In this document: positions 1 to 64,000 of the stretch, piece after piece
How the letters are laid out: every line of letters begins with the position of its first letter
How positions within the stretch are numbered: the first letter of the stretch is position 1
Assembly (NCBI GenBank): GCA_024275955.1
Contig: JAJRYD010000003.1
Span: 10,471-74,470, forward strand
Origin: Nitrospirota bacterium
GTDB taxonomy: Bacteria > Nitrospinota_A > UBA7883 > JACRGQ01
DNA length: 64,000 nucleotides
Direction of reading: 5' to 3'
Position numbers and translations under genes: made by a program
The notes under the pieces: generated by a model
Database searches by the model: none
Told to the model about the DNA's origin: nothing
What the model saw: only the letters and a program-made list of their open reading frames with translations

Positions 1-594
1 ATTTGCCGGAAAAGAAAGCCTAAGAGCTACCGATTTGGAACTGTTCGAATCTGTTCCTTCTCTTCCTTCACCGTTTACCACCGCTAGAGAAAGGTCGGTA
101 AACGCGAAACTTCTGTCGTATCTTATTCCGTAATCCCACTCCCGCCATCTTTTCATAGATACCGGCCTGTTTCTGTCCTCTATCGCAAGGGTGTTAAAAA
201 GCCCAAAAGGAACCTTAACGACACCAAACCTTAATGTAGCTCTCGCATCCATGAAACCGCTAAACTGCATATAAGCATCTTCCGGGTTGCCCTCTCTTCT
301 ATCGAAAGATGCCGGGGCCCTCGCGTGGTCGTTTACCGTTGGGCTGTATTCACCGCGAAACCTTATAAGCACATCGTCATACACAGCGTGCTGAACATCG
401 AGTTTAAGGTGTCCGGTAAAGGTAGTCTCTGCGCCGCTCCACCCTATTCCTCTGTCGTCGTAGAATACGAAATCGAGATAGCCGTTTATGCTGGTTTCGC
501 CCTTTGAAAGCTTTCCCTCGCCGGCAAAAGATGGAAAAACCGAAAGAGCTACAAAAAGGGAAGCGACCGATACGATAATTCTAAAAAACTTCAT
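1..594 (-). CDS. Outer-membrane beta-barrel/porin-like protein (runs off window edge)
   Basis: Not in ORF track; own translation from ATG at 594: MKFFRIIVSVASLFVALSVFPSFA signal peptide, then 'EDAYMQF...LRFGVVKVPFG...LAVVNGEG...DSNSSK', resembling OprO/P-type porins; ATGA overlap with upstream stop. Confidence 0.65.
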   Translation of the reverse strand, partial: MKFFRIIVSVASLFVALSVFPSFAGEGKLSKGETSINGYLDFVFYDDRGIGWSGAETTFTGHLKLDVQHAVYDDVLIRFRGEYSPTVNDHARAPASFDRREGNPEDAYMQFSGFMDARATLRFGVVKVPFGLFNTLAIEDRNRPVSMKRWREWDYGIRYDRSFAFTDLSLAVVNGEGREGTDSNSSKSVALRLSFPAN

Positions 595-1571
595 TTATTT
601 ATTTCCTCAAAAATTTTTCTTGCCGATATATTTTCCATACACCGGAAATCTACCGGACACTCACGTTTAAAACATGGGGCGCAATCGGCCTTTACTTTTA
701 TCACTTTCACGTTCGGCAAGCGTGGCGCTGTCCTTTTCGGGTCTGTAGAGCCAAAAAGCGCAATCACTCTTTTACCAACTGCGGCGGCAATATGCAAAGG
801 CCCGGAATCATTTGCCACTATACAGTCGCAAATATCAATTACCGCCGCCATCTGGCCTATTGATGTTTTCCCCGCGAGGTTTACTATCCCCGGGTCTATA
901 GACGATAGCTCGTCTCCAAGCTCCTTTTCTGAAGCTGTGCCGAACAGTACCGCGTTTCTTTTGTCCGCGGCTATTAATTTCAGTAACTCTTTCAGTTTTT
1001 CTGTCGGCCAGCATTTTGCGGAACCGTATTTCGCGCCGAGAGGGATACCGACAACTCTGTTTAATTTTCCAAGCTCGGCCGCGAACTGTCGCTCCTCTTC
1101 CAGAATTGGAAAGCCAATAACAGCAGACCTAGCCTTGCCATCGCCCCGAAACTTTAAAAGCTCCAGATAAAAATCGGTCATATGAAGACGGTAATCCCCT
1201 TCCACCGGATCGGTGAGAAAGAGAGACCGAAAGTTGCCGGAATAACCGAGACGCATAGGCGCTTTTGTTTTCAGCCCGTTCCACGCCGACCTAAGCGAGT
1301 TAGTAAACAGTATAAGCGCGTCTATACCGGCTGACGCCAGCATAGCGTGGGCAGAACCTTCGCTAGCCCTTGAAAAAGCCGATACCTCGTCTACAAAATT
1401 ATACCGGAGCCAAAAATCTTTTAGCTCTGAGCGCGCTAGAACTGTAAGTTTTTCCGGCTTAAAAATTTCGTTAACAGCTTTGACGGCAGGCGCGCACATC
1501 ACCGCGTCGCCGAGCCAGTTGGGAGACCTTACCGCGACATGCTTGATTTTTGAAATATCGACACGCTTCAA
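591..1571 (-). CDS. waaF: LPS heptosyltransferase II (GT9)
   Basis: PNWLGDAVM, GAKYGSAKCWP, NDSGPLHIAAA, FGSTDP motifs. Confidence 0.88.
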   Translation of the reverse strand: MKRVDISKIKHVAVRSPNWLGDAVMCAPAVKAVNEIFKPEKLTVLARSELKDFWLRYNFVDEVSAFSRASEGSAHAMLASAGIDALILFTNSLRSAWNGLKTKAPMRLGYSGNFRSLFLTDPVEGDYRLHMTDFYLELLKFRGDGKARSAVIGFPILEEERQFAAELGKLNRVVGIPLGAKYGSAKCWPTEKLKELLKLIAADKRNAVLFGTASEKELGDELSSIDPGIVNLAGKTSIGQMAAVIDICDCIVANDSGPLHIAAAVGKRVIALFGSTDPKRTAPRLPNVKVIKVKADCAPCFKRECPVDFRCMENISARKIFEEINK

Positions 1572-1582
1572 ACAATACCTCC

Positions 1583-2551
1583 CTATTTTATCCCGGAGAG
1601 GTCGGTTTTCATCCGCGCTTCTTCGGCAAATCTTTCCGATTCCGATATCTCTTTTTCATTCGGCTGTACAGACCATTTTCTATGCATCCATAACCATATC
1701 TCTGGATGTTTGCGCACAAACTCCGACTGAAGATCGGCTATCTTTTGCGTGAGAAGAAAGATATCCCGTTTGCTTTCTCCGGTCTGCTTAAACTCCAGCT
1801 CCGGAAGTATGTAGGCGTGGTGCGTGCCGTCGCCTTTTGGAAATGAGAATATCGGCACTATCGGCGCGCCTGTGCGGAAATGCAGAACCGCGGGAGATTT
1901 ATGGTTAGACGACCACCGCCCCAAAAACTTCACCCATACGCCGTTTGTAGATGCTTTTTGATCGGCGGTAAACGCTAGAATTTCGCCGTCTCTAAGCGCC
2001 TTTATCATCGAGTGCATCGCCTTTTCTTTTTTTACGATTTTAAGCCCGCAACTTTCGCGAATGCCGTCCATCTTTTTATCGAGAAACCTGTTGTCTACCT
2101 CGCGGATTACCCAGTGTACCGGCATACCTCTGGCGGCGATAGAGCCGGAGACCAGTTCGCCGTTGTATATATGCATCGAGGTAAGCATTGCCCCTTTTCC
2201 CTGTTTTAACGCTCTCTCTAGGTTTTCCCATCCTTCAACGGTAGCGTAGCTGTCGACGTTGCCTTTGTTCATGCCGCCCATCCAGCAAAACTCGACATAC
2301 ATCCATACCATACTGATGACAGAGCGAACGCCTATATCTTCCATACGTTCCTCCGGCATACTTTTAAAAACGGAGCGAAGGTTATCAAGAGCTATACGGC
2401 GTCTTCTTTTATTTAGTTTCCAGAAAAGTTTTGCGAGTAACTCCCAGAGGGTATAGACCATCTTTCTTGGGGCGAAACGGTTAAACTCCATAACCGGAGC
2501 GGCGGCTATGTAAATGATGAACTCTTTTAGCGCGGAGCGTTTCCTGCTCAC
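1583..2551 (-). CDS. lpxL: Lipid A late acyltransferase (LpxL/HtrB family)
   Basis: HxxxxE (HIYNGE), DQ, WLWMHRKW motifs; next to waaF. Confidence 0.8.
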   Translation of the reverse strand: MSRKRSALKEFIIYIAAAPVMEFNRFAPRKMVYTLWELLAKLFWKLNKRRRRIALDNLRSVFKSMPEERMEDIGVRSVISMVWMYVEFCWMGGMNKGNVDSYATVEGWENLERALKQGKGAMLTSMHIYNGELVSGSIAARGMPVHWVIREVDNRFLDKKMDGIRESCGLKIVKKEKAMHSMIKALRDGEILAFTADQKASTNGVWVKFLGRWSSNHKSPAVLHFRTGAPIVPIFSFPKGDGTHHAYILPELEFKQTGESKRDIFLLTQKIADLQSEFVRKHPEIWLWMHRKWSVQPNEKEISESERFAEEARMKTDLSGIK

Positions 2552-3162
2552 TGTCCGTTTATTCTCCCCGTAAAATTTTTGAGCATACGCAGTCCCACAT
2601 CTTGGCTTTTTTCCGGGTGAAACTGCGTCGCAAAAATATTTCCCTTCCCGATAGAGGAAACAAACATACCGCCGTAGTCTGTTCTCGAAGTGATTATAGC
2701 TTCTTCCTCCGGCTCTACATAATACGAGTGTACAAAATAGAAGTTCGCGTTATTTTCTATTCCTTTAAACATCGGAGATTCTTTTTCGACGACCGCTCCG
2801 TTCCATCCGATGTGCGGCACCTTAAGCGTTCCTTTGGGGAACTTTTTCACTTTGCCTTTAACGATACCGAGTCCTTTGCACCCGCCAAACTCCACGCTCT
2901 CTTCAAAAAGAAGCTGAAGGCCAAGACAGATGCCGAAAAACGGTTTACCGCTTTCGACAAATTTATGAATAGGCTCTATCAGCCGATACTTTTGGAGGTT
3001 CTCCATGCAGACGGCAAAAGCACCGACACCGGGCAAGACTACGGCACAAGCGGAGGTTATCTCCCGAGGGTCGCGCGTAATGACCGCGCTTGAGCCTACC
3101 TTTTCAAAAGCTTTTTGGACACTTCTAAGGTTGCCCATATCGTAATCAATTATAGCTATCAT
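2548..3162 (-). CDS. hisH: Imidazole glycerol phosphate synthase glutaminase subunit
   Basis: DYDMGNLRSV, PGVGAF, GICLG, QFHPEKS. Confidence 0.97.
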   Translation of the reverse strand: MIAIIDYDMGNLRSVQKAFEKVGSSAVITRDPREITSACAVVLPGVGAFAVCMENLQKYRLIEPIHKFVESGKPFFGICLGLQLLFEESVEFGGCKGLGIVKGKVKKFPKGTLKVPHIGWNGAVVEKESPMFKGIENNANFYFVHSYYVEPEEEAIITSRTDYGGMFVSSIGKGNIFATQFHPEKSQDVGLRMLKNFTGRINGQ

Positions 3163-3204
3163 CGGTTTGCCGAATTTAGTTTCGGGTGTTAAACGTGGTT
3201 GAAG

Positions 3205-3798
3205 TTATAAACTGCCTTTGGTGGAAACAGGAACTCCGACAGCCCTTGTTTCCGGCATTGTCGCTATGTCAAGCGCCCTTGCCAACGCCTTAAAAATCGT
3301 CTCGGCGATATGGTGCAGGTTACTGCCATACAGCACGTTGACATGCAGTGTTATTCCGGCGTTATTTGAAAAGGCATGAAAAAATTCTTCGATAAGCTCC
3401 GCGTCGAACTCGCCTATCTTTCCTTTAAGGCTGTGCGAATTGAAAACAAGAAACGGTCTGCCGGAAAAATCTACCGTAACGGACGAAAGCGCTTCATTAA
3501 GCGGAATCACGGCGTTGCCGTATCTTTTGATGCCTTTCTTCTCGCCAAGAGCTTTGGCAAACGCCTGCCCAAGAGCTATGCCGCAATCTTCCACCGTGTG
3601 ATGAAAGTCTACCTCGGTATCGCCGTCCGCCTTGAGTTCTATATCAAAAAAACCATGTACCGATATCTGGTTCAGCATATGATCGAAAAACGGTATAGAT
3701 GTCTCTATTTCCGATTTGCCGGTACCGTTTATGACAAGACTGACGGAAATTTCTGTCTCTTTTGTTTTTCTCTCTACTGTTGCTTTTCCCATAGCCAC
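3205..3798 (-). CDS. hisB: Imidazoleglycerol-phosphate dehydratase
   Basis: RKTKET, FFDHML, HHTVED, NLHHIAE, STKGSL; alternative ATG at 3792. Confidence 0.97.
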   Translation of the reverse strand: MAMGKATVERKTKETEISVSLVINGTGKSEIETSIPFFDHMLNQISVHGFFDIELKADGDTEVDFHHTVEDCGIALGQAFAKALGEKKGIKRYGNAVIPLNEALSSVTVDFSGRPFLVFNSHSLKGKIGEFDAELIEEFFHAFSNNAGITLHVNVLYGSNLHHIAETIFKALARALDIATMPETRAVGVPVSTKGSL

Positions 3799-3893
3799 AC
3801 ATAATATCGCTTTTCCGGCCTATTTAGAAGAACAAAGGCTTTTAGGTAGTGTATCAGTTTGAATTGCCAAAGATTTCCCCTCCTTGCCATAGC

Positions 3894-3949
3894 GGGGCTG
3901 TTGCCGAATGGCACAAATTCGATTTTGCTACAAATCGACAATCTCTAAA
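3894..3949 (+). mobile_element. MITE family A, left-half fragment abutting the next copy
   Basis: GGGGCTGTTGCCGAATG...AATCTCTAAA matches the first ~56 bp of the other copies. Confidence 0.8.
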
Positions 3950-4079
3950 GGGGCTGTTGCCGAATGAGATAAATTTGATTTTTCCACAAATCGCCAATCT
4001 CTAAAACCTCTCTTTTAAAGAAGTTAGAAAATAAATTTCCCTTTTCAATGCTCAAAAAAACTCTTTTGGGAACAGTCCC
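3950..4079 (+). mobile_element. MITE family A, full copy (no TSD seen)
   Basis: Ends GGGGCTGTT / AACAGTCCC; nearly identical to 4523-4651. Confidence 0.88.
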
Positions 4080-4121
4080 TTTATCTATTTTAACCAAAAG
4101 CTAAAAAAAAGGAGCTGGCGT

Positions 4122-4514
4122 TTAGCTCCCTGTAGTAAAGCTCCATGCTATGCGGGAAAGGCTGTTGCCTGCCCTATCGGTGATAGTATCGCTAAGCGTT
4201 GCGGTATAAGTTGTGTTCGCCGTTAGGTTAGAGTCGATGGTGAATACCGCTTTCTTTTCGTCGGAGCTATACGAAACGGTTCCGGTCACGCCGTTATTTA
4301 GGCTAAACGAAGCGGCGGAAACTGTGGCGGCATCGAGCTGTTCCGAAAAGGTGGCGGTAATATCGAGACTAAGCGCCGTACCTGTTGCCAGATTTTCCGG
4401 AAATGTAGAAACAACGCTAGGGCTTTTAGTGTCGGAGCTTACGGTCAAGGTAAAGTTTCCGCATGAAACGGCAGTTAAAACAGAGAAAACCCCGAACAAA
4501 ACAAGTTTACGCAT
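4122..4514 (-). CDS. Ig-like (Big_5/SbsA-type) domain lipoprotein
   Basis: Start moved to ATG 4514 (MRKLVLFG...TAVSC lipobox); 'PSVVSTFP..ITATFSE..TYTATLS..ITDRAGN..WSFTT' Big_5 pattern; the longer 4628 start lies inside a MITE. Confidence 0.8.
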   Translation of the reverse strand: MRKLVLFGVFSVLTAVSCGNFTLTVSSDTKSPSVVSTFPENLATGTALSLDITATFSEQLDAATVSAASFSLNNGVTGTVSYSSDEKKAVFTIDSNLTANTTYTATLSDTITDRAGNSLSRIAWSFTTGS

Positions 4515-4522
4515 CACAAAAT

Positions 4523-4651
4523 GGGGCTGTTGCCGAATGGGATAAATTCGATTTTTCCGCAAATCGCCAATCTCTAAAACCTCTCTTTTAAAGAAGTTAG
4601 AAAATAAATTTCCCTTTTCAATGCTCAAAAAACTCTTTTGGAAACAGTCCC
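4523..4651 (+). mobile_element. MITE family A, full copy, TSD AAAAT
   Basis: TIR ends; AAAAT at 4518-4522 and 4652-4656. Confidence 0.92.
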
Positions 4652-4703
4652 AAAATATACTTTCGTTTTATTTTTTTTAAAGAGGTAAAATTTTATCGTC
4701 TCT

Positions 4704-6584
4704 TTACAGTTGTTCTTTTGGCAGATAAAGTTTTATCGTTTCTCTTCCGCTTTTTCCGGTTACAGCTATCGAAGCCGAGCCGCTCTTTTTAAACTTTTTC
4801 ATATTTGAACCGCTAAAGATTTTTTTTATTCTTCTTTTACCGTGCCATATCTTCGAGTCGTTTTTCCCTTTATGAAAAACGATAAGATGGGCGCTAAGCA
4901 GATTAGGCAGTTTACCTACATCGACACCGGCTCTGGCAAGCTCGGCCCTAAACGCCGGGTACACAACACGAGGAGCTGTAGAAAGCCGTGAAAGAACTAC
5001 AACGGTTCCTTTTTTAAGCTTTCCTATTTCTCCGCTCAGCTTTTTACTGCCTGCCATGTTTTGGTTTTCATCAGGATAAAATCGTCCGTTCACCTCGTCG
5101 TTTTCCGCGAAAAGCGCCAGATAGCCTTCCTCTGTATGCGCATTTTTAGAAAAATTCTTGCGCCATACAATACGGCTCTCCGCCTCTATATGGCTTTCCA
5201 GATATACGTTTTCGTAAATAACCTGATGCAGTTTTGGCGACGACTCGGCTATGAGGGTTTCACCCTCGTCAACCTTCCATTTTTGAAAATCGGCTGGATG
5301 AAAAAATCCGACTCCACCTTCTTTTAAAAGAGCGCCTATTTCATAATATGTAAACTGCGGAAGCTCCGCTAGAAGCTCCGGCTCGAGCAGTTGCGAGAGT
5401 TTTATCTTTTTTCTTTTTTTAAGTTTTTCTATGCTTTTGTCAAACTGTTTCGTCTGCTCGAAGATGTTTTTATAAACATCATACGCCTCCCTATACATTT
5501 CGGCATTTACAAGCCCCCTTGCCAGCAGAATGGCGGTTTTCTTTTTTAGCTTTTTACACTGTTTGCAGTTTAAGCTCAAAAACTGCTTCGGCAAGCCGGC
5601 CTTGCTCTTTACGATGGAGGATATTTCCAGCAGGCGGACGTAGTACTTCACCGCTTTTTGCAGATCGCCAGCTTTTATAGATGCAGAAACAACTCCAGAG
5701 AGAGCCTCCTTACTGCCGGGGTTGATACCATGCGCGCCGATGTAGCTCTTACTCGCCGCTTTATAATCGCCTGCCACTTCGTACCAGTGGGCGGTTTTCA
5801 TGTAAGAGGTGTACCAGCCGGTGTATGTCCGCCTGCCGAGAAGCGCTCTATCTATATGCTTTAGAGACAAACCATTATCGTCAATTTTCTTTTCGCGGAT
5901 TTTGAGCGCCGCGTTGTAAGGGTCTATCACCAACGCTCTTTCTATAAGCTGATGTTTGATTGATTCGTCTTCGAACTGTTCTACCTTTTCAAGGTACGAC
6001 TCGGCTAGTTCTTTAAGGTTTACGCTGTATCGAAACTCTGGAATGTAGCTTCTAGCTTCTGCTCTTTGCTCCGCGCCGGAGAGATGCACAAGGTATCTAA
6101 TATCCCACTCCAAAGCCCATACCCCGTCAACTTTTCTCCAAAACTCTTCCTGTATGGAGCTTATCGTTACCTGAGGCATCGGAGGCGGAAGAGGCTGTAC
6201 AACTTCGGATGAGACTTCTGCGAAGTTTCTGCCGGCGTTAAGCTTTATGTTTATTATCTTGTAGGCAAGATGAGTCGGCACATACCGTTTATTTAACAGT
6301 TCCTCCATAGCTCCGCCTCTTGTAGTCTCTGGAAGAAGAACGCCGTTGGGAAGATGCGGCTGAAGGATAAACTGCTTTAATGAAATTATTGATTTCAGCC
6401 TCGGTGAGAGGAAAGAGTATATTTTTTCCCAATCGTTGGCTATCTTAGCTTCAAAAAAATCTCTCTGCCTTTCAACAAGCTTTAAAACTTCCCTTCTCTC
6501 CTTTTTGGTGAGCTCCACAGCTAAGACCAGAGGAGAGGCTAAGTGGAAAAACAGCAGAAATAAAACAACGCTCTTTTTTATCAT
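4704..6584 (-). CDS. Secreted multidomain protein: NTF2-like N-terminus, TPR-like middle, degenerate ILEI/GG-like C-terminus
   Basis: Signal peptide; 'FFEAKIANDWEKIYSFLSP..FWRKVDGVW'; TPR-like 'GDLQKAVKYYVRLLE'; 'LSGEIGKLKKGTVVVLS..ELARAG..SAHLIVFHKG' resembles ILEI. Confidence 0.55.
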   Translation of the reverse strand: MIKKSVVLFLLFFHLASPLVLAVELTKKERREVLKLVERQRDFFEAKIANDWEKIYSFLSPRLKSIISLKQFILQPHLPNGVLLPETTRGGAMEELLNKRYVPTHLAYKIINIKLNAGRNFAEVSSEVVQPLPPPMPQVTISSIQEEFWRKVDGVWALEWDIRYLVHLSGAEQRAEARSYIPEFRYSVNLKELAESYLEKVEQFEDESIKHQLIERALVIDPYNAALKIREKKIDDNGLSLKHIDRALLGRRTYTGWYTSYMKTAHWYEVAGDYKAASKSYIGAHGINPGSKEALSGVVSASIKAGDLQKAVKYYVRLLEISSIVKSKAGLPKQFLSLNCKQCKKLKKKTAILLARGLVNAEMYREAYDVYKNIFEQTKQFDKSIEKLKKRKKIKLSQLLEPELLAELPQFTYYEIGALLKEGGVGFFHPADFQKWKVDEGETLIAESSPKLHQVIYENVYLESHIEAESRIVWRKNFSKNAHTEEGYLALFAENDEVNGRFYPDENQNMAGSKKLSGEIGKLKKGTVVVLSRLSTAPRVVYPAFRAELARAGVDVGKLPNLLSAHLIVFHKGKNDSKIWHGKRRIKKIFSGSNMKKFKKSGSASIAVTGKSGRETIKLYLPKEQL

Positions 6585-8062
6585 TTAAGCTTCCATATTT
6601 GATAATAGGCAATATTATCTGAATAACTATAATTTTTCGTAACCCAGTTTATCAGCAAAGGGGCGTAATGCTTTAAAGAACGTTCTTTTTTATTGTCTAT
6701 TTCTATATCGACAAGAACGACTATTCGCGGCAGTGCCTCGCTTAGCTGTTTTACCAGCTCCTTTTCCTGCGTAGAATCCTTCAGTGTGCCGGGCAGTATC
6801 CAGTCGTAATAGGTCGGGTTGTCTATACCGGCAAGGTAGTAAAAAATAGGGCCAAGAGGCGCGACGAATATCGTTTCACCTTCTTTTGTTTCGTTTTCCA
6901 GCCTAGAGGTCAGCTCCGAAACAATTCGCGCGTCCAACTCGGTAAGGTGTATCGCTTTGGCTTTGCCGTCGTTCATTCTCGCTGTCGTCTGCTTTACCGC
7001 CCCTACAGAGCCGACATAGAACCCCTTTACCATATTAAAATCTGCCAAATACAAGACGAAAACAGCCAGAAATACTGTTTCTGCCAAAGCCTTTAGGTGA
7101 GTTTTTTCGATTTTCTCTAGTACGCGGTAGGCAAGAAACGGGGCGACAATAAAAAAAAGCGGAAGGCACCGCACCAAGTTGTCGAAGCCGGCCCTTGTGG
7201 TGACAAGCGCCATGGCGCAAAACTGCAGGTACGAGAGTATCATGAGTCCCGTCCGCTTAACCCCCTCGTCCATTTTAAACGCTACGGCAAAGACTATAGG
7301 GGCCGAGATAAACGGCAGGTAAAAAAGGATATTCTCCAGAAACGCAAAAAAATCGAACTCCCTTCCCTGATAACCTTCAAAAATGGGCGGGAAACTATTC
7401 CCCCAGAGAAAAAGATCGTTCCGCATATGGAAAATAAGCTGGTCGCCATGCTTGCCGAAAAGAAAGAGACCTAATCCTACAGCGGCAAACAGTGTTATCG
7501 CCGGCAATTTCCATCTTCCGCCGTAATCCCGCCAGACAAGATAGGCATAGACCGGCAAAAAGAAGATTAGCGTTTCGGTGCGAAAGAGATAAGCGATAAA
7601 CGCCCCTGCCAAAACCAAGCCGATGTTGCGCCTGCTTTCAAGAAATGCCAGAACCGCCCAGATGTTAAAGAGAAAAACAAAGCCGTAGAACCTTTGGTAG
7701 TAGACAGCCGGAGCTGAAAGGATAAGAAGTGTCGCGGCGACAGCGAATGGAGCCGGCATTAACCTTCTTGAAATCTGAAAAGCAAGCAGAGGGAAAAAAG
7801 CTGTCAAGACTGCCAGCGACCTTCTAACGTCGACCATGTCGGAACCGACAAACCTATATATCAGTTCCACCAGCAGGTAGCGCCCTTGCGTGTACCCGAA
7901 GAAATCTGTCATTACCGATTGGCCGTTGAGGTACCTGACACCTCCGTAATAAATACCACCCTCGTCCCAAAGGTTGATACCGTAGCGGCAAAATGAAAGA
8001 TAATAGACGGCAGATAGAAAAAAGATTACCGTTCCGATAAAAAACGGCCTGCGGTAAATCAT
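6581..8062 (-). CDS. Polytopic GT-C fold glycosyltransferase (ArnT/PMT-like)
   Basis: 'NLWDEG' acidic motif after TM1, about 10 or more hydrophobic segments, soluble C-terminal domain with 'FYYLAG'. Confidence 0.7.
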   Translation of the reverse strand: MIYRRPFFIGTVIFFLSAVYYLSFCRYGINLWDEGGIYYGGVRYLNGQSVMTDFFGYTQGRYLLVELIYRFVGSDMVDVRRSLAVLTAFFPLLAFQISRRLMPAPFAVAATLLILSAPAVYYQRFYGFVFLFNIWAVLAFLESRRNIGLVLAGAFIAYLFRTETLIFFLPVYAYLVWRDYGGRWKLPAITLFAAVGLGLFLFGKHGDQLIFHMRNDLFLWGNSFPPIFEGYQGREFDFFAFLENILFYLPFISAPIVFAVAFKMDEGVKRTGLMILSYLQFCAMALVTTRAGFDNLVRCLPLFFIVAPFLAYRVLEKIEKTHLKALAETVFLAVFVLYLADFNMVKGFYVGSVGAVKQTTARMNDGKAKAIHLTELDARIVSELTSRLENETKEGETIFVAPLGPIFYYLAGIDNPTYYDWILPGTLKDSTQEKELVKQLSEALPRIVVLVDIEIDNKKERSLKHYAPLLINWVTKNYSYSDNIAYYQIWKLK

Positions 8063-8078
8063 CCGGCCTTTTTCCGGT

Positions 8079-9350
8079 TCAGTTTTTCAATAACTTTTTT
8101 GCCTTTTTCCCGGATTCTGAATCGGGAGAAAGCTTTACCGTGGTCTCATACTCTTTGCGGGCTTCTTTCTTGTTGCCTTTCTTTGAGAGTATATTTCCTT
8201 TAAGGAGGTGTAGGTCTACAAGGCCCTCTACCGCCGACTGGTCGAGCATCGCCATAGCTTTTTCGGTAAACTCTATGGAGGCCTCAAGGTCGCCTTTCGC
8301 GTAGTGTACCTTTGCTAGGTAGTAATAGTAGCTCGGCTTTTCTGCCGGCGCTTTTTTAACCCCGTCGTTGAGTACTTTAACCGCCTCGGCGTAGTTAGAG
8401 GAAGATTGCATGCTTGCATCGGCAAAGCCAGCCCTCGCTTTTGAAAAGGCAGGATTGATCTTAAACGACTTGCCAAAATGCTCAAACGCTTTTTCGTAGT
8501 TTCCCTTCTTCAGGTAATACTCTCCAAACCAGAAATGGGTAAACTCGTTTTCGGCATTCATCTGGTTTGATTTTTCAAGGTAAGGAAAGGCATCGTCCAG
8601 TCTGCCTGTAATCATCATCAGCTGGCCCAGGCTCAGATATACATAAGGGTTTTCTTTATCTAGCGATATTGATTTAAGGTAGCTTTGCTCCGCCATATCC
8701 CATATTTTCTGCTCATCAGCCCACCGGCCGTAATAGTTGTAAGCCATAGCACTCTTAGGGTTTATCGCGAGTGCTTTATCTAACGCTTCTTTTGCCTCCG
8801 GGTAATTCTCGTTTCTTGTAAGAATAACCGCGAGGCTTTCCCATGCCTGCCCAGAGCCGGACTGAAGCTCTGTCCATCTTGTCGCGCGGTTGACAGCCTT
8901 TTCCAGCAGACCGATTTTCGGATATATGTCGGAAAGTATTTTATAGTTTAAAGCGAAGTTCGGCTCCTTTTTAGCAGAAAGTTCAAAAAGCTCTACCGCC
9001 TTTTTAAGGTCTTTTTTGTGATAATAAATAACCGCTTTCCAGTGATCCAACAGGTATCTGTCACTCTTCGAGATTATCGGCTCCAGCTGGTTTAGGACGG
9101 TGAAAGCTCCGTCAAACTTTTCGAGCCGTGCCAGTGTTTCGGCCTTTAGAAAATGAGCCGGTAAATTCCGCTCAAATAGTTCTATCGCCGTTTCGGCCTC
9201 CTTGAGAGCTTTTCCCATCTGGCCGGCGTTTAGATACTCTTTGGCTATTTCAAAATGAATCTCGGAATCGAACTGTTTTTTCTCTAAAGAACCTGTACAG
9301 CCCAAAAAAAAGAGCGGGAGCAAAAGGGCAAGAATCATCCTTAACTTCAT
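8079..9350 (-). CDS. TPR-repeat lipoprotein
   Basis: FFLGC lipobox; many TPR units (e.g. AKEALDKALAINPKSAMAYNYYG). Confidence 0.85.
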   Translation of the reverse strand: MKLRMILALLLPLFFLGCTGSLEKKQFDSEIHFEIAKEYLNAGQMGKALKEAETAIELFERNLPAHFLKAETLARLEKFDGAFTVLNQLEPIISKSDRYLLDHWKAVIYYHKKDLKKAVELFELSAKKEPNFALNYKILSDIYPKIGLLEKAVNRATRWTELQSGSGQAWESLAVILTRNENYPEAKEALDKALAINPKSAMAYNYYGRWADEQKIWDMAEQSYLKSISLDKENPYVYLSLGQLMMITGRLDDAFPYLEKSNQMNAENEFTHFWFGEYYLKKGNYEKAFEHFGKSFKINPAFSKARAGFADASMQSSSNYAEAVKVLNDGVKKAPAEKPSYYYYLAKVHYAKGDLEASIEFTEKAMAMLDQSAVEGLVDLHLLKGNILSKKGNKKEARKEYETTVKLSPDSESGKKAKKLLKN

Positions 9351-9367
9351 ACTGTCTAGGATAATAC

Positions 9368-9398
9368 AAAAAAACCCCCGGCTTTTACAAGCCGGGGG
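9368..9398 (-). terminator. Rho-independent terminator
   Basis: CCCCCGGCTT-x-AAGCCGGGGG stem followed by 7 T on the minus strand, ~30 nt after the 9429 stop. Confidence 0.85.
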
Positions 9399-9428
9399 CC
9401 TAATATCGAACTAAACTATACGATAGCT

Positions 9429-9866
9429 TTAGTTGGTACTTTCTCCATGAGAGAAGTTAAACCCGCCACTATATGTAGACTCGAAAAGAGTAGTAAAACC
9501 ACGAACCGTCGTAGGTTTAATATCTACCCAGCCACGTCTGTTATTGGTGTCGGTGGTATCGTCGCCGCCGGTAGTACCATTAAAGACTGTGGAAGCTACG
9601 TTACCGAGATTACCGAGGTTGAAAAACCAACCGCCGTTACTCACGATAGTCTTGGTGGTAGAGCCTAATGCTGTACCGTCCCACCTGTAAAAAGTTACTG
9701 TAGTAGCCACACTTCCGCCAGAATCGTTGTTTACCCATACATAGGTATTCCAAGTGGTAGCTGTACTACCGCACGAACCACAACCAAACCAGTAGCCTTT
9801 GTCCGCGTGGGCACTCCCCGCAGAAACGAGTAGCATCGCAACAGTTGCTAAAAGAAATTTTTTCAT
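9429..9866 (-). CDS. Small secreted Thr/Gly/Asn-rich beta protein, unknown function
   Basis: AGGAGG SD, ATG 9866, Sec signal ending AHA; own terminator; alternative in-frame TTG at 9932. Confidence 0.85.
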   Translation of the reverse strand: MKKFLLATVAMLLVSAGSAHADKGYWFGCGSCGSTATTWNTYVWVNNDSGGSVATTVTFYRWDGTALGSTTKTIVSNGGWFFNLGNLGNVASTVFNGTTGGDDTTDTNNRRGWVDIKPTTVRGFTTLFESTYSGGFNFSHGESTN

Positions 9867-10098
9867 ACTAAATCCTCCTTCCTTAATAATATTTTTTTGT
9901 TCAATTTTATAAAAATCGGTCAATCGCAACAAAGATAAGCCTCCCCTCTTTTTTTGATATCTGGTCTAAATCGGTAGCCTCCGTCTAATATTTTACATCT
10001 CCAAAGCAAATTCATATCTTCGTATCGTCAAATAAGATTATTTCTTTAGTCAAAAAACCTTTTTCAAATAGACAAATTAACAGTTATCAGCTTATTGG

Positions 10099-10114
10099 AG
10101 CAAAGACCGTGCCG
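10099..10114 (-). promoter_or_regulatory. Sigma54 (-24/-12) promoter
   Basis: Minus strand CGGCACGGTCTTTGCT vs consensus TGGCACG-N4-TTGCW, exact GG-N10-GC spacing, facing the 9866 gene. Confidence 0.75.
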
Positions 10115-10399
10115 TAATATCTTAAAAAGGCTTATATGCTAAAAGAAAAAGCTAAAGCGATAATGCCTTTAAAAACAAAATAATAGAACTGGCTATTTAT
10201 CTAAAACCACAGCTTTTCCTTTTTGAATAGATATCATTCTATTCCTTTCCTCTGTTTCTACCGCTAGATGCCAGAAATCTGCAATACGTTTGTACCAAGT
10301 AAGGAAAAATTTTCCAAAAAAATATGCCGGTTAGGTATCGGTTACTCGCCTTCGCCGTATACCTGCTGACTTTTGAGGCATTTTAAGAGTTTATCTATA

Positions 10400-10516
10400 G
10401 GGTTCCTCTAAAAATAAGTGATCTTCTTCATCGGTTTCGGCAATAGTACTAAATCCCCATCTATAATTCGACCAACCAAAAGTCAGAACTTTAAAAATAG
10501 ATTTTTAGAGGTTCCC
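10400..10516. mobile_element. Possible second MITE (family B), 117 bp
   Basis: 16-bp imperfect terminal inverted repeat GGGTTCCTCTAAAAAT / ATTTTTAGAGGTTCCC (2 mismatches); single copy in window. Confidence 0.5.
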
Positions 10517-10593
10517 TGTAGTAATTTGTTTTTTTAAGATTTTCCCATTTTCTTGAAATGGGGCCTTAGTTGCGTCATACTATCTGCTCTCTT

Positions 10594-10670
10594 GGTGGGC
10601 GTAGCTCAGTTGGTAGAGCTCTGGATTGTGGCTCCAGTGGCCGTGGGTTCAAATCCCATCGCTCACCCCA
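10594..10670 (+). tRNA. tRNA-His (GUG)
   Basis: G-1 plus GTGGGCG/CGCTCAC acceptor stem, anticodon arm CTGGA-TTGTGGC-TCCAG, GGTTCAAATCC T-loop, C discriminator, encoded CCA. Confidence 0.97.
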
Positions 10671-10715
10671 TTTAACTAGTTGCTAAAAAGCAGAAGACCG
10701 CCTGCTATTCTCCAG

Positions 10716-10745
10716 TTTACATTGGTACCTACAAACATGTAGAAT
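10716..10745 (+). promoter_or_regulatory. Putative sigma70 promoter for cheY
   Basis: TTTACA-N18-TAGAAT about 48 nt before the start. Confidence 0.4.
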
Positions 10746-10792
10746 GTAGGTCGCGCTATGTATATAAATTTTGTTTTGCACTTTAGAGGTGA

Positions 10793-11182
10793 ATGATGGG
10801 TGATATTGATCCAAACTTGCGGGTTCTTGTTGTTGACGATTTTGCTACTATGCGCAAGATCGAGAGAAATATTCTTGGACAGCTTGGCGTCAAAAACGTT
10901 GACGAAGCTGATGATGGATCTACAGCTCTTCCCAAGCTAAAGGCAAACCCTTACGACATAGTTCTTCTTGACTGGAACATGCCTACAATGACAGGTCTTG
11001 AGTTGCTTAAAACAATGCGGGCCGATGACGAGCTTAAAGAGACACCTGTTATCATGGTCACGGCGGAAGCACTGAAAGACAATATAGTTGCCGCCGCGCA
11101 AGCCGGAGTAAACGACTATATCGTAAAACCGTTCACCGCCGGAGCTTTAGAAGAAAAAATCAAGAAAGTCTTAAAGCTTTAA
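10793..11182 (+). CDS. cheY: Chemotaxis response regulator
   Basis: [29 protein letters not shown]: enteric-type CheY. Confidence 0.9.
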
Positions 11183-11278
11183 GAACTGCTCTTTTTTTTC
11201 TACACCGCACTTTTTTCTTAAATCTGCAGGCTGTCTGTTTGGGGCGTGCCGTAAACTTTGTTTGCCCTATCCTGTAGA

Positions 11279-11406
11279 GGGGGCTGTTGCCGAATGGCAT
11301 AAATTTGATTTTGTTACAAATTGCAATCTCTAAAGCCTCTATTTTTACGAAGTTAGAAAATGAACTTCTCCTTAAAACGCTTAAAAACTCTTTTGGAAAC
11401 AGTCCC
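11279..11406 (+). mobile_element. MITE family A, full copy, TSD GTAGA(G)
   Basis: GTAGA at 11274-11278 and 11407-11411; between convergent genes. Confidence 0.92.
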
Positions 11407-11422
11407 GTAGAGTCGAGTAGCT

Positions 11423-12127
11423 TTACCTGTTTTCAAGTAGCTGTAGGTAAGCCTTTGCTTCCTTAAAATCAGAATTAATATCCAACGCCTTTTTTATATA
11501 GATTGCCGCCTCTTCCTCTTTACCCCATTCCTTATAGGCCCGTGATAAATTGTAGTAGAGTACTTCGTCTTTTGGGTCTATCTTCAACGCCTTGGTATAG
11601 TTCCGTACCGCCTCTTCGAAAAGCTTGTTCTGTCTTAACTCGATACCTAGCTGGTTGAAGGTATGTTTGTTTTCTTCTGTGTATAAATCGGCGTTGTCCG
11701 CCATAGCATCGAAATGTTCAAGAGCTTTATCAGTTTCGCCAAGAGCCATATGGGCCTTGCCTTTTCCGAGGTGGGCCTGAAGGTTTTCACTATCCTCCTT
11801 TAACACCCTTCCAAGCTCAAAAGTAGCGGAGCTGAATTCTTCGTTTTCGAGATGCTTAAGCCCCACCTCCACCATCTTGGCCACCTGCTCCGCCTTTTTT
11901 TCTGCCGCGCTTTTTTTCTTAAACTTGCAGGCTGTATGCTCGGAGCATGCGGTAAACCTTGCCTGAAAGTCATCCATAGAAATTGTTTCCGACGATATCC
12001 CTGTCGTAGTGCCGTCGTTTTTAGGAAACTGAAGGTCTACTCCGCCGCCTCTTTCCTTGACGTAGTAGTGAAGGGCGTCAGCCGATGAACCAGAAGCAGG
12101 TTTTTCAAAATAGAGACCTTCAACCAT
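11423..12127 (-). CDS. TPR protein with unnamed N-terminal domain (CSEHTAC)
   Basis: C-terminal TPRs (KHTFNQLGIELR..AVRNYTKALKIDPKDEVLYYNLSRAY); N-terminal 70 aa similar to C-terminus of 20262 protein. Confidence 0.85.
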   Translation of the reverse strand: MVEGLYFEKPASGSSADALHYYVKERGGGVDLQFPKNDGTTTGISSETISMDDFQARFTACSEHTACKFKKKSAAEKKAEQVAKMVEVGLKHLENEEFSSATFELGRVLKEDSENLQAHLGKGKAHMALGETDKALEHFDAMADNADLYTEENKHTFNQLGIELRQNKLFEEAVRNYTKALKIDPKDEVLYYNLSRAYKEWGKEEEAAIYIKKALDINSDFKEAKAYLQLLENR

Positions 12128-12164
12128 ATCTAATTATTCCCCTCTAAAAATCACGGACTCTGTA

Positions 12165-13826
12165 TTAGCGATTCGCCCTTTTTTGGGCGCCGGTGAATTT
12201 TTTTAACTGAATTTTAAACCACCTGTCGTTCGGACTAAGCTCTAGAGCCTTATTAATCCACTCAATCGCCCCGTCAAAATCACCTTTATTGTAATAAACC
12301 TCCGAGAGGGTATCCATATACCCTGGTAAATCTTTGAAGTACTTCATGGAGGCAAGCGAAAGCTGTTCCGCCTCATCAAGGTTTTTTCCGCCAACCGCGT
12401 ATGCCCATGCCAGCCTGTTTTGTGCCGGAGCGTTTGTCGGGTCTATCTCAAGAATTTTTTTGCAGTACTCTTCGGTCTTTTCATTGTCTCCCATCCGGCT
12501 GTAGGATGTAGCCAGCCCAAGATAGGAACGTATGTTATTAGCACTTTTTGACAAGGCAAGGTTAAAATATTCTATCGCTTTTTTAGTATCGCCGTTAGAG
12601 AGAAAACCAAAAGCACTGTTGTTAATATTCTCCACATGGCCAGAATCCATTCTGCCGACAACACGAAACTCTTTGGCGGCAAGCTGTTCCTGCCCAGACT
12701 TGTGAAGAACATAGGCTAGGGCAAGCCGGTTCTCCATATTTTCCGGATCAAGCTCCAAAACCTGCCTATAGGTATTAATCGCCTTTTGCATCATCTCCAT
12801 GCTCCGCTGAAGGTCGGCAATCACTATAAGGTCTTCACGCGATGGGGGAGTGGAGACCAGCCTCTCATTAAAAAGTGCTAGCGCTTTATCTGTGCTTTTG
12901 TCAGACTTATAAAGCCTAAACAGACGCTCCACCGACAGCCGGCCGCTTCCTGCTCTGTTTACTATCGCCTCTTGTATTCTTATCTGCCCTTCCTTATCCC
13001 CTTTCGAGGAATAGTACTCGAAAAGTATCGCTCCAACCTCTTCACTTTCAGGTTTCATATCAAAATAGGTTTCATAATATGGAATCGACTCTTCTGTCTT
13101 GCCGAGGTTTTCCAGAGTGGTGGCAAGCTTCATTATCACCGCTAAATCTTTCGACTCGGCCTTGCCGGAACTTTTATAGTATTCAAACGCTTTTTTATAA
13201 TTTCCTTCACGGTAAAAGGTGTCGCCCATTTTTAAAATCCTGTCTGGGTTTTCCTTCGAGAAGTAAAGATAAATATCTCTCGATATTTTATGTTCGAGGA
13301 TTTCATTTTTCGATTTATAAACAAAAAATCCGCCGCCGCCCAAAGCGCCAAGAAAGAGCAGAGTGAAAAGGATAGATAGAAACCCCATCCCTCCTTTTTT
13401 CTTCTTTGGAAAACTATTTTTACCGATTGTCTCTGCGTAGTTGTTGCCCAGTATTTCGCTTAAATCTTCGTCGTTACCGTTTGAAGCTGTTTTCTGAGTG
13501 CCAGAAGGCATAACACAGCTTCCCTGAAGGATGGCGCCCTCTTCCGCGACGAGAACAGGAGTGTCGATACTCCCGTTAAGATAACTTTTGTCAAAAATGG
13601 AAATTTTTCTTTCGGCTTTGACGTCGCCCATAATTCTTCCCATATTAAAGAGATTACCGGCATTCACCATAGCCTCGACTTTGCCCAGATTGCCGACGAT
13701 AAGGGTTCCTTCCGTCTGTATCTCCCCTTGAAAATCGCCATCAAAGCGAAGGGCACCCTTAAACTTAAGAACGCCGTTCATCCTTATTCCATCCCCAAAG
13801 TAGGAATTTAACTCCTCTCTCATCAT
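12165..13826 (-). CDS. Bactofilin domain-TM-TPR fusion protein
   Basis: 'GVLKFKGALRFDGDFQGEI..EEGAILQGSCVM' bactofilin pattern; KKKKGG plus hydrophobic helix; TPR array to C-terminus. Confidence 0.85.
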   Translation of the reverse strand: MMREELNSYFGDGIRMNGVLKFKGALRFDGDFQGEIQTEGTLIVGNLGKVEAMVNAGNLFNMGRIMGDVKAERKISIFDKSYLNGSIDTPVLVAEEGAILQGSCVMPSGTQKTASNGNDEDLSEILGNNYAETIGKNSFPKKKKGGMGFLSILFTLLFLGALGGGGFFVYKSKNEILEHKISRDIYLYFSKENPDRILKMGDTFYREGNYKKAFEYYKSSGKAESKDLAVIMKLATTLENLGKTEESIPYYETYFDMKPESEEVGAILFEYYSSKGDKEGQIRIQEAIVNRAGSGRLSVERLFRLYKSDKSTDKALALFNERLVSTPPSREDLIVIADLQRSMEMMQKAINTYRQVLELDPENMENRLALAYVLHKSGQEQLAAKEFRVVGRMDSGHVENINNSAFGFLSNGDTKKAIEYFNLALSKSANNIRSYLGLATSYSRMGDNEKTEEYCKKILEIDPTNAPAQNRLAWAYAVGGKNLDEAEQLSLASMKYFKDLPGYMDTLSEVYYNKGDFDGAIEWINKALELSPNDRWFKIQLKKFTGAQKRANR

Positions 13827-13888
13827 ATCAGCCTATTAGGTGTAAAATTTTAAGTCAAGAGCTGACTTTGACAGCGCAACTCATTATT

Positions 13889-15394
13889 TTATTGTAGGTT
13901 TTTCAACGTAATCTCAAACCTGCCAAGCTGGCCCGAACGCTTCTTTTCAAGCAGAGTGAACTCTCTTGAACTTAGAAACCCAAATAGAATCAATACGATA
14001 ACTACAAGTATGCATGCTTTTCCGGCACTCTTTTTCTCTGGGCCGACCCCTTTTAAAAGAGCTACCACACCTGTTGAAAGCACCATATAGAAAAAAGGCA
14101 AGAAGGGGTAGACCATCCGTGAGAGGGCATAAAAAATAATCGACACGAAAAACGGAATAAGAAGAAGCAGGAGAGGAAGGTATCTTATCGCTCCTTTATC
14201 TTTCATCTTTGTCAGCTGGTAAAAGCCGTAGAGAAAGAGGAGAAGAGCGAGCGAGAGCGCTACCTTGTTTTTTGGCACGAAAGAATCGGCCTTATTTGGG
14301 ATTTCGCCTTCCAGCCCCGCCGGAAAGTTATTCAGAAAAAACCCGTTAGAAAAACCGTTTAGAAATATGCCGGCTTTTTTAGGTAATAGCGATAGTTCCA
14401 TCGGAAGATTCTCTTTGATATGCTTCCACCCCAGCCTGTAACCATCCCTCACCATAGCCAGATGCGACCCGTTGTCTGGCGTAAGGTTTAGGACAGCGCC
14501 ATCTTCTAGTCTCTCTGAAAAATAAGGGGCGTAGGTGCCGGTCGCTTTTTGGTGGTGCCCTTCAAGAAAGTTAAACGGCCCATTGAGTGCCACAGGAACA
14601 AAGGTAGGCAGGTTCGCCTGTGGGTAAGCTTTGTTAAGCTCTTTCATAAAAAAATAGTTCCTTACCGTCCATGGCGTAATCAAAAGAATAAATCCTAAAA
14701 ATGCCGCGGTGAAAATTTTTATCTTCCTCGCGGGGACCCACTCTTTTTTAAACAGCCCAAACATAAAAAAAATAAAGACAGCCAAAAGAAACTCCGACCG
14801 TGAGAGGACGGCGATGGCGGCTGTACAGCCGAAGAAAAATGAAAAAATGATATAGTGCCGGGCCGCTATCGACCTTTCTCTGTAGAGAAATATAAAACAG
14901 AATGTGGAAAGCGAAGAGGTGAATAGATAAATATTCTCGGTATTAAGACCGCCGGTAATGAAAATAAGCGTAAAAGATACAGAACATAAGAAGGCGGTTA
15001 TTAAAGCTGTTTTTTTGTCTAGCAGTTCTCTTGCGGTAAGGTAGATAAAAAGAATGGAAAGAGAGCCGATAACCGCGTAGCAGATTTTTAAGATAAATAT
15101 ATCGTGGCCGAACAGCGATTGAAACGCTATCAGTGCCCATATCGTAAACGGCGGCGGGAATGGGATGTTCATCCCTTTTCCGCTTAGAAAATCATCTGCT
15201 ATCAGCGCGTAATAATCTGCGTCTGAAAAATGCAGGACCGACCCGCTAAAAAACCGCATGCCGAGGATGGAGCTTTTTCCCGCCTCCTCCCAGCCAAGAG
15301 AGCCGAGATGCCAATACCTGTAGAGGAAAGAAAGAATAATTATGGAGAGCAGGCAAGCTATCTCACCGCCTTTAACACCTTTGGGAAAATTCAT
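13889..15394 (-). CDS. Polytopic GT-C fold glycosyltransferase (ArnT/PMT_2-like)
   Basis: 'SDADYY..A..F..G', 'PPP', 'TEN', 'PWTVRNY' motifs, many TMs. Confidence 0.75.
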   Translation of the reverse strand: MNFPKGVKGGEIACLLSIIILSFLYRYWHLGSLGWEEAGKSSILGMRFFSGSVLHFSDADYYALIADDFLSGKGMNIPFPPPFTIWALIAFQSLFGHDIFILKICYAVIGSLSILFIYLTARELLDKKTALITAFLCSVSFTLIFITGGLNTENIYLFTSSLSTFCFIFLYRERSIAARHYIIFSFFFGCTAAIAVLSRSEFLLAVFIFFMFGLFKKEWVPARKIKIFTAAFLGFILLITPWTVRNYFFMKELNKAYPQANLPTFVPVALNGPFNFLEGHHQKATGTYAPYFSERLEDGAVLNLTPDNGSHLAMVRDGYRLGWKHIKENLPMELSLLPKKAGIFLNGFSNGFFLNNFPAGLEGEIPNKADSFVPKNKVALSLALLLFLYGFYQLTKMKDKGAIRYLPLLLLLIPFFVSIIFYALSRMVYPFLPFFYMVLSTGVVALLKGVGPEKKSAGKACILVVIVLILFGFLSSREFTLLEKKRSGQLGRFEITLKNLQ

Positions 15395-15513
15395 CTATTT
15401 CAGCTTGGATGGTTCCTATCGTAGCTACTTTAAAAAAATTCGATTTCCTCTTTATCCTACCGTTAAAAATGGTATAAACACAGACTCTTTATAAATTGGA
15501 TAAGGCGAGGCAG

Positions 15514-16350
15514 ATGAAAGACAACGACATACTTGACCCACGTAAAGGAAATTTTGTGTGCGAAAACCTTGCGATTGAAATGAGCTATCCAAAAACCAAG
15601 CCCGACATAGAGGCTTTTCTCTACTACCTCTACCACGAGGATGTAGAGCTGTTTGTCGACAACTACTACGACTGGTTTCTTTTGCTAAAAGGAAAATGCT
15701 CTAAGCTTGCCAAAAACGGCAACTGTAAAATAAAAGATAGGCAGGCGGACGAATGCACGCAACATGGGCACGAAGTGGAAAGCCTAGAAGATACTGCCAA
15801 GTATCATTTTCGTAACGAATGGGAGCTGGTTCGCTACCTGAAAGAGAACAGACCGGCTCTTTTTAAAAAACTTTATCCAGAGACAAGAAAAATTGCCGCC
15901 CTAAAAAAAGCTCCAAAGCTTAAAAAGCAGAAACAAAAAGCACTTACCCCAGCTCTTGACGATGACCATAAATGCTCAAGCTGTATTTCTTGCTGTAATT
16001 ACCTAAACCTCATCATCGACAAGCCGACAGGAGAAAGCAGGCTCAACTCGATCCTCTGGTACATCTACAGGGAGGGGGTTCATGTTTACCTCGATGTCGA
16101 TGGAGACTGGAGCCTCTACCTAGAGCTCCCCTGTCTGCAACTGGATAAAAACGGCCTATGCCAAATCTACGATCGCCGGTCGTCAATCTGCCGCCAATTT
16201 TCCAGTAGCCACTGCCATGGCAACCAGATGGAAGACTCCATCAGGGAATCGTTTCCCAATGACAGTAAGTTATTGAACTTTATAGCCAAGAAGAGAAAAC
16301 CGCTTTTTAAAAGATTGAACACAAGTCTAAAAAAGCTTGCATCGAGATAG
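15514..16350 (+). CDS. YkgJ/CxxCxxCC cysteine-cluster protein, two tandem modules
   Basis: CSSCISCC..CLQL..CQIYDRRSSICRQF in module 2; module 1 paralogous but lacks the first cysteines. Confidence 0.75.
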   Translation: MKDNDILDPRKGNFVCENLAIEMSYPKTKPDIEAFLYYLYHEDVELFVDNYYDWFLLLKGKCSKLAKNGNCKIKDRQADECTQHGHEVESLEDTAKYHFRNEWELVRYLKENRPALFKKLYPETRKIAALKKAPKLKKQKQKALTPALDDDHKCSSCISCCNYLNLIIDKPTGESRLNSILWYIYREGVHVYLDVDGDWSLYLELPCLQLDKNGLCQIYDRRSSICRQFSSSHCHGNQMEDSIRESFPNDSKLLNFIAKKRKPLFKRLNTSLKKLASR

Positions 16351-16526
16351 AGCTGACCAGTAAGTCAGACCGATTACAGCTATTGCATATTTCAGCTTAT
16401 TCTAACCTATTGCTTTATCTTTACACCCAAATATGTTAGATTCTCTAAAGTGATTTTGAGAACTAGGCGATAAGAATCTTACTAGGCCGATTCTTTTACC
16501 GTCTGTTTTTTGGGGGTGTTGTTATT

Positions 16527-16979
16527 ATGGCACGGTTTTCTTCAGTAGCTTTGGTTCTGGTATTTTTAATAACCGCTTGCGGCGGCGGTGGGGGAGACAG
16601 CACCGGCAGTGATAGCGGCGGGGTAACCGACGCTTCCAGTACGGTAAAAATAACAAGCACAAACCCTGAGGATGGCGCGACCGCCGTAGCGCTTACCGTA
16701 TCCGGTAGCCGCACGCATGTTTATGTCTGGTTTGACGACCTTATCGACACGACTACTCTGACATCTAGTACAGGGTTTACTTTGGACGGCGGGTCAGGCT
16801 CTATCGCCGGAGCAGTTACCACTACAACTGTATCTGGTTCCAAGACCGAGATGCTTTATATACCGACCAGCACGCTTTCAACCTCGACACTGCATACAGC
16901 GACAGTAGCCAGCACAGTTAAAGATACCGGCGGAGCATCGAGAACTGCCGCCTATTCTTGGACATTTACAACCGAATAA
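16527..16979 (+). CDS. Ig-like (Big_5-type) domain lipoprotein
   Basis: LITAC lipobox, Gly/Ser linker, 'TSTNPEDGAT..VKDTGG..YSWTFTT'. Confidence 0.8.
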   Translation: MARFSSVALVLVFLITACGGGGGDSTGSDSGGVTDASSTVKITSTNPEDGATAVALTVSGSRTHVYVWFDDLIDTTTLTSSTGFTLDGGSGSIAGAVTTTTVSGSKTEMLYIPTSTLSTSTLHTATVASTVKDTGGASRTAAYSWTFTTE

Positions 16980-17083
16980 GAACAGCACGAAAAAACGGCA
17001 GACAGCCGGTTGTTTTTAAACTTCACGAAACCTTAAAGTGAACAGAAAATAGATTCGATTATTTTCTTGATTGGTGCTGACTT

Positions 17084-17638
17084 CTAATATTCTGCGGCGA
17101 GAGTGGTCTGCCGGCTTGAGAGCCATTGAAAATCTTTCTCTTTCCCCTCTGGAAGCTTGGTTTTGGCATAGCTCCTCTCGCCAGCCGGAAATGGCCCTTC
17201 TATCTCCATTACATACGGCTTAAATCCACTCTTTATCGGCTTTCCGAATGAAATTCCCTCGATGTCCATTGTGCCGCCGTCCTTGTAGTTAGCGGCACGT
17301 ATCTCTACTCTGAATCTCGATATATCACGGTCTCCTCTATTATTAAAACTACAGCCAAGCATATAGCCTTGGCTAAAAGAGCAGACCTGCCTTGTATATT
17401 TTTTGACATATTCGAGTGCCGTGAGGCTTTCAGCCGAGCTGTCGGTTGTAGAGAACTCTTCATCCACAACTATAGGAGGTTCATCGGGATAGCTGTTAGG
17501 CACATCGTACTGCTGTTTCAAAAGCTGTTCGGAACTTCTTGCGCTATTATTATCGGGGGTGGAGGTAGAGCTAACTCTGCCGGCAAGCTTGTAGGCTATC
17601 GTCAGCGCAATTAGGCAAACAAATAATATTCGTATCAT
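17084..17638 (-). CDS. Hypothetical exported/membrane-anchored protein
   Basis: 184 aa ORF, GAGGA SD, N-terminal hydrophobic segment. Confidence 0.65.
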   Translation of the reverse strand: MIRILFVCLIALTIAYKLAGRVSSTSTPDNNSARSSEQLLKQQYDVPNSYPDEPPIVVDEEFSTTDSSAESLTALEYVKKYTRQVCSFSQGYMLGCSFNNRGDRDISRFRVEIRAANYKDGGTMDIEGISFGKPIKSGFKPYVMEIEGPFPAGERSYAKTKLPEGKEKDFQWLSSRQTTLAAEY

Positions 17639-17861
17639 CAGCTATCCTCTCAGAGATAATTTGGTTTGCAGTATCTAACCCGCCCTTTACATCATTACTG
17701 AGTCAGCAACACTCGGCGCCTATCGGCTATGTTGTTCTCACTATGTAGATATTACCAAGTTTACTGAAGAATATGAAACCAGTGCCTCGCCCACGCTACT
17801 TGCGTGCAGGCGACAGCGATGCGCAAGCAAACTTTTAGGAAATTTTAAGCAGTTTTATTTT

Positions 17862-18029
17862 CCACCAGTGAGTACCGCCCCCACCGGCAAGGTGGTGCGC
17901 ACTGCCGGTCTGCTGTTTATCGTAGCTAGTGTCCCACCGAAGGTGGCAACGGTGCATTGATGCTAAGTTTGGGAACTTTTAGGAAACGATATCTACCACC
18001 AGTGAGTACCGCCCCCACCGGCAAGGTGG
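17862..18029. repeat. Pair of identical 34-bp REP-like palindromic units with a shorter variant between
   Basis: CCACCAGTGAGTACCGCCCCCACCGGCAAGGTGG at 17862-17895 and 17996-18029; CCACCGAAGGTGG near 17934-17946. Confidence 0.8.
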
Positions 18030-18036
18030 CCGCGTG

Positions 18037-18672
18037 CTACGGCTTGAAACGGTTTTTAAGTTCAGTCAGTATTTTTTCTGGCGGGATATCGTGCGCGGTG
18101 AGCGCGACCATCATATGGAAAAGGAGGTCGGCCGCTTCGTAGACTATCTCTTTCTCATCGTTATTTTTGCAGGCCATTACAAGTTCGACTGCTTCCTCGC
18201 CTATTTTTTTTAGGTAGGCATTTTCCCCTTTTTTGAAAAGGGAAGCGGTATAGGAACCTTCCGGCAAATCTTTTTTCCTCTGCTGTAGCACCTGATAAAG
18301 GCGTGCAAGCAGTTCTTCGCTGTCTGCCGGCGCCGGCTTTGTAAGCTCGTCACCATCAGCTATTTCCCTAAACCAGCAGGTTTCACTACCTGTGTGGCAT
18401 GCCGGCCCTTTAGCCTCTACGGTTATCAAAAGGGTATCGGCATCGCAGTCGTATTCCATCTTTGCTACTTTTTGCGTGTTGCCACTTTCTTCGCCTTTCT
18501 TCCATACCTTGCCACGCGAGCGTGAGAAAAAATGCGTGAAGCCTGTTTTCCTTGTCATCTCTATCGTTTCCGGGGTCATCCATGCCATCATAAGAACTTT
18601 TTTCGACTTTGAATCCTGCACGATAGCGGGGATCAATCCCTTTCCGTTGAATTTCAGTTCTATTTCGCTCAT
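18037..18672 (-). CDS. hisIE: Bifunctional PR-AMP cyclohydrolase/PR-ATP pyrophosphatase
   Basis: [37 protein letters not shown]. Confidence 0.96.
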
Positions 18673-19424
18673 ATTCTTACAGGTACCCCTTTGTCTGCCA
18701 GATAGCTTTTCACTTCGCCGATTGTATGCTCACCGAAATGGAATATGGAAGCGGCCAGAGCGGCATCTGCTTTCGCCTCGTTAAACCCTTCGTAAAAATG
18801 CTTGAGCGCTCCCACGCCTCCAGAGGCGATGACAGGTATATCGACCGCTTCACAAACGGCCCGTGTCAGTTTAATATCGTACCCTTCTTTAGTGCCGTCC
18901 CTATCCATGCTTGTAAGAAGTATTTCGCCGGCGCCGAAATCGCGCATTTTTTTACACCAGCCTATAGCCTCGATGCCTGTACCGTTTCTCCCTCCGTGAG
19001 TATAAACCTCAAACTGCTCGCCAGACCATTTCGCGTCAACCGCCACTACTATACATTGCGTGCCGAATTTGAGAGCGGCCTGTTTTACAAATTCGGGGTC
19101 TTTGATGGCGGCGGTATTTATCCCTACCTTGTCGGCACCGGCTTTTAGAAGGCTACGGATATCATCAAGAGTCCGTACGCCACCGCCAACGGTAAGCGGC
19201 ATAAAAATCTGCTCGGCGGTTCTCTCTACGACATCTATGATGGTGTTTCGGTTGTCGCTGGAGGCGGTAATATCGAGAAACGTAAGCTCGTCCGCGCCCT
19301 GCTTATCGTAGATTGCCGCCTGCTCGACAGGGTCGCCGGCATCTATAAGGTTAAGAAAGTTTATCCCTTTTACCACTCTGCCGTCCTTAACGTCGAGACA
19401 TGGAATTATTCTTTTTGTCAGCAC
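18669..19424 (-). CDS. hisF: Imidazole glycerol phosphate synthase cyclase subunit
   Basis: [26 protein letters not shown]. Confidence 0.98.
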
Positions 19425-20137
19425 TGAAACTCTTTCACCGCCGCCGCGAGATCTATAGCTTTTGTGTAAAGCGCTTTGCCTATAATAGCTCCGCTTACTC
19501 CCTCTATTTTGGAAAGAGCCAAAAGGTCATCGCTGGAAGATACTCCGCCGGATGCTATTAACGGAAATGGAGAAGCGAGGGCCATCTCTTTTATCGCGTC
19601 GATGTTTACTCCCTGCATCATTCCGTCGCGCGATATGTCGGTGAAGACTACCGCGGCAAGGGGCCAGCTTTTTAGTTTTCCCATAAGCTCTTTGCCTGTA
19701 AGCGTGGATGATGTTACCCATCCGTCGCCTGTTGCCATATTTTCTTTCACATCAATACCGGCTACTACCTTGTGTCGATATTTTTCGGCAATAGCGCGCG
19801 CGCTGTCTGAGTCTTTTAACAAAAGCGAGCCGATAACAATCCTGCTTACCCCCGCGTCGAAATAAGCGGCGGCGGTAGAGATGTTTCTTATCCCTCCTCC
19901 AAGCTGTATAGGAGTTTTGACCGCCTTACAGATATCTTTTACCAGCTCCCCGTTTTTCGGCAGACCTTCAAACGCTCCGTCTAGGTCTACTATATGAATA
20001 AGCTCGGCCCCGCCCTCTTCCCACTTTTTTGCCTGCTCGACAGGGTTGTCGGAAAATACGGTTTCCCTCTCCATATCACCTTGAATAAGACGGACGCAAC
20101 GCCCGCCTTTTAAATCTATTGCCGGTATTATTTGCAT
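19418..20137 (-). CDS. hisA: ProFAR isomerase
   Basis: [29 protein letters not shown]. Confidence 0.97.
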
Positions 20138-20261
20138 CGCAAGATTCTACACCTCTGGATGCAGGTTTACCAGTACGGTATGCGCTATAACAGCCAAAGG
20201 GCTCTCCGAACGGTTAGCCGGCATACTAAGCTGAAAAAATTTAGAAAATAGATTACGACGA

Positions 20262-21191
20262 TTATTTAGCGTTTTTGAGAATCTGGCATAGATGCTCCGT
20301 GCAAAGAAAGAACGAGTGCATAAACTCATGTCTAGGTATAACCTTTGCTTCCAAATTAGTTTTATCGCCTTTAGCATTCAGGTACGCAAGACGAACCTTA
20401 TCTTTCCCCTCTACCTCCTCTGCCCAGTAGCAGTTTTCGCCGCCGCCGATAACATTTACCTTTTCGTGGTACTGCCCGTTTATCTTGCCGTCCACAAGAG
20501 TAGCGGTCGGCTCGTCGCTTAAAACCTTCGCGCCGGCAGTGCTGGAATGAAAAGATGCTCCGCCGCCGGCACCTTTTGCAAGGTTTTCCTTAGAAACAGT
20601 AACTACCTTCTGTGGCTTTTCCGGTTCGGCAGGTTTAGACGATTCGTTTACCAGCTTTTCCAACGCCTTTAGCTCGGCCGGGGAGCGCTTTGTTTGTTTC
20701 TTTTCCACGACTGTCTGCATCTCAAACGGGTTTGACCCGCCTCCCATGCTAAAGCTTTGGATAATCGGCTCAGCTTTTCCCGATAACGCTATAGCTATTT
20801 TTTCTTTAAAGTCGGACTGTTTGAACGGTTTTATAAGGTAGGCGGTCGTCCCTGCTTTTGAGGCCATCATAAAACGGGGCTGGTGCTTGGGGTCAGCTAT
20901 AACAAGAATGCCGTACCTGCCGGAATATCTCTGTTTAAAACTTTTTATAAACGGCAGGTAGCCTTTAGAAGGGGTGTCCCAATCTATAATTAAAAGATCG
21001 ATCCCGAGCCTCGGCGTAGCCGGCCCAAACGCCATTGCCGATTTATCTACATTCTTCGATACCTCGGCGTCAAACTCTGCTTTAAGGCCTACGGAAATGA
21101 CATCGGCATACCCCGACTTTCTGCACATAATATCGACAATATGGCGAACCTTTTCATCATCAATAAAAACCAGAATTTTTTTGTTGCTAAT
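20262..21191 (-). CDS. Receiver-domain protein with unnamed C-terminal domain (CTEHLC); probable ATT start
   Basis: Frame extends 21 codons upstream of 21128 (ISNKKILVFIDDE = REC beta1) to ATT 21191, 7 nt after AAGGAG; in-frame TGA two codons further upstream; LLIIDWD and KPF motifs. Confidence 0.75.
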   Translation of the reverse strand: MSNKKILVFIDDEKVRHIVDIMCRKSGYADVISVGLKAEFDAEVSKNVDKSAMAFGPATPRLGIDLLIIDWDTPSKGYLPFIKSFKQRYSGRYGILVIADPKHQPRFMMASKAGTTAYLIKPFKQSDFKEKIAIALSGKAEPIIQSFSMGGGSNPFEMQTVVEKKQTKRSPAELKALEKLVNESSKPAEPEKPQKVVTVSKENLAKGAGGGASFHSSTAGAKVLSDEPTATLVDGKINGQYHEKVNVIGGGENCYWAEEVEGKDKVRLAYLNAKGDKTNLEAKVIPRHEFMHSFFLCTEHLCQILKNAK

Positions 21192-21202
21192 CTCTCAGCT
21201 CC

Positions 21203-22363
21203 TTAAAGGATTGCCGTAGAAGAAGCCAAGATAGCCAAAACCTTTTTCCGGTCATCTTCCTGTTGACTTAGTGTCAATGTTAACCTCAAACGAGACGAGC
21301 CTTCAGGAACCGTCGGAGGACGTATAGCCTGAACATAGACCGCTTCGCTCCAAAAACTGTTCTCAAGTTCCAATGCCGTACCAGCATTACCTGTAACTAT
21401 AGGTATTATATAACTTTTTGACCCGCTAGCAATATTTAACTCTGCCATTTTTGAATTAAAGTCTTTCACTATTTCCAAAAACCGCTCTCTTTCTTTGGTA
21501 AAACTGCCAAGAATATCAACAGCGGTAACAGCTCCCATCGCTATTGCCGGGGGGATGGCGGTAGAATAAATAAAGCTTCTTGCATGGTTTATAAGATAGC
21601 TGTAAAGCTCTGCCGAGCCGCACGCGAAAGCACCGGAAACACCAGCCGCCTTACCTAACGTGCCGACCAAAACATCAATTTTACCTTCATTTTCAAATAG
21701 TTCTGGTGTCCCCCTGCCGTTTGCCCCAAGCACGCCAAAAGCATGGGCATCGTCTAGGTATATTCTGGCATCGTACTTTTTGGCTAGTCCGCAGATATCC
21801 GGCAAAGGTGCTATATCTCCATCCATGCTAAAAAGGCCATCGGTGATAATCCACCTCTCTCTGGCGAAACGATACTTTACGAGAAGCTTCTCCAGCGCCT
21901 CCATATCGAGGTGCCGGTACCGCCTGAATTCGGCTTTGGAAAGGAGACATCCATCAACCAGCGAGGCATGGTTAAGCTTGTCGCAAAGCAAAATATCGCC
22001 TTTGCCGGTGATTGCCGGAATAATGCCGATGTTTGCCGCGTAGCCGGAATTAAAGAGAAGCACCGCCTCTGCCTGCATAAAATTTTTGAGCTTTTCTTCC
22101 AGAATAGAGTGCGCCGATGTTGAACCAGAAACAAGCCTCGACGCGCAGGCACCAGCGCCGAACCTTTCGACAGCACCGCGCATCGCGTTTTTCAGTTCAG
22201 GGTGCTGGGAAAGCCCCAAATAATCGTTGGAACAAAAAACAAGATATTCCCTGCCGGCAAGCTTCGCTCTGCCGCCGCGCGACCCTTCAAAAACTTTTAT
22301 CTCTCTAAAAAGGTTTTCGCTTTTTAGTTTTTCGATTTTGTCCGTAATTCTTTTTTTAAACAT
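21203..22363 (-). CDS. bioF: 8-amino-7-oxononanoate synthase
   Basis: SNDYLGL, NHASLVDG, FSMDGD, DDAHAFG, TLGKA, IRPPTVP. Confidence 0.93.
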   Translation of the reverse strand: MFKKRITDKIEKLKSENLFREIKVFEGSRGGRAKLAGREYLVFCSNDYLGLSQHPELKNAMRGAVERFGAGACASRLVSGSTSAHSILEEKLKNFMQAEAVLLFNSGYAANIGIIPAITGKGDILLCDKLNHASLVDGCLLSKAEFRRYRHLDMEALEKLLVKYRFARERWIITDGLFSMDGDIAPLPDICGLAKKYDARIYLDDAHAFGVLGANGRGTPELFENEGKIDVLVGTLGKAAGVSGAFACGSAELYSYLINHARSFIYSTAIPPAIAMGAVTAVDILGSFTKERERFLEIVKDFNSKMAELNIASGSKSYIIPIVTGNAGTALELENSFWSEAVYVQAIRPPTVPEGSSRLRLTLTLSQQEDDRKKVLAILASSTAIL

Positions 22364-22413
22364 AAAAAGAGACTGCCCGAAAAATGCCGTAGACGCTTTA
22401 CAGCTTTAAAAAA

Positions 22414-23427
22414 TCAGGAACCAACCTCAAGCCCGAGGTCTTCGACCATTTTGATATCGTCCTCCGCTTTTCTGCCTCTGGTGGTAAGGTAGTTGCCAAG
22501 CATCGTCGAATTCGCCCCCGCAAAGAAAATGAACGATTGAACATCGCGAAGGTTTACTTCCCTTCCGCCTGCCACTTTTAAATCTCTCTCCGGCAGAAAA
22601 AGGCGATAGACGGCGATGATAGAAAGAATTTCGAGAGGAGTAAGCGGTTTCGCATTTTCCAGCTTGGTGCCTTCTATCGGGTTAAGAAAATTTAGCGGTA
22701 TCGACCCGACTTCCAGCCTTCTTAGCTCAACAGCCATCTCTATCCTTTGCTCGTTATTTTCGCCCATGCCGAAAATACCTCCACTGCATAGGCGCAGTCC
22801 GGCGTTTCTTGCCGCCTCTATCGTGGCGACATTCTCGTCGTAGGAACGGGTGGAACATATATTGGGATAAAAGCTTCTTGCTGTTTCAAGGTTATGGTGA
22901 AACTCCTGCAGTCCCGCCTCCTTTAAGGCGACCGCCTCTTCCTCGTTAATAACGCCAAGCGACGCACAGCGGTGAATGCCTACCTTGCCTTTCATCTCTC
23001 TTATAGATTCGAGAATCAGTTCAAAATCTCCAGCCCTGTCGTTGGGCCCTTTGCCGCTGGTAACGATGCCGAATTTCATCGCGCCATTGCCTATCGCCTC
23101 ATTGGCGGCCTTAACTATCTCTCCGCTTTTCATCAATCCGTACTCCGGCACATCGGCATCATGGCCGGAATACTGCGGGCAAAAAGCGCAATCCTCCGAA
23201 CAAAGCCCCGACCTTGCGTTGACGATGGAGCAGAGTGAAATGCTGGCTCCTTTATGCTTTCTGCGCACGGCATCGGCGGCGGCGATAAGATCCATTATAT
23301 TTTCCGGCGGAAGTTCGAGTAACTCTATAGCCTCCTGCTCGGAAACAGGGTCAAGCCTCAACGCTTTTTCCCTGCACTCTTCGATAAGCCTGCGGCCGGT
23401 AGAGACCGCTACACCAGAACCGCTCAT
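22414..23427 (-). CDS. bioB: Biotin synthase
   Basis: CSEDCAFCPQ radical SAM motif, HHNLET, AGGRE, GNYLTT. Confidence 0.96.
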   Translation of the reverse strand: MSGSGVAVSTGRRLIEECREKALRLDPVSEQEAIELLELPPENIMDLIAAADAVRRKHKGASISLCSIVNARSGLCSEDCAFCPQYSGHDADVPEYGLMKSGEIVKAANEAIGNGAMKFGIVTSGKGPNDRAGDFELILESIREMKGKVGIHRCASLGVINEEEAVALKEAGLQEFHHNLETARSFYPNICSTRSYDENVATIEAARNAGLRLCSGGIFGMGENNEQRIEMAVELRRLEVGSIPLNFLNPIEGTKLENAKPLTPLEILSIIAVYRLFLPERDLKVAGGREVNLRDVQSFIFFAGANSTMLGNYLTTRGRKAEDDIKMVEDLGLEVGS

Positions 23428-23903
23428 CCGCTTTCCGTGGCTACTTTTACACGGACATAGTCCGGCCCCGGCCTTGTATCTTTGCGCATTTTTATTGTTA
23501 AGACTCCATTTATAAAAGTAGCCGATATATCATCTTCCATCACGGAAGACGGCAGACGAAAGGTTCTTTGAAAAGGGCCGTAGCTTCTCTCTACTCTTAA
23601 AAACTTTTCACCCTCTTTTTTGTTAAATTTTCTTTGCCCCTGTATCGTTATGAAATTATTGTGTACCTCTATTTTTATATCGTCTAGGTCTACGCCGGGT
23701 ATATCTGAGTGGAGGTTAATGCTGTCGGATGTTTCGTATAGATCTACATGGGGCGCCCATGTGCGGGCGATTGCCGGTATCGACGAATTCTCGCTCTCAA
23801 AAAAACTTCTGACGCTATCCTGCAGATGTATAATCTCCTTGAGCGTTCCCTTTTTTCTCTGCCCCAAAATCTCCTCCAAAAACCACAAATGATGAACCAC
23901 CAT
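23424..23903 (-). CDS. Hsp20/alpha-crystallin protein
   Basis: WAPHVDLYE, ERSYGPFQRTFRLP, NGVLTI. Confidence 0.92.
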   Translation of the reverse strand: MVVHHLWFLEEILGQRKKGTLKEIIHLQDSVRSFFESENSSIPAIARTWAPHVDLYETSDSINLHSDIPGVDLDDIKIEVHNNFITIQGQRKFNKKEGEKFLRVERSYGPFQRTFRLPSSVMEDDISATFINGVLTIKMRKDTRPGPDYVRVKVATESG

Positions 23904-23938
23904 TATAAACCGACTTGGCCCCTACCTGTCGACCAGCG

Positions 23939-25009
23939 TTATATGGATAATATCAGCTCGGCCGCCTTTATATCGCCGTCGCCCGCATCAGTTTTCATAC
24001 CTTTTCTAAATTTCATATCTGCCCTCAGGCACTTTTCCAGCCCAGAGCCGGAGAAAAGCTCTTTGTGGGAAATATATCTTGTTGGGATGTAACCGCTTAA
24101 ATCCTCTGCAAGCGGAGCATATTCGGCAAATTTCCCGCGAGAGGTGTACAAAAGTGGCCTGCGGTTAAAAATGGTTTCGCAGGCGATACCGTACCCCGGC
24201 TTTGAAAAAACAATATCGCTAGCTTTAACAAGGTCGGCATGATCTACCTGCTTATTGCTAAAAGTTAAGAGGTTTCCGCTTCTCCGGGCTTTCTCGGCCA
24301 AAAACAGAAACTGAAAATCTTTAAGCTTTTCGAGCCTCAAATTTTTCATATCTCCAAACCCGAACCCGCCGAATGAAAACATTACGGCAGGTCTATCGTC
24401 TATTTTCAGCTCCTCCCGTATCTCCCCTGTTTCGCGCGACGACCTCTTGCCTATTAACGGCACCAACTCCTTTTTCGCAAAATCGCCGATGCCGTAGGTG
24501 AAAGGCGTATTGATAACAAGGTCGGCTGACCGATAATATTCGCCTACCGTTTTAGAGAGTTCGGCGAAACGCAGGTCGTCATCTTTGTAAAAATCTAGTA
24601 TCCAATCCCATGTAAAGGTAGCTACAAGTATCGACGGCAAAGAGGCAAGTTTTGCCAGACGAACGGCGAACGGAACTATGTCGGAAACGACGGCAAAAGG
24701 TTTTAACATGGAAACAATATTGAGATGTTCATCCATCCATCTTTTTTCATCGCCGAGAAGAAGGCTCCACTGCTCGAAAGTTTTCTCCAAATCGTTTGTA
24801 AGAGAGTTTTCCTGCACCACTCCTATATCGACAAGGCAGTTACGATAGCCGAACTCTATTCCTTTTAAATTGCATTCGAAAATATATTTGGGGGCGGATG
24901 AAACTATCTCTGTCCTCACACCTTTCGCGTAAAGTTTTCTTATAATCATAGCCGAGCGGACAGCATGGCCGAACCCATGCCCGCTAATGTAGTAAAGAAC
25001 CGTTTTCAT
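23939..25009 (-). CDS. GT-B fold glycosyltransferase-like protein
   Basis: YYISGHGFGHAVR, SFGG, KPGYG, R..FAEY. Confidence 0.75.
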   Translation of the reverse strand: MKTVLYYISGHGFGHAVRSAMIIRKLYAKGVRTEIVSSAPKYIFECNLKGIEFGYRNCLVDIGVVQENSLTNDLEKTFEQWSLLLGDEKRWMDEHLNIVSMLKPFAVVSDIVPFAVRLAKLASLPSILVATFTWDWILDFYKDDDLRFAELSKTVGEYYRSADLVINTPFTYGIGDFAKKELVPLIGKRSSRETGEIREELKIDDRPAVMFSFGGFGFGDMKNLRLEKLKDFQFLFLAEKARRSGNLLTFSNKQVDHADLVKASDIVFSKPGYGIACETIFNRRPLLYTSRGKFAEYAPLAEDLSGYIPTRYISHKELFSGSGLEKCLRADMKFRKGMKTDAGDGDIKAAELILSI

Positions 25010-25022
25010 ATCATCGGCACCG

Positions 25023-25901
25023 CTAATGTTGCTTGCGCCGTTGCCGGAGGTTCAGTCTTATATTGTCGGTCAAGCGTTTTCCGCCAACAAAGGCGGCAAC
25101 GAAAACTAATGCCTCTTTCGATTTACCCCAAAGAGGTTCAAGCGTTTTCGCGTCGGCTATTTCCGCGTAATCAAGCTGTACTGCCGGAGCCTCCTTTTTA
25201 AGCATTTTCTTCATTCCGGCAAGTGCCGACGTTGCCGACTTTGCGCCGTTCTTTTTCATTTCTGTCTTTGCGAAAACAAGAGCGCGGTATATCGCCTTTG
25301 CCGCTTTTTTCTCTTGGCCGCTTAAAAGGGCGTTGCGCGAAGAGAGCGCCAGCCGGTCTCTCCCTCTGACAGTCGGGCATCCGCATATTTTTACCTGCAT
25401 ATTAAAATCGTCAACCATCTTTTTTATAAGAGCAAACTGGTGCGGGTCTTTAAGGCCAAAATAGGCGCGTGTAGGGTTTACGATATTGAAAAGCTTCATC
25501 ACCACTATCAACACGCCTTTATAGTGCCACGAGAGTTTTTGAGATTTAAGCGCCTTGAAGAGATTCGGCAAAACTACCTGCGCCGAAAAACCATTAGGGT
25601 AAATCTGCTTTTCGGAAGGAGCAAACAGGATATCGGCTCCCGCCTTTTTTGCTATTGCGGCATCGCCTTTAAGGTTTCTTGGGTAATTCAGGAATGCCAT
25701 CTTCCTGAACTGAAGCCTATTTACAAAAACAGAAACAACTACTATGTCGTTTTCCTTTTTTGCTTTTTTTATAAGAGATAGATGTCCATCATGGAGTGCG
25801 CCGAGCGTCGGAACAAACCCTATTGATTTGCCGGAATGTTTAAGGGAAGATACGGTTTTCAGCATTACGGAAACCGATGAAACTTTTTTGAACCGGAACA
25901 C
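25023..25901 (-). CDS. panC: Pantoate-beta-alanine ligase (divergent)
   Basis: PTLGALHDGH, YFGLKD, LALSSRN, RLTDN. Confidence 0.85.
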   Translation of the reverse strand: MFRFKKVSSVSVMLKTVSSLKHSGKSIGFVPTLGALHDGHLSLIKKAKKENDIVVVSVFVNRLQFRKMAFLNYPRNLKGDAAIAKKAGADILFAPSEKQIYPNGFSAQVVLPNLFKALKSQKLSWHYKGVLIVVMKLFNIVNPTRAYFGLKDPHQFALIKKMVDDFNMQVKICGCPTVRGRDRLALSSRNALLSGQEKKAAKAIYRALVFAKTEMKKNGAKSATSALAGMKKMLKKEAPAVQLDYAEIADAKTLEPLWGKSKEALVFVAAFVGGKRLTDNIRLNLRQRRKQH

Positions 25902-25924
25902 TTATAAAAAAGGCAACTTGCGGA

Positions 25925-26491
25925 TTAGTTGCTCTCTATCCCTTTTATTTTTTGGTTGAGGCGCAGGTTGTCTTTTTTGAGCTTTCCCAGTTCGTCCTGC
26001 AAAAACGCTCTTTCGTAATTTATTTCAGTCGCGGCCTTCTCTTTATCGTCCTTAAGGGAAAGAAGCGCGGTGTAAGCCGCTTCCAGCCCCTCGGTTTTTT
26101 TAAGTAACTCTCTGTCAGTTTCCCGTTCCCGCAATACCCGCTCCACCTTGGCTTTAAGCTCTTCCACGCTAAAAGGCTTTGTTATAAAATCTACGGCACC
26201 TGCCTCAATAACATCTATAAACGAATATTGTGAGGTATGCGCAGTCATTATGATTACATCAATGCCGTGCAGGTTTCTCTGGACATGCTTTAAAAGCTGA
26301 ATGCCGTCCATATTCGGCATGCGGACATCCGCTATAACTACTTGGAACCGGCCGGAACCAAGCTTCTCTATCGCATCAAGGCCGTCAACCGCAGGTTCGG
26401 ATTCAATACCCATTGATTTCAGGATACGCGCGACCATATGCCGCAACACCTCTTCGTCATCAACAACGAGCGCTTTTATACTTTCCTCCAT
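25925..26491 (-). CDS. Response regulator, REC plus coiled coil
   Basis: VVDDE, ADVRMP, MT, KPF; helical tail without DNA-binding domain. Confidence 0.85.
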   Translation of the reverse strand: MEESIKALVVDDEEVLRHMVARILKSMGIESEPAVDGLDAIEKLGSGRFQVVIADVRMPNMDGIQLLKHVQRNLHGIDVIIMTAHTSQYSFIDVIEAGAVDFITKPFSVEELKAKVERVLRERETDRELLKKTEGLEAAYTALLSLKDDKEKAATEINYERAFLQDELGKLKKDNLRLNQKIKGIESN

Positions 26492-26540
26492 AACATAGCC
26501 TCAAACCTATCACAATAAGTAGATAAATGTCGATACATGC

Positions 26541-27179
26541 CTATTGTTTAGATTTTTTAAAAAAATAGGTTTTGTTCTCCTCTCCTCTTAAGAGTCTTCT
26601 AATATTGGACCTGTGGGTTATTATAATAACAACCGCCAAAAGAGTCACTACAAGATATATTTCCAACGAATATACGATGCCGAAGCTGTAGTACGAAATA
26701 AGGCAAATCAGTGGAAGCGAAACTGCCGCTCCGATAGAACCCAACGAGACATAATGAGTTATGGAAGTAATCAAAACATAGAGAGCTATCGCCAAAAGGA
26801 GTGGAACCGGAATGAGCGCCAGCATCACCCCAGCGGCCGAGGCAACCCCTTTGCCTCCCTTGAACCGAGCAAAGAGAGTGAATATATGACCGGCAACAGC
26901 CGAAAAACCGCATAGAATCATTATCTGCTCTGCTGAAAAAGTATCTGAAAATAAATTTTGTGAAATCCATTTTGTCGCCGCAAATCCTTTCAAAATATCA
27001 AACCCGAGAACAGCTATATACAGCTTTAAGCCGGCAACACGGTATAGGTTTGTCGCTCCGGCATTTCTGCTCCCTGTTGTTCTAATGTCGATACCGGCAA
27101 TCAACCGGCCGGCAATAAGCGCTGTCGGTATAGAGCCGAGTATGTACGCGGCAACTATCCCGACGTATAACGGCACCAT
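26541..27179 (-). CDS. plsY: Glycerol-3-phosphate acyltransferase
   Basis: GSIP, GSRNAGATN, FKGGKGVA, HRSNIRRL. Confidence 0.95.
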   Translation of the reverse strand: MVPLYVGIVAAYILGSIPTALIAGRLIAGIDIRTTGSRNAGATNLYRVAGLKLYIAVLGFDILKGFAATKWISQNLFSDTFSAEQIMILCGFSAVAGHIFTLFARFKGGKGVASAAGVMLALIPVPLLLAIALYVLITSITHYVSLGSIGAAVSLPLICLISYYSFGIVYSLEIYLVVTLLAVVIIITHRSNIRRLLRGEENKTYFFKKSKQ

Positions 27180-27360
27180 ATTTTAAAACCTCATCTAAGG
27201 GAACAAAACATCTCTATTAAGCGATAGATTATACCTTGTAGGCACCGGCTAAGAGCATACCAAATAGGTACTGCCGTACAGCTTCAAAAATATATTGCTA
27301 ACAACGGCAAAACCTGTTACTTTTCCCCATGAAAAGTGAGTGATACGAAGATGGGGGTCT

Positions 27361-27990
27361 ATGAAAAAATATTTGTTACTTTTGCTGTTAGCTGTTTTCG
27401 GTCTCTCTTTCCAATCGCCTGTTTACGCGCAAGAGGCTGAGGAACTAGAAGAATTTGTTGAAATCGAGGGAATTGACTACTGGGTCCTCAACATGAACCT
27501 GCTTAGCGGCAACAAGGCATTCACAAGCGGTAGCCTTTGGGGAGATGGACATGCCAAAGTTACTCAGGCGTGGGATATAAGCATCGACATGGGAAGAGAC
27601 AGCTGGCCGTTAAGACTTTTGTTTGGAGCAACCAGATCTGCCTCTAAAAAACGGGTCGTTGTCGGCGGCACAAACTACAGAACCGAAGTTTCCGAGGTAT
27701 ACGCCGGAGTTAGAAAATATCTTGGAAAAAGAGCATTGAGGCTCTATTTTGGCGCCGGAGTGGCAGGGATCGGCGGCCTAATCGAAACAGAAACCACCAC
27801 AAGCAAAACCAGATACAGCGAGACGGCGCTGGGGCCTTTTGTGAATGGCGGAATGTTGATTGATATGAGCGATACCTATCACATCGGTGTTGACGTACGG
27901 CAAATATATGGAACAAAAGTAACTATAGATGGCAAAGAAGGCTCTCTCGATTACCTTCAAGCGGGGTTGCTGATAGGAGTTCATTGGTAA
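27361..27990 (+). CDS. Small outer-membrane beta-barrel protein
   Basis: Signal peptide; alternating beta strands; C-terminal aromatic (GVHW). Confidence 0.7.
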   Translation: MKKYLLLLLLAVFGLSFQSPVYAQEAEELEEFVEIEGIDYWVLNMNLLSGNKAFTSGSLWGDGHAKVTQAWDISIDMGRDSWPLRLLFGATRSASKKRVVVGGTNYRTEVSEVYAGVRKYLGKRALRLYFGAGVAGIGGLIETETTTSKTRYSETALGPFVNGGMLIDMSDTYHIGVDVRQIYGTKVTIDGKEGSLDYLQAGLLIGVHW

Positions 27991-28141
27991 CAGACCGGCC
28001 TTAATAGCCTCCCTATGCTTAGAAATTTCTGCATACTTAGCGATTACGGTTTTCACGCAGTTGGCCGTCTCCGGTAGGGCTTCTTTGCTACAGATAATTT
28101 TTCGGCTTTTTTTCGGCTTTAGATAGTGTAGAGTAGGCGGT

Positions 28142-28723
28142 ATGGGAAGTGTAAGGGCGTTTATTGCCGTAAAGATTTACAAAAAAACCTGCGAAAGCTT
28201 TGCCGAAATCATACAAAAATTTAAAGATTCGCATGCCGATGTCAGCTGGGTTCATCTGGAAAATCTCCATATAACCTTAAAATTTCTCGGGAATATAGAT
28301 TCCGGAAATATCACCCCGATTAACAAAACCCTTTCAAAGCTTGCCGAAAATTTTAAAGCTTTCGAGCTTCGGATAAAGGGAATAGGCGCTATACCTAACC
28401 CCAGCTATCCCCGAGTGGTCATTGCCGGCCTTGCCGGTGAAAACAAAACACTCAACAAACTTGCCGCGGTAATCGAATCTGCCCTTGAACCGCTTGGAAT
28501 AAAGAGGGAGGAGCGCTTGTTTCTGCCGCACCTAACACTCGGTAGGGTAAAATCGTTCAAGTCGAAAACTATGCTGATGAATAAAATAAGAGAATATCAC
28601 GACAGAGAAATTGTAAGAATGCTGGTAGATAAATTTCATTTTATGAAAAGCGAATTGATGCCGGGTAGGCCTGTTTATTCGGACATATCCGAAATGCCTT
28701 TAAAAATTGGAGAGGGAAAATGA
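28142..28723 (+). CDS. thpR: RNA 2',3'-cyclic phosphodiesterase
   Basis: Two HxT motifs ([15 protein letters not shown]); upstream of recA. Confidence 0.92.
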
Positions 28724-29802
28724 CTGAAATAAACTCGGAAAAGAAAAAAGCTCTTGATATCGCTTTCTCGCAGATAGAAAAGAATTTTGGAAAAGGCTCC
28801 GTAATGCTGATGGGAGACTCCACGCCGAAGATAGCGGCAGATAACGTAATATCTACCGGAGCGCTTTCGATAGATTCGGCTCTCGGGATAGGAGGCATTC
28901 CACGAGGCAGGGTGGTAGAAATTTTCGGGCCGGAGTCGTCCGGCAAAACCACACTTACACTGCATATCATAGCCAACGCGCAAAAAAACGGCGGTATTGC
29001 CGCCTTTGTCGATGCCGAGCATGCTCTAGACCCTCTCTACGCCGGAAAACTTGGAGTAGACATAGATAACCTTGTAATATCCCAGCCCGATACAGGCGAG
29101 CAGGCTTTGGAAATAGTCGAAACGCTCGTACGCTCGGGCGCGTGCGATGTCGTGGTGGTCGATTCCGTAGCCGCCCTTACCCCAAGCGCGGAAATAGAGG
29201 GCGACATGGGCGACGCTCAGATGGGCCTGCAGGCAAGGCTTATGAGCCAAGCCTTGAGAAAGCTTACCGCTATAATATCCAAGTCTGGTACCTGCGTTAT
29301 TTTTATAAACCAAATAAGAATGAAGATAGGCGTTATGTTTGGAAGCCCCGAAACGACGACAGGCGGTAACGCGCTTAAGTTCTACTCAAGTATCAGGATA
29401 GACATAAGAAGAATCGCCGCTATCAAAGATAAAGGAGAGGTTATAGGAAACCGTACGCGCGTAAAAATAGTCAAAAATAAACTTGCTCCTCCGTTCCGTC
29501 AATCGGAGTGCGATATCATTTTCGGGCAAGGCGTATCGTGGGAAGGAGACCTTATAGACCTCGGCGTTGAAAACGGGATAATAGAAAAATCTGGCTCGTG
29601 GTACTCGTACAAGAAGGAAAAAATAGGACAGGGACGCGAACAGGCAAAACAGTTTATGAAAGAGAACCCGGGTACCGCCGCCAAAATAGACGGCGTCTTG
29701 CGTGAAAAGCTAGGCCTGAAACCAAAAACAGGGCTAAAAGCCGATGCGGCGGAAACTTCCGGCGAAAAGAAAAACGGCAAAGGAGCAAAAGTTAAAAGCT
29801 GA
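28720..29802 (+). CDS. recA: Recombinase A
   Basis: [29 protein letters not shown]. Confidence 0.99.
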
Positions 29803-29804
29803 CA

Positions 29805-30275
29805 ATGTCCTCTCATCTTAAAAGAGGGATGAATGCCGCCTACAGGATGTTGGCGTATCGCGACAGGTCTATCCTCGAAATCCGCTCGGCACTTAAAAAA
29901 AAGGATTTCGAACCGGCCACGATTGAAGAGGTTATTGGCGAGCTTACCCGCAAAGGGTACTTAGACGACAAAAAGTTCGCGTCTGTTTACGGACAATCGC
30001 TGGCACGAAGAAAAAATGTGGGGCCGAACTATGTGAATATGCGCCTTCTCGAAAAAGGTGTCGCCGGCGGTACCGCGCTTGAAGCTACCGATAAAATTTT
30101 CGAGAACCATAAAGCGATGGACGAAACTATTAACAGGTGGATAGAAAAAAAGGTTGGGAAAACCAAAAAGAATATCACCCCTGTACAAAAGAAAAAAAAG
30201 GTCTATGATTTTCTTTTGAGAAAAGGTTTTTCCCATAGCGATATTTTTAGGGCGCTGGACAGATGGAATTTTTGA
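29805..30275 (+). CDS. recX: Regulatory protein RecX
   Basis: RDRS..E, GYLDD..FA, LLRKGF; directly after recA. Confidence 0.9.
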   Translation: MSSHLKRGMNAAYRMLAYRDRSILEIRSALKKKDFEPATIEEVIGELTRKGYLDDKKFASVYGQSLARRKNVGPNYVNMRLLEKGVAGGTALEATDKIFENHKAMDETINRWIEKKVGKTKKNITPVQKKKKVYDFLLRKGFSHSDIFRALDRWNF

Positions 30276-31036
30276 CCCCCTTCTTGTTTTACTCAATTTA
30301 CTTCTTTGGAGTGGGGGCATGCGTAGGCTCATTCCTCAACGTCGTCATCTACAGGGTTCCCAAAGGCGAGTCTATAGTCAGGCCAGGCTCTAGGTGCGGT
30401 TCCTGCGGAAAACCTGTCAAACCGTGGAACAATATCCCTATCGTCAGCTATATTCTTTTAGGCGGGAGATGCGCTAAGTGCGGCAAAAAATATTCCGCCC
30501 GCTACATGGCGGTAGAGTTTATAACCGCCGTTCTTTTTACCGCCTGTTTTGTAAAATTCGGCCTCACGGTAGACGCGGTAATCTATATGGCGCTCACCGC
30601 CTCACTCGTAGCTGTTACCTTTATAGACCTTGACCATATGATAATCCCCGATTCGATAACGCTTCCCGGCATACCTCTTGGCTTCCTCTCGTCATGGTTC
30701 TTCTTGCCTACTACGCCGCAGGATGCCTTTCTCGCCTTTCTGATAGGCGGCGGTTTTTTCTACCTTATCGCGGTATTGGTTCCGCATGGAATGGGAGGAG
30801 GAGATATAAAGCTGGTAGCGATGCTCGGTGCGTTTCTGGGGCTAAAAGCGGTCTTCATTACTATCTTTCTAGGCTCGGTCATCGGCTCTATCGGCGGCGG
30901 TATAGGGATAGCGTTTGCCGGAAAAGGCAGAGCGTCTAAAATACCTTTCGGCCCTTACCTAGTAGCCGGAGCGTTAATCGCCGTCTTTTGGGAAAGAGAG
31001 CTGATAAACCTATATCTCGATATTTTCGTTTTCTAG
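30263..31036 (+). CDS. pilD: Prepilin peptidase (A24)
   Basis: GSFLNVVIYR, two CxxC, GMGGGDIKL, IPFGPYL. Confidence 0.93.
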   Translation: MEFLTPFLFYSIYFFGVGACVGSFLNVVIYRVPKGESIVRPGSRCGSCGKPVKPWNNIPIVSYILLGGRCAKCGKKYSARYMAVEFITAVLFTACFVKFGLTVDAVIYMALTASLVAVTFIDLDHMIIPDSITLPGIPLGFLSSWFFLPTTPQDAFLAFLIGGGFFYLIAVLVPHGMGGGDIKLVAMLGAFLGLKAVFITIFLGSVIGSIGGGIGIAFAGKGRASKIPFGPYLVAGALIAVFWERELINLYLDIFVF

Positions 31037-31167
31037 CCGGCAGAAAACGGGGGACGAACCTCCAGTTTTCCAAGCCGATGCCAGAGTATCTTCCGACAGA
31101 CCCAGAGCGGAGCAAAGATACCGCAGGTTGCGCCACCCTATACTCTCTTGCTACTATTTTAGGACAA

Positions 31168-31917
31168 ATGGAAAAAAAGTTATTGCTCGCAACCTTTCTA
31201 TCAATCGTAACAATATCTGCCACATCCTTTGCCGAAATAAGACCGCGCCACAGGTTTGTAGATCTGCATATCGCCGGCTTTAGGGCAGGAGTAGACGAAG
31301 AAGCTAAGGTAATAGAGCTTTACGGCGAGGGGACAACAGACTACCTCGCTCTCGACGTGGAAAACGGCTTTCGTTATTTTTTATCCCACTGCTATTTCTT
31401 TGAAAAGGAAAGCTCATACCTGAAAGTGACAAGCGATATGGAAACCAAGAAAATAACCAAAATAGAGCTTTCCTACCATAACAACGGTGAGCGATGCGAG
31501 AAGATAACCTACTCAAAAAAACTGCTCAAAACAGGAAAGGGAATATATCTTGGAATGAGGTTAAAACAGATACTATTTGCGTATGGACTGCCTCAGCAAA
31601 TGTATATAGAAAAACTGACCCCGGAAGAACTGCTTATATTCGCAAAAAAAAGAGCTATACCGGAAGGGATGAGCGCAAAAGAGTTTGCCGATATACTGAC
31701 AGCAAAAAGAGAAACACCAGTAGGCTTAAGTAAGGGGGAGTTTATCATAGCTTTTGAAAACCCAGAACAGATCCTAGGAATCTACAAAACCGCCGTCTAC
31801 GAATGGCGCACCAACAGCCGCCGCGACCCGGACGTAAGCGGAGACTACTTTGTGGAAGTATACCTTAACAGGGGAAGGCTTATAAAAATCAGCATTCAAG
31901 ACGACCCCGAAAGATAA
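31168..31917 (+). CDS. Hypothetical secreted protein
   Basis: AGGA plus ATG 31168; signal peptide ending SFA; 'TGKGIYLGM..YGLP'. Confidence 0.7.
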   Translation: MEKKLLLATFLSIVTISATSFAEIRPRHRFVDLHIAGFRAGVDEEAKVIELYGEGTTDYLALDVENGFRYFLSHCYFFEKESSYLKVTSDMETKKITKIELSYHNNGERCEKITYSKKLLKTGKGIYLGMRLKQILFAYGLPQQMYIEKLTPEELLIFAKKRAIPEGMSAKEFADILTAKRETPVGLSKGEFIIAFENPEQILGIYKTAVYEWRTNSRRDPDVSGDYFVEVYLNRGRLIKISIQDDPER

Positions 31918-32040
31918 ACAAAAACAGTTAAAAGCCGGTTTCAGAAAAGCGAAGGTGGCGTTAATCCGAAAAGATAATAAAAGCTGGCAAGGTATCTCCG
32001 AGGGTTGGTCGCTAGGATAAGTTGTACAATTAATCAACGG

Positions 32041-32074
32041 GAGATTGCTTCGTCACTTCGCTTCTCGCAATGAC
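32041..32074. repeat. Isolated REP-like palindromic unit
   Basis: GAGATTGCTTCGTCACTTCGCTTCTCGCAATGAC, recalled as a widespread intergenic repeat type; between convergent genes. Confidence 0.5.
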
Positions 32075-32131
32075 ACGTTTTGGAACTGAAAGGACACCTA
32101 TATAGGAGCGGCTCCACGCCCAGCGTGAGGG

Positions 32132-33211
32132 CTAAGCGTTCACACGGAAGTAGATAACATCGCCGTCTTTTACAATATACTCTTTGCCTTCGACGCGCAT
32201 CTTTCCTTTATCTTTCGCGCCTTGCTCTCCGCCACAGGCTACATAATCATCGTACGCGGTAACTTCGGCGCGGATAAAACCTTTTATAAAATCGGTATGT
32301 ATTACCCCTGCCGCTGTCGGCGCCGGCGAATTTTGTACAACTGTCCATGCCCTTACCTCTTTTACCCCCGCGGTAAAAAACGTTACAAGCCCAAGAAGCT
32401 CGTAGCCTTTGTGTATCATCAGGTCAAGGCCGGTATCGGAAAGCCCCATCTCTTTTCTATATTCGTTTCTCTCTTCGGGAGAGAGTTCGGCTATCTCTGC
32501 TTCTACCTGCGCGACGATAGCGATAAAACCTGCGCCCGACTTTTCTGCATGTTCCCGCACCGCCTTTACATGAGGCCCATCCACGTCGGACGCGTCCATC
32601 ATGTTCGCCACATACATTATTTTTTTCGCGGTCAGTAGCGGCATCTCCTTTGCCACATCCTCGCCGCCGGTTTCGATAGCGAGCTTTCCCTCTTCCAAGC
32701 CTTTTGCTATCGGCTCAAGTTTCGCCAAAAGTTTTATATCGTCCTTGTTGCCGGATTTCGCTGTTTTCCTTAATGACCTGATTTTCTTTTCCACGCTGTC
32801 AAGGTCGGCCAGCATCAGCTCGGCCTCTATAATTTCGATATCGCGCAAAGGATTTATTGAACCCATTACATGAGTAATATCGCCAGATTCAAAACAGCGC
32901 ACCAGATGCGCCACGGCATCTACCTGCCGTATATGGCTGAGAAACTTATTGCCAAGACCTTCGCCCTTGCTCGCCCCCTCCACAAGCCCTGCTATATCTA
33001 CAAACTCTATCTGGGTCGGCAATATTCTTTCGGGCTTTACAAACTCAGCAAGCTTTAAGAGCCGTTTATCCGGCACCGGAACTCTGCCGACATTAGGCTC
33101 CACGGTACAAAAAGCAAAGTTGCTCGCCGCCGCGCCGGCAGATGTAAGAGCGTTAAAGAGTGTCGACTTGCCGACGTTTGGAAGGCCGATTATTCCGCAG
33201 TTAAATCCCAT
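32132..33211 (-). CDS. ychF: Ribosome-binding ATPase YchF
   Basis: GLPNVGKST, DIAGLV, GEGLGNKFL, IHTDF..GFIRAE. Confidence 0.97.
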   Translation of the reverse strand: MGFNCGIIGLPNVGKSTLFNALTSAGAAASNFAFCTVEPNVGRVPVPDKRLLKLAEFVKPERILPTQIEFVDIAGLVEGASKGEGLGNKFLSHIRQVDAVAHLVRCFESGDITHVMGSINPLRDIEIIEAELMLADLDSVEKKIRSLRKTAKSGNKDDIKLLAKLEPIAKGLEEGKLAIETGGEDVAKEMPLLTAKKIMYVANMMDASDVDGPHVKAVREHAEKSGAGFIAIVAQVEAEIAELSPEERNEYRKEMGLSDTGLDLMIHKGYELLGLVTFFTAGVKEVRAWTVVQNSPAPTAAGVIHTDFIKGFIRAEVTAYDDYVACGGEQGAKDKGKMRVEGKEYIVKDGDVIYFRVNA

Positions 33212-33258
33212 TTAAGTTTTTATGCCTCTACTTGTTTGTGTCGAGAATACTTAAACCG

Positions 33259-33999
33259 TTAAAAGGCGGAGAGCCGCTCGGCAAAAGCGATTGTTTGCGC
33301 TTTTAAAGGCCCACCGATATCCGATGAAAGCCCTTTTATGACCACTGCTTGAGATTTTAGCTGGCTTGTGAGGATAGAGCTCTCCACTCCGGCAACCTTG
33401 CTCGAAAGCCCGCTCACCGCCTCTTTGAGGCTATCGACACCAGCCGTATTGGTCGAAATCTTTACACCAAGTTTTTCGACCGACAGCTTAGCCGAATCTA
33501 GCCCAGCACCGAGGCTTGCTATCTGCGCCTTCTCGGCAATTACCTGCTGGTTAAGCATGCCTACTTTGGCCGCAAGAGCTAAAACAAGAATAATGGCAAA
33601 CCCAGCAACCACAGTACTCGCTTCGGGCCATTTCCAACCGCCTTTTTCATTTTTGGAATCATTTTTCTTTTTGGCTTGCGGCTTTTTTTGGGCGGCCTCC
33701 TCTTTTTTCATACGCGCCGCCAAAACCTTCTCTGGCGAACTTTCTCTTACCGGCTCCAGCTTAACCGCCTCGGCCAACGCCCCCTGGTGGCTCGGCGCGG
33801 TCGAGATGTGGGCCACCTTTACTCCCGGTTTGGCCGGTTTGCTGGTAGCCGCAATAGGTTTGGAAACCCCGATAATGCCTGGGTCTACATATGTAATAGC
33901 TCTAACCTTTTTAAGCCCTTTTTTCTCTAAAAGCTTTATCAGCTCCTTTGTTGTTATTTTTCTGGCTTTTGCCAGTTCAAACACTCTTATTTTTTTCAT
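33259..33999 (-). CDS. IF2_N-like domain, TM helix, coiled-coil protein
   Basis: 'KIRVFELAK..ITTKELIKLL..G' IF2 N-terminal-like; TM 'TVVAGFAIILVLALAA'; heptad-rich tail. Confidence 0.7.
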   Translation of the reverse strand: MKKIRVFELAKARKITTKELIKLLEKKGLKKVRAITYVDPGIIGVSKPIAATSKPAKPGVKVAHISTAPSHQGALAEAVKLEPVRESSPEKVLAARMKKEEAAQKKPQAKKKNDSKNEKGGWKWPEASTVVAGFAIILVLALAAKVGMLNQQVIAEKAQIASLGAGLDSAKLSVEKLGVKISTNTAGVDSLKEAVSGLSSKVAGVESSILTSQLKSQAVVIKGLSSDIGGPLKAQTIAFAERLSAF

Positions 34000-34142
34000 T
34001 ACGAGACTTATACTATTCTACAAGCAAGCCGATTGGCAAGTGATAGAGGCAAAGCGACAGCTTCATTTGCACGCAGACGCTTCGTTTCCCGCTTGCGCGC
34101 TCTTTTTTTGGCTAAAACATGGTATTCGGGTATAATACGCTG

Positions 34143-35006
34143 ATGCTCAAATTATTGCCATCTGCGCTCGTGGCGGTTGTTATTTTATCTGGTCCGGCAG
34201 TTGCCGGCAAAAGAACTATCGGCGAAGTGGGGCTAGGCAAAAGCCATCTACAGGTTCCCTTACTTGGCGAGGTAAAAAAAACCGACATCCCTGAATCTAT
34301 GTTCTACGAACAGGTCGACGATATAGTTCTGGAAGAAAAGCTTCTTACCGCAGGCTACATCAGCAAAAGCGACCAGCCGTACGGCCGGATTATCGACACC
34401 AACCACAAAGGGAAAGAGCTTTTTGACGGCGATATCGCATATATAAATCGAGGAAGCTCCGATAAGCTGAAAAAAGGAGATACTTTTTTTGTGTACCGGC
34501 GGATGAAAGAGATAATGGCAACTAATGACAAAAAAAAGAAAATTGGAAATCTTATTTCCATAAGAGGCAAGCTTAAGGTAATTGATGTCGGCAATGCCAC
34601 CTCGGCCAAATGTATCGTCACAAAAGCCTACGGCCCGATATTCACCGATGACTTCATAATCCCTCAGTTCAGCATCACTATACCTACGATGGATGAAGAT
34701 AGACCTCTTGAAGATAAATCAATCACCGGAACGATCCTCGCCATAAACGCCACGAACAGGGAGGGGATGGTCGGCGATGTCGTTTACCTCGACGTAGGCA
34801 GAGATGCCGGCGTGGATGAAGGAGATATATTCGGGCTTTATGACATACCTGCCAAAAAAAGCGCGGCAGATAGGCTTGGCTACCGCAAACAGGTAGGCAA
34901 AGCGAGGGTGATTACCGTAAGAGGCGCCACCGCTACCGCAATCATCACATACTGCGTCGAAGAGATTCTCGTAGGGCAAAATGTTGCCTACATACAGGAA
35001 CGCTAG
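34143..35006 (+). CDS. Secreted protein with two FlgT_C-like beta modules
   Basis: Signal peptide; repeated 'GD(I/V).Y(I/L)..G.....GD.F'. Confidence 0.65.
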   Translation: MLKLLPSALVAVVILSGPAVAGKRTIGEVGLGKSHLQVPLLGEVKKTDIPESMFYEQVDDIVLEEKLLTAGYISKSDQPYGRIIDTNHKGKELFDGDIAYINRGSSDKLKKGDTFFVYRRMKEIMATNDKKKKIGNLISIRGKLKVIDVGNATSAKCIVTKAYGPIFTDDFIIPQFSITIPTMDEDRPLEDKSITGTILAINATNREGMVGDVVYLDVGRDAGVDEGDIFGLYDIPAKKSAADRLGYRKQVGKARVITVRGATATAIITYCVEEILVGQNVAYIQER

Positions 35007-35030
35007 CCCATACCAGCCGCGCAGGTTTTA

Positions 35031-36269
35031 ATGCCTGATTCCCAAAAAATCCAAACGGCAAGAATAGTTACCGTCGGCAATGAAATCGTTACAGGAAAAA
35101 TAACCGATTCCAATTCTGCTTTCCTCGCGCGCTTCCTCGTCCGCAGAGGGTACAGTGTTGCCGATATAGTTTCCGTACCCGATAGCGCGAAGGCTATAAG
35201 GTCTGCCGTTAGAAACGCTCTTAAAAAATCAGAGATAGTAATCGTTACCGGCGGGCTTGGGCCGACACATGACGATATAACCAAAGAGGTTATCTGCCGT
35301 ATCTTTAAATGCGAAACAAAATTCGACCCTAAAGTTCGTAAAGAACTTGAAATGATTTTCAAAAAAGCTGGAAAAAAGTTCCCTCAAGCAAGCGCTGATT
35401 ATGCATGGATACCGACAGCGGCTAAACCTGTAAAGAACCGGCTCGGCATAGCTCCGGGGCTTCTTTTTGGAAAAAAACTTCTGCTCCTTCCGGGCGTGCC
35501 GTCAGAAATGAAAGATATGATAAACCTCTCTGGCGATAAACTGGTTCCTCATGGCGGAACTTTTTTTATGGAAAAAGTTCTGCATACCGGCGGAATAGGC
35601 GAAACCTCGCTGATGGAAAAGATGACCAGCCTAAAAGAAGCGCTCAAAACGGTAGATGTAGCTTTTCTTCCCCATACCGGAAGAGTAGACATACAGGTTA
35701 TCGCGTCAGATAAGAAAAAGCGCGAAACATCGGACAAACTACGCAAAGCGGTACAGCTTTTAAAAAAAGATATCAAAGAATATATCTGGGGAAATGACGA
35801 CGAAACTATCGAAGAGGCACTAGGAAAACTTCTTTCCTCTAAACAAAAAACTCTCTCTACCGCGGAGTCGTGTACAGGCGGCGGCATCGGCTCTGCCGTC
35901 ACCTCCGTTTCCGGCAGTAGCAGATATTTTATCGGCGGCGCTATCACATACTCCGATAAGGCAAAAGAAAAGGCGCTTCGCGTTTCACCGGCTGTTATCA
36001 GAAAGTATGGCGCGGTAAGCAAAGAGGTCGCCCTTGCTATGGCAAAAGGCGCGAGGAAAAAATTTAAAACCGACTTTGCCGTTTCAGCCACAGGTGTTGC
36101 CGGCCCTAAAGGCGGAACAAAAGATAAACCTGTAGGGCTTGTCTACATAGCTATCGCCTCATCCAGATGGAATCTATGCAGGGAACTAAGGCTTGGAAAC
36201 AACCGTGAAATGAACCGGCGGAGAACAGTTTTTGAAGCGCTGTACCTGCTTTACAAAAAACTGGCTTAA
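35031..36269 (+). CDS. cinA: CinA/PncC competence-damage protein (NMN deamidase)
   Basis: VGNEI..G, TGGLGPTHDDIT, AESCTGG, YGAVS, TGVAGP. Confidence 0.93.
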   Translation: MPDSQKIQTARIVTVGNEIVTGKITDSNSAFLARFLVRRGYSVADIVSVPDSAKAIRSAVRNALKKSEIVIVTGGLGPTHDDITKEVICRIFKCETKFDPKVRKELEMIFKKAGKKFPQASADYAWIPTAAKPVKNRLGIAPGLLFGKKLLLLPGVPSEMKDMINLSGDKLVPHGGTFFMEKVLHTGGIGETSLMEKMTSLKEALKTVDVAFLPHTGRVDIQVIASDKKKRETSDKLRKAVQLLKKDIKEYIWGNDDETIEEALGKLLSSKQKTLSTAESCTGGGIGSAVTSVSGSSRYFIGGAITYSDKAKEKALRVSPAVIRKYGAVSKEVALAMAKGARKKFKTDFAVSATGVAGPKGGTKDKPVGLVYIAIASSRWNLCRELRLGNNREMNRRRTVFEALYLLYKKLA

Positions 36270-36296
36270 AGCCTGCATCTTTACAGACGGGAACCG

Positions 36297-37397
36297 TCAG
36301 CCCTTTTTTAATAGCTTGGCAAGCTCAAGGATAAATCTTTTATTATCTTCCTTGCGCCCTATGGTAACCCTTATACAGCCCGGCAAACCGTATACATCCA
36401 TCGGTCTCACGACAACACCTTTGGCCATAAGCTGGTTAAACACTTTTCGGCCTTTGCCCACCTTGACGAGTATAAAGTTAGCCTCTGTCGGGTAAAATTC
36501 GATTCCTCTTTTAGCAAGCTCCCTGTAGAGCTGTTTTTTTCCCTGCTGGTTTATCTTTTGCGATTTTTTTATATGACCAACGTCGCCAAGCGCGGCAAGA
36601 GCGCCTGCCTGCGCCAGCATATTTACATTAAACGGCTGACGCACGCGGTTAAGATAATCTATCAGCTCCGGGTTGCCGACAGCATAGCCGATCCTCAGCC
36701 CTGCCAGGCCATACGCTTTTGAAAAAGTTCTTAAGGTTATAATGTTTGAGAACTTTTTTCTCATAGCAATCGTGTCTGGGTAGTCGCGCGCTTCCACGTA
36801 TTCGTAGTACGCTTCGTCCATAACCACGGGAACCTTTGGGATGGAGGTGAGGAATGCGGTCAACTGCTCTTTATTTAAATATGTGCCTGTGGGGTTATTC
36901 GGGTTGGCTATAAACAGTAGCTTGGTTCTCCGGTTAATTAGCTTTGCCATCGCGTTAAGGTCGTGTCCGTAGCCTATAGATTTTGCTTCGCGCACCTCAA
37001 CGCCCATCCCCAGAGCGGCTATCTTATACATTAAAAACGCTTGTTGCGAAATTACGATATTGTCTCCCTGCCTTAAGAGAACACGAAACAAAAGCTCTAT
37101 CATTTCGTTTGAGCCGTTACCTATGACAAGTTCGTTTGGACGTATGCTAAGCTTTTTCGCAAGCTTCTCGTGGAGGTAAAAGCACCCTCCTTCCGGGTAA
37201 AAGTTTACCTTTGCCGCCGCTTTCCTTACGGCGGCAAGCGCTTTTGGAGAAGGGCCAAGCGGGTTCTCGTTGCTTGCCATCTTCACGGAACGCCTGATGC
37301 CAAGCTCCCGCTCCACTTCATCAAGCGGTTTGCCCGGCTCATACGGTTTAAGCGAGCGTATGTAGTCGGGTACCGATTTTCCTAAAAATTCTTTCAC
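36297..37397 (-). CDS. hisC: Histidinol-phosphate aminotransferase
   Basis: YEPGKP, ASNENPLG, NPNNPTG, RTFSKAYGLAGLRIG. Confidence 0.95.
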   Translation of the reverse strand: MKEFLGKSVPDYIRSLKPYEPGKPLDEVERELGIRRSVKMASNENPLGPSPKALAAVRKAAAKVNFYPEGGCFYLHEKLAKKLSIRPNELVIGNGSNEMIELLFRVLLRQGDNIVISQQAFLMYKIAALGMGVEVREAKSIGYGHDLNAMAKLINRRTKLLFIANPNNPTGTYLNKEQLTAFLTSIPKVPVVMDEAYYEYVEARDYPDTIAMRKKFSNIITLRTFSKAYGLAGLRIGYAVGNPELIDYLNRVRQPFNVNMLAQAGALAALGDVGHIKKSQKINQQGKKQLYRELAKRGIEFYPTEANFILVKVGKGRKVFNQLMAKGVVVRPMDVYGLPGCIRVTIGRKEDNKRFILELAKLLKKG

Positions 37398-37401
37398 GGT
37401 T

Positions 37402-38472
37402 TTAAGACTCTATCGGGTACGAACCAAACACCCTTAGCCCTTCAGAATTTTTTTTAGCCTCCTCAAGCGCCGATTCGACTTTTTTGTCCTTGCGGTGTCC
37501 CTCGAAATCTATATAAAAAAGGTACGACCATGCCGAGCGCGGAATCGGTCTTGACGCTATTTTCGTCAGGTTAATCTTTCGTTTATGAAAAATAGATAAA
37601 AGGGAATGCAAAGTACCCGGCTTATTATTAAGCGTGATGGCTGTAGAAGTTTTGTACCTTACTTTCGGGCTTCGCTTTGCATCGCTTTTTGAAAGCACCA
37701 TGAACCTTGTCATGTTATTCGAAAAATCCTGCACATTCTGCGCGAGAACATTAAGGCTGTATATTCTCGCCGCCGACAGGCCGGCAATGGCGGCTGTGGT
37801 TTTGGATTTTCCAGCCATCTTGGCCGCCTCTGCCGTACTCGATGTTTCGACAACTTTGACGCCATGAAGGTTTTTGGCAAGATACCTGCGGCACTGCGCC
37901 AAAGGCTGTGGATGCGAATAAATCTTTTTTATTGAAGAAATTTTTCCAGCGTTGGAAAGTAGGTTCTGGTTGGCCGCTATTGTTTTTTCCGCACATATAT
38001 GAAGTGACGATTCCGACAAAAGGTCGAGCGACAGGTTTACACTTCCCTCTATGGAGTTTTCGATAGGAAGAACGCCGAAGTTCGCGAGTCCTTTTTCAAC
38101 GTTTTCAAAAACCGCCTCCCATCCCGACGCTGGGGAGTAGTCGCACGAAGCTCCAAATTGCGACAGAGCCGCCTCGTGCGTAAATGTTCCCTCTGGGCCG
38201 AGGTACGATATAACCGGCCTCGATTCAAGCGAACGCGAGGCAGAAATAATTTCGGTAAAAATCGCTTTGAGAGAGCTGTCTGGAAGCAGTTTGTTTACCT
38301 TTCGCAGTTTTTCTAAAATAGCTTCTTCTCTTGTCGGGTCGTAAACAGCCTTGCCCGATTTCGACTTGAGCTTGCCGATGTCGATAGCCTCCCGCGCCCG
38401 TTTATTAAGAAGCTCTACTATCTTCCGGTCGATGTCGTCTATTTTTCCGCGACACTGGTCTATCTTTTTCAA
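37402..38472 (-). CDS. pheA: Chorismate mutase/prephenate dehydratase
   Basis: CM N-terminus, LGPEGTF, ENSIEG, SHPQ, TRF, ACT domain. Confidence 0.96.
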   Translation of the reverse strand: MKKIDQCRGKIDDIDRKIVELLNKRAREAIDIGKLKSKSGKAVYDPTREEAILEKLRKVNKLLPDSSLKAIFTEIISASRSLESRPVISYLGPEGTFTHEAALSQFGASCDYSPASGWEAVFENVEKGLANFGVLPIENSIEGSVNLSLDLLSESSLHICAEKTIAANQNLLSNAGKISSIKKIYSHPQPLAQCRRYLAKNLHGVKVVETSSTAEAAKMAGKSKTTAAIAGLSAARIYSLNVLAQNVQDFSNNMTRFMVLSKSDAKRSPKVRYKTSTAITLNNKPGTLHSLLSIFHKRKINLTKIASRPIPRSAWSYLFYIDFEGHRKDKKVESALEEAKKNSEGLRVFGSYPIES

Positions 38473-38631
38473 TTCTCATCTCTCCACAAACAATAGAGGC
38501 TAGTCTATTTTAATAAATCACCGCTTGCAAGCCTTTGCGTGCCGGATGCCGAGAGGTTGCCACCATTCTTGCTGGTTGATAATATACCTGTCTGTCTGCG
38601 GGCTTAATCTGCGGGGGAAGGAAACTCTTTA

Positions 38632-40485
38632 ATGCCTGAAAAGTTTACGAAAGTCCTTATTGTCGGCTCTACTGAAGATCGCTTGCGGGAAATTCTTGAG
38701 ATATTTGAAAGAATGGAGAACGGGCGGTACAACATCGACACCAGCCTAGACGAAAACTGCTCTACCCAAGGTTCGCTGGAAGGTATCAATTACGACGTTG
38801 TCATTTGCGACCACGAAACGCCAAGCATGAACAGCTTGGGGTATCTCAAATACCTTAGGTCTATCGGGTTTACCGCCCCGATACTTATGATTGTGGGTAA
38901 GCAGGACCAAAAGCTCGAATTAAAGGCAAGACAAGCCGGTGTTGACGACTTTCTGGTGAGAGATCAGGTAGAGCCGTTGCTTCTTGACCGTTCTATACGG
39001 TTTGCGATGGAGGCAAAACGGAGCAATGCCGCGCTACTCGCAAGCCATGAGCTTTATAAGGCTCTTGCCAAGTCCAGCCCTATCGGCACATGGCATACAG
39101 ACAAGGGCGGCGAAACACTTTTTATGAACCATATAATGTGCCGGATGCTCCAGATAGAAAGCCAGCAGGAAATAAGCGGGAAAACCTATCACCAGTTTTT
39201 TACAAAAGAGACTCAGAAAAAAATAGAACAAGAAAGCCGCACGCGGGCGGCAGGCACGGTGTCGAGCTATGAAGGTAAGCTGATAGGAAAAAAGGGAAGA
39301 AACCTAGATGTGCTTATTGCCGGCGGGCCTTTTATAACTTCTGACGGACAGTTCAACGGCATTATCGGAACTTTTACAGACATCACCAAAATAAAAGAAG
39401 AGGAGCTTCTCTTATCGGAGGCAAAAGAGCGGGCGGAAGAGGCCACAAAATTAAAGGATAAGTTTGTCTCTCTTGTCGCGCACGACTTGCGCGGCCCGCT
39501 TAGCACGATGCTTTCATATCTACGCCTTGTCCGCAAAGAGCAAGATTTCGATCGCTCCAAAAAAAGCGCCGAGTATATGAAAACCGCCATCAAAACAGGT
39601 CACGGCATGTTGGAGCTTATAAAAAAACTGCTCGATATCAGCCGGTTGAAAACCGGAAAGCTCCAACCGCAGATGAAATTTTTCAATCTCCGGCTACCGA
39701 TGATTAAGGTAGCTTCGGGGCTTGACTATTCGGCAGAAAAAAAAGGAATAACAATTACTAGGGAGATAGCGAAGCATTCCCGAGTGTTTGGCGACCCTGT
39801 CCTTATCGAACAGGTATTGCAAAACCTGCTTTCCAACGCGGTAAAATTCTGCGGCGATGGCGACAACGTTACGATAAACGTTCGGGAAACCGATGTTATA
39901 ACCATCTCCGTTACCGATACCGGAATAGGCATAGAGCCGGAAAGACAAAACACTATCTTTGACTACGAAGCAAAGACTTCCACTACGGGAACGGCGGGAG
40001 AGGTGGGAACCGGCCTGGGCCTTCCACTTTGCAGAGACATAATGCAGGCGCATGACGGAGAGCTGACAATGAAGTCGTCGCCCGGCAATGGCAGTAGTTT
40101 TTGCCTGACACTCCCGATTCGACATCCGCTTGTAATGGTTGTCGAAAGCGATGACGCGCACAGAAAGCTTATCGCGGCATATCTTAAAAAAATAAAGGCC
40201 GATGTAATCGAAGCAGTATCAGGTGATGAGGCGATAAGGATAATGGAAACCGATTCGCCAAGCCTTATTATTCTCGACCAGCATCTTATAGCGTCAGAGG
40301 AAGACCGCTTCATGGAAGAGGTGAGAAAAAACCCTAGCTACAGAAAAATTCCGATAGTAGCTATGACAGGGGGGGATGAAGCCGAAGCGAAAGAAAAAGA
40401 CTATGTAGCAGGCGCGAGCGACTTTATCAAAAAACCATTTGAAGAAAGTGACCTGATTCCGCTGGTACGCCTATATATAGGCTGA
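38632..40485 (+). CDS. Cytoplasmic hybrid histidine kinase REC-PAS-HisKA-HATPase-REC
   Basis: AHDLRGPL, NLLSNAVKF, DTGIG, GTGLGL; receiver domains at both ends. Confidence 0.9.
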   Translation: MPEKFTKVLIVGSTEDRLREILEIFERMENGRYNIDTSLDENCSTQGSLEGINYDVVICDHETPSMNSLGYLKYLRSIGFTAPILMIVGKQDQKLELKARQAGVDDFLVRDQVEPLLLDRSIRFAMEAKRSNAALLASHELYKALAKSSPIGTWHTDKGGETLFMNHIMCRMLQIESQQEISGKTYHQFFTKETQKKIEQESRTRAAGTVSSYEGKLIGKKGRNLDVLIAGGPFITSDGQFNGIIGTFTDITKIKEEELLLSEAKERAEEATKLKDKFVSLVAHDLRGPLSTMLSYLRLVRKEQDFDRSKKSAEYMKTAIKTGHGMLELIKKLLDISRLKTGKLQPQMKFFNLRLPMIKVASGLDYSAEKKGITITREIAKHSRVFGDPVLIEQVLQNLLSNAVKFCGDGDNVTINVRETDVITISVTDTGIGIEPERQNTIFDYEAKTSTTGTAGEVGTGLGLPLCRDIMQAHDGELTMKSSPGNGSSFCLTLPIRHPLVMVVESDDAHRKLIAAYLKKIKADVIEAVSGDEAIRIMETDSPSLIILDQHLIASEEDRFMEEVRKNPSYRKIPIVAMTGGDEAEAKEKDYVAGASDFIKKPFEESDLIPLVRLYIG

Positions 40486-40536
40486 TAAAAACAGGTCGCT
40501 TACGCTCACTGCTACCGAATTATAGTTTCCTCTGTT

Positions 40537-40665
40537 AGGGCTGTTGCCCAATGAGATAAATTTGATTTTTCTACAAATTACCAATCCCTAAAGGCTCTAT
40601 TTTTAAGAAGTAAGAAAATGAACTTCTCTTTAAAACGCTCGAAAAACTATTTTGAAAACAGCCTC
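40537..40665 (+). mobile_element. MITE family A, full copy, TSD CTGTT
   Basis: CTGTT at 40532-40536 and 40666-40670; ends AGGGCTGTT / AACAGCCTC. Confidence 0.92.
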
Positions 40666-40783
40666 CTGTTTGGTTAAAGCTGTTTGACATCAGCCGGTTC
40701 TAACGGGGAGGGACTGCTTGCCTGTTATTAAGACAAGTCAAAACCTGTAAACACTTTCCCCGATGCTTAAGCTCTATGGAACG

Positions 40784-41179
40784 CTAGTCGAGCGAGATTC
40801 CGTATTTTCTAAGCCAACCTTCGGTATCGAATTTATCTGAAAGATAGTCGAGGAATTTTTTTTCGCTTTTAGAGACCGCCCTTCCGTCTATAACCTCCGG
40901 GCTTTCCAGCTTTCTGCGTACCTTGCGTCGTTTCAACTTTTCCTGCCTAAACTCCTCCGTCTCCTCAATTTCCCCGTCACGGAATTCCGATATTTCGGCA
41001 CTCTTAATTTCCGAGAGAGAATCAAGTTTCAAAACAAAAACCATCAAGGTTTTGGCGGTTCTTTCGTCAACATTTTGGATTAGCTCGAGAGCTTGCTTAA
41101 CATCCTTTGAACCAAGGATAGCCTCGACGATAGCTCTGGAAAGCTTTTCCATATCTCTATCATGGTTCTCAGGCATCAC
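40784..41179 (-). CDS. Hypothetical cytoplasmic protein
   Basis: 131 aa ORF with GAGG SD; no recognised motif. Confidence 0.7.
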   Translation of the reverse strand: MMPENHDRDMEKLSRAIVEAILGSKDVKQALELIQNVDERTAKTLMVFVLKLDSLSEIKSAEISEFRDGEIEETEEFRQEKLKRRKVRRKLESPEVIDGRAVSKSEKKFLDYLSDKFDTEGWLRKYGISLD

Positions 41180-41328
41180 TAATAAACCCTCAATAAAAAA
41201 AATATGTCCGATTCACATATAAGCCAAGCTCCCCACCGACTGCTTACGAAGTAGTATAGCACCTTAAACGCAAAATGCGACTTGCTTAAAAGATTAAAAT
41301 GCTTTTTCCGCGTTAAAAATTATATGAG

Positions 41329-41457
41329 GGGGCTGTTGCCAAATCCGATAAATTTGATTTTGTTTAAAATTGCCAATCTCTAAAACATCTATTTTGAAGA
41401 AGTTAAAAGATGAGTCTTTCCTTCAAATACTTCAAAACCTGTTTCGGCAACAGGCCG
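41329..41457 (+). mobile_element. MITE family A, full copy, TSD ATGAG
   Basis: ATGAG at 41324-41328 and 41458-41462. Confidence 0.92.
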
Positions 41458-41594
41458 ATGAGGTAGACGTAAAAACTAAACCTAATGCAGGAAACCTCAT
41501 TAGCCTCTCCAAAGCTTTAGCATATCTGCCTGTCGTGAAGAGCTAAGAGTAACCGCTTGTTTTTAATGCCGAAAAGGAACGGATAAAAACTAGC

Positions 41595-41999
41595 CTATTT
41601 GATACCTTTTCCGGTGAGGTACGGGCCGTATTCCTTGTCGGTTTCGGCTATATGAAATTTCAGCCAGTCGAGCAAACAGTCTATGATTTCAGAATTCAAA
41701 ATTACGGCACCTGCGTTGAAATTCTTCCAATACTTTTTTACTTTTAGCGCAAGCTCCTTATGCTTCTTTTTATGCTCCTCGTAACCGGGATAGCCTGTCT
41801 CAAGCATCAGCTTTTCCTCGGCCGAGAAATGAGTGGCGGTATAGTCAAAAAGCTCGCCTAGCAGTTTGCTTTTCAGCTCTCCGCTTTTTTTATCTCTAAT
41901 TGAATTAACAACTTCACCCAATAAAACAAAAAGTTTTTTGTGCTGTGCGTCCAACGAAGGTACGCCGACCTTGTAGGAGTCGTTCCACTTTACTACCAT
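41595..41999 (-). CDS. Bacteriohemerythrin
   Basis: W...Y.VG..LD.QH, HFSAEE, HKKKH, WLKFHIAETD iron ligands. Confidence 0.93.
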   Translation of the reverse strand: MVVKWNDSYKVGVPSLDAQHKKLFVLLGEVVNSIRDKKSGELKSKLLGELFDYTATHFSAEEKLMLETGYPGYEEHKKKHKELALKVKKYWKNFNAGAVILNSEIIDCLLDWLKFHIAETDKEYGPYLTGKGIK

Positions 42000-42174
42000 A
42001 ATTCCGCCTCCTCGGTTTCAAGCAACATTTGGCCATGCTAGCATACCTCAATACAGTCAACGAGCCGTTCAAGAATAAACTTTATTTACTCAATCTCTTG
42101 GGCTTCGCGGCTTATACGCCGGCGAGAAAAATAATTATATTTCAAACCTTTGTAGCTCTAAAATCGGTTAGCAT

Positions 42175-42304
42175 GGGACTGTTTTCAAAAGAGTGTTTTT
42201 AAGCGTTTTAAAGAGAATTTCATTTTCTAACTTCGCAAGAACAGAGGCTTTAGAGATTGGCAATTTTAAACAAAATCAAATTTATACCATTCAGCAACAG
42301 CCCC
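42175..42304 (-). mobile_element. MITE family A, full copy, inverted, TSD AGCAT
   Basis: AGCAT at 42170-42174 and 42305-42309; reverse complement of the other copies. Confidence 0.92.
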
Positions 42305-42320
42305 AGCATGTAAAACTGCT

Positions 42321-44447
42321 ATGGAAAACATCGGAATAGGGAAAACATTCGGAAAAAGCAAACCGTTGCTTGGCACCATTATCATCGGGCTTGTGCTTAC
42401 CGCCTCTTTTTTCTTTTACGAAACCGGCGCGACAGCCCGCCTAAGGCTGATACTGCTTGATGCCGCCGCGAAACAGGTAAGACTTGATAAAAAAACAGCA
42501 GATAATATCGCTATTGTACTTATAGACGAAACCTCTCTACAGGCTCTAAACCCGATACTTGGAAGATGGCCCTGGCCTCGGGCCGCCTACTCCGACCTGA
42601 TGGAATTCTTCAAAATGGCGCCCCCGAAAATGGTACTCTACGATATCCTTTTCACCGAAACACAAGACCCCCGAACCGATGGACTGCTCGGTGCCAACGA
42701 TAACGCGCTTGTTTTGACCACCTTGGAGTCCGGTTTTGGTTATCACGCTATTCAGATTCTGGAGGATACCGAAGATGAATATAACAAAACCGACCTGAAC
42801 CGCCCTTTGCCGGACGATTTCATAAAAAAGTTTGCGGTACCTCTCGAAGGTTCCTCCAACTGGCTAGACTCTACAAACAACAAATACTACCTGCCGTTTA
42901 AGGAGCTTTACAACGCTTCCGCCGGTATAGGGGTGGTAGAGTTTTCGCCGGATATAGACGGCGTGTTCCGCCACACTATACCGCTTAGAAGCTATCTCGG
43001 CTCCGCTTTTCCTGTACTTGGGCTTTCTCCTTTCATTAACGGCCAAAAAGTCTCTATAAAGAAAAAGGCAGTAACGATAGGAGATAGGGAAATACCTCTG
43101 GACGATGAGGGAAAGCTTCTTATAAATGTTTACGGAAAATTCAATACCTATTCAATCAGCGGCATATTCGCTTCTTACCAAAAAATTATGAAAGGGGAAT
43201 TTGAAGATCTTATAGTCGACCCTTTGGAATTTGAAGATAAAATTGTCTATATCGGCTCCAGCGCTGTCGGCGTTGAAGATTTAAAGGCAACCTCTATGTC
43301 GCCGAACACTCCGGGAGTATTTCTGCATGCCGCTCTTTCGAGCAACTTTATTTTGGACGATTTTCTTACACCGCCGAACAAGAGTATTACCAGAATGCTT
43401 ATCGTTATCTTCGCGTTAATCTGCGTTCCCCTCCTTCTTTATCTGCCGGGATACCGCAACAAATATGGGTTCCTAATCGTGCTTTCTTTTGGTTTTTTTC
43501 TATTTTGCTATCAAAACTTTACGCAAGGCAAGGTTTACGATTTTATATCTCCTTTTTCAGCAATCTTTTTTTCCAGCCTGTTTAGTTTTGGCTACCTTCT
43601 TGTGACAGAAGGAGTGGAAAGAAGGCGGGTTAAAAAGATGTTTTCACAATATGTCTCGCCGGAGGTTCTTGACGCGGTAGCGGAGAACTACGAGAAATAC
43701 GGCTCTCTGCTTTCGGGAGGCGAAGAAGATATTACGATACTTTTTACCGACATCAGAAGTTTTACATCTTTCTCTGACAGCCACTCCGCGGACACCGTGG
43801 TAAAGATGCTCAATATCTATTTCTCGCGGATGTCGGAAATTATTTTTAAAGGGAAAGGAACCATAGATAAATTTATAGGCGACGCGATAATGGCGTTCTG
43901 GGGGGCGCCTATAAAAATGGAAAATCACCCCGATATGGCGGTCAAAACCGCTATTAATATGATAAAAGAGCTGGAGAAAATCAATGAGGAGATACAGAGC
44001 AAAGGGATAAACCACACCATCAAGATAGGATTCGGCATAAACAGCGGCTCGGCGATAGTCGGCAATATCGGCTCTGAAAGAAGGCTTAGCTACACTGTTA
44101 TAGGTGACGCGGTAAACCTGGCGGCACGGCTGGAAAGCATAACGAAGAACTGGGGGGCCGAGATAATCATCTCGGAATTTACGAGAGAAAAACTCGACCC
44201 GAAAATCCCGTGTAGAGTGATCGATAGGGTAGAAGTAAGAGGCAAAAAAGATAAAATTAAAATTTTTCAGGTATTTGTAGAGGACGATGACGAATCGAGC
44301 AGGCTGGTTAAAATAACCAACGAGGCGTATCAATTATTTGAAAATGGAGACTTTCAAAAAGCACTTGGCCTTTATGAATCAATAGATGATGGAATAATCA
44401 AAGAAGTTTTCGTCGAGAAATGCAGAAAAAAACTAAATCTGTTATAG
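42321..44447 (+). CDS. CHASE2-domain class III adenylate cyclase
   Basis: IDE.SL..GRWPWPR, DIDGVFR, PGV..HA (CHASE2); 3 TMs; FTDIRSFT, DKFIGDA, YTVIGDAVNLAARLE. Confidence 0.93.
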   Translation: MENIGIGKTFGKSKPLLGTIIIGLVLTASFFFYETGATARLRLILLDAAAKQVRLDKKTADNIAIVLIDETSLQALNPILGRWPWPRAAYSDLMEFFKMAPPKMVLYDILFTETQDPRTDGLLGANDNALVLTTLESGFGYHAIQILEDTEDEYNKTDLNRPLPDDFIKKFAVPLEGSSNWLDSTNNKYYLPFKELYNASAGIGVVEFSPDIDGVFRHTIPLRSYLGSAFPVLGLSPFINGQKVSIKKKAVTIGDREIPLDDEGKLLINVYGKFNTYSISGIFASYQKIMKGEFEDLIVDPLEFEDKIVYIGSSAVGVEDLKATSMSPNTPGVFLHAALSSNFILDDFLTPPNKSITRMLIVIFALICVPLLLYLPGYRNKYGFLIVLSFGFFLFCYQNFTQGKVYDFISPFSAIFFSSLFSFGYLLVTEGVERRRVKKMFSQYVSPEVLDAVAENYEKYGSLLSGGEEDITILFTDIRSFTSFSDSHSADTVVKMLNIYFSRMSEIIFKGKGTIDKFIGDAIMAFWGAPIKMENHPDMAVKTAINMIKELEKINEEIQSKGINHTIKIGFGINSGSAIVGNIGSERRLSYTVIGDAVNLAARLESITKNWGAEIIISEFTREKLDPKIPCRVIDRVEVRGKKDKIKIFQVFVEDDDESSRLVKITNEAYQLFENGDFQKALGLYESIDDGIIKEVFVEKCRKKLNLL

Positions 44448-44456
44448 AATACCGGC

Positions 44457-44969
44457 ATGATGTGTCATCGCTCAGACAGCTCGGTTAGGCCTGTTTCTAG
44501 CTTTGCCTTATCGCTTATCGCTTTTATCCTTGTTTTTGCGTACAACCTTCACGCGGCGGAAATTCTTTACGTTCAAAGCGCTAAAGCAAAATTAATGTCG
44601 GACAAAAACTTCAAGTCCGACCTCAAGGAAACCCTTAAGAGGGGGGATAGACTGGAGGCGCTCGAAAACTCTGGCGGCTGGTATAAAGTTTCAGCCGGCA
44701 CCACGAAAGGGTGGGTTCACCGGCTGTCAGTATCTACAAACCCTGTAATGGAAAAACTAACTCTTATCAGCGCCGACGCGCCCGACATATCGAGAGGCGC
44801 CAGAAAAAGGGCATCCGCCATAACCTCCGCGGCGGCGGCGAGAGGGCTTTCCGATACAGACAGAAAAAGGCTAAACGAACAGGGCCGTGCCGACTACCGT
44901 TCGCTTGAAAAACTCGAGAAAGATGCCGGTGGAATTTCAGAAAACGAAGTGGAAGAGTTTGCGAAGTAG
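44457..44969 (+). CDS. Secreted bacterial SH3-domain protein
   Basis: Signal peptide; 'LKRGDRL..GGWYKV..KGWV'; tail with AAARGL. Confidence 0.75.
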   Translation: MMCHRSDSSVRPVSSFALSLIAFILVFAYNLHAAEILYVQSAKAKLMSDKNFKSDLKETLKRGDRLEALENSGGWYKVSAGTTKGWVHRLSVSTNPVMEKLTLISADAPDISRGARKRASAITSAAAARGLSDTDRKRLNEQGRADYRSLEKLEKDAGGISENEVEEFAK

Positions 44970-45805
44970 TGGCAAGCGTGGGGGGGAAAGTCGGCAGGTT
45001 TTATATCGCTGTAACAATCTTTGCCGCTGCTGCTTTTGCTACTCCGGCAGATAGCGCAGACCGCAGGAGGGCGCATCAGGAAACGCAATATATCACCACT
45101 GACGATGTTCAGGCTGAAGTCGACTTCGGCAGGGAGGTAGCGGCAAGGATTATCGGCAAATATTCGCTTTACGAAAATAAAAAACTTACGAGATATCTGA
45201 ACCTTCTGGGAAAAGCATTAGCCGGCAATACCAACAGACCGGAGCTGAACTTTACCTTCGGGGTTCTCGATACCGACATAATAAACGCTTTCTCGGCACC
45301 GGGCGGCTATATTTTCATCACCAAGGGGGCTATAAACTCTATGGAGGATGAAGCGGAGCTGGCAGGGGTAATCGCCCATGAGCTTATACATGTTACGGAA
45401 AAGCATATAGTAAAGGAACTCGGCATAAAAGGTTCCGAGTCATCCGCGGTCGCCGGTATAGGCAGGCTGATAGGAGGCGCGACCGATGTGGCAAAAGTCG
45501 CCTTTTCGCAGGCGGTCGATAAGGCGGAGAATATTCTTTTTAACCGCGGCTACCAGCAAAAAGATGAAATAGAAGCCGACAGGCTTGGAACCCTTTTGAT
45601 ATATTCGATGAACTACAACCCGACAAGCCTTATAGGGTACTTTAAAAAGATAAAGGGAATAGAGGGGGAGCCGACAGGTTCCATTAAAAAACTGCACCCT
45701 CCTTTTGACGAAAGGATTAAATCTATTTTTTCCATTATCGCGGAGGATGGGCTTAAACAAGATGGAACATTAAGAAAAAAGGAGAGATTCGATGCCAATA
45801 TATAG
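44969..45805 (+). CDS. Secreted M48-family metallopeptidase
   Basis: INAFSAPGG, AELAGVIAHELIH, E.EAD, HP...RI. Confidence 0.88.
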   Translation: MASVGGKVGRFYIAVTIFAAAAFATPADSADRRRAHQETQYITTDDVQAEVDFGREVAARIIGKYSLYENKKLTRYLNLLGKALAGNTNRPELNFTFGVLDTDIINAFSAPGGYIFITKGAINSMEDEAELAGVIAHELIHVTEKHIVKELGIKGSESSAVAGIGRLIGGATDVAKVAFSQAVDKAENILFNRGYQQKDEIEADRLGTLLIYSMNYNPTSLIGYFKKIKGIEGEPTGSIKKLHPPFDERIKSIFSIIAEDGLKQDGTLRKKERFDANI

Positions 45806-47084
45806 TAAGGGAAAATATTTTCATCTACTGACAGTGCTACTTCTCGGGTCTTTGGCCAATCCTCTTTTCGCCGATGATTTTCACTACACAAACCTTCTGG
45901 TCGGCGAGCGTGCCGCCGGACTGGGCGGTGCCTACACAGGGGTGTCCGACGACCCTTCCGGCCTTTACTACAACCCAGCCGGAATAGTTTACTCGCAAGG
46001 GCAAAAACTATCTGCAAGCGTAAATTCCTATACCAATGGGGAGCTAAAATATAAAAACGTATTCAGCGGTCAAGACTATGTAAGAAAAACTTCTTCCATC
46101 CTCCCAAACTTTTTCGGCATCGTCCAGCCCATGGGAAGCGGAATGTTCGGCCTTTCCTATGCCGTTCCCGACTCAATAAATGAAGATCAAGACCAGAGTT
46201 TCAGCAATGTAACAATCTCCGGCATTCCTATCGACAGGTTCATAATAAACAAAAAAAAGGAAGATACTACCTATCTCTTTGGGCCGTCTTACGCGAGAGA
46301 ATTTTCCAACGGCCTGTCGCTTGGGGTTACCCTTTATTATTACCAGAGGAAAGTAAAAACAATAAACAACCAGTACATTGATTACGACGATACATGGATA
46401 AGCACCGCCTGTAGCGGGGCGGCGTGCGACTCGGATAAAAGAATAGTAAACATTGTCGAGGAGCATTCGGAATCCGGCTGGAAGCCGGTGCTTGGGCTAA
46501 TGTACTCCCCCGAAGCGGCAAAGTACTCGCTTGGTCTCACCATTTCACAAACATCAATAACTTCTAACTACTTTTACAAACAGAAAACCGTAAAGAGATA
46601 CAGCGATAACGCAACCTCGGTAACGACAGTTGACCCTATAGCCAAAAGGAAGCATCCTACGGAAGTGAAAATAGGGGTTGCCTATTTCCCATCCAATAAG
46701 CTGATGTTTACAGGCGACATCCAGCATTACACCGCGGTAGAAAACTCAATAGATAACGGAATAAAAGACAAAAGAAAATCGGTTACCAACTTTGCGGGCG
46801 GGTTTGAGTATTACCCCACTTCGAGGCGGGCTTACCGTGGCGGATTTTTTACTAGCTACGCGAATACCCCCGCCCTCTCCGATGCCGATTCGCTAAGCTA
46901 CGACCACTTGGATATAAAAGGATTGTCCGGCAGCGCCAGCTTCTTCACAAAAAACACCTCTCTTACAATCGGAGCAGTCTATAGCATCGGTAGCGGTGAC
47001 GGGCAAGCAACCACGGAAGCGGTAACACAGAGCCTTGAATATAAATCACTCGCGCTCTACCTAGCTTCCTCTTATTCCTTTTAG
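45792..47084 (+). CDS. FadL/OmpP1-like outer-membrane beta-barrel
   Basis: 'GERAAGLGGAYTGVSDD.SGLYYNPAG' hatch motif; C-terminal YSF. Confidence 0.8.
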   Translation: MPIYSKGKYFHLLTVLLLGSLANPLFADDFHYTNLLVGERAAGLGGAYTGVSDDPSGLYYNPAGIVYSQGQKLSASVNSYTNGELKYKNVFSGQDYVRKTSSILPNFFGIVQPMGSGMFGLSYAVPDSINEDQDQSFSNVTISGIPIDRFIINKKKEDTTYLFGPSYAREFSNGLSLGVTLYYYQRKVKTINNQYIDYDDTWISTACSGAACDSDKRIVNIVEEHSESGWKPVLGLMYSPEAAKYSLGLTISQTSITSNYFYKQKTVKRYSDNATSVTTVDPIAKRKHPTEVKIGVAYFPSNKLMFTGDIQHYTAVENSIDNGIKDKRKSVTNFAGGFEYYPTSRRAYRGGFFTSYANTPALSDADSLSYDHLDIKGLSGSASFFTKNTSLTIGAVYSIGSGDGQATTEAVTQSLEYKSLALYLASSYSF

Positions 47085-47187
47085 CCAAGCGTACCGCTGG
47101 AGGCAATAACCTACATGCGGTAGATACGGTTTTGGCCCTGTGCGCCTTTAGCATACTTACTAAAACTCGTATTGCTGGAAGGATTAG

Positions 47188-47317
47188 GGGGGCTGTTGCC
47201 CAATGAGATAAATTTGATTTTTCTACAAATTACCAATTCCTAAAGACTCTATTTTTAAGAAGTTAGAAAATTAACTTCTCCTTAAAATGCTTTAAAAACT
47301 CTTTTGGAAATAGTCGC
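47188..47317 (+). mobile_element. MITE family A, full copy with decayed right end, TSD ATTAG
   Basis: ATTAG at 47183-47187 and 47318-47322; right end AATAGTCGC. Confidence 0.88.
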
Positions 47318-47440
47318 ATTAGAGGAAACTCGTTTTCCGCTTTGCGGTAGAGCAGGCGCCTCTTGGCTGTTAATCATGCGGAGCATCCGTTTCCATTTCC
47401 GTGTAGAAAAACGCTATCTTTTTGATGTAACATCTAGTGG

Positions 47441-47902
47441 ATGGAAAATGAGAGTGGAAATGTCAGGTATCGTGAAGTTCCGCCCGAGGGTGCGAGCGGA
47501 AGAGATAACCCGCCAAAAGAGGATAAGCCTAACCCGCCTGTGGACAGACCTGTTTACGCCGTGCCGAAAAAGGATACAGGTAGCTCCAGTAGCTCCGCCG
47601 ATACGGCTGGCAGGCTTAATTTTAAACCTCTGCTGGTAGCCGGAATGATAATTCTGGCGATTGTCGGAACATATATATACAGCCGCAATATGGTACAGCT
47701 ACCTGTCCATTCTGCTCCTGCAGAAATTTCGACAAACAGGGACAACAGCCTAAAGGTGGAAACGCTTCGAACCATCGGCATTCTTAGCCAGATAGAAGCC
47801 GCCTACACCGATAACCCTGAAAAGCTTGAAGAGGTGAAAAGCCTGAAAGACGACGCTGAAAAAATTCTGGAACTGCTTGAAAACGAAATACGGGAGGAAT
47901 AA
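47441..47902 (+). CDS. Hypothetical single-pass membrane protein
   Basis: Pro-rich N-terminus, one TM, helical C-terminus. Confidence 0.7.
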   Translation: MENESGNVRYREVPPEGASGRDNPPKEDKPNPPVDRPVYAVPKKDTGSSSSSADTAGRLNFKPLLVAGMIILAIVGTYIYSRNMVQLPVHSAPAEISTNRDNSLKVETLRTIGILSQIEAAYTDNPEKLEEVKSLKDDAEKILELLENEIREE

Positions 47903-47912
47903 ACGCGGTCTT

Positions 47913-48380
47913 ATGTGGAGTGATTTAAAAAAAATCGGTAATAGCCTGCTGGAGCAGACCATAGACCAAAAGGAGCTTATCCTATTTAACTTAAGAGTTA
48001 AAAGCCTCTCGGAAAAACAAGAGTCTGCCTTTGCCCGTCTAGGTTCTCTTGTTTACACTCCGCTTAAGGGCGGCAACACCATATCGCCTGATGATGAGGA
48101 GCTTAAAAGCCTTCTGGCGGAAATTGAGGGTATTGAGAAAGAGGTCGAAGAAACCGGCCTTGTAATGAAAAAAATAAAAACCGAATCGGCATCGGGTAGA
48201 GACAGAATGGTAGACGACATTGAAAAAGCATGGAACAAAACCAGAACAGCTTTTAACGAACTGGTAAGCGATGGTGAACCGAAAAAGGAAGCAGATAAAC
48301 CGGAAGTAGAGGCAGTAAATTCCGACTCGGAGACGGCAGAAAAAACAGTAAAAAAAGTTAGCACAGATAAGAAAACCTGA
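47913..48380 (+). CDS. Hypothetical coiled-coil protein
   Basis: ATG 47913 after GGAGG; helical and charged. Confidence 0.7.
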   Translation: MWSDLKKIGNSLLEQTIDQKELILFNLRVKSLSEKQESAFARLGSLVYTPLKGGNTISPDDEELKSLLAEIEGIEKEVEETGLVMKKIKTESASGRDRMVDDIEKAWNKTRTAFNELVSDGEPKKEADKPEVEAVNSDSETAEKTVKKVSTDKKT

Positions 48381-48408
48381 TAAGCTGTTTTAAGTAGATG
48401 GTGGTAAG

Positions 48409-48774
48409 TTGGTTGCTTTAAAATTTCTTTTCGGACTAGCTATTCTGATCGTTCTAGTAGTCTTTTCCCTTAATAACCTAGAACCGCAGGTGGAAATCAA
48501 ATATTATATCGACAAAACTCTTGGCCCTATGCCTCTCTCGTTCGCACTGCTTGGGGCGGCGGCGATCGGGTCTATCGTTGCCGCGCTGGTTACGCTTATT
48601 GAGCAGATTAAACTTCGGCATACAGTAAAAAAACAGGCAAAAGAAATAGCACAGCTCGAAAGCCAAATCTTAGAGTTTGAAAGTATGCCGCCGGAGCCGA
48701 TTCCCGATAACTTAGCAGACAGAGACGAAACCGCACTCCCCCCCGCCCTGCCTCCAAAACCTGACGAGAGCTAA
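48409..48774 (+). CDS. LapA-domain membrane protein
   Basis: 'VVFSLNN...V' then second TM and coiled coil. Confidence 0.75.
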   Translation: MVALKFLFGLAILIVLVVFSLNNLEPQVEIKYYIDKTLGPMPLSFALLGAAAIGSIVAALVTLIEQIKLRHTVKKQAKEIAQLESQILEFESMPPEPIPDNLADRDETALPPALPPKPDES

Positions 48775-48907
48775 AAAACTCCCTGCCCCAGCCTTCTCCC
48801 CGCAGATACGAATAGGTTTGTCAAAGAGTTTGGGGAGGTGTATATTAAGACGTTACATATTTAAACATCGGTTCATTTGCACAAATACGGCTAAAGGAGA
48901 TGCAATA

Positions 48908-49852
48908 GTGGAGCTTTACGATCTTGTCATAATCGGCGGCGGCCCCGGCGGTATAGCGTCGGCGATTTACGCAATAAGAGCAAGGATGAAAGTTCTGATG
49001 ATAGAGAAGGCTGGAATCGGAGGACAGATTGCCGTTTCCGACATTATAGAAAATTACCCCGGTTTCCCATCCGTTTCGGGGCCTGAACTTATGCAGGCGT
49101 TTGAAGATCATGCCAAAGGGATAGGGCTGGAGATTAAATACGCGACAGTTAAAAAAATTCAAAAGACAGACAGCCTCTTTGCCATAGAGATTGGCGAGGG
49201 GAGCTTAAAATCGAAGTCGATAATAATGGCGACAGGCGCGGAGCCTGCTCGTATCGGCATTCCGGGCGAGACGGAGTTTATAGGGCGTGGTGTCTCCACA
49301 TGCGCTACCTGCGATGGTCCTTTTTACCGCGACAAGGAAATAGCGGTAGTCGGCGGCGGCGATACGGCGGTAAAAGAGTCTATCTACTTAAGCAAGCTTG
49401 TAAAGAAAATTTATCATATCCATAGACGCGGTAGCTTCCGAGCCGAAAAGGTTTTACAGGAAAGGGTATTTGAAAAGGACAATATAGAATTTCTCTGGTT
49501 TCACTCACCTCTAGAGATAAAGGGAGACCAGTCTGGAGTTACACAGCTTGTGGTAGAGAATTCTAAAGATGGAAGCCAAAAGACGATAGACCTGCTGGGA
49601 GTTTTTATGTTTGTCGGCATAGTGCCAAGCACTTCATTTGTAGATTGCGAAAAAGATGACAGCGGGTTTATAAAAACCGATGAGAAGATGGAGTCTTCCG
49701 TCAAAGGACTGTTTGCCATCGGCGATTGCCGGGTTACACCGCTTAGACAGGTTGCTACGGCGGTTGGCGACGGTGCTATAGCGGCTACTAAGGCCGAGGA
49801 GTATGTATCCGAACTCGAAGGTACATCGTACGAAGGTAAGCAAAAAAACTGA
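48908..49852 (+). CDS. trxB: Thioredoxin reductase
   Basis: GTG 48908 after AAGGAG; GGGPGG, ENYPGF, CATCDG, GGGDTA, HRR. Confidence 0.95.
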   Translation: MELYDLVIIGGGPGGIASAIYAIRARMKVLMIEKAGIGGQIAVSDIIENYPGFPSVSGPELMQAFEDHAKGIGLEIKYATVKKIQKTDSLFAIEIGEGSLKSKSIIMATGAEPARIGIPGETEFIGRGVSTCATCDGPFYRDKEIAVVGGGDTAVKESIYLSKLVKKIYHIHRRGSFRAEKVLQERVFEKDNIEFLWFHSPLEIKGDQSGVTQLVVENSKDGSQKTIDLLGVFMFVGIVPSTSFVDCEKDDSGFIKTDEKMESSVKGLFAIGDCRVTPLRQVATAVGDGAIAATKAEEYVSELEGTSYEGKQKN

Positions 49853-49939
49853 GAAGCAGGTAGCCGGTGGTGAGGCTGTCTGGTTTTTGTTTTTATCTAT
49901 AGCGGCGAGGGGCCAAACGAAGGTGGGTAGTGACGAGAG

Positions 49940-51979
49940 ATGATTAACGAAAGAGTGCTTACGGCGAATCTTAACGCGTTTGTTAAGTGCAACACCCAGC
50001 GTATCGACAAAGCTCTTCAGATTGCGCCTGCCGCTTCCGGCATAGGGTTATTGGTTATTCCGGTTCTTTTTGAAAACAATCATAAGGAACTTCCGGGCTT
50101 TGTGGATGGCGCTAAAAAGCAGAGCGTAATCCCTTTTCTTGAAGTTACCGAACAGATGAAAAATGCCGGCGAAGCGGTTATAAGGCATTTCAAGCAGGTT
50201 CTTTCTGAGATAGACGGCAGTAGCGCGGCCGACCCTATGGCTATATACGGCGGAGGCGCTGGAGGAATCGTTTCGAAGACGCTTATACACTCGCTTTTTA
50301 TTATGGGAAGCGTAGGTACCGCGGCGCAGAACGAAAAATCCGATTTCGATTACTGGGTAGTTTACGACAAAACGAAACTCGAGAAAGAGGAGATCGATTT
50401 CCTCAAGGAAAAAATACGCCTCTTGGAGCAGTGGGGCGATAAAAAAGGGGTAGAGCTTCACTTCTTTCTTACAGATGTAAATGACGCGAGGAACAATATC
50501 TATGGAAGCGCGGATGAAGAGAGTGCCGGCACATCCCAAGCTAGTCTCTTGAAAGAGGAGTTTTACCGCACAGCGTTACTGGTAGCCGGCCGGTACCCGG
50601 TATGGTGGGCCACTCCTCCAAGCATAACAGACAAACAATATGCCGAAGCTATGGAAGTGCTTTCCGGCTCGGCACAGCTCGACCCGACGAGGTTCGTGAA
50701 TCTTGGCAACATCGAGTCTATCCCTATATCGGAGCTTTTCGGCGCCGCTTTGTGGCAGATGAACAAAGCTATTGATTCGCCTTATAAATCTGTCCTTAAA
50801 ATGGGAATGCTGGAAGAGCTTATTTTTTCCAAAAAGTCCACGCTTCTTTGCGAGGAGCTAAAAGAAAAGGCGATAGCCTCCAATGGCGAGCCTAACCCCG
50901 ATCCATACCTTATTCTCATAGAGCGGCTTTTAGGCTACTACAATGGACGAAAGAGGGATGATGTGACAGATCTCTTGAAAAAATGTTTTTACAATAAGGT
51001 TCATATAAAGATAAACGACAAAACGGTTAAAAAAAGCAAATTGAGCTACAAAGAAGAGCTGATGATTAAATACACTGCTGATTGGGGCTGGGACAGCCGG
51101 ATGGTAGACGACATGAACGGGTACGATGACTGGCCTTTCGACAGAATGCTAAAGCTTGGGAACGAGCTTCATAAATTTTTGCTGGAAACATACAGAAACC
51201 TTACGGACAACCTGAAAAAACAGAAACAGAGCGATAAGCTGATTTCCAAGGAAGACCTCACGGTGCTTGGCAACAAGCTTTTTGCTTTTTACAACGTCAA
51301 GAAAAAGGGAAAGGTGGAGCTTATAAGAAGGGCCACCGATACCGCTTTGCGACAAGAGTCGGCGACGTTCAACCCGATAATCACGCGGGGCAAAAAAACT
51401 ATTTGGGCGGTTCTAAAGGGAAACGTCACGACCCTTATAGCAAGAAAAGAGGTTGTGGCCCACGCGGAAATTAAAAGAAACTACAACCTTACCGAGCTGG
51501 TTGTATGGCTTTGGATTAACAAAGTGATAGACCTTAAAAGTTTTCTGCACTTGGTTTCCAGCCCGCTTCCGGTTTCCCTGCAGGAGATACAAGGGCTAAT
51601 GAAAGCTATAAGCGAATTTATGCCGTTCCAGTCGATTGCCAGTATAGACAGCGGACTGCTTTTGCACCGCCCCAAAACGGTCAAGCTTATGGTTATTGCC
51701 AACTTTAATTCACAGGCATGGGCCAAAAAGGTAGAGGAAGTTACGATACTTTACAAAAATAGCCACGGCGAAACATTCGTGGAAACGCTTGAAGGGAAGG
51801 CTGGTCTGCAAAGGGCGGCAGTTGTATACGGCACAGCTTTAGGTGAGGGAATAGAACATCAGCAAAATTTCTTTACTGTCTATATACCGCGTGCCGAAAA
51901 TTCGCTAAAGCTGGAAAAGCAGATAAGAAGTTTCCTCCTCTCCGCCTCACAAAGTGTCAAAACAGCCAAAGAGAGTTGA
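49940..51979 (+). CDS. cyaA: Class I adenylate cyclase
   Basis: MGSVGTAAQ..SDFDYWV, LLKEEFYRT, GAALWQ.NKAIDSPYKSVLK, DPY. Confidence 0.88.
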   Translation: MINERVLTANLNAFVKCNTQRIDKALQIAPAASGIGLLVIPVLFENNHKELPGFVDGAKKQSVIPFLEVTEQMKNAGEAVIRHFKQVLSEIDGSSAADPMAIYGGGAGGIVSKTLIHSLFIMGSVGTAAQNEKSDFDYWVVYDKTKLEKEEIDFLKEKIRLLEQWGDKKGVELHFFLTDVNDARNNIYGSADEESAGTSQASLLKEEFYRTALLVAGRYPVWWATPPSITDKQYAEAMEVLSGSAQLDPTRFVNLGNIESIPISELFGAALWQMNKAIDSPYKSVLKMGMLEELIFSKKSTLLCEELKEKAIASNGEPNPDPYLILIERLLGYYNGRKRDDVTDLLKKCFYNKVHIKINDKTVKKSKLSYKEELMIKYTADWGWDSRMVDDMNGYDDWPFDRMLKLGNELHKFLLETYRNLTDNLKKQKQSDKLISKEDLTVLGNKLFAFYNVKKKGKVELIRRATDTALRQESATFNPIITRGKKTIWAVLKGNVTTLIARKEVVAHAEIKRNYNLTELVVWLWINKVIDLKSFLHLVSSPLPVSLQEIQGLMKAISEFMPFQSIASIDSGLLLHRPKTVKLMVIANFNSQAWAKKVEEVTILYKNSHGETFVETLEGKAGLQRAAVVYGTALGEGIEHQQNFFTVYIPRAENSLKLEKQIRSFLLSASQSVKTAKES

Positions 51980-52680
51980 GCAGTCGGCTTGTATCGGTAA
52001 TCATTCCCGCCTACAGGGAGACGGCCGCTCTGGCTAATATTTTATCAAGCTTGAAAGGTAGAGAAAATCTTGAAATCATAGTTTCTATTCCATACGGAGA
52101 TGAGATATCGAAGGAATCGGCAAAACCTTTCTTACCCTATATAAAAATAGTGGAAGGGGAGGCAGGTAGAGGAAGCCAGCTTCATAGCGGTGCCTTGCTC
52201 GCCTCGGGCGACATACTCATTTTCTGCCATGCCGACACGCTACTGCCGGATAGCTGGGAAGAGATGGTTGCCAGAGCTATCAAAGATGGTGCTGTAGGCG
52301 GCGCGTTTAGGCTCAGGTTCGGTTCAGATAGGTTTGTCTTTAGAATTATAGAGCTGTTTGCCGGCATAAGGGCGTATGTTCTCGGCTACGTTTACGGCGA
52401 TCAGGCTATCTTCGCAGAGAGTAATGCGTATCACTCTGCTGGCGGTTTTGAGCCGTTGCCGATAATGGAAGATTTAGACTTTTTCAAACGGCTCAAAAGG
52501 CATGGGAAAGTGACGATACTAGACGTGGAGGTGATAACCTCCGCCAGACGCTACGAAAAATCCGGCATCATTGCAGGCGTGCTTCGGAACACAGTAATAG
52601 CGTTCCTCTATTTTCTGGGTGTTTCGCCAGGCCGCATAGCAGGCCAGCGAGCCGCTGGACGCAATAGCCGCACGCGGTAG
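51976..52680 (+). CDS. Family 2 glycosyltransferase (TIGR04283-like)
   Basis: SVIIPA..E, GRG.Q..GA, F.HADT, YGDQ..F, MED, TSARRY. Confidence 0.85.
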   Translation: MSSRLVSVIIPAYRETAALANILSSLKGRENLEIIVSIPYGDEISKESAKPFLPYIKIVEGEAGRGSQLHSGALLASGDILIFCHADTLLPDSWEEMVARAIKDGAVGGAFRLRFGSDRFVFRIIELFAGIRAYVLGYVYGDQAIFAESNAYHSAGGFEPLPIMEDLDFFKRLKRHGKVTILDVEVITSARRYEKSGIIAGVLRNTVIAFLYFLGVSPGRIAGQRAAGRNSRTR

Positions 52681-52947
52681 GCAGGAGAAACAGCGGCACA
52701 TTTTATAAAATCTTATGAGTCTTGAAAGGTAGTATTTTCCAGGTGCGAAAGCGAGGGGCCAGCCTTTTTTAATTGGTCTAAAGTCTTCCACAAGCCTTTG
52801 ATTAAAATCTAAAAGTATGCGTGGCGGGTGCGGGCAGACCAAAATGAGCTGTATCCCTATAGAGGAAATTTTGGCTCTATCCCTGCAAGTTTGACGGTTT
52901 TTTACAGCCTACAATTACTAAATACTTGAAAAATAAGGTGCTGTCTC

Positions 52948-52963
52948 TGGCATTGATGTTGCT
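52948..52963 (+). promoter_or_regulatory. Sigma54 promoter of flgB
   Basis: TGGCATTGATGTTGCT, exact GG-N10-GC spacing; sigma54 control of rod genes is common. Confidence 0.75.
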
Positions 52964-52976
52964 TATATCTGGGGAT

Positions 52977-53396
52977 ATGGGAATAATAGGCAGATTGTTA
53001 TTTAGCGATAACGCACCAAAAGTTGTCCGCAAGGCGGTTGATTTTAATGCCGAGAAGGTGGCGCTTACAGCGGCAAATATAGCAAATGCCGAAACGCCCG
53101 GCTATAAGTCTTCACACCTAAAGTTCGAGTCTATGCTACAAAATGCCACCTCCCGCAACAAGCTAAAAATGAAAACTACAAATTCAAAACATTTCTCTAT
53201 GCAAAGCCCAAATTTTAAGTCTATGCGGCCCGATATAGAGATTGACAGTTCAAGAGGCCGGATTGACGGCAATAACGTAAACCTTGAAACAGAAATGACT
53301 AACCTGGCAGAGGCGAAAATAGCGTACGACGCCAATATGACGGCGATGTCGAAACGCGGAAGCATAATAAAAAGCGCGATAGTGGAAACAAGATGA
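52977..53396 (+). CDS. flgB: Flagellar basal-body rod protein FlgB
   Basis: ANIANAETPGYK, RIDGNNVNLETEM; start moved to ATG 52977. Confidence 0.93.
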   Translation: MGIIGRLLFSDNAPKVVRKAVDFNAEKVALTAANIANAETPGYKSSHLKFESMLQNATSRNKLKMKTTNSKHFSMQSPNFKSMRPDIEIDSSRGRIDGNNVNLETEMTNLAEAKIAYDANMTAMSKRGSIIKSAIVETR

Positions 53397-53408
53397 GGGA
53401 AGTAAGCG

Positions 53409-53711
53409 ATGAATAATTTAAAAATAGATTCTTTTAAACCGCTTGGCGAGTCTTTTAAACTGCCGAACCAGAACAGCCTTGGCAGTGACGGCGGTTCATT
53501 TGCCAAAACTCTCGGCGAATCAATACAAGAAGTAAACAGCCTACAGCTAAAGGCCGATCAGTCGGTTGAAAGTATGGCATCTGGAGAAAATAAAAACATA
53601 CACGAAACTATGCTCGATATTTCCAAAGCCGATATGGCGTTCCGTATGACCTTAGCGGTAAGGAACAAAGTTATAGAAGCGTATCAGGAAGTAATGAGGA
53701 TGAGCATCTAG
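53409..53711 (+). CDS. fliE: Flagellar hook-basal body protein FliE
   Basis: F...L...I..VN..Q, VRNKVIEAYQEVMRM. Confidence 0.95.
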   Translation: MNNLKIDSFKPLGESFKLPNQNSLGSDGGSFAKTLGESIQEVNSLQLKADQSVESMASGENKNIHETMLDISKADMAFRMTLAVRNKVIEAYQEVMRMSI

Positions 53712-53825
53712 CCGTTACTATTGGAGACAGCTTAAGGCCCCTCGCCTTTTTTCCCAGTTCAAACTGCGGTTTTTCTGGTAGTATCATCCTGTATACGCTT
53801 ATTAACCTCTTAACGCTTTACCATT

Positions 53826-56801
53826 ATGAAAAAAACCGTATCTATTAGGGTTGCTTGGTATGGACTGATTACATTTCTCGTCATTCTTCCTGTGCTGACA
53901 ATTTTCCCGTTCATCTGGGCTAAAGCCCATTCCATTCTGCTCAAAAACGCCCTTCTCGCAAAATACCAATATACTCACAAGCTCGAAAGTGCTATGCGTA
54001 GCGAGCTGGAAAGGCTTCTTACCCTTTTGGAAAACAAAAGCGACCCGATAGCCTACACTCTCCAAAAAGATAGAGACAAGGAACTGCTGGAAACACTTCT
54101 TAAAGTGATAATTCTCCGCGAAAAAGCTGTCCAGACGCTCCTTATAGTAAGCCCCGAAGGAAAAATTCTGACAGGGGCAGACAGACATTCCGCTCTTCAA
54201 GGCAACATGTTAAAAAGCCAAATTCTTCGTGCCTCTATGCCAAAAACCTTTGATGACGATATAGCAAAAATAACCACGCCGGTGAAATGGAAAAATTTTA
54301 TCGGCACCACATTCAGGCACAATGGGCTTACAGGCTTTTATATCAGCGTGCCTATAGACTCCAAAAATTCACCCTCGAATATTCTACTTGCCGTTATTGA
54401 TGTTAGAAAGTTCTGGAACAAAATAAAGCCGGCTGTACCAACAGACAATACCACTACCTACTTGATAGACTCTAACGGCGTTCTGCTTGCATCGCCAGAC
54501 TCTTCTATCTTTAAGAAAGGCGACTCTCTGACCGATTTAAAAATCGTATCGAAGTTTGTTTCTGGAGAAAAGTTTTTGGACTCGGAAACCTACACAGGCT
54601 TAAGCGGAGAACCTGTATTCGGCATTGTGCTTAAAGCAACATATCTCGGATGGGGTATCGTATCGGAAGTAGAAGAAAGCCTGCTGATGGCGCCGATACG
54701 AAACCTGCTGTTAGGCGTTACGGTGATATGTCTTCTGGTTGTTATTATAATCGGGTGGGCAGGCTTTTGGTTTACAAGAAAAATGCTTTCCTCTATTACC
54801 GTGCTTTCGGACTCTTTCCATCGAGCCAGCATTGGCGACTATTCGCGGACTGGGACAGTCTCATCGGTAACGGAGATAAACCAGCTTGTAACAGGCTTCA
54901 ATAATATGGTCGAGTACATTCAGGAAAGAGAGAGAGAGCTGAGCCGTAGCGAACAAAAGATTAAAGCTATTATCACCTCAGTAGGCGAAGGCATTATCTC
55001 TATCAATGCCGCGGGGGTTATTACTTTTGTCAACCATGAGTTGTGCAAAATTTTTGGATACAAAGAAGACGAACTGTTGAGACAAAATGTTGAGATCCTT
55101 ATGCCGAAAAATTTTAGAGAAGCGCATGGCAGGGCGATGAATCGGCATTTGAAAACCGGCAAGACCAATATTCTCGGGAAAAAGCTGGAACTAGAGGGAC
55201 TCCATAAAGATGGAACCTCTTTCCCTATCGAGATAAAAATAGAAAAAACCTTCATCGAATCCGGCAGTTTTTTCTTTACTGCCGCTATTGAAAACATCTC
55301 CAAACGCAAAAAAGCAGAGGAGACTGTTGAAAAAAGTAAAAACAGCCTGATGAAAGCCCAACAGATAGCGAGCCTTGGAAGCTGGGATTGGAACATAGAA
55401 AAAAGTAGCTTGGCATGGTCGGACGAAGTATATCGGATTTTTGGGCTGGAGCCGCAAAAGCTTGAAGCTACTTATGAGGCTTTCCGAAGTTTCATACATT
55501 TCGACGACCGTGACAAGGTAACGCAGGCTATCGAGGAAGCACTAAACAAGAAAGAAGACTATAGCATTGAACATCGAATCGTCCTTAAAGACGGCACCGA
55601 AAAAATTGTCCATGAACAGGGTGAAGTTACTTTTAACGATTCGGGAGTGCCGGTAATGATGTTTGGAACGGTACAGGACATAACCGGAAGAAAAGCGGCA
55701 GAGAAAGAGCTAAGGCGGCTTTCTACCGCCATCGAACAGTCTGCCGAAACGATAGTAATTACCGACAAGGAAGGAATAGTTGAGTATGTAAATCCGGCTT
55801 TCGAAAAGCTTACCGGCTACAGCGGTGAGGAGGCGTTGGGAAACACCCCGAACATTCTTAAAAGCGGAAAACACGATAACGCGTTCTACGAAGAGCTGTG
55901 GCAAACCATAAAGGCCGGAAAAGTGTGGACAGGAAACTTTTTCAACAAAAAGAAAGATGGAACGCTGTTTGAGGAGAGCGCCACTATCTCTCCTGTGTTT
56001 GGCTCCGATGGTGAAATAGTCAATTTTGTCGCCGCTAAGCGCGATATTACAAGAGAGTGGATGCTTCAAAAAGCGAGGGAGTATTTCACTATAGTAACAT
56101 CCCATGAGCTGAATACTCCGCTTACTCATCTACAGTTAGTCAAAACTCTTCTGCGAGGCTTTGCTCAAAAATACGCTGACGATAAGGAGCTTGGCGATAT
56201 CACGATAGCGATGGAAAAATCATACGATGAACTAAGCAAGATAGTCGAAACAACCGCTATGCTCGCGATGCTGAGCAGCCCGCAAAAGGAACAATCTTTC
56301 TCTACTGTTTATTTACGGATGGAAACAGACGCGGTTATAGACAAAATCAGATCCGCGGTTGAAGAAGAAAAAAGAGATGTCGCCATTATGTCGGATATCG
56401 AAAGTATACCTATCGGTGTCGAGATTCGCGGCAAACAGGATATGGTTTCCGAGGCGATAAAAAACATTCTTTCTAATGCCGTAAAATATACGCCCGACAA
56501 AGGCAGAGTGTTTATCAACGGGTACTGTGAAAACGAGAACGCGGTCATTATGATAGAAGACGAGGGGATAGGCATACCGGAGGAAAAAAGTGATGATGTG
56601 TTTGAGCCTTATTACTCACTGGAAAACGTGGCATTGCATTCAACCGGCAAATACAAGTTTAAGGGAGGCGGCATGGGGCTTGGCCTTACAATTTCGAAAA
56701 TGATAGTAGACTATCATGGAGGCGGGATAAGCATACTGAGCAGAGAGGGCGCAGGCACCAGGGTTACTATCACCTTTCCGTTAAAAAAGAAAACAGGTTA
56801 A
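53826..56801 (+). CDS. Sensor histidine kinase: Cache-like, HAMP, 3 PAS, HisKA, HATPase
   Basis: 2 TMs; three PAS/PAC patterns; SHELNTPL, NAVKYT, DEGIGI, GMGLGL. Confidence 0.9.
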   Translation: MKKTVSIRVAWYGLITFLVILPVLTIFPFIWAKAHSILLKNALLAKYQYTHKLESAMRSELERLLTLLENKSDPIAYTLQKDRDKELLETLLKVIILREKAVQTLLIVSPEGKILTGADRHSALQGNMLKSQILRASMPKTFDDDIAKITTPVKWKNFIGTTFRHNGLTGFYISVPIDSKNSPSNILLAVIDVRKFWNKIKPAVPTDNTTTYLIDSNGVLLASPDSSIFKKGDSLTDLKIVSKFVSGEKFLDSETYTGLSGEPVFGIVLKATYLGWGIVSEVEESLLMAPIRNLLLGVTVICLLVVIIIGWAGFWFTRKMLSSITVLSDSFHRASIGDYSRTGTVSSVTEINQLVTGFNNMVEYIQERERELSRSEQKIKAIITSVGEGIISINAAGVITFVNHELCKIFGYKEDELLRQNVEILMPKNFREAHGRAMNRHLKTGKTNILGKKLELEGLHKDGTSFPIEIKIEKTFIESGSFFFTAAIENISKRKKAEETVEKSKNSLMKAQQIASLGSWDWNIEKSSLAWSDEVYRIFGLEPQKLEATYEAFRSFIHFDDRDKVTQAIEEALNKKEDYSIEHRIVLKDGTEKIVHEQGEVTFNDSGVPVMMFGTVQDITGRKAAEKELRRLSTAIEQSAETIVITDKEGIVEYVNPAFEKLTGYSGEEALGNTPNILKSGKHDNAFYEELWQTIKAGKVWTGNFFNKKKDGTLFEESATISPVFGSDGEIVNFVAAKRDITREWMLQKAREYFTIVTSHELNTPLTHLQLVKTLLRGFAQKYADDKELGDITIAMEKSYDELSKIVETTAMLAMLSSPQKEQSFSTVYLRMETDAVIDKIRSAVEEEKRDVAIMSDIESIPIGVEIRGKQDMVSEAIKNILSNAVKYTPDKGRVFINGYCENENAVIMIEDEGIGIPEEKSDDVFEPYYSLENVALHSTGKYKFKGGGMGLGLTISKMIVDYHGGGISILSREGAGTRVTITFPLKKKTG

Positions 56802-57685
56802 TCTTCTCGGCCTTTTTTGGGAGAGCTGTCGCTAGAAGCTTCTTTGTCGCTTGCTGGAATAGTGACGGCGCCCGACGTTGGCGTATTAAGGCTTGTAAAC
56901 CCTGCCAACTTTTCATACGCCACAAAAACCGCTATGTTGGTAAATGGAACGGTAAATAAAAGAGCTGTCACCATAAATAAAATCCCTAAAAGTACCGCCT
57001 GCGCTATCGGCAAAAGCGTCTTGCCCAAATCGGCCCCGCCTCCAGACGCTATTTCGCGCCCAGCTTCCATCACTTCGCCTAAAGCCGAAACATCTATAAA
57101 CGGCAGGGAGACAAGTATTCCGGCGAAGAACGAAAGAAGCCCCATCGCGTTTATGCCGGCAAGTACCAGATAAAATATTGTCATGCCGACTATATCCTTA
57201 AAAGCGATGTTGCGGCTAGCTTCCATCGCGTCCCAAAAGTTAAGCCCCCTATCAATAATAAAAATGTATGTAAGGAGGTACCAACCGCCGACAATAAGAC
57301 CTGGAATTACAAGAAGAAAAAAACCGATGGTAGTGAAAACGGTAATCAACAGGTACGAAAGAAACGCAGGTACGAAAAAGGTAAACCCCTGAAAAACCCG
57401 CGCAGGCCTTTGTTTCACGCCGGTTACGATATCGCCTATCACAAGGAAAAAACCTGCGGTAAGAGGCCCCATAAAAAGTAGGTTCCCCCCGTATGGGATA
57501 GCTTGGGCCAATAGCAGTACGACACCGCATATGACCGTCGTAACGGCAAGCGAAAACCAGCCTTTTTTGTAAATCGACCAGCTCTCGGCAAGCCAAGATA
57601 CAATATCTACCGGCTGGCTCTCTAAAGCTTCACCTTTCCCTGTTTCCATAATCAACCTCTGTCGTTTTAAATTCGGCGGTTCCAT
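56798..57685 (-). CDS. Integral membrane protein, unknown function
   Basis: About 5-6 TMs; 'FWDAMEASR' motif. Confidence 0.75.
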   Translation of the reverse strand: MEPPNLKRQRLIMETGKGEALESQPVDIVSWLAESWSIYKKGWFSLAVTTVICGVVLLLAQAIPYGGNLLFMGPLTAGFFLVIGDIVTGVKQRPARVFQGFTFFVPAFLSYLLITVFTTIGFFLLVIPGLIVGGWYLLTYIFIIDRGLNFWDAMEASRNIAFKDIVGMTIFYLVLAGINAMGLLSFFAGILVSLPFIDVSALGEVMEAGREIASGGGADLGKTLLPIAQAVLLGILFMVTALLFTVPFTNIAVFVAYEKLAGFTSLNTPTSGAVTIPASDKEASSDSSPKKGRED

Positions 57686-57837
57686 ACCCTTATTAGGCTA
57701 TTTAAGCATATCTTTTCAAAAAAAAATCCCAAATTCTGCCCAACTTCGCCGTAAAAAAAGAGAATTTATATGGTATAATGAATGCATCATTTGTAAAAAC
57801 TTCTACAATTCCCTCATACCTGTGCAATTCTAGATGG

Positions 57838-58746
57838 ATGAAGCTCTTTATCACCGGCGGAACCGGATTTGTAGGATCCTACCTTGTAAGGCAACTCATT
57901 GAAAATAAACACGAAATATCTCTACTGGTTAGAAACCGGAAGACTATTGGCAGGTTGCCGGCAGGTGTTAGAGTTATCGAAGGAGATATTCTAGATAAGT
58001 CGTCCTATATCGACAGCCTTGCAAGCTTTGACGCGGTAATCAACCTTGTCGGCATTATTCGGGAGTTTAGCTCCAAAGCTGTCACTTTCCAAAAGCTCCA
58101 TTTTGACGCGACGCGCGAGCTTGCCGAGGCGGCTGTAAAGGCCGGAATAGACAGATGGATACAGATGAGCGCCAACGGAGTGGACCAAAAGCCGGTATCC
58201 ATGTATCAGACGACAAAGCTGGAAGCCGAGAAGTTTTTAAGGGAATCGGGACTTCGGCTCACCATATTCCGCCCGTCGCTGATATTCGGCGAACCGCCGG
58301 ACGGGAAAACCGAGTTCTGTACCGATATTTTTAGGATATTAAAATTTCCTTTTCCGTTTGTTCCGGTTTTTGGAGACGGGCTTTACCGTTTTCAGCCTAT
58401 CCATGCTACCGACGTGGCAAGAGCGTTTGCCGCCGCGCTTGAGGAGCCAAGCAAAACCGAAGGAAAAACTTTTCATCTTGGCGGTGAGAGACTGCTTACC
58501 TACCGTGAACTGCTTGACGCCATCTGCGATGGAAGCGGCATCCGGCGCAAAATAAAAATTGCTGTCCCATACCGCCCGCTAATGCCTCTGATAAAAATTC
58601 TAGAGAGCTTTCCTTTCTTCCCCGTCACTTCCGACCAGATAAGCATGCTGATGCAGGGCAGTATCACTCCAGAAGATTTTCGATGGGAAGATTTTGGAAT
58701 AGACCGTTTAAAGTTTATTCCGGACAACCTCTCATATCTCCGGTAG
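57838..58746 (+). CDS. NAD-dependent epimerase/NDUFA9-like SDR
   Basis: TGGTGFVG, INLVGIIRE, MSANG, Y.TTK, RPSLIFG. Confidence 0.88.
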   Translation: MKLFITGGTGFVGSYLVRQLIENKHEISLLVRNRKTIGRLPAGVRVIEGDILDKSSYIDSLASFDAVINLVGIIREFSSKAVTFQKLHFDATRELAEAAVKAGIDRWIQMSANGVDQKPVSMYQTTKLEAEKFLRESGLRLTIFRPSLIFGEPPDGKTEFCTDIFRILKFPFPFVPVFGDGLYRFQPIHATDVARAFAAALEEPSKTEGKTFHLGGERLLTYRELLDAICDGSGIRRKIKIAVPYRPLMPLIKILESFPFFPVTSDQISMLMQGSITPEDFRWEDFGIDRLKFIPDNLSYLR

Positions 58747-58751
58747 GCAGG

Positions 58752-59201
58752 CTAGAGGATATCTGGGATATTGCTCCCCGAACCGTTGCACTTGGGGCAG
58801 TTTGACGCAAGGTGGAACCTGTTTTCGACTACGCCGTAGCCATTACAGTTTTTGCACATTCTCTTATCTGACACTACTTTTGGAACCCTAAACATATATA
58901 TATTTTTTCCTGCAGGCTTTTTTCTAACAGTTGCCTTGACAAAAAAGAGATCATGCTTAGCAAGGTTTGCCGGCTGTTTATAAGCCTCTTTGCCTGCTTT
59001 TCTTTTGGCTGGAAAAACAGGCTGGGAGGCCTGTTTTATAAGCTCGTCGTAAGCTTTTTGCACCACGAAAAAGAGATCGCCTTTCTCTTTATTGCGGTCT
59101 GGATGAAAGTGGAACGCAAATTTTTTGTATGCCTTTTTTATTTCCTCAATGCTAGCCCCCTGTTTTAGCCTAAGGAGCTTGTAAAAATCAGCCATTTTCA
59201 A
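58752..59201 (-). CDS. Small J-domain protein with C-terminal zinc-finger repeats
   Basis: HPD motif; CKNCNGYG and CPKCNGSG. Confidence 0.85.
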   Translation of the reverse strand: MKMADFYKLLRLKQGASIEEIKKAYKKFAFHFHPDRNKEKGDLFFVVQKAYDELIKQASQPVFPAKRKAGKEAYKQPANLAKHDLFFVKATVRKKPAGKNIYMFRVPKVVSDKRMCKNCNGYGVVENRFHLASNCPKCNGSGSNIPDIL

Positions 59202-59212
59202 AAACCTCCGTA

Positions 59213-59341
59213 GGGACTGTTGCCAAATCCGATAAATTTGATTTTGTTTAAAATTGCCAACCGCTCAAATATCTGTTTTGAAAAAGTTAAAGGATGAGCC
59301 TTTCCTTTTAGATGCTCAAAAACTATTTCGGCAACAGCCCT
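59213..59341 (+). mobile_element. MITE family A, full copy (no TSD seen)
   Basis: GGGACTGTTGCCAAAT...TTTCGGCAACAGCCCT. Confidence 0.88.
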
Positions 59342-59502
59342 CTAATAGGCTACTGCCGGAATTCCGCATGGTTGATAAATAACTTTCTATTCTCGTTGAG
59401 AATAGCTTTATCTACTACCTGCATATATATTCCACTCGGCTCGGCTGAACTCGCCGCGGACGGTGCCGCTTGGTGGCACCGTCTTAAAATGCAAGGCAAA
59501 AA

Positions 59503-60168
59503 CTATCGGCTTTTTTTAACATCTTTTTTTCCGCAAAACTTTTCTATTTTGCACTGCGAGCAGTGCGGTGAAACAGGCACGCAGAGGTTTTGGCCGTACG
59601 CTACGAGGATATCGTTAATTTCAATCCAATGACTCTTTGGTAAAATCTCCCTTAGCTTGAATTCTGTCTCCTGAGGGTTTTTGGTATTAACGTAGCCCCA
59701 CCTATTGGTAATTCTATGTACATGGATATCGACGCAAATACCCGGCTTGTTGAAAGCAAGAGTAATAACCAGATTTGCCGTTTTTCTGCCGACACCTTTT
59801 ATTTTAAGCAGTTCATCCAGATCGTCCGGTACTTTGCCGCGATACTCGTCGATTAGAACTTGGCTGACATGCTTTAGGGTGACAGCTTTGTTGCGGTAAA
59901 ACCCTACCGGAAAAATGAGCTTTTCCAGCTTTGACAGCGGGAGAACCGCGATTTTTTTCGGGCTATCGGCTACGGCAAAAAGCCTTCCAGATGCCTCTAG
60001 CGTTGTCTTATCTTTTGTGCGCAGTGATAAAAGGGTGGAAATAAGAACAAGGAACGGCGCGTTTTGCCTTGCGTAAATTCCGACAATCGGCTCTTTAAAC
60101 CTCTTAACCTCTTTTCGCAAAATTGCCACCACTCTGCTTATCGGGAACGATTTTTGCCCTATTGCCAT
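59503..60168 (-). CDS. nth: Endonuclease III
   Basis: HhH GVGRKTANLV, VDIHVHRI, C-x6-C-x2-C-x5-C. Confidence 0.93.
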   Translation of the reverse strand: MAIGQKSFPISRVVAILRKEVKRFKEPIVGIYARQNAPFLVLISTLLSLRTKDKTTLEASGRLFAVADSPKKIAVLPLSKLEKLIFPVGFYRNKAVTLKHVSQVLIDEYRGKVPDDLDELLKIKGVGRKTANLVITLAFNKPGICVDIHVHRITNRWGYVNTKNPQETEFKLREILPKSHWIEINDILVAYGQNLCVPVSPHCSQCKIEKFCGKKDVKKSR

Positions 60169-60260
60169 GCCTACTTTATACCGCTTTACCAAACCTGCCG
60201 CTACTAGTAGAATGGTTATCTGAAACCTATCGGCAAGAGAGGCTGTAGGAGTCTATAGAT

Positions 60261-62366
60261 ATGATGCCTAAGTATAAACAATACTTTTTTCTTCTGATCG
60301 TTTTTGTCCTCCTTTTTGGGGTAGGCGCGATATCTTTCTTTTTTTCTAAACATGCAGGCGATACCGAACAGTTTATCATCGAAAAGTTCGGTAACCAGCA
60401 GGTAAACTTTGCTAATAATATAAAAGGCAGGATAGAAAACGATTTTGAGCATATCGCTTTCTATCTTAAATTCCTTTTAATGGATAAAGCTGTTTACCAT
60501 GCTCTTGCCGATATCGCGTCAGGCCGGTCTAAAGAAAAAATAACCTCTAACGCCGATAGCCAAAATGATATTGCCGAAATGATTACCGAAATACTAGAGC
60601 ATCCTTACTATCTTTATCTCGTTATCAGCGACCGTGAGGGAAATCCCAAAGCTATCGCTTTCATGCAAGATGGCAGGCTTGTAGTTTCTGCTACAGATAA
60701 TGCCCCACCGCTTCCGCTTGCTAAACTTACACCGATGGAGAATGAGGCGGTTACTCTTCAACTCCGACAAAACTCGCTGTTGCCGGAAAGTGAAATAGCA
60801 GACCGGCTAGAGGTAATAGAGACTGTTGTGCCGCTTTACGGCAATGGCCGGCATTTAGGGTGGGCCGGAATTGGAGTCGACTTCAGCCTTGTGACAGAAA
60901 TAATTTCCAATCAGTCTGACGAAGAGAATAACCATAACTGGATTTTTGACTGGGACGGCAGTTTTATTTACTGTAGCTTTATCCCCTCCAGCGACTACCA
61001 CTCTGGTGAAATGAAACTGCTGAAAAACCTCACAGTCGGCTCTCACGAAGCTTCCACACACGAGGAAAACGGCAACGACCTGCTTTCATTTGTAAAGCTT
61101 AAGGTAGGCGAGAACCGCTGGAACATAGTAGTAGAAACAGAGCTTGAATATATGACGGGATATGTAAGAGCTTCCATCCATGTAGGGATGGCGCTTCTAA
61201 TCGTTATCCTTCTTACAGCTGTAATGGGGGTTTTCCTTCTATACAGATCGGCTATCAACCGCGATGTTGCCGAAAAAACGACACTAATACTAAACAAGGT
61301 TCAGGAATCTAAAGAGAAATACAGATCTATTTTTAACTCTACCCCTAATCCTGTTTTTCTTTTAGACGAGAGCTTTATCATTATTGATAAAAACGCGGGC
61401 GCCGCGAAAACCTTTCACCACAAAGCACAAGATCTTGCCGGTAAACCTGTTGATAAAATAATTCCAGAAATCGAAAGATACGCGGAGAATATAGGCAACG
61501 CCTCACCTCGCGTTAAAAGCACGAGATGGGATACCAGCCTTGTAAACCATTCCGGCGAGCTGATGTATTTCAGCAACTCGCTGACTATTGTTAAGGAAAA
61601 CTCTGGTATCGGCAAACTATACCTTTTGTATATGCACAATATAACCGAGCTAAAGACACTTCAAAACCAGCTTGCACAATCTGAAAAGTTGGCCTCTATA
61701 GGCGAGTTTATTGCCGGCATCGCCCATGAAATCAACAACCCGATGACCGGAATTCTTGGTTATTCAGAACTTCTTATGACAGAGGCGAAAGACTCCAGTG
61801 TTAGAGATGATGCCGGTAAGATTCATAAAGAAGCATTGAGATGCTCTCGTATAGTATCCGGCCTACTAACATTTGCCAGACAGCAAAGGGAAGAAAAAAG
61901 TATTGTCAGCATTCTTGACGCGGTAGATGCGAGCTTGGAAACAATCGGCTACGACATCGAATCCAGCAACATACAGGTTGAGAAAAAGATAGAGACTAAT
62001 TTAAAACCTGTTTACGGAAATATATTCGAGCTGGAGCAGGTAATCTTAAATATTATAAACAATGCTGTCTTCTTTCTGGAGCCGATGGACGGCGGCAAAA
62101 AAATCTGGATTACGGCACGCAGTGGTGAAGGGACGGTGGAGCTAAAGATAGAGAACAACGGTCCGCCTATAGATGATGACAAACTTGGAAAAATCTTCGA
62201 CCCGTTTTTTACTACAAAAGCTACCGGCAGAGGTACCGGCCTTGGACTCTCTATATCTTACGGAATTATACATTCGCACAAAGGAGAGCTATACGCGAAA
62301 AACGGCGACAGGGGTGTGGAGTTTAGTATCGTACTTCCGGCTGTCCGGGAAGAAACTATAAGCTAA
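60261..62366 (+). CDS. Membrane sensor histidine kinase (periplasmic domain, PAS, NtrB-like core)
   Basis: [31 protein letters not shown]. Confidence 0.9.
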
Positions 62367-63139
62367 TCCCGAATATCGTCGTCTGTATCTATGTACTTGA
62401 GCAGTTTGCCGCGCATCCGCATAACCGCTCTGGTATGAAGCTGTGAGACGCGTGACTCCGTAATGCCTAGTATCTCCCCTATCTCTTTCATGGTAAGTTC
62501 TTCGTAGTAATAGAGAGAAACCAACAGCCTTTCCTTTTCCGGAAGTTTGTCGATAGTATCGGCGATAATGGTGCGCACCTCGCTGACCCTCGCGGTAACT
62601 TGCGGATCATCATCGCTGGAGCCTGCGAGTACCTCCATAATATCCCGCTTTTCGCCATCTTTACTTACTCCGCCAAGATCTTCGACCGAAAGGATGGGAG
62701 AACTTTGTGCGCTGGCCAAAACCTTGTGAAAACCATCAAGGTCTACTCCAAGCTCCTTCGCGACCTCTTCGTCCTCTGCCGGACGGCCCTCTCTTTGTTC
62801 GACAGCGGCGTACACCGACGCAATCTCGACAGACTTTTGGCGGACAGAACGGGGAACCCAATCCATAGAACGCAGTTCGTCAAGAATCGCCCCTCTTATC
62901 CTTATTTCGGCGTAAGTCTTGAACATCGTCTGCCGGCCCGAATCGAACTTTTCGACCGCGTCGATTAAGCCCATAACTCCGGCACTCATAAGGTCGTCAA
63001 TCTCTATATGGGGAGGGAGGCGTACAGCTATTCTGTGGGAAATAAACTTGATTAAAGGTGCATACTCTTCAATCAGGCGGTCTGCTTCGGGTGTGCCGAT
63101 TTTCATCCCCGGAGTCGGCTCGGAATATATCTTTTTCAA
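62363..63139 (-). CDS. fliA: RNA polymerase sigma-28 factor
   Basis: RIRGAILDELRSMDWVPRS, LYYYEELTMKEIG, ESRVSQLH. Confidence 0.96.
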   Translation of the reverse strand: MKKIYSEPTPGMKIGTPEADRLIEEYAPLIKFISHRIAVRLPPHIEIDDLMSAGVMGLIDAVEKFDSGRQTMFKTYAEIRIRGAILDELRSMDWVPRSVRQKSVEIASVYAAVEQREGRPAEDEEVAKELGVDLDGFHKVLASAQSSPILSVEDLGGVSKDGEKRDIMEVLAGSSDDDPQVTARVSEVRTIIADTIDKLPEKERLLVSLYYYEELTMKEIGEILGITESRVSQLHTRAVMRMRGKLLKYIDTDDDIRD

Positions 63140-63450
63140 ATAACCCTCTAGTTTTTAGCAGTATAAGCTGTAAGTTCAGTAGTGTAAAGCGGTTTTGACG
63201 CGATTCTAACTGGAACAAATTAGCACTTCCCCGCCGTTTGAGTACGCATGATGTAAGCTGGAAAACTATAGGATGAGCCAGCTTAGAACATAGTGCTAGG
63301 CAAATAGAAGATAACTGTTGCTCTTGGTAACGGCTCTGATAAAGATTGACAAAGGCTATCGAAAATCAAACTAAAAATAGGTACAGTTCCATTCACTTTT
63401 GGGCTACTACTAGATGATGCGTTGACTCTAATTGCTATTAGACAAACCTC

Positions 63451-63560
63451 ATAAATTTGATTTTGTTTAAAACTGCCAACCGCTAAAATATCTACTTTAA
63501 AGAAGTTAAGAGATAAGTCTTTCCTTCAAATGCTCCAAAAACCATTTCGGCAACAGCCAC
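63451..63560 (+). mobile_element. MITE family A, left-truncated copy
   Basis: ATAAATTTGATTTTGTTTAAAA...TTTCGGCAACAGCCAC; left TIR missing. Confidence 0.82.
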
Positions 63561-64000
63561 GATATAAACTCTCCGCTTCACAAGAGTTAGGAAGCAAAGC
63601 AAACGCCCATCCCAAAGCTTTGTAGAAAGGCTCCGACCAAAGCACGGAGCGCTAGTTCCTACAGCCTGAGTATCTGATACAAAGCAACAATACAAATGTA
63701 AACGCGATAATTAAAAAATCCACACAGCTCCCTTCAAAATAAAGACCATAAAAATTTGCGGCCTAGTCAAAATCTATACAAAAGTAGAGCGCAACATACA
63801 TGCCAACAGTTCAAAGCCTCAATACATTGAATATTAAGTAACTATAGCTGTGCTACATCTCTAAGCAGTTAAACAGCCTCGTGGTGTACGATAAACAATA
63901 CTATTGAAACATGTTTTTGTCATATTTTTTCTAATCGGTTATGGAAAGCTGAAACTATAGCTTTTAATAGTTTTTGGCATATTGCCAGCTAAAAAAGTGA

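Follow-up and report, generated by a model that had tools for sequence, protein, structure and literature searches.

The window analysed here, a stretch of 64,000 nucleotides, spans positions 10,471 to 74,470 (forward strand) of contig JAJRYD010000003.1 from Nitrospirota bacterium (assembly GCA_024275955.1; GTDB lineage Bacteria; Nitrospinota_A; UBA7883; JACRGQ01). The assembly is a 2.45-Mb draft in 56 contigs with an estimated completeness of 98.4%. The window contains ten copies of a 129-nt repeat, of which eight are full, one is a half copy and one has a worn 5' end. A profile search with a 129-nt model of the family recovered all ten positions listed in a preceding reading of these letters (the sequence-only reading). 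In window coordinates, the copies are the following; for five of them the profile match covers slightly less than the interval given (40538–40663, 41329–41456, 47189–47315, 59213–59340 and 63441–63558).

3894..3950, plus strand: half copy (model positions 1–57), a profile match to the repeat family, head-to-tail with the copy at 3950 and without flanking duplication
3950..4079, plus strand: full copy bordered on the left by the half copy at 3894..3950; no flanking duplication
4523..4651, plus strand: full length and young, flanked by an exact 5-bp duplication
11280..11406, plus strand: full copy; the duplication can be taken as 5 bp, which leaves an extra G to the element, or as 6 bp
40537..40665, plus strand: full copy located downstream of a hybrid histidine kinase gene and flanked by an exact 5-bp duplication
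41329..41457, plus strand: full copy flanked by an exact 5-bp duplication; it belongs to the smallest subfamily, whose ends are the best inverted
42175..42304, minus strand: full copy, oppositely oriented and flanked by an exact 5-bp duplication; it lies immediately upstream of a CHASE2-cyclase gene
47189..47317, plus strand: full copy with an exact 5-bp duplication
59213..59341, plus strand: full, diverged copy without recognisable duplication
63441..63560, plus strand: old copy whose 5' end has decayed (model positions 10–127) and whose right end can still be recognised

With at most one mismatch allowed, the terminal 12-mer of the repeat has 11 occurrences in the window; 0.27 are expected from 100 shuffles, none of which reached 11. 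Each of the six 5-bp flanking repeats reported in the sequence-only reading (AAAAT, GTAGA, CTGTT, ATGAG, AGCAT and ATTAG) was found again in the flank alignment, and its statement that the window lacks a transposase agrees with the scan of 61 crude ORFs, none of which carries a transposase domain. It had also placed all copies between genes; the ten copies do lie outside the crude ORFs, except that the copy at 4523–4651 overlaps a doubtful 5' extension of the ORF at 4125–4628. On one side of this copy is a promoter-like site (4681–4654, minus strand), and on the other, at 4513, the likely start codon of a Big_5 lipoprotein-like gene read from the minus strand. The copy differs in at most two model columns from the copy at G000:C25:83964-84092.

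Genome-wide, the profile search detected 184 copies on 43 of the 56 contigs, which fits the earlier guess of hundreds per genome. They comprise 142 full-length copies, 22 cut at the 5' end, 19 cut at the 3' end and one cut at both ends, and this one family makes up about 1% of the 2.45-Mb genome. The repeat is non-coding and, at a model length of 129 nt, too short to hold a transposase gene. Its copies are dispersed among unrelated surroundings, the flanks of near-identical copies agreeing at only 4–14 of 24 positions. Crude ORFs contain merely 14 of the 184 copies, although the same ORF calls make 87% of the genome coding. Spacers between convergent genes are enriched for the repeat (51 of 162 classified copies, compared with 229 of 1614 intergenic spaces), and its orientation relative to the flanking genes is unbiased (47 same, 45 opposite).

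The termini form inverted repeats. Compared by eye on the subfamily consensus, the left end matches the right one at 15 of the first 19 positions and at seven of the next 19 (22 of 38 in total), and in the smallest subfamily the agreement, also judged by eye, extends over 16–17 nt. A terminal stem formed in three of the four copies that were folded.

Extending the flank comparison to the whole genome revealed a large excess of 5-bp duplications. Directly at the model ends, 75 of the 142 full copies carry an exact 5-bp duplication, and 99 carry one when a single mismatch is allowed, whereas 2000 permutations of the left/right flank pairing gave a mean of 1.70 exact duplications and a maximum of 8. 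The duplication has a fixed length. Sliding both boundaries by one base reduced the 75 exact duplications to 37 and 34, and exact 8-mer duplications occurred in at most five of the 142 copies at any offset. The remaining 43 full copies have at least two mismatches in the five flank positions, which fits age and may reflect decay; decay of the duplication increases with divergence (Spearman 0.30, p 0.0003). None of the 903 pairs among these 43 copies had reciprocal flanks; thus, no inversion mediated by the repeat was seen. The 75 duplication sites define a palindromic, AT-rich target, Y|WTNAW|R. The word WTNAD accounts for 41% of the duplications and for 3.9% of intergenic 5-mers, with Y preceding the duplicated word in 84% and R following it in 80% of the sites. 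A second, unrelated repeat family of about 113 bp in this genome matches the 129-nt family in duplication length and has a similar target.

Paralogous empty sites make the duplication directly visible. Four insertions into other repeats have uninterrupted paralogues as a reference. Three of them interrupt different copies of a repeat of about 300 bp, each adding one exact 5-bp duplication relative to the uninterrupted copies, and the fourth is nested, with a duplication, in an older member of the family itself. Five pairs of copies are identical across all 129 model columns while their flanks are unrelated, and these identical pairs at unrelated loci indicate recent activity. A further measure of youth is given by the 33 copies that differ in at most two columns from another copy, 26 of which retain exact duplications. 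Over the whole family the mean pairwise identity is 80%, and the subfamilies lie 8–9% from their own consensus.

We conclude that the family is very probably a MITE (probability about 0.88): 129 bp long and non-coding, it would derive from a DDE-type transposon and be moved in trans by an enzyme with a 5-bp stagger. The view of the sequence-only reading that this is a non-autonomous inverted-repeat element is borne out by the genome-wide excess of duplications and by the paralogous empty sites. The element would have kept only the two enzyme-binding ends of its parent transposon. A transposase made elsewhere would bind the inverted ends of about 19 bp and join them to a target cut with a 5-bp stagger at the AT-rich palindrome, and repair of the stagger would yield the 5-bp duplication. 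Both the DDE chemistry and the mobilisation in trans are parts of this model that we infer, the latter because no partner enzyme was found.

The draft assembly contains no element in which MITE ends enclose a gene, and a transposase bounded by the same terminal inverted repeats, which the sequence-only reading had proposed to look for, was not found in it. A scan for the end motif with up to three mismatches gave a single inverted pair (G000:C47:10440-12380), which encloses an rlmN-like gene, lacks a duplication and is expected by chance. Lone end-like sites on contigs C6, C8, C9, C29 and C46 adjoin ordinary genes. End pairs 300–6000 bp apart with a 5-bp duplication numbered 34, a chance level, and the best of them fell within a threonyl-tRNA synthetase gene. 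When 10-nt inverted ends of any sequence were sought de novo together with a 5-bp duplication, 22 pairs emerged, also at chance level.

Profile searches of the whole genome detected no transposase of the Tn3 (PF01526), IS1595 (PF12762), IS6 (PF13610, NF033587), IS1380 or ISH3 type. The transposase genes and remnants that are present belong to the IS5, IS3, IS481-like, IS4 and IS200-like groups; the rve profile found two IS3-family elements and one IS481-like gene of 418 aa at a contig end. As candidate partners, the IS5 and IS3 elements have ends that differ from those of the MITE where they are readable, the right end of the IS3 family (two loci) closing in CA, unlike the MITE, and the IS4 genes are remnants. 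The IS1182, IS1634 and IS701 profiles gave only cross-matches to IS5-family or IS4-family remnants. On the seven contigs shorter than 8 kb, no DDE transposase was present in the 34 of 76 ORFs (at least 90 aa) that were scanned. Because the assembly is a draft, the absence of a gene from it is weak evidence.

BLAST against 30 relatives and then all 33 genomes of the phylum returned only two matches of 24–28 nt (E about 0.006–0.008), so that the family was found in none of the other 32 genomes. A BLAST search of plasmids returned no meaningful match. In large collections of genome contigs and metagenome contigs, the left-end pattern (61 sites in its own genome) had no match, while the right-end pattern (83 sites in its own genome) had three genome-contig and two metagenome-contig matches that share the pattern only, lie in unrelated sequence and fit chance. 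No partner with MITE ends was found in the collections scanned by end pattern.

The sequence-only reading had associated the ends of the MITE with IS1182, a lead that is not supported: the IS1182 model found only sub-threshold cross-matches in IS5-family genes, scoring at most 66 bits where the cut-off is 270, PF13751 picked out those loci as well, and the IS5-family element behind these cross-matches has ends that differ from those of the MITE. In the literature consulted, the motif in question is the one conserved at the ends of IS6/IS26 elements, and it is also close to an end from the IS1016 group. By eye, the MITE agrees with the 14-nt IS6/IS26 end consensus (PMC6807381) at 10 of 14 positions, or 11 of 14 in the smallest subfamily. 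The invariant G1, G2 and G7 and the nearly invariant G10 are all present, and positions 3 and 4, at which the MITE deviates, are among the most variable in the IS6/IS26 family (PMC6807381). MITEBth2 and MITEHarch3 are named as MITEs that ISfinder files under IS6/IS26 (PMC6807381). However, nearly all entries of this family with data have 8-bp duplications, in contrast to the 5 bp of the MITE, and the host has no match to the IS6-type profiles. Across the 33 genomes of the phylum, the search for IS6 transposases gave weak matches only, one of 29.6 bits and the rest below the cut-off.

A comparable likeness is found in ISApl4 (IS1016 group, IS1595 family), whose end is identical to that of the MITE over the first 8 nt and agrees at 10 of 14 positions overall. 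ISApl4 also shares with the MITE its AT-rich targets and mostly intergenic location. Its duplication is 8 bp and that of the IS1016 group 7–9 bp, compared with 5 bp in the MITE, and an IS1595-type transposase is lacking from the genome, which speaks against an IS1016 derivative. IS1595-type transposase genes occur in four of 32 genomes of the class, and in one relative of the class (G015) an IS1595-family element opens with the same 8 nt as the MITE.

Since the ends resemble those of IS6/IS26 and IS1016 while the duplication length fits neither, the partner is probably a relative with a different stagger or a member of an undescribed group. The more specific idea of an undescribed DDE group with IS6/IS1016-like ends and a 5-bp stagger, carried on an unassembled replicon or repeat of this little-sampled phylum and possibly also moving the family of about 113 bp, is in our estimation unlikely. 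Under the MITE reading in general, the enzyme gene would be located on DNA missing from the 56-contig assembly, or would have been lost very recently.

The strongest competing explanation, though a rather doubtful one, is that the family is a fossil: its partner transposase would have disappeared from the lineage, and the copies would now only decay and recombine. A partner missing from an assembly estimated to be 98.4% complete would be expected in that case, as would the mean pairwise identity of only 80% and the distance of 8–9% between subfamily members and their consensus. It is countered by the five identical pairs and the 33 copies within two differences, which lie at unrelated loci with mostly intact duplications, and by the fact that draft assemblies often lack multi-copy insertion sequences.

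We consider it distinctly less probable that the repeat derives from the Tn3 family, as do the TIMEs of Pseudomonas, and that its transposase is a large replicative enzyme of Tn3 type encoded on an unbinned plasmid. Tn3-family ends start with a run of G, and so does the MITE. The genome lacks a Tn3 transposase domain, however, and 184 copies on one chromosome are ill-suited to the target immunity known for many members of the Tn3 family. In their published description, TIMEs are 262 bp long, occur on plasmids and are moved in trans. TIMEs and Tn3-family transposons have 38-bp ends identical at 29–30 of 38 positions and produce 5-bp (sometimes 6-bp) duplications in AT-rich DNA. The MITE shares with TIMEs, so described, the miniature size, non-coding nature and AT-rich 5-bp duplication, but it differs in its length of 129 bp, its 184 chromosomal copies and its ends of about 19 bp, in which agreement falls from 15 of 19 to seven of 19 positions where TIMEs maintain it over 38 bp.

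A functional host repeat spread by recombination, whether a structured element of the REP or ERIC type, a terminator, a promoter or a small RNA, would suit the intergenic location and the enrichment between convergent genes, but is hardly credible given the transposition signatures of fixed-length duplications, empty paralogous sites and a nested insertion, and given the unbiased orientation. The RNA analyses argue in the same direction, and the RNA family for which the sequence-only reading had left room did not appear. Rfam gave no match at gathering score in the window and none at E up to 1 over 40400–42400; consensus folding with RNAalifold gave 0.0 and −0.9 kcal/mol, hence no conserved structure, and the z-scores of single-copy folds ranged from −0.5 to −2.6. 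No promoter-like or terminator-like site was present inside the six window copies scanned (five full copies and the half copy).

As a MITE, the element is of a well-known kind. Classical bacterial MITEs, among them the Correia elements of Neisseria, are small, non-coding, bounded by inverted ends, present in up to hundreds of copies and mostly intergenic (PMC4133298), and the present family resembles them in each of these respects. It differs in that Correia-type elements are usually flanked by a TA dinucleotide (PMC4133298), whereas the 129-bp family duplicates 5 bp, and in that its sequence is unmatched outside its own genome. The family itself was seen nowhere else in the searches made.

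Apart from the mismatch between ends and duplication, the family is ordinary bacterial mobile DNA; the combination of an end type known from 8-bp-duplicating families with a 5-bp duplication is the one feature that could lead to novelty. It occurs in a phylum represented by only 33 species-level genomes in the set used, and some of its copies appear to have moved recently. The family could serve as a strain marker, and its copies are likely to break contigs and to alter the expression of genes; one young copy lies between a promoter-like site and a start codon. The family also hints at an active transposase not seen in current assemblies or profile libraries.

We conclude that the 129-nt element is a real, high-copy and recently active family of MITEs, which inserts with a 5-bp stagger at a defined palindromic target. 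A repeat search of the window returned two direct-repeat families, one of about 124-130 nt (eight copies) and a shorter one of 56 nt that covers the left arm (nine copies), together with a single inverted copy. Alignment of the copies with their flanks gave a unit of about 129 nt, at either side of which the likeness ends abruptly. The ten window copies located by the sequence-only reading were all recovered with a 129-column profile, built from 151 copies in the assembly (2,452,406 bases, 56 contigs, 45.9% G+C), and 11 occurrences of the terminal 12-mer were counted in the window, where 0.27 would be expected. The whole assembly contained 184 profile matches on 43 contigs, including 15 on the contig of the window, 10 of them within the window. 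Full-length matches numbered 142, while 22 were cut at the 5' end, 19 at the 3' end and one at both. In two places, a full copy is joined head to tail to a partial one, consisting of the left half or left third, and neither pair has a duplication around it; deletion after nesting, or slippage, may have produced them.

Fused pairs (G000, source assembly; C, its contigs)
Window 3894-4079: head-to-tail pair
G000:C28:8699-8861: head-to-tail pair

The duplications at the flanks are genuine, with a length of 5 bp. The same 5-mer stood on either flank at the model ends in 75 of the 142 full copies, and 24, 16, 11, 13 and 3 copies had one, two, three, four and five mismatches, respectively. The exact count fell to 37 or 34 when both boundaries were shifted by one base, and longer flank words dropped fast (at most 37 copies for 6-mers and at most 5 for 8-mers). 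Because the targets are AT-rich, left and right flanks were permuted among copies as a chance control; over 2000 permutations, 1.70 matches arose on average and 8 at most. The six duplications originally listed for window copies are all present in the flank alignment.

Paralogous empty sites are provided by a repeat of about 300 bp, three copies of which are interrupted by the 129-nt element, and by a nested insertion in which a younger copy splits an older one with a 5-bp duplication. In each interrupted repeat, the 5-mer that flanks the insert twice occurs once in uninterrupted copies.

Insertions of the 129-nt element
G000:C23:18104-18231: in the ~300-bp repeat
G000:C13:42112-42240: in the ~300-bp repeat, in opposite orientation and one base from the C23 site
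G000:C11:49303-49431: in the ~300-bp repeat
G000:C29:59795-60056: nested, in an older copy of the family

The target is two-fold symmetric. At the 75 intact sites, a pyrimidine precedes the duplication in 84% and a purine follows it in 80%, and the duplication itself reads W, T (69%), N, A (69%), W/D; WTNAD fits 41% of the duplications against 3.9% of intergenic 5-mers.

The full copies form three subfamilies of 71, 40 and 11 copies, the other 20 falling into small groups or standing single. Mean pairwise identity is 80%, and copies lie 8-9% from their own subfamily consensus. In five cases, two copies at unrelated loci match at all 129 model columns and carry different duplications. At most two differences separate 33 copies from some other copy, and 26 of these 33 retain exact duplications. 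Duplication decay rises with divergence (rho 0.30, p 0.0003). Taken together, the divergence, the near-identical pairs and this correlation show that the family is old, yet has moved recently.

Location was scored on a crude set of 2173 ORFs, by which 87% of the genome is coding. By these, 92 of the 184 matches lie between tandem genes, 51 between convergent and 19 between divergent genes, compared with 1133, 229 and 252 such intergenic spaces in the background; 14 fall within ORFs, chiefly short doubtful ones, and eight at contig edges. Copies are thus over-represented at gene 3' ends and somewhat under-represented in divergent promoter regions. Of the copies between tandem genes, 47 share the orientation of these genes and 45 oppose it, an even split. 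The young window copy at 4523-4651 sits in the leader of a gene whose product carries a Big_5 domain and a lipoprotein-like signal peptide. On one side of the copy is the likely start codon (4513, minus strand), on the other a promoter-like site (4681-4654, minus strand).

That the repeat is instead a structured RNA or signal element was rejected. The copies had no Rfam family match, the sole gathering-score match in the window being a tRNA, and a permissive search across three copies found nothing. Apart from a terminal stem, single copies fold weakly (z -0.5 to -2.6). The consensus fold of 137 distinct copies by RNAalifold came to 0.0 and -0.9 kcal/mol for the two strands, and no promoter-like or terminator-like sites were found within six scanned copies (five full copies and the half copy).

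The genome holds further repeats. The inverted ends of the ~300-bp repeat, which has at least 15 genomic copies, are those of an IS5-family element, and it therefore represents a second MITE with a recognisable partner. Another miniature element, unrelated to the 129-nt one, is about 113-116 bp long, and its 11 copies are 94-100% alike. It has inverted repeats of its own (15-16 nt, opening with a run of G), and its duplications, 5 (possibly 6) bp in length, fall at T-rich words ending in AG, a target similar to that of the 129-nt element. Two of its copies lie within 129-nt copies. Its window copy, 80 bp upstream of tRNA-His, has one mismatch in the duplication.

Other repeats
G000:C6:139-438, C1:11231-11531, C33:78457-78760 and at least 12 more: ~300-bp repeat (none in the window)
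Window 10401-10516 (G000:C25:20871-20986): ~113-bp element
G000:C11:20796-20930, C1:24666-24792, C13:41643-41775 and others: further copies of the ~113-bp element
G000:C35:31323-31352: 30-nt perfect match to the left end of the ~113-bp element, beside a start codon
Window 17834-17895 and 17968-18029: a pair of direct repeats of 62 nt (84% alike) with a G+C-rich terminal hairpin; weaker relatives at at least three other loci (C32, C42, C6, C41)
G000:C29:1-335 and C49:1-287: tandem repeats of a 131-bp unit at contig ends, 99% alike, probably a single unresolved array linking both contigs

MITEs are well known as a kind, but this family is new. By BLAST, the 129-nt element was absent from 30 relatives and from plasmids, and had no credible match in the 32 other genomes of the phylum compared. 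The left-end pattern (61 sites in the source genome) had zero matches in 185,579 species representatives and JGI metagenome contigs, and the five collection matches to the right-end pattern (83 sites) were to the pattern only, in unrelated sequence; such scans may omit the source genome's own records. Among the papers searched, the terminal 12-mer occurred in two, both unrelated (one about human globin, the other about a Salmonella effector).

A genome-wide check for a transposase bounded by the same terminal inverted repeats, by motif searches of the assembly for such ends at a longer spacing, returned only chance-level pairs, as did a de novo search that accepted any inverted ends flanked by a 5-bp duplication. 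With transposase profiles run against all contigs, there was no match for Tn3, IS1595, IS6 (two models), IS1380 or ISH3, and only cross-hits for IS1182, IS1634 and IS701; the IS1182 link suggested in the sequence-only reading is unsupported. An IS4-family transposase is present as a 126-aa remnant, and IS200-like fragments were identified by eye at contig ends. The IS5-family element, of which there are several broken copies, most of them at contig ends, was rejected as partner, since its own ends differ. The IS3 family is represented by two elements, one of which has contributed a fragment that is inserted in a 129-nt copy. The 3' end of this IS3-family element abuts model position 59 (G000:C12:8499-8867), so that it either entered a MITE or cut one short. 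An rve-domain gene of 418 aa, intact (G000:C11:81076-82332), stops 20 bases short of a contig end and is positioned immediately upstream of a flagellin gene; it is only distantly IS481-like or IS3-like, at 56 and 37 bits, far below the cut-offs. No DDE transposase was found among 34 scanned of 76 ORFs on small contigs. Genes on small contigs include one for a 545-aa large serine recombinase, which has a tyrosine integrase fragment as its neighbour, another for a tyrosine integrase, and one for a HigB-like toxin paired with an HTH protein (G000:C17:3536-5682, C36:5634-6452 and C19:390-991). They may be traces of a mobile element that is integrated or was left unbinned. Draft assemblies often lose multi-copy elements, and the absence of a partner from this draft (estimated 98.4% complete) is therefore weak evidence.

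The ends resemble those of two known families. The end motif first linked to IS1182 is, in two Staphylococcus papers, that of IS257 and IS1216, members of the IS6/IS26 family. In Harmer and Hall (PMC6807381), a 14-nt consensus from 65 shorter bacterial members has G at positions 1, 2 and 7 in all but one member and a highly conserved G at 10, with 3 and 4 the most variable; nearly all entries with data have 8-bp duplications. Compared by eye with our subfamily consensus, the left end agrees at 10 of these 14 positions (11 in the smallest subfamily) and keeps all four G, two of the disagreements being at positions 3 and 4. Likewise, the end of ISApl4 (IS1016 group, IS1595 family; PMC12561309) agrees at 10 of 14, the first eight consecutively, and its duplications are AT-rich and 8 bp long. 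An IS1595-family element in a relative of the same class starts with the same 8 nt. The likeness therefore leads to families that duplicate 8 bp, whereas the 129-nt element duplicates 5 bp. Tn3 is a family that combines G-run ends with 5-bp AT-rich duplications. Its miniature derivatives (TIMEs) have 38-bp ends identical at 29-30 of 38 positions (PMC4133298), unlike the two ends of the 129-nt element, which by eye agree at 15 of the first 19 and only 7 of the next 19 positions.

The 129-nt family is so far limited to a single species, in a phylum that is sparsely sampled, and is without a partner enzyme in the draft assembly. It is unusual in one respect only: its IS6/IS1016-like ends are paired with a duplication of 5 bp. 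This pairing, together with the like duplication and target of the ~113-bp family, points to an unseen transposase that is worth seeking.

Follow-up and report, generated by a model that had tools for sequence, protein, structure and literature searches.

The locus analysed here is a real and undescribed module of four genes, which encode a small secreted protein, a TPR lipoprotein, a GT-C fold glycosyltransferase and a 626-aa secreted protein (P626). Since the small protein, the GT-C and two putative helper proteins recur in two unrelated phyla, the module appears to be an undescribed cell-envelope glycosylation system. The small protein would be either a glycan-binding partner of the enzyme or its glycosylated substrate; our first choice, tentative and held at somewhat less than even confidence, is an envelope glycosylation module in which it serves as an abundant sugar-binding partner of the GT-C. 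No description of such a module was found in the literature searched (ASRAH, DUF5719, GT-C/TPR and TMEM260).

All features listed in the first-pass annotation were found in the 64,000-nucleotide stretch of DNA analysed here (the window), every one of them on the minus strand. The small gene (9429-9866, 145 aa) encodes a protein with a Sec signal peptide ending AHA, with cleavage before D. It is followed by the genes for the TPR lipoprotein (8079-9350, 423 aa; lipobox FLGC, TPR_2 E 3.7e-42), the PMT_2-like GT-C (6581-8062, 493 aa) and P626 (4704-6584), the last two overlapping by 4 nt. An Ig-like lipoprotein gene that had been included in the locus is indeed present (4122-4517; Big_5 E 2.3e-24), but it is not kept beside the module in relatives (no match at E<=1e-5 in any of 11 loci) and probably lies outside it. 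Genes of the lpxL and waaF type, belonging to LPS synthesis, adjoin the module.

Linkage of these genes is observed directly in two groups of genomes. In the family to which the window belongs, the order small gene-TPR-GT-C-P626 is kept in 9 of 13 genomes, and TPR lipoprotein orthologues (35-39% identity) directly follow the small gene in nine relatives; a tenth contig (G009) stops inside the GT-C gene. In genus g4 (G003 and G010) the flanking waaF-lpxL-hisH-hisB genes are kept, while the module is absent both there and elsewhere in the two genomes. It should be noted that hisB, hisH and the LPS genes are as syntenic within the family as the module is, and that copies of the small gene also lie away from any GT-C, in G005 (beside a flagellin gene), as a tandem pair in G012, and in G404-G406.

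A second, unrelated phylum, represented by 14 genomes, carries the small family (as distant homologues) in nine, the GT-C family in 12 and both in eight. The two genes lie within 6 kb of each other in four of these eight (G223, G401, G054 and G402, from three families), in an order that differs from that of the window, with the GT-C family matching at E 2.4e-53 in G223 and 5.5e-47 in G054. Behind the small gene of G223 come a terminator, a gene for a TPR lipoprotein and one for an NTF2-like protein of 169 aa that aligns with the N-terminal domain of P626 (hhalign 95.2%, E 2.9e-8). In G401 a TPR match follows the small gene. Among 401 sampled genomes, the small family occurs outside the window's family in seven and the GT-C family in 14; the two are found together in two, versus about 0.25 expected, and are adjacent in both. 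At 11 other loci with the GT-C family there is no small-protein homologue within ∼9 kb, and in G374 the cluster is present without the small gene. Genomes within each phylum are kin, so that these counts represent few independent events, about two lineages and one loss. The proposed tie of the small protein to GT-C and TPR genes, open to refutation by a lack of co-occurrence, thus withstood the comparison in nine of 13 family genomes and four genomes of the other phylum.

The expression signals of the small gene are likewise read directly. It forms a unit of its own, with a promoter-like site, a strong ribosome-binding site and a terminator ahead of the accessory genes, as the first-pass annotation had described. 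The leader of ∼220 nt (9867-10088) contains purine-rich boxes, an A/U-rich tract and a GGAGGA Shine-Dalgarno sequence 7 nt before the ATG at 9866, which bears out the earlier description; it matches no Rfam family and yields no consensus structure, and the transcription start at its far end is a position predicted from sequence. The strong terminator, too, is as described (9372-9401; 13-pair stem with 8 G-C pairs and a T run). Equivalent hairpins stand after 11 of 12 listed homologues, the exception being the first gene of the G012 tandem pair, and behind seven of eight small-gene homologues in the second phylum. With its own strong unit and a terminator in between, the small protein is expected in excess of its helpers. 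Codon usage, however, lends no support to the earlier idea that the gene is highly expressed, its codon adaptation being at the 37th percentile.

The suggestion that the gene is driven by sigma54 is at best partly borne out. A promoter-like element, cGGCAC-N5-TTGCt (10100-10114, 247 nt before the ATG), differs from the consensus TGGCAC-N5-TTGCW by a single change at the first T. The 2.45-Mb genome has 28 copies of the core GGCAC-N5-TTGC, versus 14.2 expected from composition, and the one upstream of the small gene is intergenic. The genome encodes rpoN and about 12 enhancer-binding proteins elsewhere, none of the latter within the locus. The site is therefore plausible here, but none of the 10 relatives' copies of the small gene examined has the motif; outside this count, the G012 tandem pair has a perfect site. 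Six relatives have sigma70-like promoters 206-242 nt out, at the same distance as the window's sigma54-like site. Sigma54 control is at most limited to the window's genome.

The GT-C has at least nine hydrophobic segments within residues 6-345, followed by a soluble tail of ∼150 aa. Its score against Pfam PMT_2 (21.9 bits) is below the cut-off of 26.1, while seven of eight orthologues match this family at E<=0.01 (best 5.4e-9); no solved GT-C structure matches it in sequence. The motif NLWDEGG (N30-L-W-D-E-G35) is invariant in eight orthologues and lies in the first loop, which the positive N-terminus suggests to be periplasmic. P626 combines an NTF2-like domain (∼27-160), TPRs (∼190-420, with a conserved CxxC at 340-343) and an ILEI/FAM3/POMGnT1-stem-like domain (∼440-595). 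Pfam ILEI finds no match in P626 by profile search, but this reading, made earlier from the sequence, is upheld by the predicted structure (AF2, pLDDT 75.1): the C-terminal domain (∼413-596) best matches the POMGnT1 stem (5ggf_A, Z 13.3 over 128 aligned residues; 5ggj_A, Z 13.1), then FAM3B (2yoq_A, Z 12.2), 7ecq_A (Z 11.9) and TMEM2 (8c6i_A, Z 11.8), and Foldseek relates it to FAM3C (5lc2_A) with probability 1.00 and TM 0.53. P626 also matches 3d9r with Z 9.1.

The small protein belongs to an orphan family without a name: it matches nothing in Pfam or NCBIfam, and a search of 1.84 billion representatives finds 16 proteins at E<=1e-3. Its mature form of 124 residues contains 23 Thr, 20 Gly, 12 Asn and 11 Ser. 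Conserved parts include the start of the mature protein (D-R/K-G-F/Y-W) and a C-terminal G-F-N-F strand; in both phyla T41, T56 and T70 hardly vary, and all 18 aligned sequences have Trp26 and Asn47. Relatives with two and four domains exist (G086, 459 aa; P0015, 469 aa).

The AF2 model of the small protein (pLDDT 74.1) is an eight-stranded beta sandwich. Among 48,161 chains its best fold match is TM1070 (1nc7_A; Z 9.4, rmsd 4.0, 108 aligned of 116), a score modestly above the Z of 7-8 that is typical for models without a clear match; ASRT (2ii7_A) ranks second with Z 7.3, followed by FlgD, CBMs and galectins. Foldseek gives 1nc7 a probability of 0.99 but an E of 0.049. Among named Atlas clusters, DUF5719 and ASRT come closest (0.83-0.84), and one cluster bears both labels, from which DUF5719 would appear to be the secreted actinobacterial dyad lipoproteins of the ASRAH group. 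In sequence, W26 and N47 seem to parallel the conserved W7 and N32 of ASRAH. The His and Cys ligands of ASRT are absent from the 18 aligned sequences, none of which matches Pfam ASRT (PF07100) at E<=1; one of the 18, not the window protein, matches DUF5719 (PF18986) at 7e-6. A PF07100 match in the window's genome lies elsewhere, at E 0.046. A search with PF18986 gave no match, but none for its controls either.

In the explanation that we infer for donor, acceptor, sugar binding and abundance, the inner-membrane GT-C would move a sugar from a polyprenyl-phosphate carrier to an acceptor on the periplasmic side, with catalysis probably through the invariant Asp-Glu motif of its first loop. The TPR lipoprotein and secreted P626 would act as helpers, their TPR parts holding the acceptor and the ILEI/POMGnT1-stem-like domain of P626 reading the sugar. 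The small protein would be a sugar-binding sandwich like ASRT/TM1070 (ASRAH type), abundant in the periplasm or envelope, and might bind the glycan product of the GT-C or hand substrate to it.

A serious alternative, which we nevertheless consider rather unlikely, is that the small protein is itself the dedicated acceptor, the GT-C with its TPR helpers O-glycosylating conserved strand threonines and the ILEI/POMGnT1-stem-like domain reading the product. The PMT_2-like character of the enzyme places it in the clan of protein O-mannosyltransferases, although this family also includes lipid A and glycan transferases. In G223 and G401 the cluster also contains a TMEM260-like GT-C, and the POMGnT1 stem is the closest structural relative of the P626 C-domain. 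The abundance of Thr in the mature protein and the three nearly invariant positions would suit an acceptor, but conservation of strand threonines may be structural alone. A direct sign of modification is absent. N-X-S/T sequons are not enriched (48 versus 44.7 expected), and no O-glycosylation motif is known for such a case. The order subunit gene-terminator-enzyme genes is also that reported for pilin with TfpW, but the paralogues far from a GT-C would need to be served in trans. A wider version of this idea, that the module is a bacterial counterpart of eukaryotic domain-specific O-mannosylation, seems doubtful to us; here a GT-C with separate TPR and NTF2-TPR-ILEI helpers would glycosylate strand threonines of a mass-produced periplasmic sandwich, the glycoprotein would coat or structure the envelope, and the two would be a new enzyme-substrate pair in at least two uncultured phyla.

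The first-pass annotation had favoured a small protein that polymerises into a new surface fibre or layer and is modified by the adjacent GT-C, and this we now regard as improbable. The promoter, long leader, strong ribosome-binding site and terminator ahead of accessory genes would fit such a subunit, and the conserved N-terminus and the G-F-N-F strand could serve strand exchange. The structural comparison proposed at the time was run and revealed a fold resembling ASRT/TM1070, while pilins and S-layer proteins are not among the best matches, which are soluble, tetrameric proteins with predicted sugar binding; Ena2A fibres match the model weakly (Z 4.3). In both phyla the module has no usher, secretin, sortase, outer-membrane pore or other gene for export, assembly or polymerisation. 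Since the lpxL and waaF genes indicate a diderm, a Sec substrate would stay in the periplasm unless moved, and codon usage is unlike that of abundant proteins. Still more improbable is that the small gene stands alone, functionally unrelated to the genes around it, adjacency being inherited gene order, as its own promoter and terminator, its paralogues in unrelated contexts, the equal synteny of hisB, hisH and the LPS genes and its absence from 11 GT-C loci could suggest, but adjacency to the GT-C recurs rearranged in the second phylum, with a TPR lipoprotein and an NTF2-like protein, and the module was lost as a whole in genus g4.

To our knowledge, GT-C enzymes with TPR partners are common in bacteria and few have a known acceptor. 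At this locus a particular GT-C family comes with a candidate for a dedicated partner, and because this partner is secreted, of 12 kDa and should be easy to express and weigh by mass spectrometry, the question of the acceptor becomes directly testable. The locus also gives an orphan family of small secreted proteins its first genomic context and carries beyond Actinobacteria the predicted association of ASRAH-type sandwiches with glycosyltransferases. If the small protein were indeed the acceptor, strand-specific O-glycosylation of folded beta-sandwich domains would not be confined to eukaryotes.

Several known systems resemble the module in part. With XrtA/PEP-CTERM it shares a TPR lipoprotein (PrsT in that system) and a possible sigma54 promoter, but the C-terminal PEP motif, membrane helix and basic tail are absent from the small protein, the lipoprotein scores 103.7 bits against PrsT TIGR02917 (cut-off 312.2) and an exosortase was not seen in the locus. 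Nor is the small protein a type IV pilin, as it has a classical Sec signal (AHA, then DKG) instead of a class III leader ending in Gly and followed by a hydrophobic helix with Glu5; the absence of both the pilin leader and the PEP-CTERM tail agrees with what was read earlier. ArnT, YfhO/CsbB/GtcA and three-component GT2-flippase-GT-C systems are also reported to use a GT-C to add sugar to envelope glycans outside the cytoplasm, and the module stands beside lpxL/waaF-like genes, with YfhO-like genes in the clusters of the second phylum. In contrast to the multi-component systems, no gene for a GT2 polyprenyl-phosphate sugar synthase or a flippase was seen in the module. None of these systems is known to include a small secreted partner of its own, a TPR lipoprotein or an NTF2-ILEI protein. 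In the group IV pili of Pseudomonas aeruginosa, TfpW glycosylates the pilin subunit from a lipid-linked donor. As reported for TfpW (and TfpX), the gene of a putatively abundant secreted subunit precedes that of a large membrane enzyme with a periplasmic loop 1 and a C-terminal domain, but here linked pilus machinery is missing, no D-Araf synthesis genes were seen and modification of the subunit is putative.

In eukaryotic O-mannosylation, TMTC1-4 and TMEM260, which are GT-C enzymes with TPR parts, mannosylate Ser/Thr on strands of beta-sandwich domains (PMC10214176). The acceptor reading would resemble their action on cadherin EC and plexin IPT domains. The pathway also has an ILEI/stem-like fold (POMGnT1). 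The window module, in which TPR and ILEI parts are separate proteins of a bacterial periplasm, resembles it only in fold and architecture. That ASRAH domains bind sugar is itself predicted, in the 2009 paper (PMC2739507). In the passages of that paper, the ASRT-like strand-2 signature SHEshChhN contains the ligand His and Cys, strand 1 has a conserved Trp, and the other ASRAH families have their own residues at ligand positions. The window protein differs in matching neither the ASRT nor the DUF5719 Pfam model, in missing these ligands, and in being both solo and secreted, while secreted ASRAH forms are described there as dyads or tetrads and solo forms as intracellular (PMC2739507). Its partner is a GT-C; the fold of the ASRAH partner is not stated in those passages. 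The likeness to ASRAH lies in a predicted eight-stranded sandwich of ∼110-120 residues with TM1070 and ASRT as top structural matches, in a Trp of strand 1 and an Asn closing strand 2 that are conserved and seem to correspond, and in the genomic tie of secreted members to a glycosyltransferase, which in the actinobacterial forms is tight and in Frankia extends to fusion (PMC2739507).

Four minus-strand genes of the window, which encode a small secreted protein, a TPR lipoprotein, a GT-C membrane glycosyltransferase (493 aa) and the secreted protein P626, are best read as a functional module of a small sandwich, a GT-C, a TPR lipoprotein and an NTF2-like protein, because their four-component linkage recurs in two phyla with a rearranged order. 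Every feature listed by the first-pass annotation was found in the window, all on the minus strand. The small-protein ORF (145 aa, 9429–9866) starts at an ATG 7 nt 3' of GGAGGA; its product has a Sec signal peptide with AHA at its end and Asp next, and the mature part contains 23 Thr, 20 Gly, 12 Asn and 11 Ser per 124 residues. Directly after the gene lies a terminator hairpin of 13 pairs with a T run (9372–9401), followed by the genes of the TPR lipoprotein (8079–9350), the polytopic GT-C, whose PMT_2 match is weak (6581–8062), P626 (626 aa, 4704–6584, overlapping the GT-C gene by 4 nt) and a Big_5 Ig-like lipoprotein (4122–4517). The TPR gene starts 22 nt past the terminator without a clear Shine-Dalgarno sequence (9351–9371), and a TATTAT box stands ∼11 nt before its ATG (TATAAT at a similar position in relatives); the accessory genes may therefore depend on transcription that reads through the terminator, or on a start that leaves almost no leader.

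Within the window's family the small gene occurs, together with GT-C and TPR genes, in 9 of 13 genomes, in keeping with the earlier assignment of these genes to one locus. The order small gene, TPR, GT-C, P626 is kept in every relative with a long enough contig and is followed there by hisB, hisH, an lpxL-like gene and a waaF-like gene; the contig of genome G009 stops inside the GT-C gene, and that of G008 is too short to show whether the module is present or absent. Relatives likewise retain a terminator downstream of the small gene. Genus g4 (two genomes, G003 and G010) keeps the hisB block, and all four module genes are absent both there and genome-wide. The Big_5 lipoprotein has no counterpart in any of the relatives' 11 loci; a second Big_5 Ig-like protein is encoded in the window at 16527–16979. 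The small gene is single-copy in the window's own genome. Copies that stand without the module were noticed in two relatives. One, in G005 (locus L013, G005:C289, 6614–8110), is nearly identical, has a leader and a terminator, and sits immediately 5' of a flagellin gene (Flagellin_N E 1e-33). The other case, in G012, is a tandem pair of paralogues adjoining ccmF (L016, G012:C90, 6568–7483). Its first start is 87 nt downstream of a perfect TGGCAC-N5-TTGCT element, and its first copy has an acidic Asp/Gly/Ser-rich tail.

A second GT-C/TPR set of similar theme, conserved in relative G004, lies upstream in the window on the minus strand (11423–15394). It comprises a GT-C with a clear PMT_2 match (13889–15394, E 3.2e-14), a protein that fuses bactofilin to TPR and contains a membrane segment (12165–13826) and a TPR protein (11423–12127). 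This GT-C has no detectable relation to the 493-aa enzyme, since a search of the own genome gave only one match. The histidine genes are split across 2548–3798, 18037–20137 and 36297–37397: hisA-hisF-hisIE is ∼14 kb from hisB-hisH, and hisC is 16 kb further. The nearest named HisB comes from a MAG labelled Nitrospinota (69% identity), the one taxonomic hint obtained. Both GT-C/TPR sets, a CheY-like regulator and tRNA-His lie between the two his blocks.

Outside the family, a single-protein search matched no genome at E < 0.1. When profiles were run on 401 sampled genomes, the small protein matched 7 and the GT-C 14 outside the family; both matched only G054 and G223, and in each of these the two genes are neighbours. 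G054 and G223 belong to one small, unrelated phylum; of its 14 genomes analysed, 9 have the small family and 12 the GT-C family. The two genes are ≤6 kb apart in four of the eight genomes with both (G223, G401, G054 and G402, from three families), ∼289 kb apart in G405 and G406, and on separate contigs in G404 and G409. The order differs from that in the window: the GT-C comes first, then BNR-like and T2SS-C-like proteins, and further on the small gene with its terminator, preceded by a YfhO-like GT-C in G223 and G401. After that terminator G223 has a TPR lipoprotein and G401 a TPR match, and G223 also encodes a 169-aa homologue of the NTF2-like domain in P626 (hhalign 95.2%, E 2.9e-8). Both clusters contain a convergent TMEM260-like GT-C; hhalign found the window's GT-C profile unrelated to the YfhO-like and TMEM260-like genes of G223 (0.06% and 3.6% probability). 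In this phylum the terminator and the ribosome-binding site are both strong at 7 of 8 small genes. In G404 one of two adjacent copies (L164, G404:C16, ∼9245–9664) has an in-frame stop and is likely a pseudogene.

Several loci count against the linkage. Eleven more loci with the same GT-C family, in other phyla, show no small-protein match within ∼9 kb; G374 has the cluster and lacks the small gene; G391 and G086 encode small-family proteins with no such GT-C nearby; and in G032, from another class of the window's phylum, the GT-C is 29% identical and its partners are absent. A related-locus search seeded with the GT-C protein gave no match. Genes of the GT-C family often stand beside one to three YfhO-like GT-C genes in other phyla (L151, L152, L155 and L156), which suggests clusters of several extracytoplasmic glycosyltransferases.

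Judged by sequence, the small protein is an orphan of an unnamed family. Pfam and NCBIfam were searched for a characterised family and gave none, and a word-indexed search of 5.8 billion proteins matched only the protein itself. Exhaustive HMMER over 1.84 billion representatives returned 16 proteins at E ≤ 1e-3, 13 of them (query included) of 133–148 aa and the rest of 172, 469 (four repeats) and 2,162 aa. A profile built from 18 sequences matched 17 unnamed proteins, and the search for longer fused forms yielded one weak match (1,365 aa, E 1.2e-4). Against the four-repeat protein hhalign gave 66.5%. The DUF5719 profile matches 1 of 18 family members; in the Atlas the nearest named clusters are DUF5719 and ASRT, the Anabaena sensory rhodopsin transducer (0.83–0.84), with 30 unnamed clusters of ∼150 aa at 0.96, in which Hydrogenedentota and Binatota are the commonest taxa. 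The link to DUF5719 and ASRT at this level is weak. In the PDB the family profile found only the adenovirus fibre knob (E 0.039). Across both phyla Asn47 and Gly135 are invariant and Trp26, Thr41, Thr56, Thr70 and Gly112 nearly so. Close to its mature N-terminus the window's protein alone carries a Cys-Gly-Ser-Cys insertion (residues 30–33, 9774–9785), which the 17 other aligned homologues lack. N-glycosylation was considered and dropped, because N-X-S/T sequons number 48 in 18 proteins against 44.7 expected from shuffles.

The structural model of the small protein is an eight-stranded sandwich (pLDDT 74.1). Foldseek returned nothing at E ≤ 0.001, and an exhaustive structure aligner ranked Thermotoga TM1070 first (Z 9.4, 108/116 residues) and ASRT second (Z 7.3), followed by FlgD, carbohydrate-binding modules and galectins. 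In the model of P626 (pLDDT 75.1) the N-domain is NTF2-like (3d9r, Z 9.1) and TPR repeats are present as well; the C-domain best resembles the stem domain of POMGnT1 (Z 13.3 and 13.1), FAM3B, FAM3A and TMEM2. PMT_2 is matched by 7 of 8 GT-C orthologues. In the loop that follows membrane helix 1, NLWDEGG is invariant among the orthologues; a PDB sequence search with the GT-C profile found nothing real. In the account that we tentatively favour, while holding it at less than even confidence, the GT-C would act at the periplasmic face, the TPR and ILEI-bearing proteins would serve as its helpers, and the small protein would be an abundant sugar-binding partner. Behind this preference are the periplasmic orientation of all four products and, in two of them, folds familiar from sugar recognition.

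A close rival, somewhat doubtful in our estimation, makes the small protein itself the acceptor of the GT-C. This reading fits the PMT type of the enzyme, the conserved threonines of the small protein and a layout in which enzyme genes come after a subunit gene. It also fits a eukaryotic precedent, TMTC and TMEM260: these GT-C enzymes carry TPR parts, and the strands of beta-sandwich domains are what they mannosylate (PMC10214176).

The first-pass annotation had taken the small gene to be highly expressed from a sigma54 promoter and its product to be a fibre or layer subunit. A promoter-like element, cGGCAC-N5-TTGCt, does lie 247 nt before the ATG (10100–10114, minus strand). Its GGCAC-N5-TTGC core has 28 copies in the 2.45-Mb genome versus 14.2 expected, further intergenic ones being upstream of one flagellar rod gene and two secreted-protein genes; the genome encodes rpoN and ∼12 strong matches to the sigma54 activator domain, none of them in the module locus. 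The motif occurs at 0 of 10 other small-gene copies examined and is perfect only in the G012 tandem pair; none was seen within 350 nt of the second-phylum small genes (n = 8), and six relatives have a good sigma70-type promoter 206–242 nt before the ATG, at the position of the window's element. Sigma54 control is thus plausible for the window's genome and is not a property of the system.

Common to the leaders are a purine box ∼100–120 nt before the ATG, a U-rich tract and a Shine-Dalgarno sequence. In most family leaders (window 9867–10088; L010–L019) the box is G-rich, then AGGAGG-like, and leaders of the second phylum (L144, L146, L160–L164) carry a GGGAGA...CCCTC hairpin 45–60 nt before the ATG. 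The leader motif may act as a 5' hairpin that stabilises the mRNA, or it may be recognised by a GGA-binding regulator. The leader has no Rfam family, only the tRNA exceeding the gathering score, and RNAalifold on 10 leaders gave 0 pairs and no consensus structure. A small ORF at the purine box was rejected as not consistent.

Codon adaptation lends abundance no support: at 0.65, relative to 10 ribosomal and elongation-factor genes, the small gene is at an ordinary 37th percentile of 2,117 ORFs, a test limited by its unusual amino-acid composition and possibly conditional promoter. A search of sequencing runs for positions 9300–10200 listed no RNA run, and one DNA run that contains 0.13 of the words. 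That the small protein forms a fibre or layer is improbable, as the locus has no export or assembly gene and the fold matches (Z 4.3 for Ena2A fibres) do not support it.

No description of this gene combination was found in the literature searched; its parts, GT-C, TPR, NTF2, ILEI and an ASRAH-like sandwich, are of known kinds, and the small-protein family is unnamed. A close comparison is with the ASRAH superfamily of ASRT and TM1070, for which sugar binding is a prediction (PMC2739507). In the small family Trp26 and Asn47 are invariant and correspond to a Trp and an Asn that this study names as conserved; the His and Cys that it gives as ligand residues are missing (PMC2739507). The study also describes secreted forms, with four domains fused to an amidase in Chloroflexi and two domains in an actinobacterial lipoprotein. 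For the actinobacterial type it reports tight linkage to a glycosyltransferase and one instance of fusion with it (PMC2739507).

Follow-up and report, generated by a model that had tools for sequence, protein, structure and literature searches.

A predicted small β-barrel domain shared by a TPR protein and an atypical receiver protein, a candidate docking module for the flagellar or chemotaxis machinery

Two genes lying 8 kb apart in the window (the whole 64,000-nucleotide stretch of DNA analysed, to which all positions refer) raise the question of whether they share one domain and, if so, what that domain does in two such proteins. Gene A (11423..12127, minus strand; an open reading frame with 96 homologues, AlphaFold2 pLDDT 94 for the full-length protein) encodes 234 aa, in which the domain in question, here called X, precedes TPR repeats, and gene B (20262..21191, minus strand, with the stop codon at 20262-20264; defined by its translation, 27 homologues and the family alignment) encodes 309 aa with an atypical receiver, a low-complexity linker and X. 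The sequence-only reading had aligned the N-terminus of A with the C-terminus of B, and both segments were found where it had placed them, namely A residues 1-72 (11912..12127, minus strand; MVEGLYFEK...CSEHTAC) and B residues ~234-307 (20271..20492, minus strand; INGQYHEK...CTEHLC). That alignment was recovered by Smith-Waterman (BLOSUM62, gap penalties -11/-1) with a score of 52, which was reached by 0 of 2000 shuffles of the B segment (mean 22.4, sd 4.1, z = 7.2); for the whole proteins, the observed score was reached in 8 of 500 shuffles. Profile-profile comparison of 57 A with 27 B homologues by hhalign yielded a probability of 96.9% (E = 1.6e-10, 69 columns) and paired exactly A 1-72 with B 234-307, and the AlphaFold2 models of the two domains (pLDDT 82 for that of B) displayed the same order of four strands, a helix and a short strand. 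BLASTP with composition-based statistics did not report the A/B domain alignment, its top match lying elsewhere at E = 1.2, as would be expected if the resemblance arose by chance or composition with no common domain; such a resemblance is refuted by the shuffles, by the hhalign result on independently built family profiles and by the identical predicted element order, is opposed as well by the recovery of both families and of further architectures with one profile, and keeps next to no probability. The three approaches thus agree on homology of the two copies, with the invariant columns of the B family marking the second one.

X is one undescribed, previously unnamed domain of ~75 residues, and, as had been proposed, it is mobile, forming the C-terminal part of the receiver protein and the head of the TPR protein. 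The comparison with Pfam, and likewise with NCBIfam and PDB, found no described family for it: in a Pfam scan of 26 members at E ≤ 10, each family hit was matched by a single member, NCBIfam had no match covering X, a PDB sequence search with X gave one match only (E = 0.69), and the ten X clusters looked up were all unnamed or ‘hypothetical’. A search with profile A3 collected 89 cluster representatives at E ≤ 1e-3, and Pfam on 37 of these 89 showed X-TPR, REC-X, REC-4X, PATAN(DUF4388)-X and X alone, the PATAN-X protein being confirmed by hhalign (97.8%); coiled coil-X and 2X forms occur as well. X-TPR proteins form a family that is conserved in both Nitrospinota and Thermodesulfobacteriota. 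The X profile also matched MucBP (PF06458) repeat proteins, and homology to these was rejected, the hhalign comparison of A3 with P0139 giving only 26% and an alignment that crosses a repeat border. Current annotations of X members do not go beyond ‘TPR protein’, ‘response regulator’ or ‘hypothetical’, and the domain offers protein-family curators a clean new family of ~75 residues with at least six architectures.

By modelling, X would be a small β-barrel in which four antiparallel strands are followed by a helix and a short fifth strand; in the AlphaFold2 model of A these occupy residues 3-8, 19-26, 29-35 and 41-50 (strands), 51-57 (helix) and 58-60 (last strand). The best structural match, 8ye8_B, reached Z = 6.0 (rmsd 3.6 Å, 69 residues aligned), the others Z ≤ 4.6 and no chain Z ≥ 8, below which the comparison tool may report only a common arrangement; Foldseek returned weak PWWP, SH3 and PH matches, none at E ≤ 1e-3. 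The best structural neighbours are Tudor, PWWP, KOW and the RNA-polymerase-interacting barrels of UvrD/Mfd/CarD. The SH3/Tudor-like barrels are add-on interaction modules of ~60-80 residues with 4-5 antiparallel strands, as X is predicted to be. Profile searches of Pfam, NCBIfam and PDB detected no sequence relationship to X, however, and X differs by an additional helix and strand at its C-terminus, by a putative Cys/His clip in one subfamily and by being acidic to neutral, not basic (net charge -10 to +2, zero or negative in 22 of 26 members). PilZ (PF07238), through which flagellar brakes such as YcgR bind c-di-GMP, is similarly a small β-barrel carried by motility regulators, and the Atlas feature search listed one PilZ-bearing cluster, at rank 11 and with a score of 0.85, where 0.9 marks more than a lead. 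A PilZ identity was nevertheless rejected: 0 of 26 X members match PF07238 at E ≤ 10, and the RxxxR and D/NxSxxG motifs of PilZ are not visible in the X alignments.

The CxEHxC motif of the two segments is not general across the X family, and many B homologues have Y, D, E, S or Q in place of its His. A four-residue Cys/His set instead covaries as a block, as C2H2 in Nitrospinota A proteins (candidate metal ligands H20, C61, H64 and C67 in A) and as C3H in B proteins (H242, C254, C297 and C302 in B), and most deltaproteobacterial members retain X without this set. The C-terminal Cys pair occurs in 87 of 212 X instances, where the β-2 column holds H (47), C (39) or another residue (1); among the 125 instances lacking the pair, 7 have H in this column and none has C. 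In the printed patterns, the residue inside the Cys pair is His in 43 of the 47 β-2 His cases, and HxH is present on β-1 in 34 of the 39 β-2 Cys cases, so that four Cys/His residues are gained and lost together with complementary fourth ligands, as expected of structural zinc. Judged from these alignments, a zinc clip specific to the Nitrospinota-type lineage is likely. In these subfamilies a tetrahedral zinc site would hold the C-terminal helix against the barrel, with His(β-2)+Cys+His+Cys as predicted ligands in A and His(β-1)+Cys(β-2)+Cys+Cys in B, and the C2H2/C3H ligand swap would neatly illustrate how a pre-existing fold can acquire a metal site. The earlier suggestion of a metal-binding domain is partly supported, the two Cys belonging to a covarying set. 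Since the set is limited to Nitrospinota-type subfamilies and the His of CxEHxC is often replaced among B homologues, any metal binding would be an addition made in this lineage and not the hallmark of the domain. The same suggestion had included redox sensitivity, in which X would be a sensor whose Cys/His cluster, through a redox-active metal or a reversible disulfide (CxxxxC), lets oxygen or redox state switch the output of A and B. Block covariation agrees with this as well, and a C-x4-C spacing is compatible with a redox pair. On the other side, the cluster is missing from the 125 instances, including nearly all deltaproteobacterial X-TPR proteins with the domain otherwise conserved, so redox sensing is not the common function of the family, and two complementary four-ligand sets fit a structural zinc site better than a disulfide switch. 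The redox role found no specific support, and we consider a sensor function quite unlikely.

Turning to the partners of X, the TPR repeats of A (residues 74-232; 11432..11908, minus strand) are identified by Pfam TPR_1 (E = 1.9e-14) and related TPR models, and the C-terminal part adopts a TPR fold of nine helices in the AlphaFold2 model. Foldseek matched it to MamA, PilF and consensus TPR proteins over ~150 residues; the likeness to MamA and PilF is that of ordinary TPR repeats in the C-terminal 160 residues of A and is confined to them, as these proteins, unlike A, lack the N-terminal X domain. A bactofilin-TPR protein is encoded 37 nt upstream of A on the same strand (12165..13826, minus strand; Pfam Bactofilin E = 7.9e-22 plus TPR models), and its gene adjoins A in loci L021-L023, L035, L037 and L039. 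Convergent with A lies the cheY-like gene already noticed beside it (10793..11182, plus strand; Pfam Response_reg E = 1.6e-31). Despite this strong receiver match (109 bits), the product scores below the NCBIfam CheY equivalog cut-off (NF007901; 173.5 bits versus 189), and we therefore name it a CheY-like single-domain response regulator.

The receiver of B (residues 2-137; 20781..21188, minus strand) carries an insertion of ~22 residues and scores only 19.1 bits against Pfam Response_reg, under the cut-off of 30.2. It is identified as a receiver when the B family is compared by hhalign with an alignment of CheY (99.1%, E = 7e-19, 120 columns), and several B homologues pass the Pfam cut-off (e.g. 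P0125, E = 3.9e-11). D70 and K121, the equivalents of the CheY phospho-acceptor D57 and of K109, are invariant in the 27 B sequences and align with D60 and K112 in the numbering of the window CheY. The equivalents of CheY D13 and T87 are not conserved in these 27 sequences when aligned to CheY by hhalign: at the acidic pair (CheY D12/D13) most members have DKD, EKD or D(A/S/G)H, with IDD in the window B, and the T87 equivalent is I, V or A. With neither the Mg2+-binding acidic pair nor the switch Thr/Ser conserved in the family, the receiver is classed as atypical; B may possibly be a pseudo-receiver protein, to judge from these residues, and its receiver probably works independently of phosphorylation. 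The linker that follows is Pro/Ala/Lys-rich and ~95 residues long. A comparable layout of receiver, low-complexity linker and small C-terminal targeting region would be that of response regulators such as RomR of Myxococcus, and the context of B is motility too; B differs from RomR-type regulators in that its C-terminal domain is a folded barrel found in other architectures and its receiver lacks the D13 and T87 equivalents.

B directly follows bioB-bioF on the same strand (21203..23427, minus strand; tblastn). In the B frame no ATG, GTG or TTG is present ahead of receiver strand β-1, and the sole plausible start retaining this strand is an ATT (21189..21191, minus strand), with an in-frame TGA at 21195-21197; in orthologues from within the taxonomic family, the equivalent codon is ATT, ATA or ATC. 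A Shine-Dalgarno sequence, AAGGAG (21199..21204, minus strand), lies 7 nt upstream of the ATT and overlaps the bioF stop codon TAA (21203-21205). From this arrangement B appears to be translationally coupled to bioF through an AUU/AUA/AUC start, by which it would be made at a low level, and the conserved non-AUG start at the bioF stop codon would form a separate case of translational coupling. B follows bioF in 9 of 9 Nitrospinota loci, and bioB stands upstream in 8, only bioF having been scored by tblastn in L033.

X is almost confined to bacteria with flagella, and its neighbourhood and its presence and absence track flagellar genes. The CheY-like gene (76-86% identity) is convergent with A in 8 of 9 Nitrospinota loci, and 11 deltaproteobacterial species share the order CheR-CheD-HDOD-CheY-CheX-CheB-FliL-A; within the largest deltaproteobacterial group, A is found among the housekeeping genes proC, coaE, rnpA and yidC, and the operon of B itself is one for biotin and not for motility. 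Among related, and hence not independent, genomes, X and FliG were concordant in 29 of 33 from Nitrospinota (both present 23, both absent 6, discordant 4) and in 73 of 81 from one Thermodesulfobacteriota class (both present 33, both absent 40, discordant 8). For Nitrospinota only ~2 independent joint absences can be argued (genome G011 and a group in family f8), and the alternation of positives and negatives along the 81-genome list points to two clades and possibly to a very small number of independent events. Many signalling genes disappear together with motility when a lineage loses it, so the correlation is not specific to the flagellum as the target. It does bear on whether X could be a nucleic-acid- or RNA-polymerase-binding output that makes B a transcription regulator, perhaps of the bio operon, as its place behind bioF, the usual DNA-binding response regulator layout of a receiver with a C-terminal output, and the Tudor, PWWP, KOW and UvrD/Mfd/CarD-type neighbours would allow. 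B is absent exactly where flagella are absent, four genomes without X and FliG keeping bioB-bioF intact; X also heads TPR scaffolds and follows PATAN and coiled-coil modules; and, with the neutral to acidic charge of X and every structural match within the common-arrangement range, we hold such an output to be very improbable.

Whether A and B form the signalling pair that the sequence-only reading had seen in them was judged from their joint occurrence. Typed by open-frame length, with 18 loci checked by tblastn, A-type and B-type frames occur together in 20 of 25 domain-carrying Nitrospinota genomes, while 8 other genomes have neither, and in a FastTree tree of 45 sequences the B-type domains appear to group with the Nitrospinota A-type domains; B probably arose in Nitrospinota by joining of an A-type X to a receiver. 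Together with the 2-copy and 4-copy forms, this could speak for X as a homotypic pairing domain, through which A and B would bind each other as a dedicated two-protein system. However, X-TPR is widespread in Thermodesulfobacteriota, mostly as one copy per genome, and no REC-X partner was found there; the co-occurrence is equally explained by a common motility regulon, and A and B stand in different operons. A direct signalling pair of A and B is putative at most, and pairing through X is unlikely. The reading that we prefer, to which we give about an even chance as a whole, is that the homologous X copies serve as a docking module for the flagellar or chemotaxis machinery, with a lineage-specific zinc clip and a coupled, low-level B. 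X would be a protein-docking adaptor that brings the TPR scaffold A and the receiver B to a common partner in that machinery; since its fold is without a clear relative, ‘adaptor’ is meant by analogy.

In a bolder and improbable version of the docking reading, zinc-clipped X docking would add a new accessory level to the control of flagella in Nitrospinota and Thermodesulfobacteriota. A and B would there bind the same motor or chemoreceptor component or each other, the B receiver would be naturally ‘locked’ by a Lys in place of the second acidic residue, as in the CheY D13K mutant, and the amount of B would be set by termination-reinitiation at the bioF stop through the AUU/AUA/AUC start, so that, if true, motility behaviour would be tied to expression of the biotin operon. 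A and B are candidate flagellar accessory proteins of two phyla, one of them the main group of marine nitrite oxidisers, in which the motility apparatus has hardly been studied. The X family is also present in culturable Pseudodesulfovibrio, which opens the prediction to genetics.

Gene A (11423-12127, minus strand) encodes a protein of 234 aa, in which ~72 residues without a known family precede TPR repeats; Pfam matched it with TPR models only, starting at about residue 85. Gene B, on the minus strand as well, encodes 288 aa when counted from the first ATG (20262-21128) and 309 aa when counted from the ATT start at 21191 that the sequence-only reading had chosen (20262-21191). The 309-aa product starts with a weak receiver match (Pfam, 19.1 bits, below the 30.2-bit cut-off); a low-complexity linker joins it to ~80 C-terminal residues, for which Pfam gave no family match. 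That reading had also aligned the N-terminus of A with the C-terminus of B as copies of one unnamed domain, here called X. BLASTP of A versus B did not report the shared-domain alignment. Smith-Waterman recovered it with a score of 52 (shuffled segments: mean 22.4, sd 4.1, z=7.2), which was reached by none of 2000 segment shuffles, while the observed score of the whole proteins was reached in 8 of 500 shuffles. At E<=1e-3, A had 96 homologues and B had 27, and comparison by hhalign of the two family alignments (57 A and 27 B sequences) paired residues 1-72 of A with 234-307 of B over 69 columns (96.9% probability, E=1.6e-10). AlphaFold2 placed the same elements in the same order in both copies, namely strands 3-8, 19-26, 29-35 and 41-50, helix 51-57 and strand 58-60 in full-length A (pLDDT 94), and strands 11-16, 26-32, 38-44 and 50-59, helix 60-66 and strand 67-69 in the B domain alone (pLDDT 82). 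Since the similarity was significant on shuffling, the two predicted folds did not differ and no characterised domain was matched, the resemblance is confirmed, and A and B are homologous over X.

An alignment of 26 X sequences was used for querying the family libraries. At E<=10, the Pfam scan of these sequences yielded only six unrelated families with one member each (best E 0.009), NCBIfam yielded nothing on X, and the sole match of the X profile among PDB sequences was a thermonuclease at E=0.69. Structural searching gave 0 Foldseek matches to X in the PDB at E<=1e-3. In the full, wide VIA-align pass, a single chain, from a tandem Tudor domain, reached Z>=5 (Z=6.0, rmsd 3.6 A over 69 aligned residues) and no chain reached Z>=8; next in rank, at Z<=4.6, were Tudor, SH3, KOW, PWWP and DUF1653 barrels. 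Z values in this range may reflect no more than a common arrangement. No match at 0.9 or above was obtained in the ESM Atlas, and ten X clusters that were looked up were all unnamed or 'hypothetical'. Thus, we conclude that X is an undescribed family with the shape of a small SH3/Tudor-like barrel, new to the libraries searched, as the sequence-only reading had anticipated in calling it unnamed; likewise, none of the papers listed by a full-text literature search names X, A or B. As for what such a barrel would bind, 22 of the 26 members are neutral to acidic, which argues against nucleic acids, and a role of X as a transcriptional output domain has lower odds than the docking role proposed below.

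At E<=1e-3, the X profile retrieved 89 cluster representatives from among 1.84 billion proteins, and 31 of these also passed E<=1e-10. Architectures were read from Pfam on 37 of the 89 representatives and from 17 inspected sequences, and they are modular: X-TPR (A type), REC-X (B type, and the divergent proteins P0166 and P0170), PATAN/DUF4388-X (P0150, hhalign 97.8%), coiled coil-X (P0141 and P0161), two X copies (P0144 and P0155) and stand-alone X of 77-150 aa. P0124, of 607 aa, carries a receiver followed by four tandem X copies, with a Cys triad in each copy. Low-ranking matches to MucBP, Big_9, DUF7507 and Flg_new repeat proteins were set aside as probable beta-hairpin or repeat artefacts; MucBP alone was tested, giving 26% hhalign probability with an alignment spanning a repeat border. 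Among the genome contigs, X-TPR proteins came from Nitrospinota and Thermodesulfobacteriota, the latter represented among others by Desulfomonilia, Syntrophaceae, Desulfarculia and Pseudodesulfovibrio, with X N-terminal in the protein at 78 of 80 loci, and the REC-X proteins with a source name came from Nitrospinae records only. A FastTree tree of 45 non-redundant X sequences was taken as a hint only, because the alignment is short and the topology was read without its support values.

The genome of the window carries three X copies, i.e. A, B and, on another contig, a paralogue of A (contig C49, ~1420-2574) that has a long acidic tail, carries CSNHKC as its motif and seems to have no ATG ahead of X. 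Its orthologues are present in six other Nitrospinota genomes. This paralogue adjoins, and lies downstream of, a GGDEF gene, and GGDEF genes also occur near A at two other loci (L113 and L088); a link of X to c-di-GMP was abandoned, because the GGDEF neighbour is not kept across the six orthologous loci.

The domain had been characterised in the sequence-only reading by CxEH(x1-2)C, proposed as metal-binding or redox-sensitive. A has this motif as CSEHTAC and B as CTEHLC, yet it is no family signature: the Cys pair is wholly missing from the deltaproteobacterial X-TPR proteins, and B homologues often replace the motif His by Y, D, E, S or Q. Counting over 212 aligned X instances from 198 proteins revealed that the residue on strand beta-2 varies with the C-terminal Cys pair, being His in 47, Cys in 39 and another residue in 1 of the 87 instances with the pair, versus His in 7, Cys in none and another residue in 118 of the 125 instances without it; as the instances are related, independent Cys/His events are few. 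Among the patterns listed, 43 of the 47 instances with His on beta-2 (A type) also have His within the Cys pair, and where beta-2 has Cys (B type), H-x-H is found on strand beta-1 in 34 of 39. Judged from these alignments, what is conserved is a four-residue Cys/His set rather than the CxEH(x1-2)C motif, and the two complementary sets, C2H2 and C3H, which occupy equivalent positions, match what would be expected of a structural zinc site. Metal binding is plausible for only one branch of the family; a redox sensor, the other half of the earlier proposal, has lower odds than the docking role proposed below.

The N-terminal part of B aligned with CheY as a receiver with a ~22-residue insertion (hhalign 99.1%, E=7e-19). 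The phospho-acceptor D70 and the conserved Lys K121 are invariant. Most members of the window's family have Lys in place of the second acidic residue, CheY D13 (DKD or EKD), and I, V or A stands at the position of the switch Thr, T87. Because CheY D13K is active without phosphorylation, we infer that B is an atypical receiver, possibly phosphorylation-independent. The nearest in-frame stop upstream of B is the TGA at 21195-21197, and the residues added by starting at the ATT, I-S-N-K-K-I-L-V-F-I-D-D, make up receiver strand beta-1. In the window (21189-21205, minus strand) and at seven family loci (L005, L008, L011, L015, L030, L031 and L032), the stretch from the upstream stop to beta-1 contains no ATG, GTG or TTG. 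A Shine-Dalgarno-like sequence is followed at a distance of 6-7 nt by a conserved Ile codon (ATT, ATA or ATC), which abuts or overlaps the bioF stop (ATAG in four loci). In other classes of the phylum, B starts with ATG. bioF directly precedes B on the same strand at all nine loci examined, with bioB upstream of bioF at eight (at L033, bioF alone scored). This arrangement suggests that B has a non-AUG start coupled to bioF by termination-reinitiation; owing to the non-canonical start, database entries of B often begin inside the receiver. In one genome without flagella, the bioF homologue (G031:C3:8913-10043) has an internal TAG.

X is associated with motility genes, and the genome of the window has genes for FliG, flagellins and numerous CheW/CheA-type proteins. 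Both X and FliG_C were found in 23 of 33 Nitrospinota genomes and neither in 6, with X only in 2 (87% and 91% complete) and FliG only in 2; among 81 genomes from the class to which one deltaproteobacterial carrier belongs, the respective numbers were 33, 40, 2 and 6, all these counts being inflated by genome relatedness. Positives and negatives alternate in the 81-genome list, suggesting two clades, and four further X carriers all have FliG. In four Nitrospinota genomes without X and FliG, bioB and bioF are still adjacent and B is missing downstream, where GatB, a TPP enzyme or unknown ORFs are encoded.

In Nitrospinota, a single-domain CheY-like gene (76-86% identity) is convergent with A at 8 of 9 loci from different genera, with the other neighbours variable; in the genome-contig set, which partly repeats these genomes, 14 Nitrospinota-type loci were compared and 9 have this gene, several of the remaining five being at contig ends or paralogues. 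At L016 (G015:C4, 6084-6437), the CheY-like gene is broken by a stop after 103 codons, which could reflect pseudogenisation or a sequencing error; that genome is reported as 100% complete. The X-TPR gene comes last in the order CheR-CheD-HDOD-CheY-CheX-CheB-FliL-A in 11 deltaproteobacterial species; Pfam verified this order on L062, where A begins 4 nt past fliL, and for the other ten it is deduced from BLAST clusters. The neighbours of A are housekeeping genes in the largest Desulfomonilia-type group, and no consistent gene context was found at the Pseudodesulfovibrio and Desulfarculia loci. Within the window's taxonomic family, A directly follows a bactofilin-TPR fusion gene. In the window, this gene (12165-13826, minus strand, 553 aa) is separated from A by 37 nt and is probably co-transcribed with it; its product combines a bactofilin domain at the N-terminus (Pfam E=7.9e-22) with a hydrophobic stretch and numerous TPR repeats, and upstream of the gene lies an ArnT/PMT-like membrane glycosyltransferase gene (13889-15394).

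We infer from these observations that X is a docking module, which would attach the TPR scaffold A and the atypical receiver B to a flagellar or chemotaxis component, with zinc stabilising the fold in Nitrospinota and B having originated as an A-type X fused to a receiver. The direct A-B signalling pair, as originally proposed, has lower odds than such docking. Overturning no current view, X provides a clean new domain family, A and B are candidate flagellar accessory proteins of poorly studied phyla, and B offers a conserved, coupled non-AUG start. Elsewhere in the window, a 284-aa protein (15496-16350, plus strand) apparently consists of two tandem Cys-rich halves, the second matching the Pfam CxxCxxCC family (putative zinc- or iron-chelating) at E=3.1e-8.

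Follow-up and report, generated by a model that had tools for sequence, protein, structure and literature searches.

Four adjacent genes in the window, by which we mean the whole 64,000-nucleotide stretch of DNA that was analysed, form one conserved unit. They encode a putative class III adenylate cyclase with a CHASE2 sensor domain, two exported proteins, namely an SH3 protein with a conserved tail and an M48 zinc metallopeptidase, and a predicted FadL-type outer-membrane barrel. Our preferred reading, to which we assign a probability of about 0.45, is that they make up a single operon for a sensory unit that spans the envelope and has cAMP as its output, in which CHASE2 would receive its signal via the pair formed by the SH3-tail protein and the M48 peptidase. 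The locus is laid out as follows.

42000..42320, + strand: ORF-free upstream non-coding region, presumed to be the promoter region of the operon
42321..44447, + strand: gene for the putative CHASE2 class III adenylate cyclase (P0001, 708 aa)
42426..43388, + strand: periplasmic CHASE2 sensor domain of P0001 (residues 36-356)
44457..44969, + strand: gene for the exported SH3 protein with conserved tail (P0002, 170 aa)
44823..44849, + strand: tail motif T-S-A-A-A-A-R-G-L of P0002 (residues 123-131), with the core [RK]-G-[LF]
44969..45805, + strand: gene for the exported M48 zinc metallopeptidase (P0003, 278 aa)
45792..47084, + strand: gene for the predicted FadL-type outer-membrane barrel (P0004, 430 aa)

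The genes are as tightly packed as the sequence-only reading had described them, the ORF coordinates and the junctions themselves giving, in order, a gap of 9 nt and overlaps of 1 nt and 14 nt. A Shine-Dalgarno sequence, AGGAGAG, lies 6 nt upstream of the barrel ATG, and non-coding stretches of about 320 nt and about 350 nt flank the four-gene block, the upstream one being adjoined by a divergent hemerythrin gene ending at 41999. Scanning the locus for consensus promoters and terminators gave counts no better than those of shuffled sequence, and we therefore place no promoter upstream of the cyclase.

Conservation of the gene neighbourhood, which had been named as the check on this locus and its absence as the ground for abandoning the idea, is evident at the level of sister genomes, across phyla and at barrel loci, so that the objection of genes not being co-conserved fails. 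Of 13 sister genomes, 9 have orthologues of all four genes and the other four have none, and as far as the contigs extend the gene order is identical in all nine. Beyond the sister genomes, we surveyed the neighbourhoods of the best 80 of 592 M48 relatives: an SH3 gene lies directly upstream of the M48 gene in 57 of these 80 loci (55 of them with the tail), a cyclase or CHASE2 match is found nearby in 38 (upstream and co-oriented in 35, directly downstream in 3), SH3-M48 stands without a nearby cyclase at 17 loci, those having at least 3 kb upstream, and the barrel is absent from 74, all of these being counts that overstate independence because the loci were picked by similarity and many are kin. 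All relatives surveyed are uncultured, coming from metagenome-assembled genomes or metagenome contigs. Among the lineages in this survey are Nitrospirota, Acidobacteriota, Planctomycetota, beta- and gammaproteobacteria and Margulisiibacteriota. Two of the neighbours (L124 and L127) have CHASE2 but no cyclase domain, and the link of the cassette is therefore to CHASE2 and not to cyclase output.

The deepest conserved core is the SH3-M48 pair. Lone SH3-M48 pairs are also present in several genomes of the same class, among unrelated housekeeping genes, and at three acidobacterial loci a cyclase is followed directly by the M48 gene with no detectable SH3 gene. A second survey, whose counts call for the same caution, covered 80 metagenome loci with barrel relatives, of which 59 have at least 700 nt and 32 at least 3.5 kb of upstream sequence. 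M48 is beside the barrel in 55 of the 59 (directly upstream in 50, convergent in 5), and the longer loci contain M48 in 31 of 32, SH3 in 31 of 32 and the cyclase in 27 of 32, with SH3-M48-barrel lacking a cyclase in 4 of 32. The barrel is a clade-specific addition, outside a widespread cyclase-SH3-M48 core, and the occurrence of SH3-M48, with or without the barrel, in places where there is no cyclase means that the role of the exported proteins is not just to serve the cyclase. The trees give a matching picture: the M48 of the window falls in a 13-row clade (SH-aLRT 100) in which all rows have the barrel, and its cyclase in an 11-row clade (100) in which all rows are M48-linked, while 20 paralogous CHASE2 cyclases of the same class form a separate clade with no SH3 or M48 gene within about 4 kb. 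At one further locus (L099) a canonical FadL gene (Toluene_X, E 9.2e-108) lies directly upstream of the cassette.

P0001 has the Pfam profile and the layout of a CHASE2 sensor. CHASE2 (PF05226) scores 141.7 bits (4.2e-41; cut-off 26.3) and Guanylate_cyc 96 bits (2.7e-27; cut-off 21.9), and hydropathy gives an N-terminal transmembrane segment (TM1, residues ~15-33), an outside domain of about 320 aa (the periplasmic CHASE2 domain, ~36-356) and a further hydrophobic block (359-428), which are followed by the cyclase domain (469-650) and a short helical tail at the C-terminus. The Lys (DKF) and Thr (YTV) that the sequence-only reading had placed at the specificity positions are present and stand in the expected columns against the solved cyclase 6fht, to which FTDI, DKFIGD and YTVIGDAVNLAARLES of P0001 are also aligned. 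Judged by its sequence, P0001 is a class III nucleotide cyclase of the adenylate-specific Lys/Thr type; we take its cyclase domain to be class IIIb, and likewise presume the roles of the individual catalytic residues (two Asp that bind metal, Lys and Asp/Thr for substrate specificity, Asn and Arg for the transition state). Among solved cyclase domains, 6fht, 2w01 and 3r5g are the closest. P0001 is the sole CHASE2 protein encoded in the genome, which has 13 matches to cNMP-binding domains and can therefore read cAMP. The model of the CHASE2 domain, built from 39 sequences, has a pLDDT of 92.9, and the residues D12, W50, R52, D73, D178, R182 and A280 (domain numbering) are invariant. The model has no clear solved analogue (Foldseek best E 0.075, VIA-align best Z 4.2), which does not in itself establish a new fold.

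Export signals are visible in the translations of the other three proteins. P0002 consists of a signal peptide, an SH3b domain at about residues 55-92 and a charged tail of 75 aa. It is a member of the bacterial SH3 family (Pfam SH3_3, PF08239; 34.1 bits, cut-off 27) and is matched by solved SH3b domains in a profile search; for the tail there is no match in the PDB or Pfam. The AAARGL stretch that had been picked out in this tail is real and conserved: across 75 SH3-tail proteins its core reads [RK]-G-[LF], G130 being kept in 75 of 75, R/K129 in 73 and L/F131 in 71, and the C-terminal F168 is found in 66.

P0003 belongs to family M48, with a Pfam Peptidase_M48 score of 87.8 bits (1e-24; cut-off 20.3), an HExxH motif (H137, E138, H141) and a distal E200 that are invariant in 22 of 22 sequences, as is H243, and HExxH in 103 of 103 rows of the M48 alignment. 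Its closest solved chain is the stand-alone M48 protein 3c37_A (profile E 5.5e-57), for which the PDB annotation searched gives no function, followed by E. coli BepA (YfgC; ~1e-38). Both have the peptidase fold and catalytic motif of P0003, which unlike BepA has no TPR domain. Identity with BepA was rejected (NCBIfam 82.8 bits against a cut-off of 570; 278 aa, TPR match absent), as was identity with a LoiP/YcaL-type lipoprotein (59.8 bits against 365; signal peptide without Cys). Besides P0003 the genome encodes an M48+TPR protein with the architecture of BepA, and a third M48 as well, which makes P0003 a dedicated paralogue. HMM searches of the 120 longer M48 homologues listed revealed no fused SH3-M48, M48-barrel or M48-cyclase protein, which is weak evidence. 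The four top longer homologues carry extensions for which we have no explanation.

P0004 itself has no Pfam match. Despite this, on the basis of its modelled structure it is predicted to be a FadL-type barrel: the best Foldseek matches of the AlphaFold model (pLDDT 77) are the hydrophobic-compound channels E. coli FadL (E 1.2e-15, TM 0.63), TodX and TbuX, and its predicted barrel and N-terminal plug region match those of FadL. The FadL family is defined by a 14-stranded barrel, an N-terminal plug and an NPA motif, and N61-P62-A63-G64 of P0004 is invariant in 14 of 14 relatives. P0004 has a signal peptide and a typical aromatic C-terminal end (...SYSF). Its relatives L053, L042 and L208 pass Pfam Toluene_X (PF03349; 33.5 against a cut-off of 29.7 for L053), for which P0004 is too divergent, and the subfamily is tied to the SH3-M48-CHASE2 cassette and not to degradation operons. 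The model also resembles the FadL-like subunits of Bacteroidota BAM complexes (9hiv_F, 9n2d_B and 9hjm_F; E ~1e-13 to 1e-12). A PorV/PorQ (type IX secretion) identity was rejected, the match reaching 47.2 bits against a cut-off of 90 over the N-terminal 50 residues only, and the 421-aa product of the fourth gene in a variant cassette (G008) was discarded as a barrel relative at an hhalign probability of 0.2%.

From these components we infer a relay, including its binding and cleavage steps, the way the signal runs and what the barrel contributes; the sequence-only reading had proposed a route from the barrel through the protease and the SH3 protein to CHASE2. In this model the inner-membrane CHASE2 cyclase would be the transducer, with the SH3-tail protein and the M48 peptidase as its periplasmic accessory pair. 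The SH3-tail protein most likely binds both partners, and the peptidase may either cut it or be restrained by it, with the invariant [RK]-G-[LF] motif as the site or close to it. Cyclase activity would then be set by what the CHASE2 domain senses of the SH3-tail protein, be it its state or its quantity, much as a protease may switch a sensor kinase by removing its periplasmic regulator. Through the clade's dedicated FadL-type barrel, a hydrophobic or amphipathic signal from outside would probably gain lateral access to the pair in the periplasm. A sharper version, which we think unlikely as it stands, makes the SH3-tail protein a protease-gated pro-ligand, in which an M48 cut at [RK]-G-[LF] would free or expose a tail fragment that directly switches CHASE2, the cut being controlled in this clade by a hydrophobic outside signal that the barrel delivers. 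If this is true, the CHASE2 family would have its first defined input mechanism, and one common to bacteria of many phyla.

The SH3 protein, peptidase and barrel could instead be an autonomous envelope-maintenance unit, for example for BepA/LoiP-like quality control of proteins in the outer membrane or linked to the cell wall, with the cyclase merely a frequent neighbour that has a ligand of its own. The SH3-M48 pair is the deepest conserved element and often stands alone, SH3-M48-barrel comes without a cyclase in 4 of 32 loci, BepA and LoiP are the best relatives of known role in NCBIfam and the PDB, BepA acting in outer-membrane protein assembly and not in signalling, and the barrel model resembles the Bacteroidota BAM subunits. 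We nevertheless find this explanation rather doubtful, as the position and orientation of the cyclase recur in many phyla (35 loci among the best 80 of 592), CHASE2 proteins without a cyclase domain are linked as well, the M48 and cyclase clades match while the unlinked CHASE2 paralogues are a separate lineage, and the genome already has a protein of BepA architecture.

Unfolded porins trigger the sigma-E pathway, and by analogy the cassette might survey outer-membrane assembly: a stalled sentinel barrel would be degraded by M48, and its products, or the free barrel, would be sensed via SH3 and CHASE2 to raise cAMP. The relationship of the M48 to BepA, the typical aromatic C-terminus of the barrel and the near-constant company of its subfamily with M48 (55 of 59) are consistent with such surveillance. 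It is improbable all the same, and as most cassettes are barrel-free (74 of the 80 M48 loci, best 80 of 592) it cannot be the general mechanism. We also put little faith in the idea that M48 trims or sheds the periplasmic CHASE2 domain, with the SH3-tail protein as an adaptor or inhibitor of that cleavage. This would draw on the same co-conservation data as our preferred reading, and the tail motif could be a pseudo-substrate, but SH3-M48 pairs exist without any CHASE2 neighbour.

The sequence-only reading knew of no characterised system with this composition, and our literature search likewise found no paper describing a CHASE2 cyclase-SH3-M48-barrel cassette. Excerpts of PMC13001267 and PMC7529298 describe the Sinorhizobium meliloti CHASE2 cyclases CyaD1, CyaD2 and CyaK as acting with the outer-membrane protein NsrA on a protein-like, protease-sensitive signal, and the system so described resembles ours in using an inner-membrane CHASE2 cyclase and an outer-membrane protein to convert an outside signal into cAMP. 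NsrA is, however, much larger, its barrel portion occupying residues 600-1200 according to the excerpt of PMC7529298, compared to the 430-aa FadL type here, and an NsrA-type identity for P0004 was rejected on that description; nor do the excerpts report an SH3 protein or an M48 peptidase. By this comparison of descriptions, NsrA is a functional analogue only and no relative by architecture. The CHASE2 cyclases examined in S. meliloti, Ruegeria and Paracoccus adjoin FecR-domain genes, not SH3 or M48 genes.

The relay itself has a parallel in the S. meliloti JspA/LppA/ExoR/ExoS/ChvI system, in which, in the portion of PMC10659215 consulted, a periplasmic M48 protease (JspA, a lipoprotein with LysM) and a small exported partner lower ExoR, the periplasmic inhibitor of the inner-membrane kinase ExoS. 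As described in that portion, however, ExoS is a histidine kinase that lacks CHASE2, JspA has 497 aa and a lipoprotein as partner where our cassette has an SH3 protein, and no single operon unites the genes with the sensor (PMC10659215). A CHASE2 sensor in a tight operon with an exported accessory protein is found in the 'BiofilmReg' operon of Burkholderia and in a PA4035-like pair in Pseudomonas aeruginosa, which in the excerpt of PMC5192318 combine a CHASE2 histidine kinase with an exported LysM-FecR protein; there the accessory protein is of FecR type, a protease is absent from the description and the output is a kinase, not a cyclase.

CHASE2 is a widespread sensor domain for which the searchable literature defines no ligand, and the cassette offers a testable lead on the way in which these poorly understood sensors receive their signal. 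A conserved sensor, a small motif-bearing exported protein and a protease are three concrete components to purify and mix, and the cassette-bound barrel subfamily is a candidate point of signal entry. If the proposed relay is real, it would explain the switching of a large class of cAMP, and probably other, receptors.

The four genes of the window are co-conserved at three nested levels: the SH3 gene with the M48 gene, this pair with a CHASE2 receptor, and all of these with a FadL-type barrel. On the DNA itself, reading the junctions bears out the tight packing described in the sequence-only reading, with a 9-nt gap between genes 1 and 2, a 1-nt overlap between genes 2 and 3 (TAG/GTG), a 14-nt overlap between genes 3 and 4, and an AGGAGAG ribosome-binding site preceding the start of gene 4. 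Non-coding DNA lies on both sides of the block (~320 nt and ~350 nt), and a hemerythrin gene lies upstream in divergent orientation. The operon and the features downstream of it are as follows.

42321-47084, + strand: four open reading frames with products of 708, 170, 278 and 430 aa (CHASE2 adenylate cyclase, SH3-tail protein, M48 peptidase, FadL-type barrel)
47441-48380, + strand: two overlapping open reading frames of 153 and 167 aa, neither with a Pfam match
48409-48774: LapA-domain protein, following the 153- and 167-aa frames
49940-51979, + strand: gene for a class I adenylate cyclase of the CyaA type (Pfam Adenylate_cycl 3.9e-54, Adenyl_cycl_N 9.5e-48), 2.9 kb past the end of the operon

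The class I cyclase gene, together with 13 cNMP-binding domain matches in the 2.45-Mb genome, indicates that cAMP signaling is heavily used in this organism.

Gene 1 encodes the sole CHASE2 protein of the genome, with CHASE2 and class III cyclase domains detected by Pfam and the motifs FTDI, DKFIGD and YTVIGDAVNLAARLES aligning with solved adenylate cyclases. Hydropathy places an N-terminal transmembrane helix before an outside domain of ~320 aa and a hydrophobic block at residues 359-428. The periplasmic CHASE2 domain (window 42426-43388) was modeled with high confidence (pLDDT 92.9), and two structure searches with this model returned no clear solved analogue (best Foldseek E 0.075, best Z 4.2).

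Gene 3 encodes an exported peptidase of family M48 that has HELIH and the distal Glu and lacks both a TPR domain and a lipobox. Among solved chains 3c37_A is nearest to it and BepA comes next; membership of BepA or LoiP was ruled out by score and architecture, and a separate M48+TPR protein is encoded elsewhere in the same genome. Four longer M48 homologues (P0005-P0008; 496-747 aa), whose identity to the window's peptidase is 33-46%, carry long extensions, which gave no match to the HMMs built for this analysis.

The product of gene 2 combines a signal peptide with an SH3b domain (34.1 bits against a cut-off of 27) and a charged tail of 75 aa with no Pfam or PDB match. G130, E154 and F168 are invariant in 18 aligned SH3-tail proteins, and across 75 such proteins the tail keeps G130 in 75, R/K129 in 73, L/F131 in 71 and F168 in 66. 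HExxH is retained in all 103 M48 sequences aligned. As a short, strictly kept element in an otherwise variable tail, encoded beside an always-active protease, the [RK]-G-[LF] motif (residues 129-131) would fit a docking or cleavage site.

The FadL-like barrel proposed for gene 4 also finds support. Although its product has no Pfam match, a structure model built from 14 relatives (pLDDT 77) resembles E. coli FadL, TodX and TbuX (best E 1.2e-15, TM 0.63), N-P-A-G is invariant among the relatives, and three relatives pass the Pfam FadL model. The structure model also resembles FadL-like components of BAM complexes from Bacteroidota (9hiv_F, 9n2d_B and 9hjm_F), a likeness of interest because the peptidase encoded next to it is BepA-like.

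Single-protein searches of 40 related genomes recovered an orthologue of each gene of the operon (~35-61% identity) in one and the same set of nine of the 13 genomes of the window's family, the other four lacking them in these searches. Six of the nine loci are intact and contig ends truncate the remaining three; within the sequence covered by the contigs, the order cyclase-SH3-M48-barrel is constant on one strand. The genes are thus co-conserved, as a joint function for the module had presupposed. A divergent variant of the cassette occurs in the same family (L040, genome G008, contig C143, 5204-11424), where a CHASE2 cyclase is followed by a 201-aa protein, M48, a 421-aa protein and a response-regulator diguanylate cyclase; the 201-aa protein aligns with the SH3-tail family yet has no Pfam SH3 match, and the 421-aa protein belongs to no known family and is unrelated to the barrel. 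In the rest of the class (18 genomes), searching with the window's barrel found none. There, by Pfam, the SH3 gene still directly precedes the M48 gene, mostly flanked by unrelated housekeeping genes. A CHASE2 cyclase adjoins the pair in genomes G027, G030, G024 and, in divergent form, G008; in G038 it is adjacent and divergent, and in G018 and G014 it lies 5-10 kb off.

Across phyla, an M48-alignment scan (one genome per species) was scored with purpose-built HMMs over the best 80 of 592 relatives, drawn from Nitrospirota, Acidobacteriota, Planctomycetota, beta- and gammaproteobacteria, Aminicenantes, Margulisiibacteriota and several delta-proteobacterial MAGs; because similarity determined the choice of loci and many of them are related to one another, the counts are descriptive rather than independent trials. 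An SH3 gene lies directly upstream on the same strand at 57 of these best 80, with the tail in 55, and one further SH3-bearing locus missed by the filter (L122) stands outside this count. Arenimonas and Acidovorax strains, the sources of L122 and L073, are among the carriers of the trio. A cyclase or CHASE2 match occurs at 38 of the same 80 (35 upstream on the same strand, three directly downstream), and together with the SH3 gene at 33. The 22 loci of this set without an SH3 gene mostly encode long, BepA-size M48 proteins, and at three acidobacterial loci M48 directly follows the cyclase, with no SH3 gene detectable. The main rival to a joint function is an independent role of the exported proteins in the envelope. 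At 17 of the best 80 loci the SH3-M48 pair stands without a cyclase where at least 3 kb upstream is visible; at 33, as above, cyclase or CHASE2 accompanies it. At two loci the protein encoded before the SH3-M48 pair has a CHASE2 domain, no recognisable cyclase domain and an output region without a Pfam match (L124, protein at 3909-5528; L127, protein at 4609-6351); this points to the CHASE2 sensor domain as the partner.

In a quick-search M48 tree of 103 rows, the window falls in a 13-row clade (SH-aLRT 100) comprising its family and four fetched loci (L050-L053), with the barrel in every row. In a cyclase tree of 62 rows it falls in an 11-row clade (100) whose rows are all M48-linked; 20 paralogous CHASE2 cyclases of the same class, with no SH3 or M48 within ~4 kb, fall in a separate 21-row clade, and a further group is made up of the FecR-linked cyclases of alphaproteobacteria. 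Linked, nearby and unlinked members occur together in one class-level clade; therefore linkage has been broken there with both partners still in the genomes.

Starting from the barrel gives the reciprocal view. Among the best 80 of 355 barrel relatives in metagenome contigs, 59 loci have at least 700 nt upstream and 55 of these carry M48, directly upstream in 50 and convergent in five, the latter with SH3 and cyclase behind M48. Where at least 3.5 kb is available (32 loci of the same best 80), M48 is present at 31, SH3 at 31 and cyclase at 27. This barrel subfamily is, on these counts, nearly always encoded with the cassette; SH3-M48-barrel is preceded by unrelated genes at four loci (L144, L147, L164 and L208), and at one (L171) the barrel is alone. 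The barrel family of the window is represented among the 80 M48 loci at L050-L053 and on a Margulisiibacteriota contig (L082). The barrel is a clade-specific fourth member of the cassette. At L208 (5119-7188), a single 690-aa frame, stop to stop, extends over the sites of both the M48 gene and the barrel, with Pfam detecting FadL at residues 306-574 only; gene fusion, read-through or misassembly could each account for it. In a delta-proteobacterial MAG (L099, 3001-7726), a canonical FadL (Toluene_X E 9.2e-108) directly precedes CHASE2 cyclase-SH3-M48, apparently another, separate association of a FadL-type barrel with the cassette.

The sequence-only reading knew of no characterised system with this composition, and full-text searches of literature with slight coverage of subscription journals likewise turned up no account of the cassette. 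In S. meliloti, CHASE2 cyclases act together with NsrA (PMC13001267, PMC7529298); since NsrA is described there as far larger, with its barrel portion at residues 600-1200 (PMC7529298), its likeness to the window's barrel is functional only. For a protease acting in this way, the closest mechanistic parallel is JspA/LppA, which reduce ExoR, the inhibitor of ExoS in the periplasm (PMC10659215). FecR-domain neighbours occur at the fetched CHASE2 cyclase loci of S. meliloti, Ruegeria and Paracoccus, and likewise in genome G039, and a Burkholderia CHASE2 kinase is described with an exported LysM-FecR partner (PMC5192318).

It is likely that the four gene products work together, and the relay proposed from the sequence, in which a signal would pass from the barrel through the M48 protease and the SH3 protein to CHASE2, is a reasonable hypothesis. 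Given the FecR neighbours and the Burkholderia pair, CHASE2 sensors seem to be accompanied by exported partners, and SH3 with M48 seems to be a second, undescribed kind.
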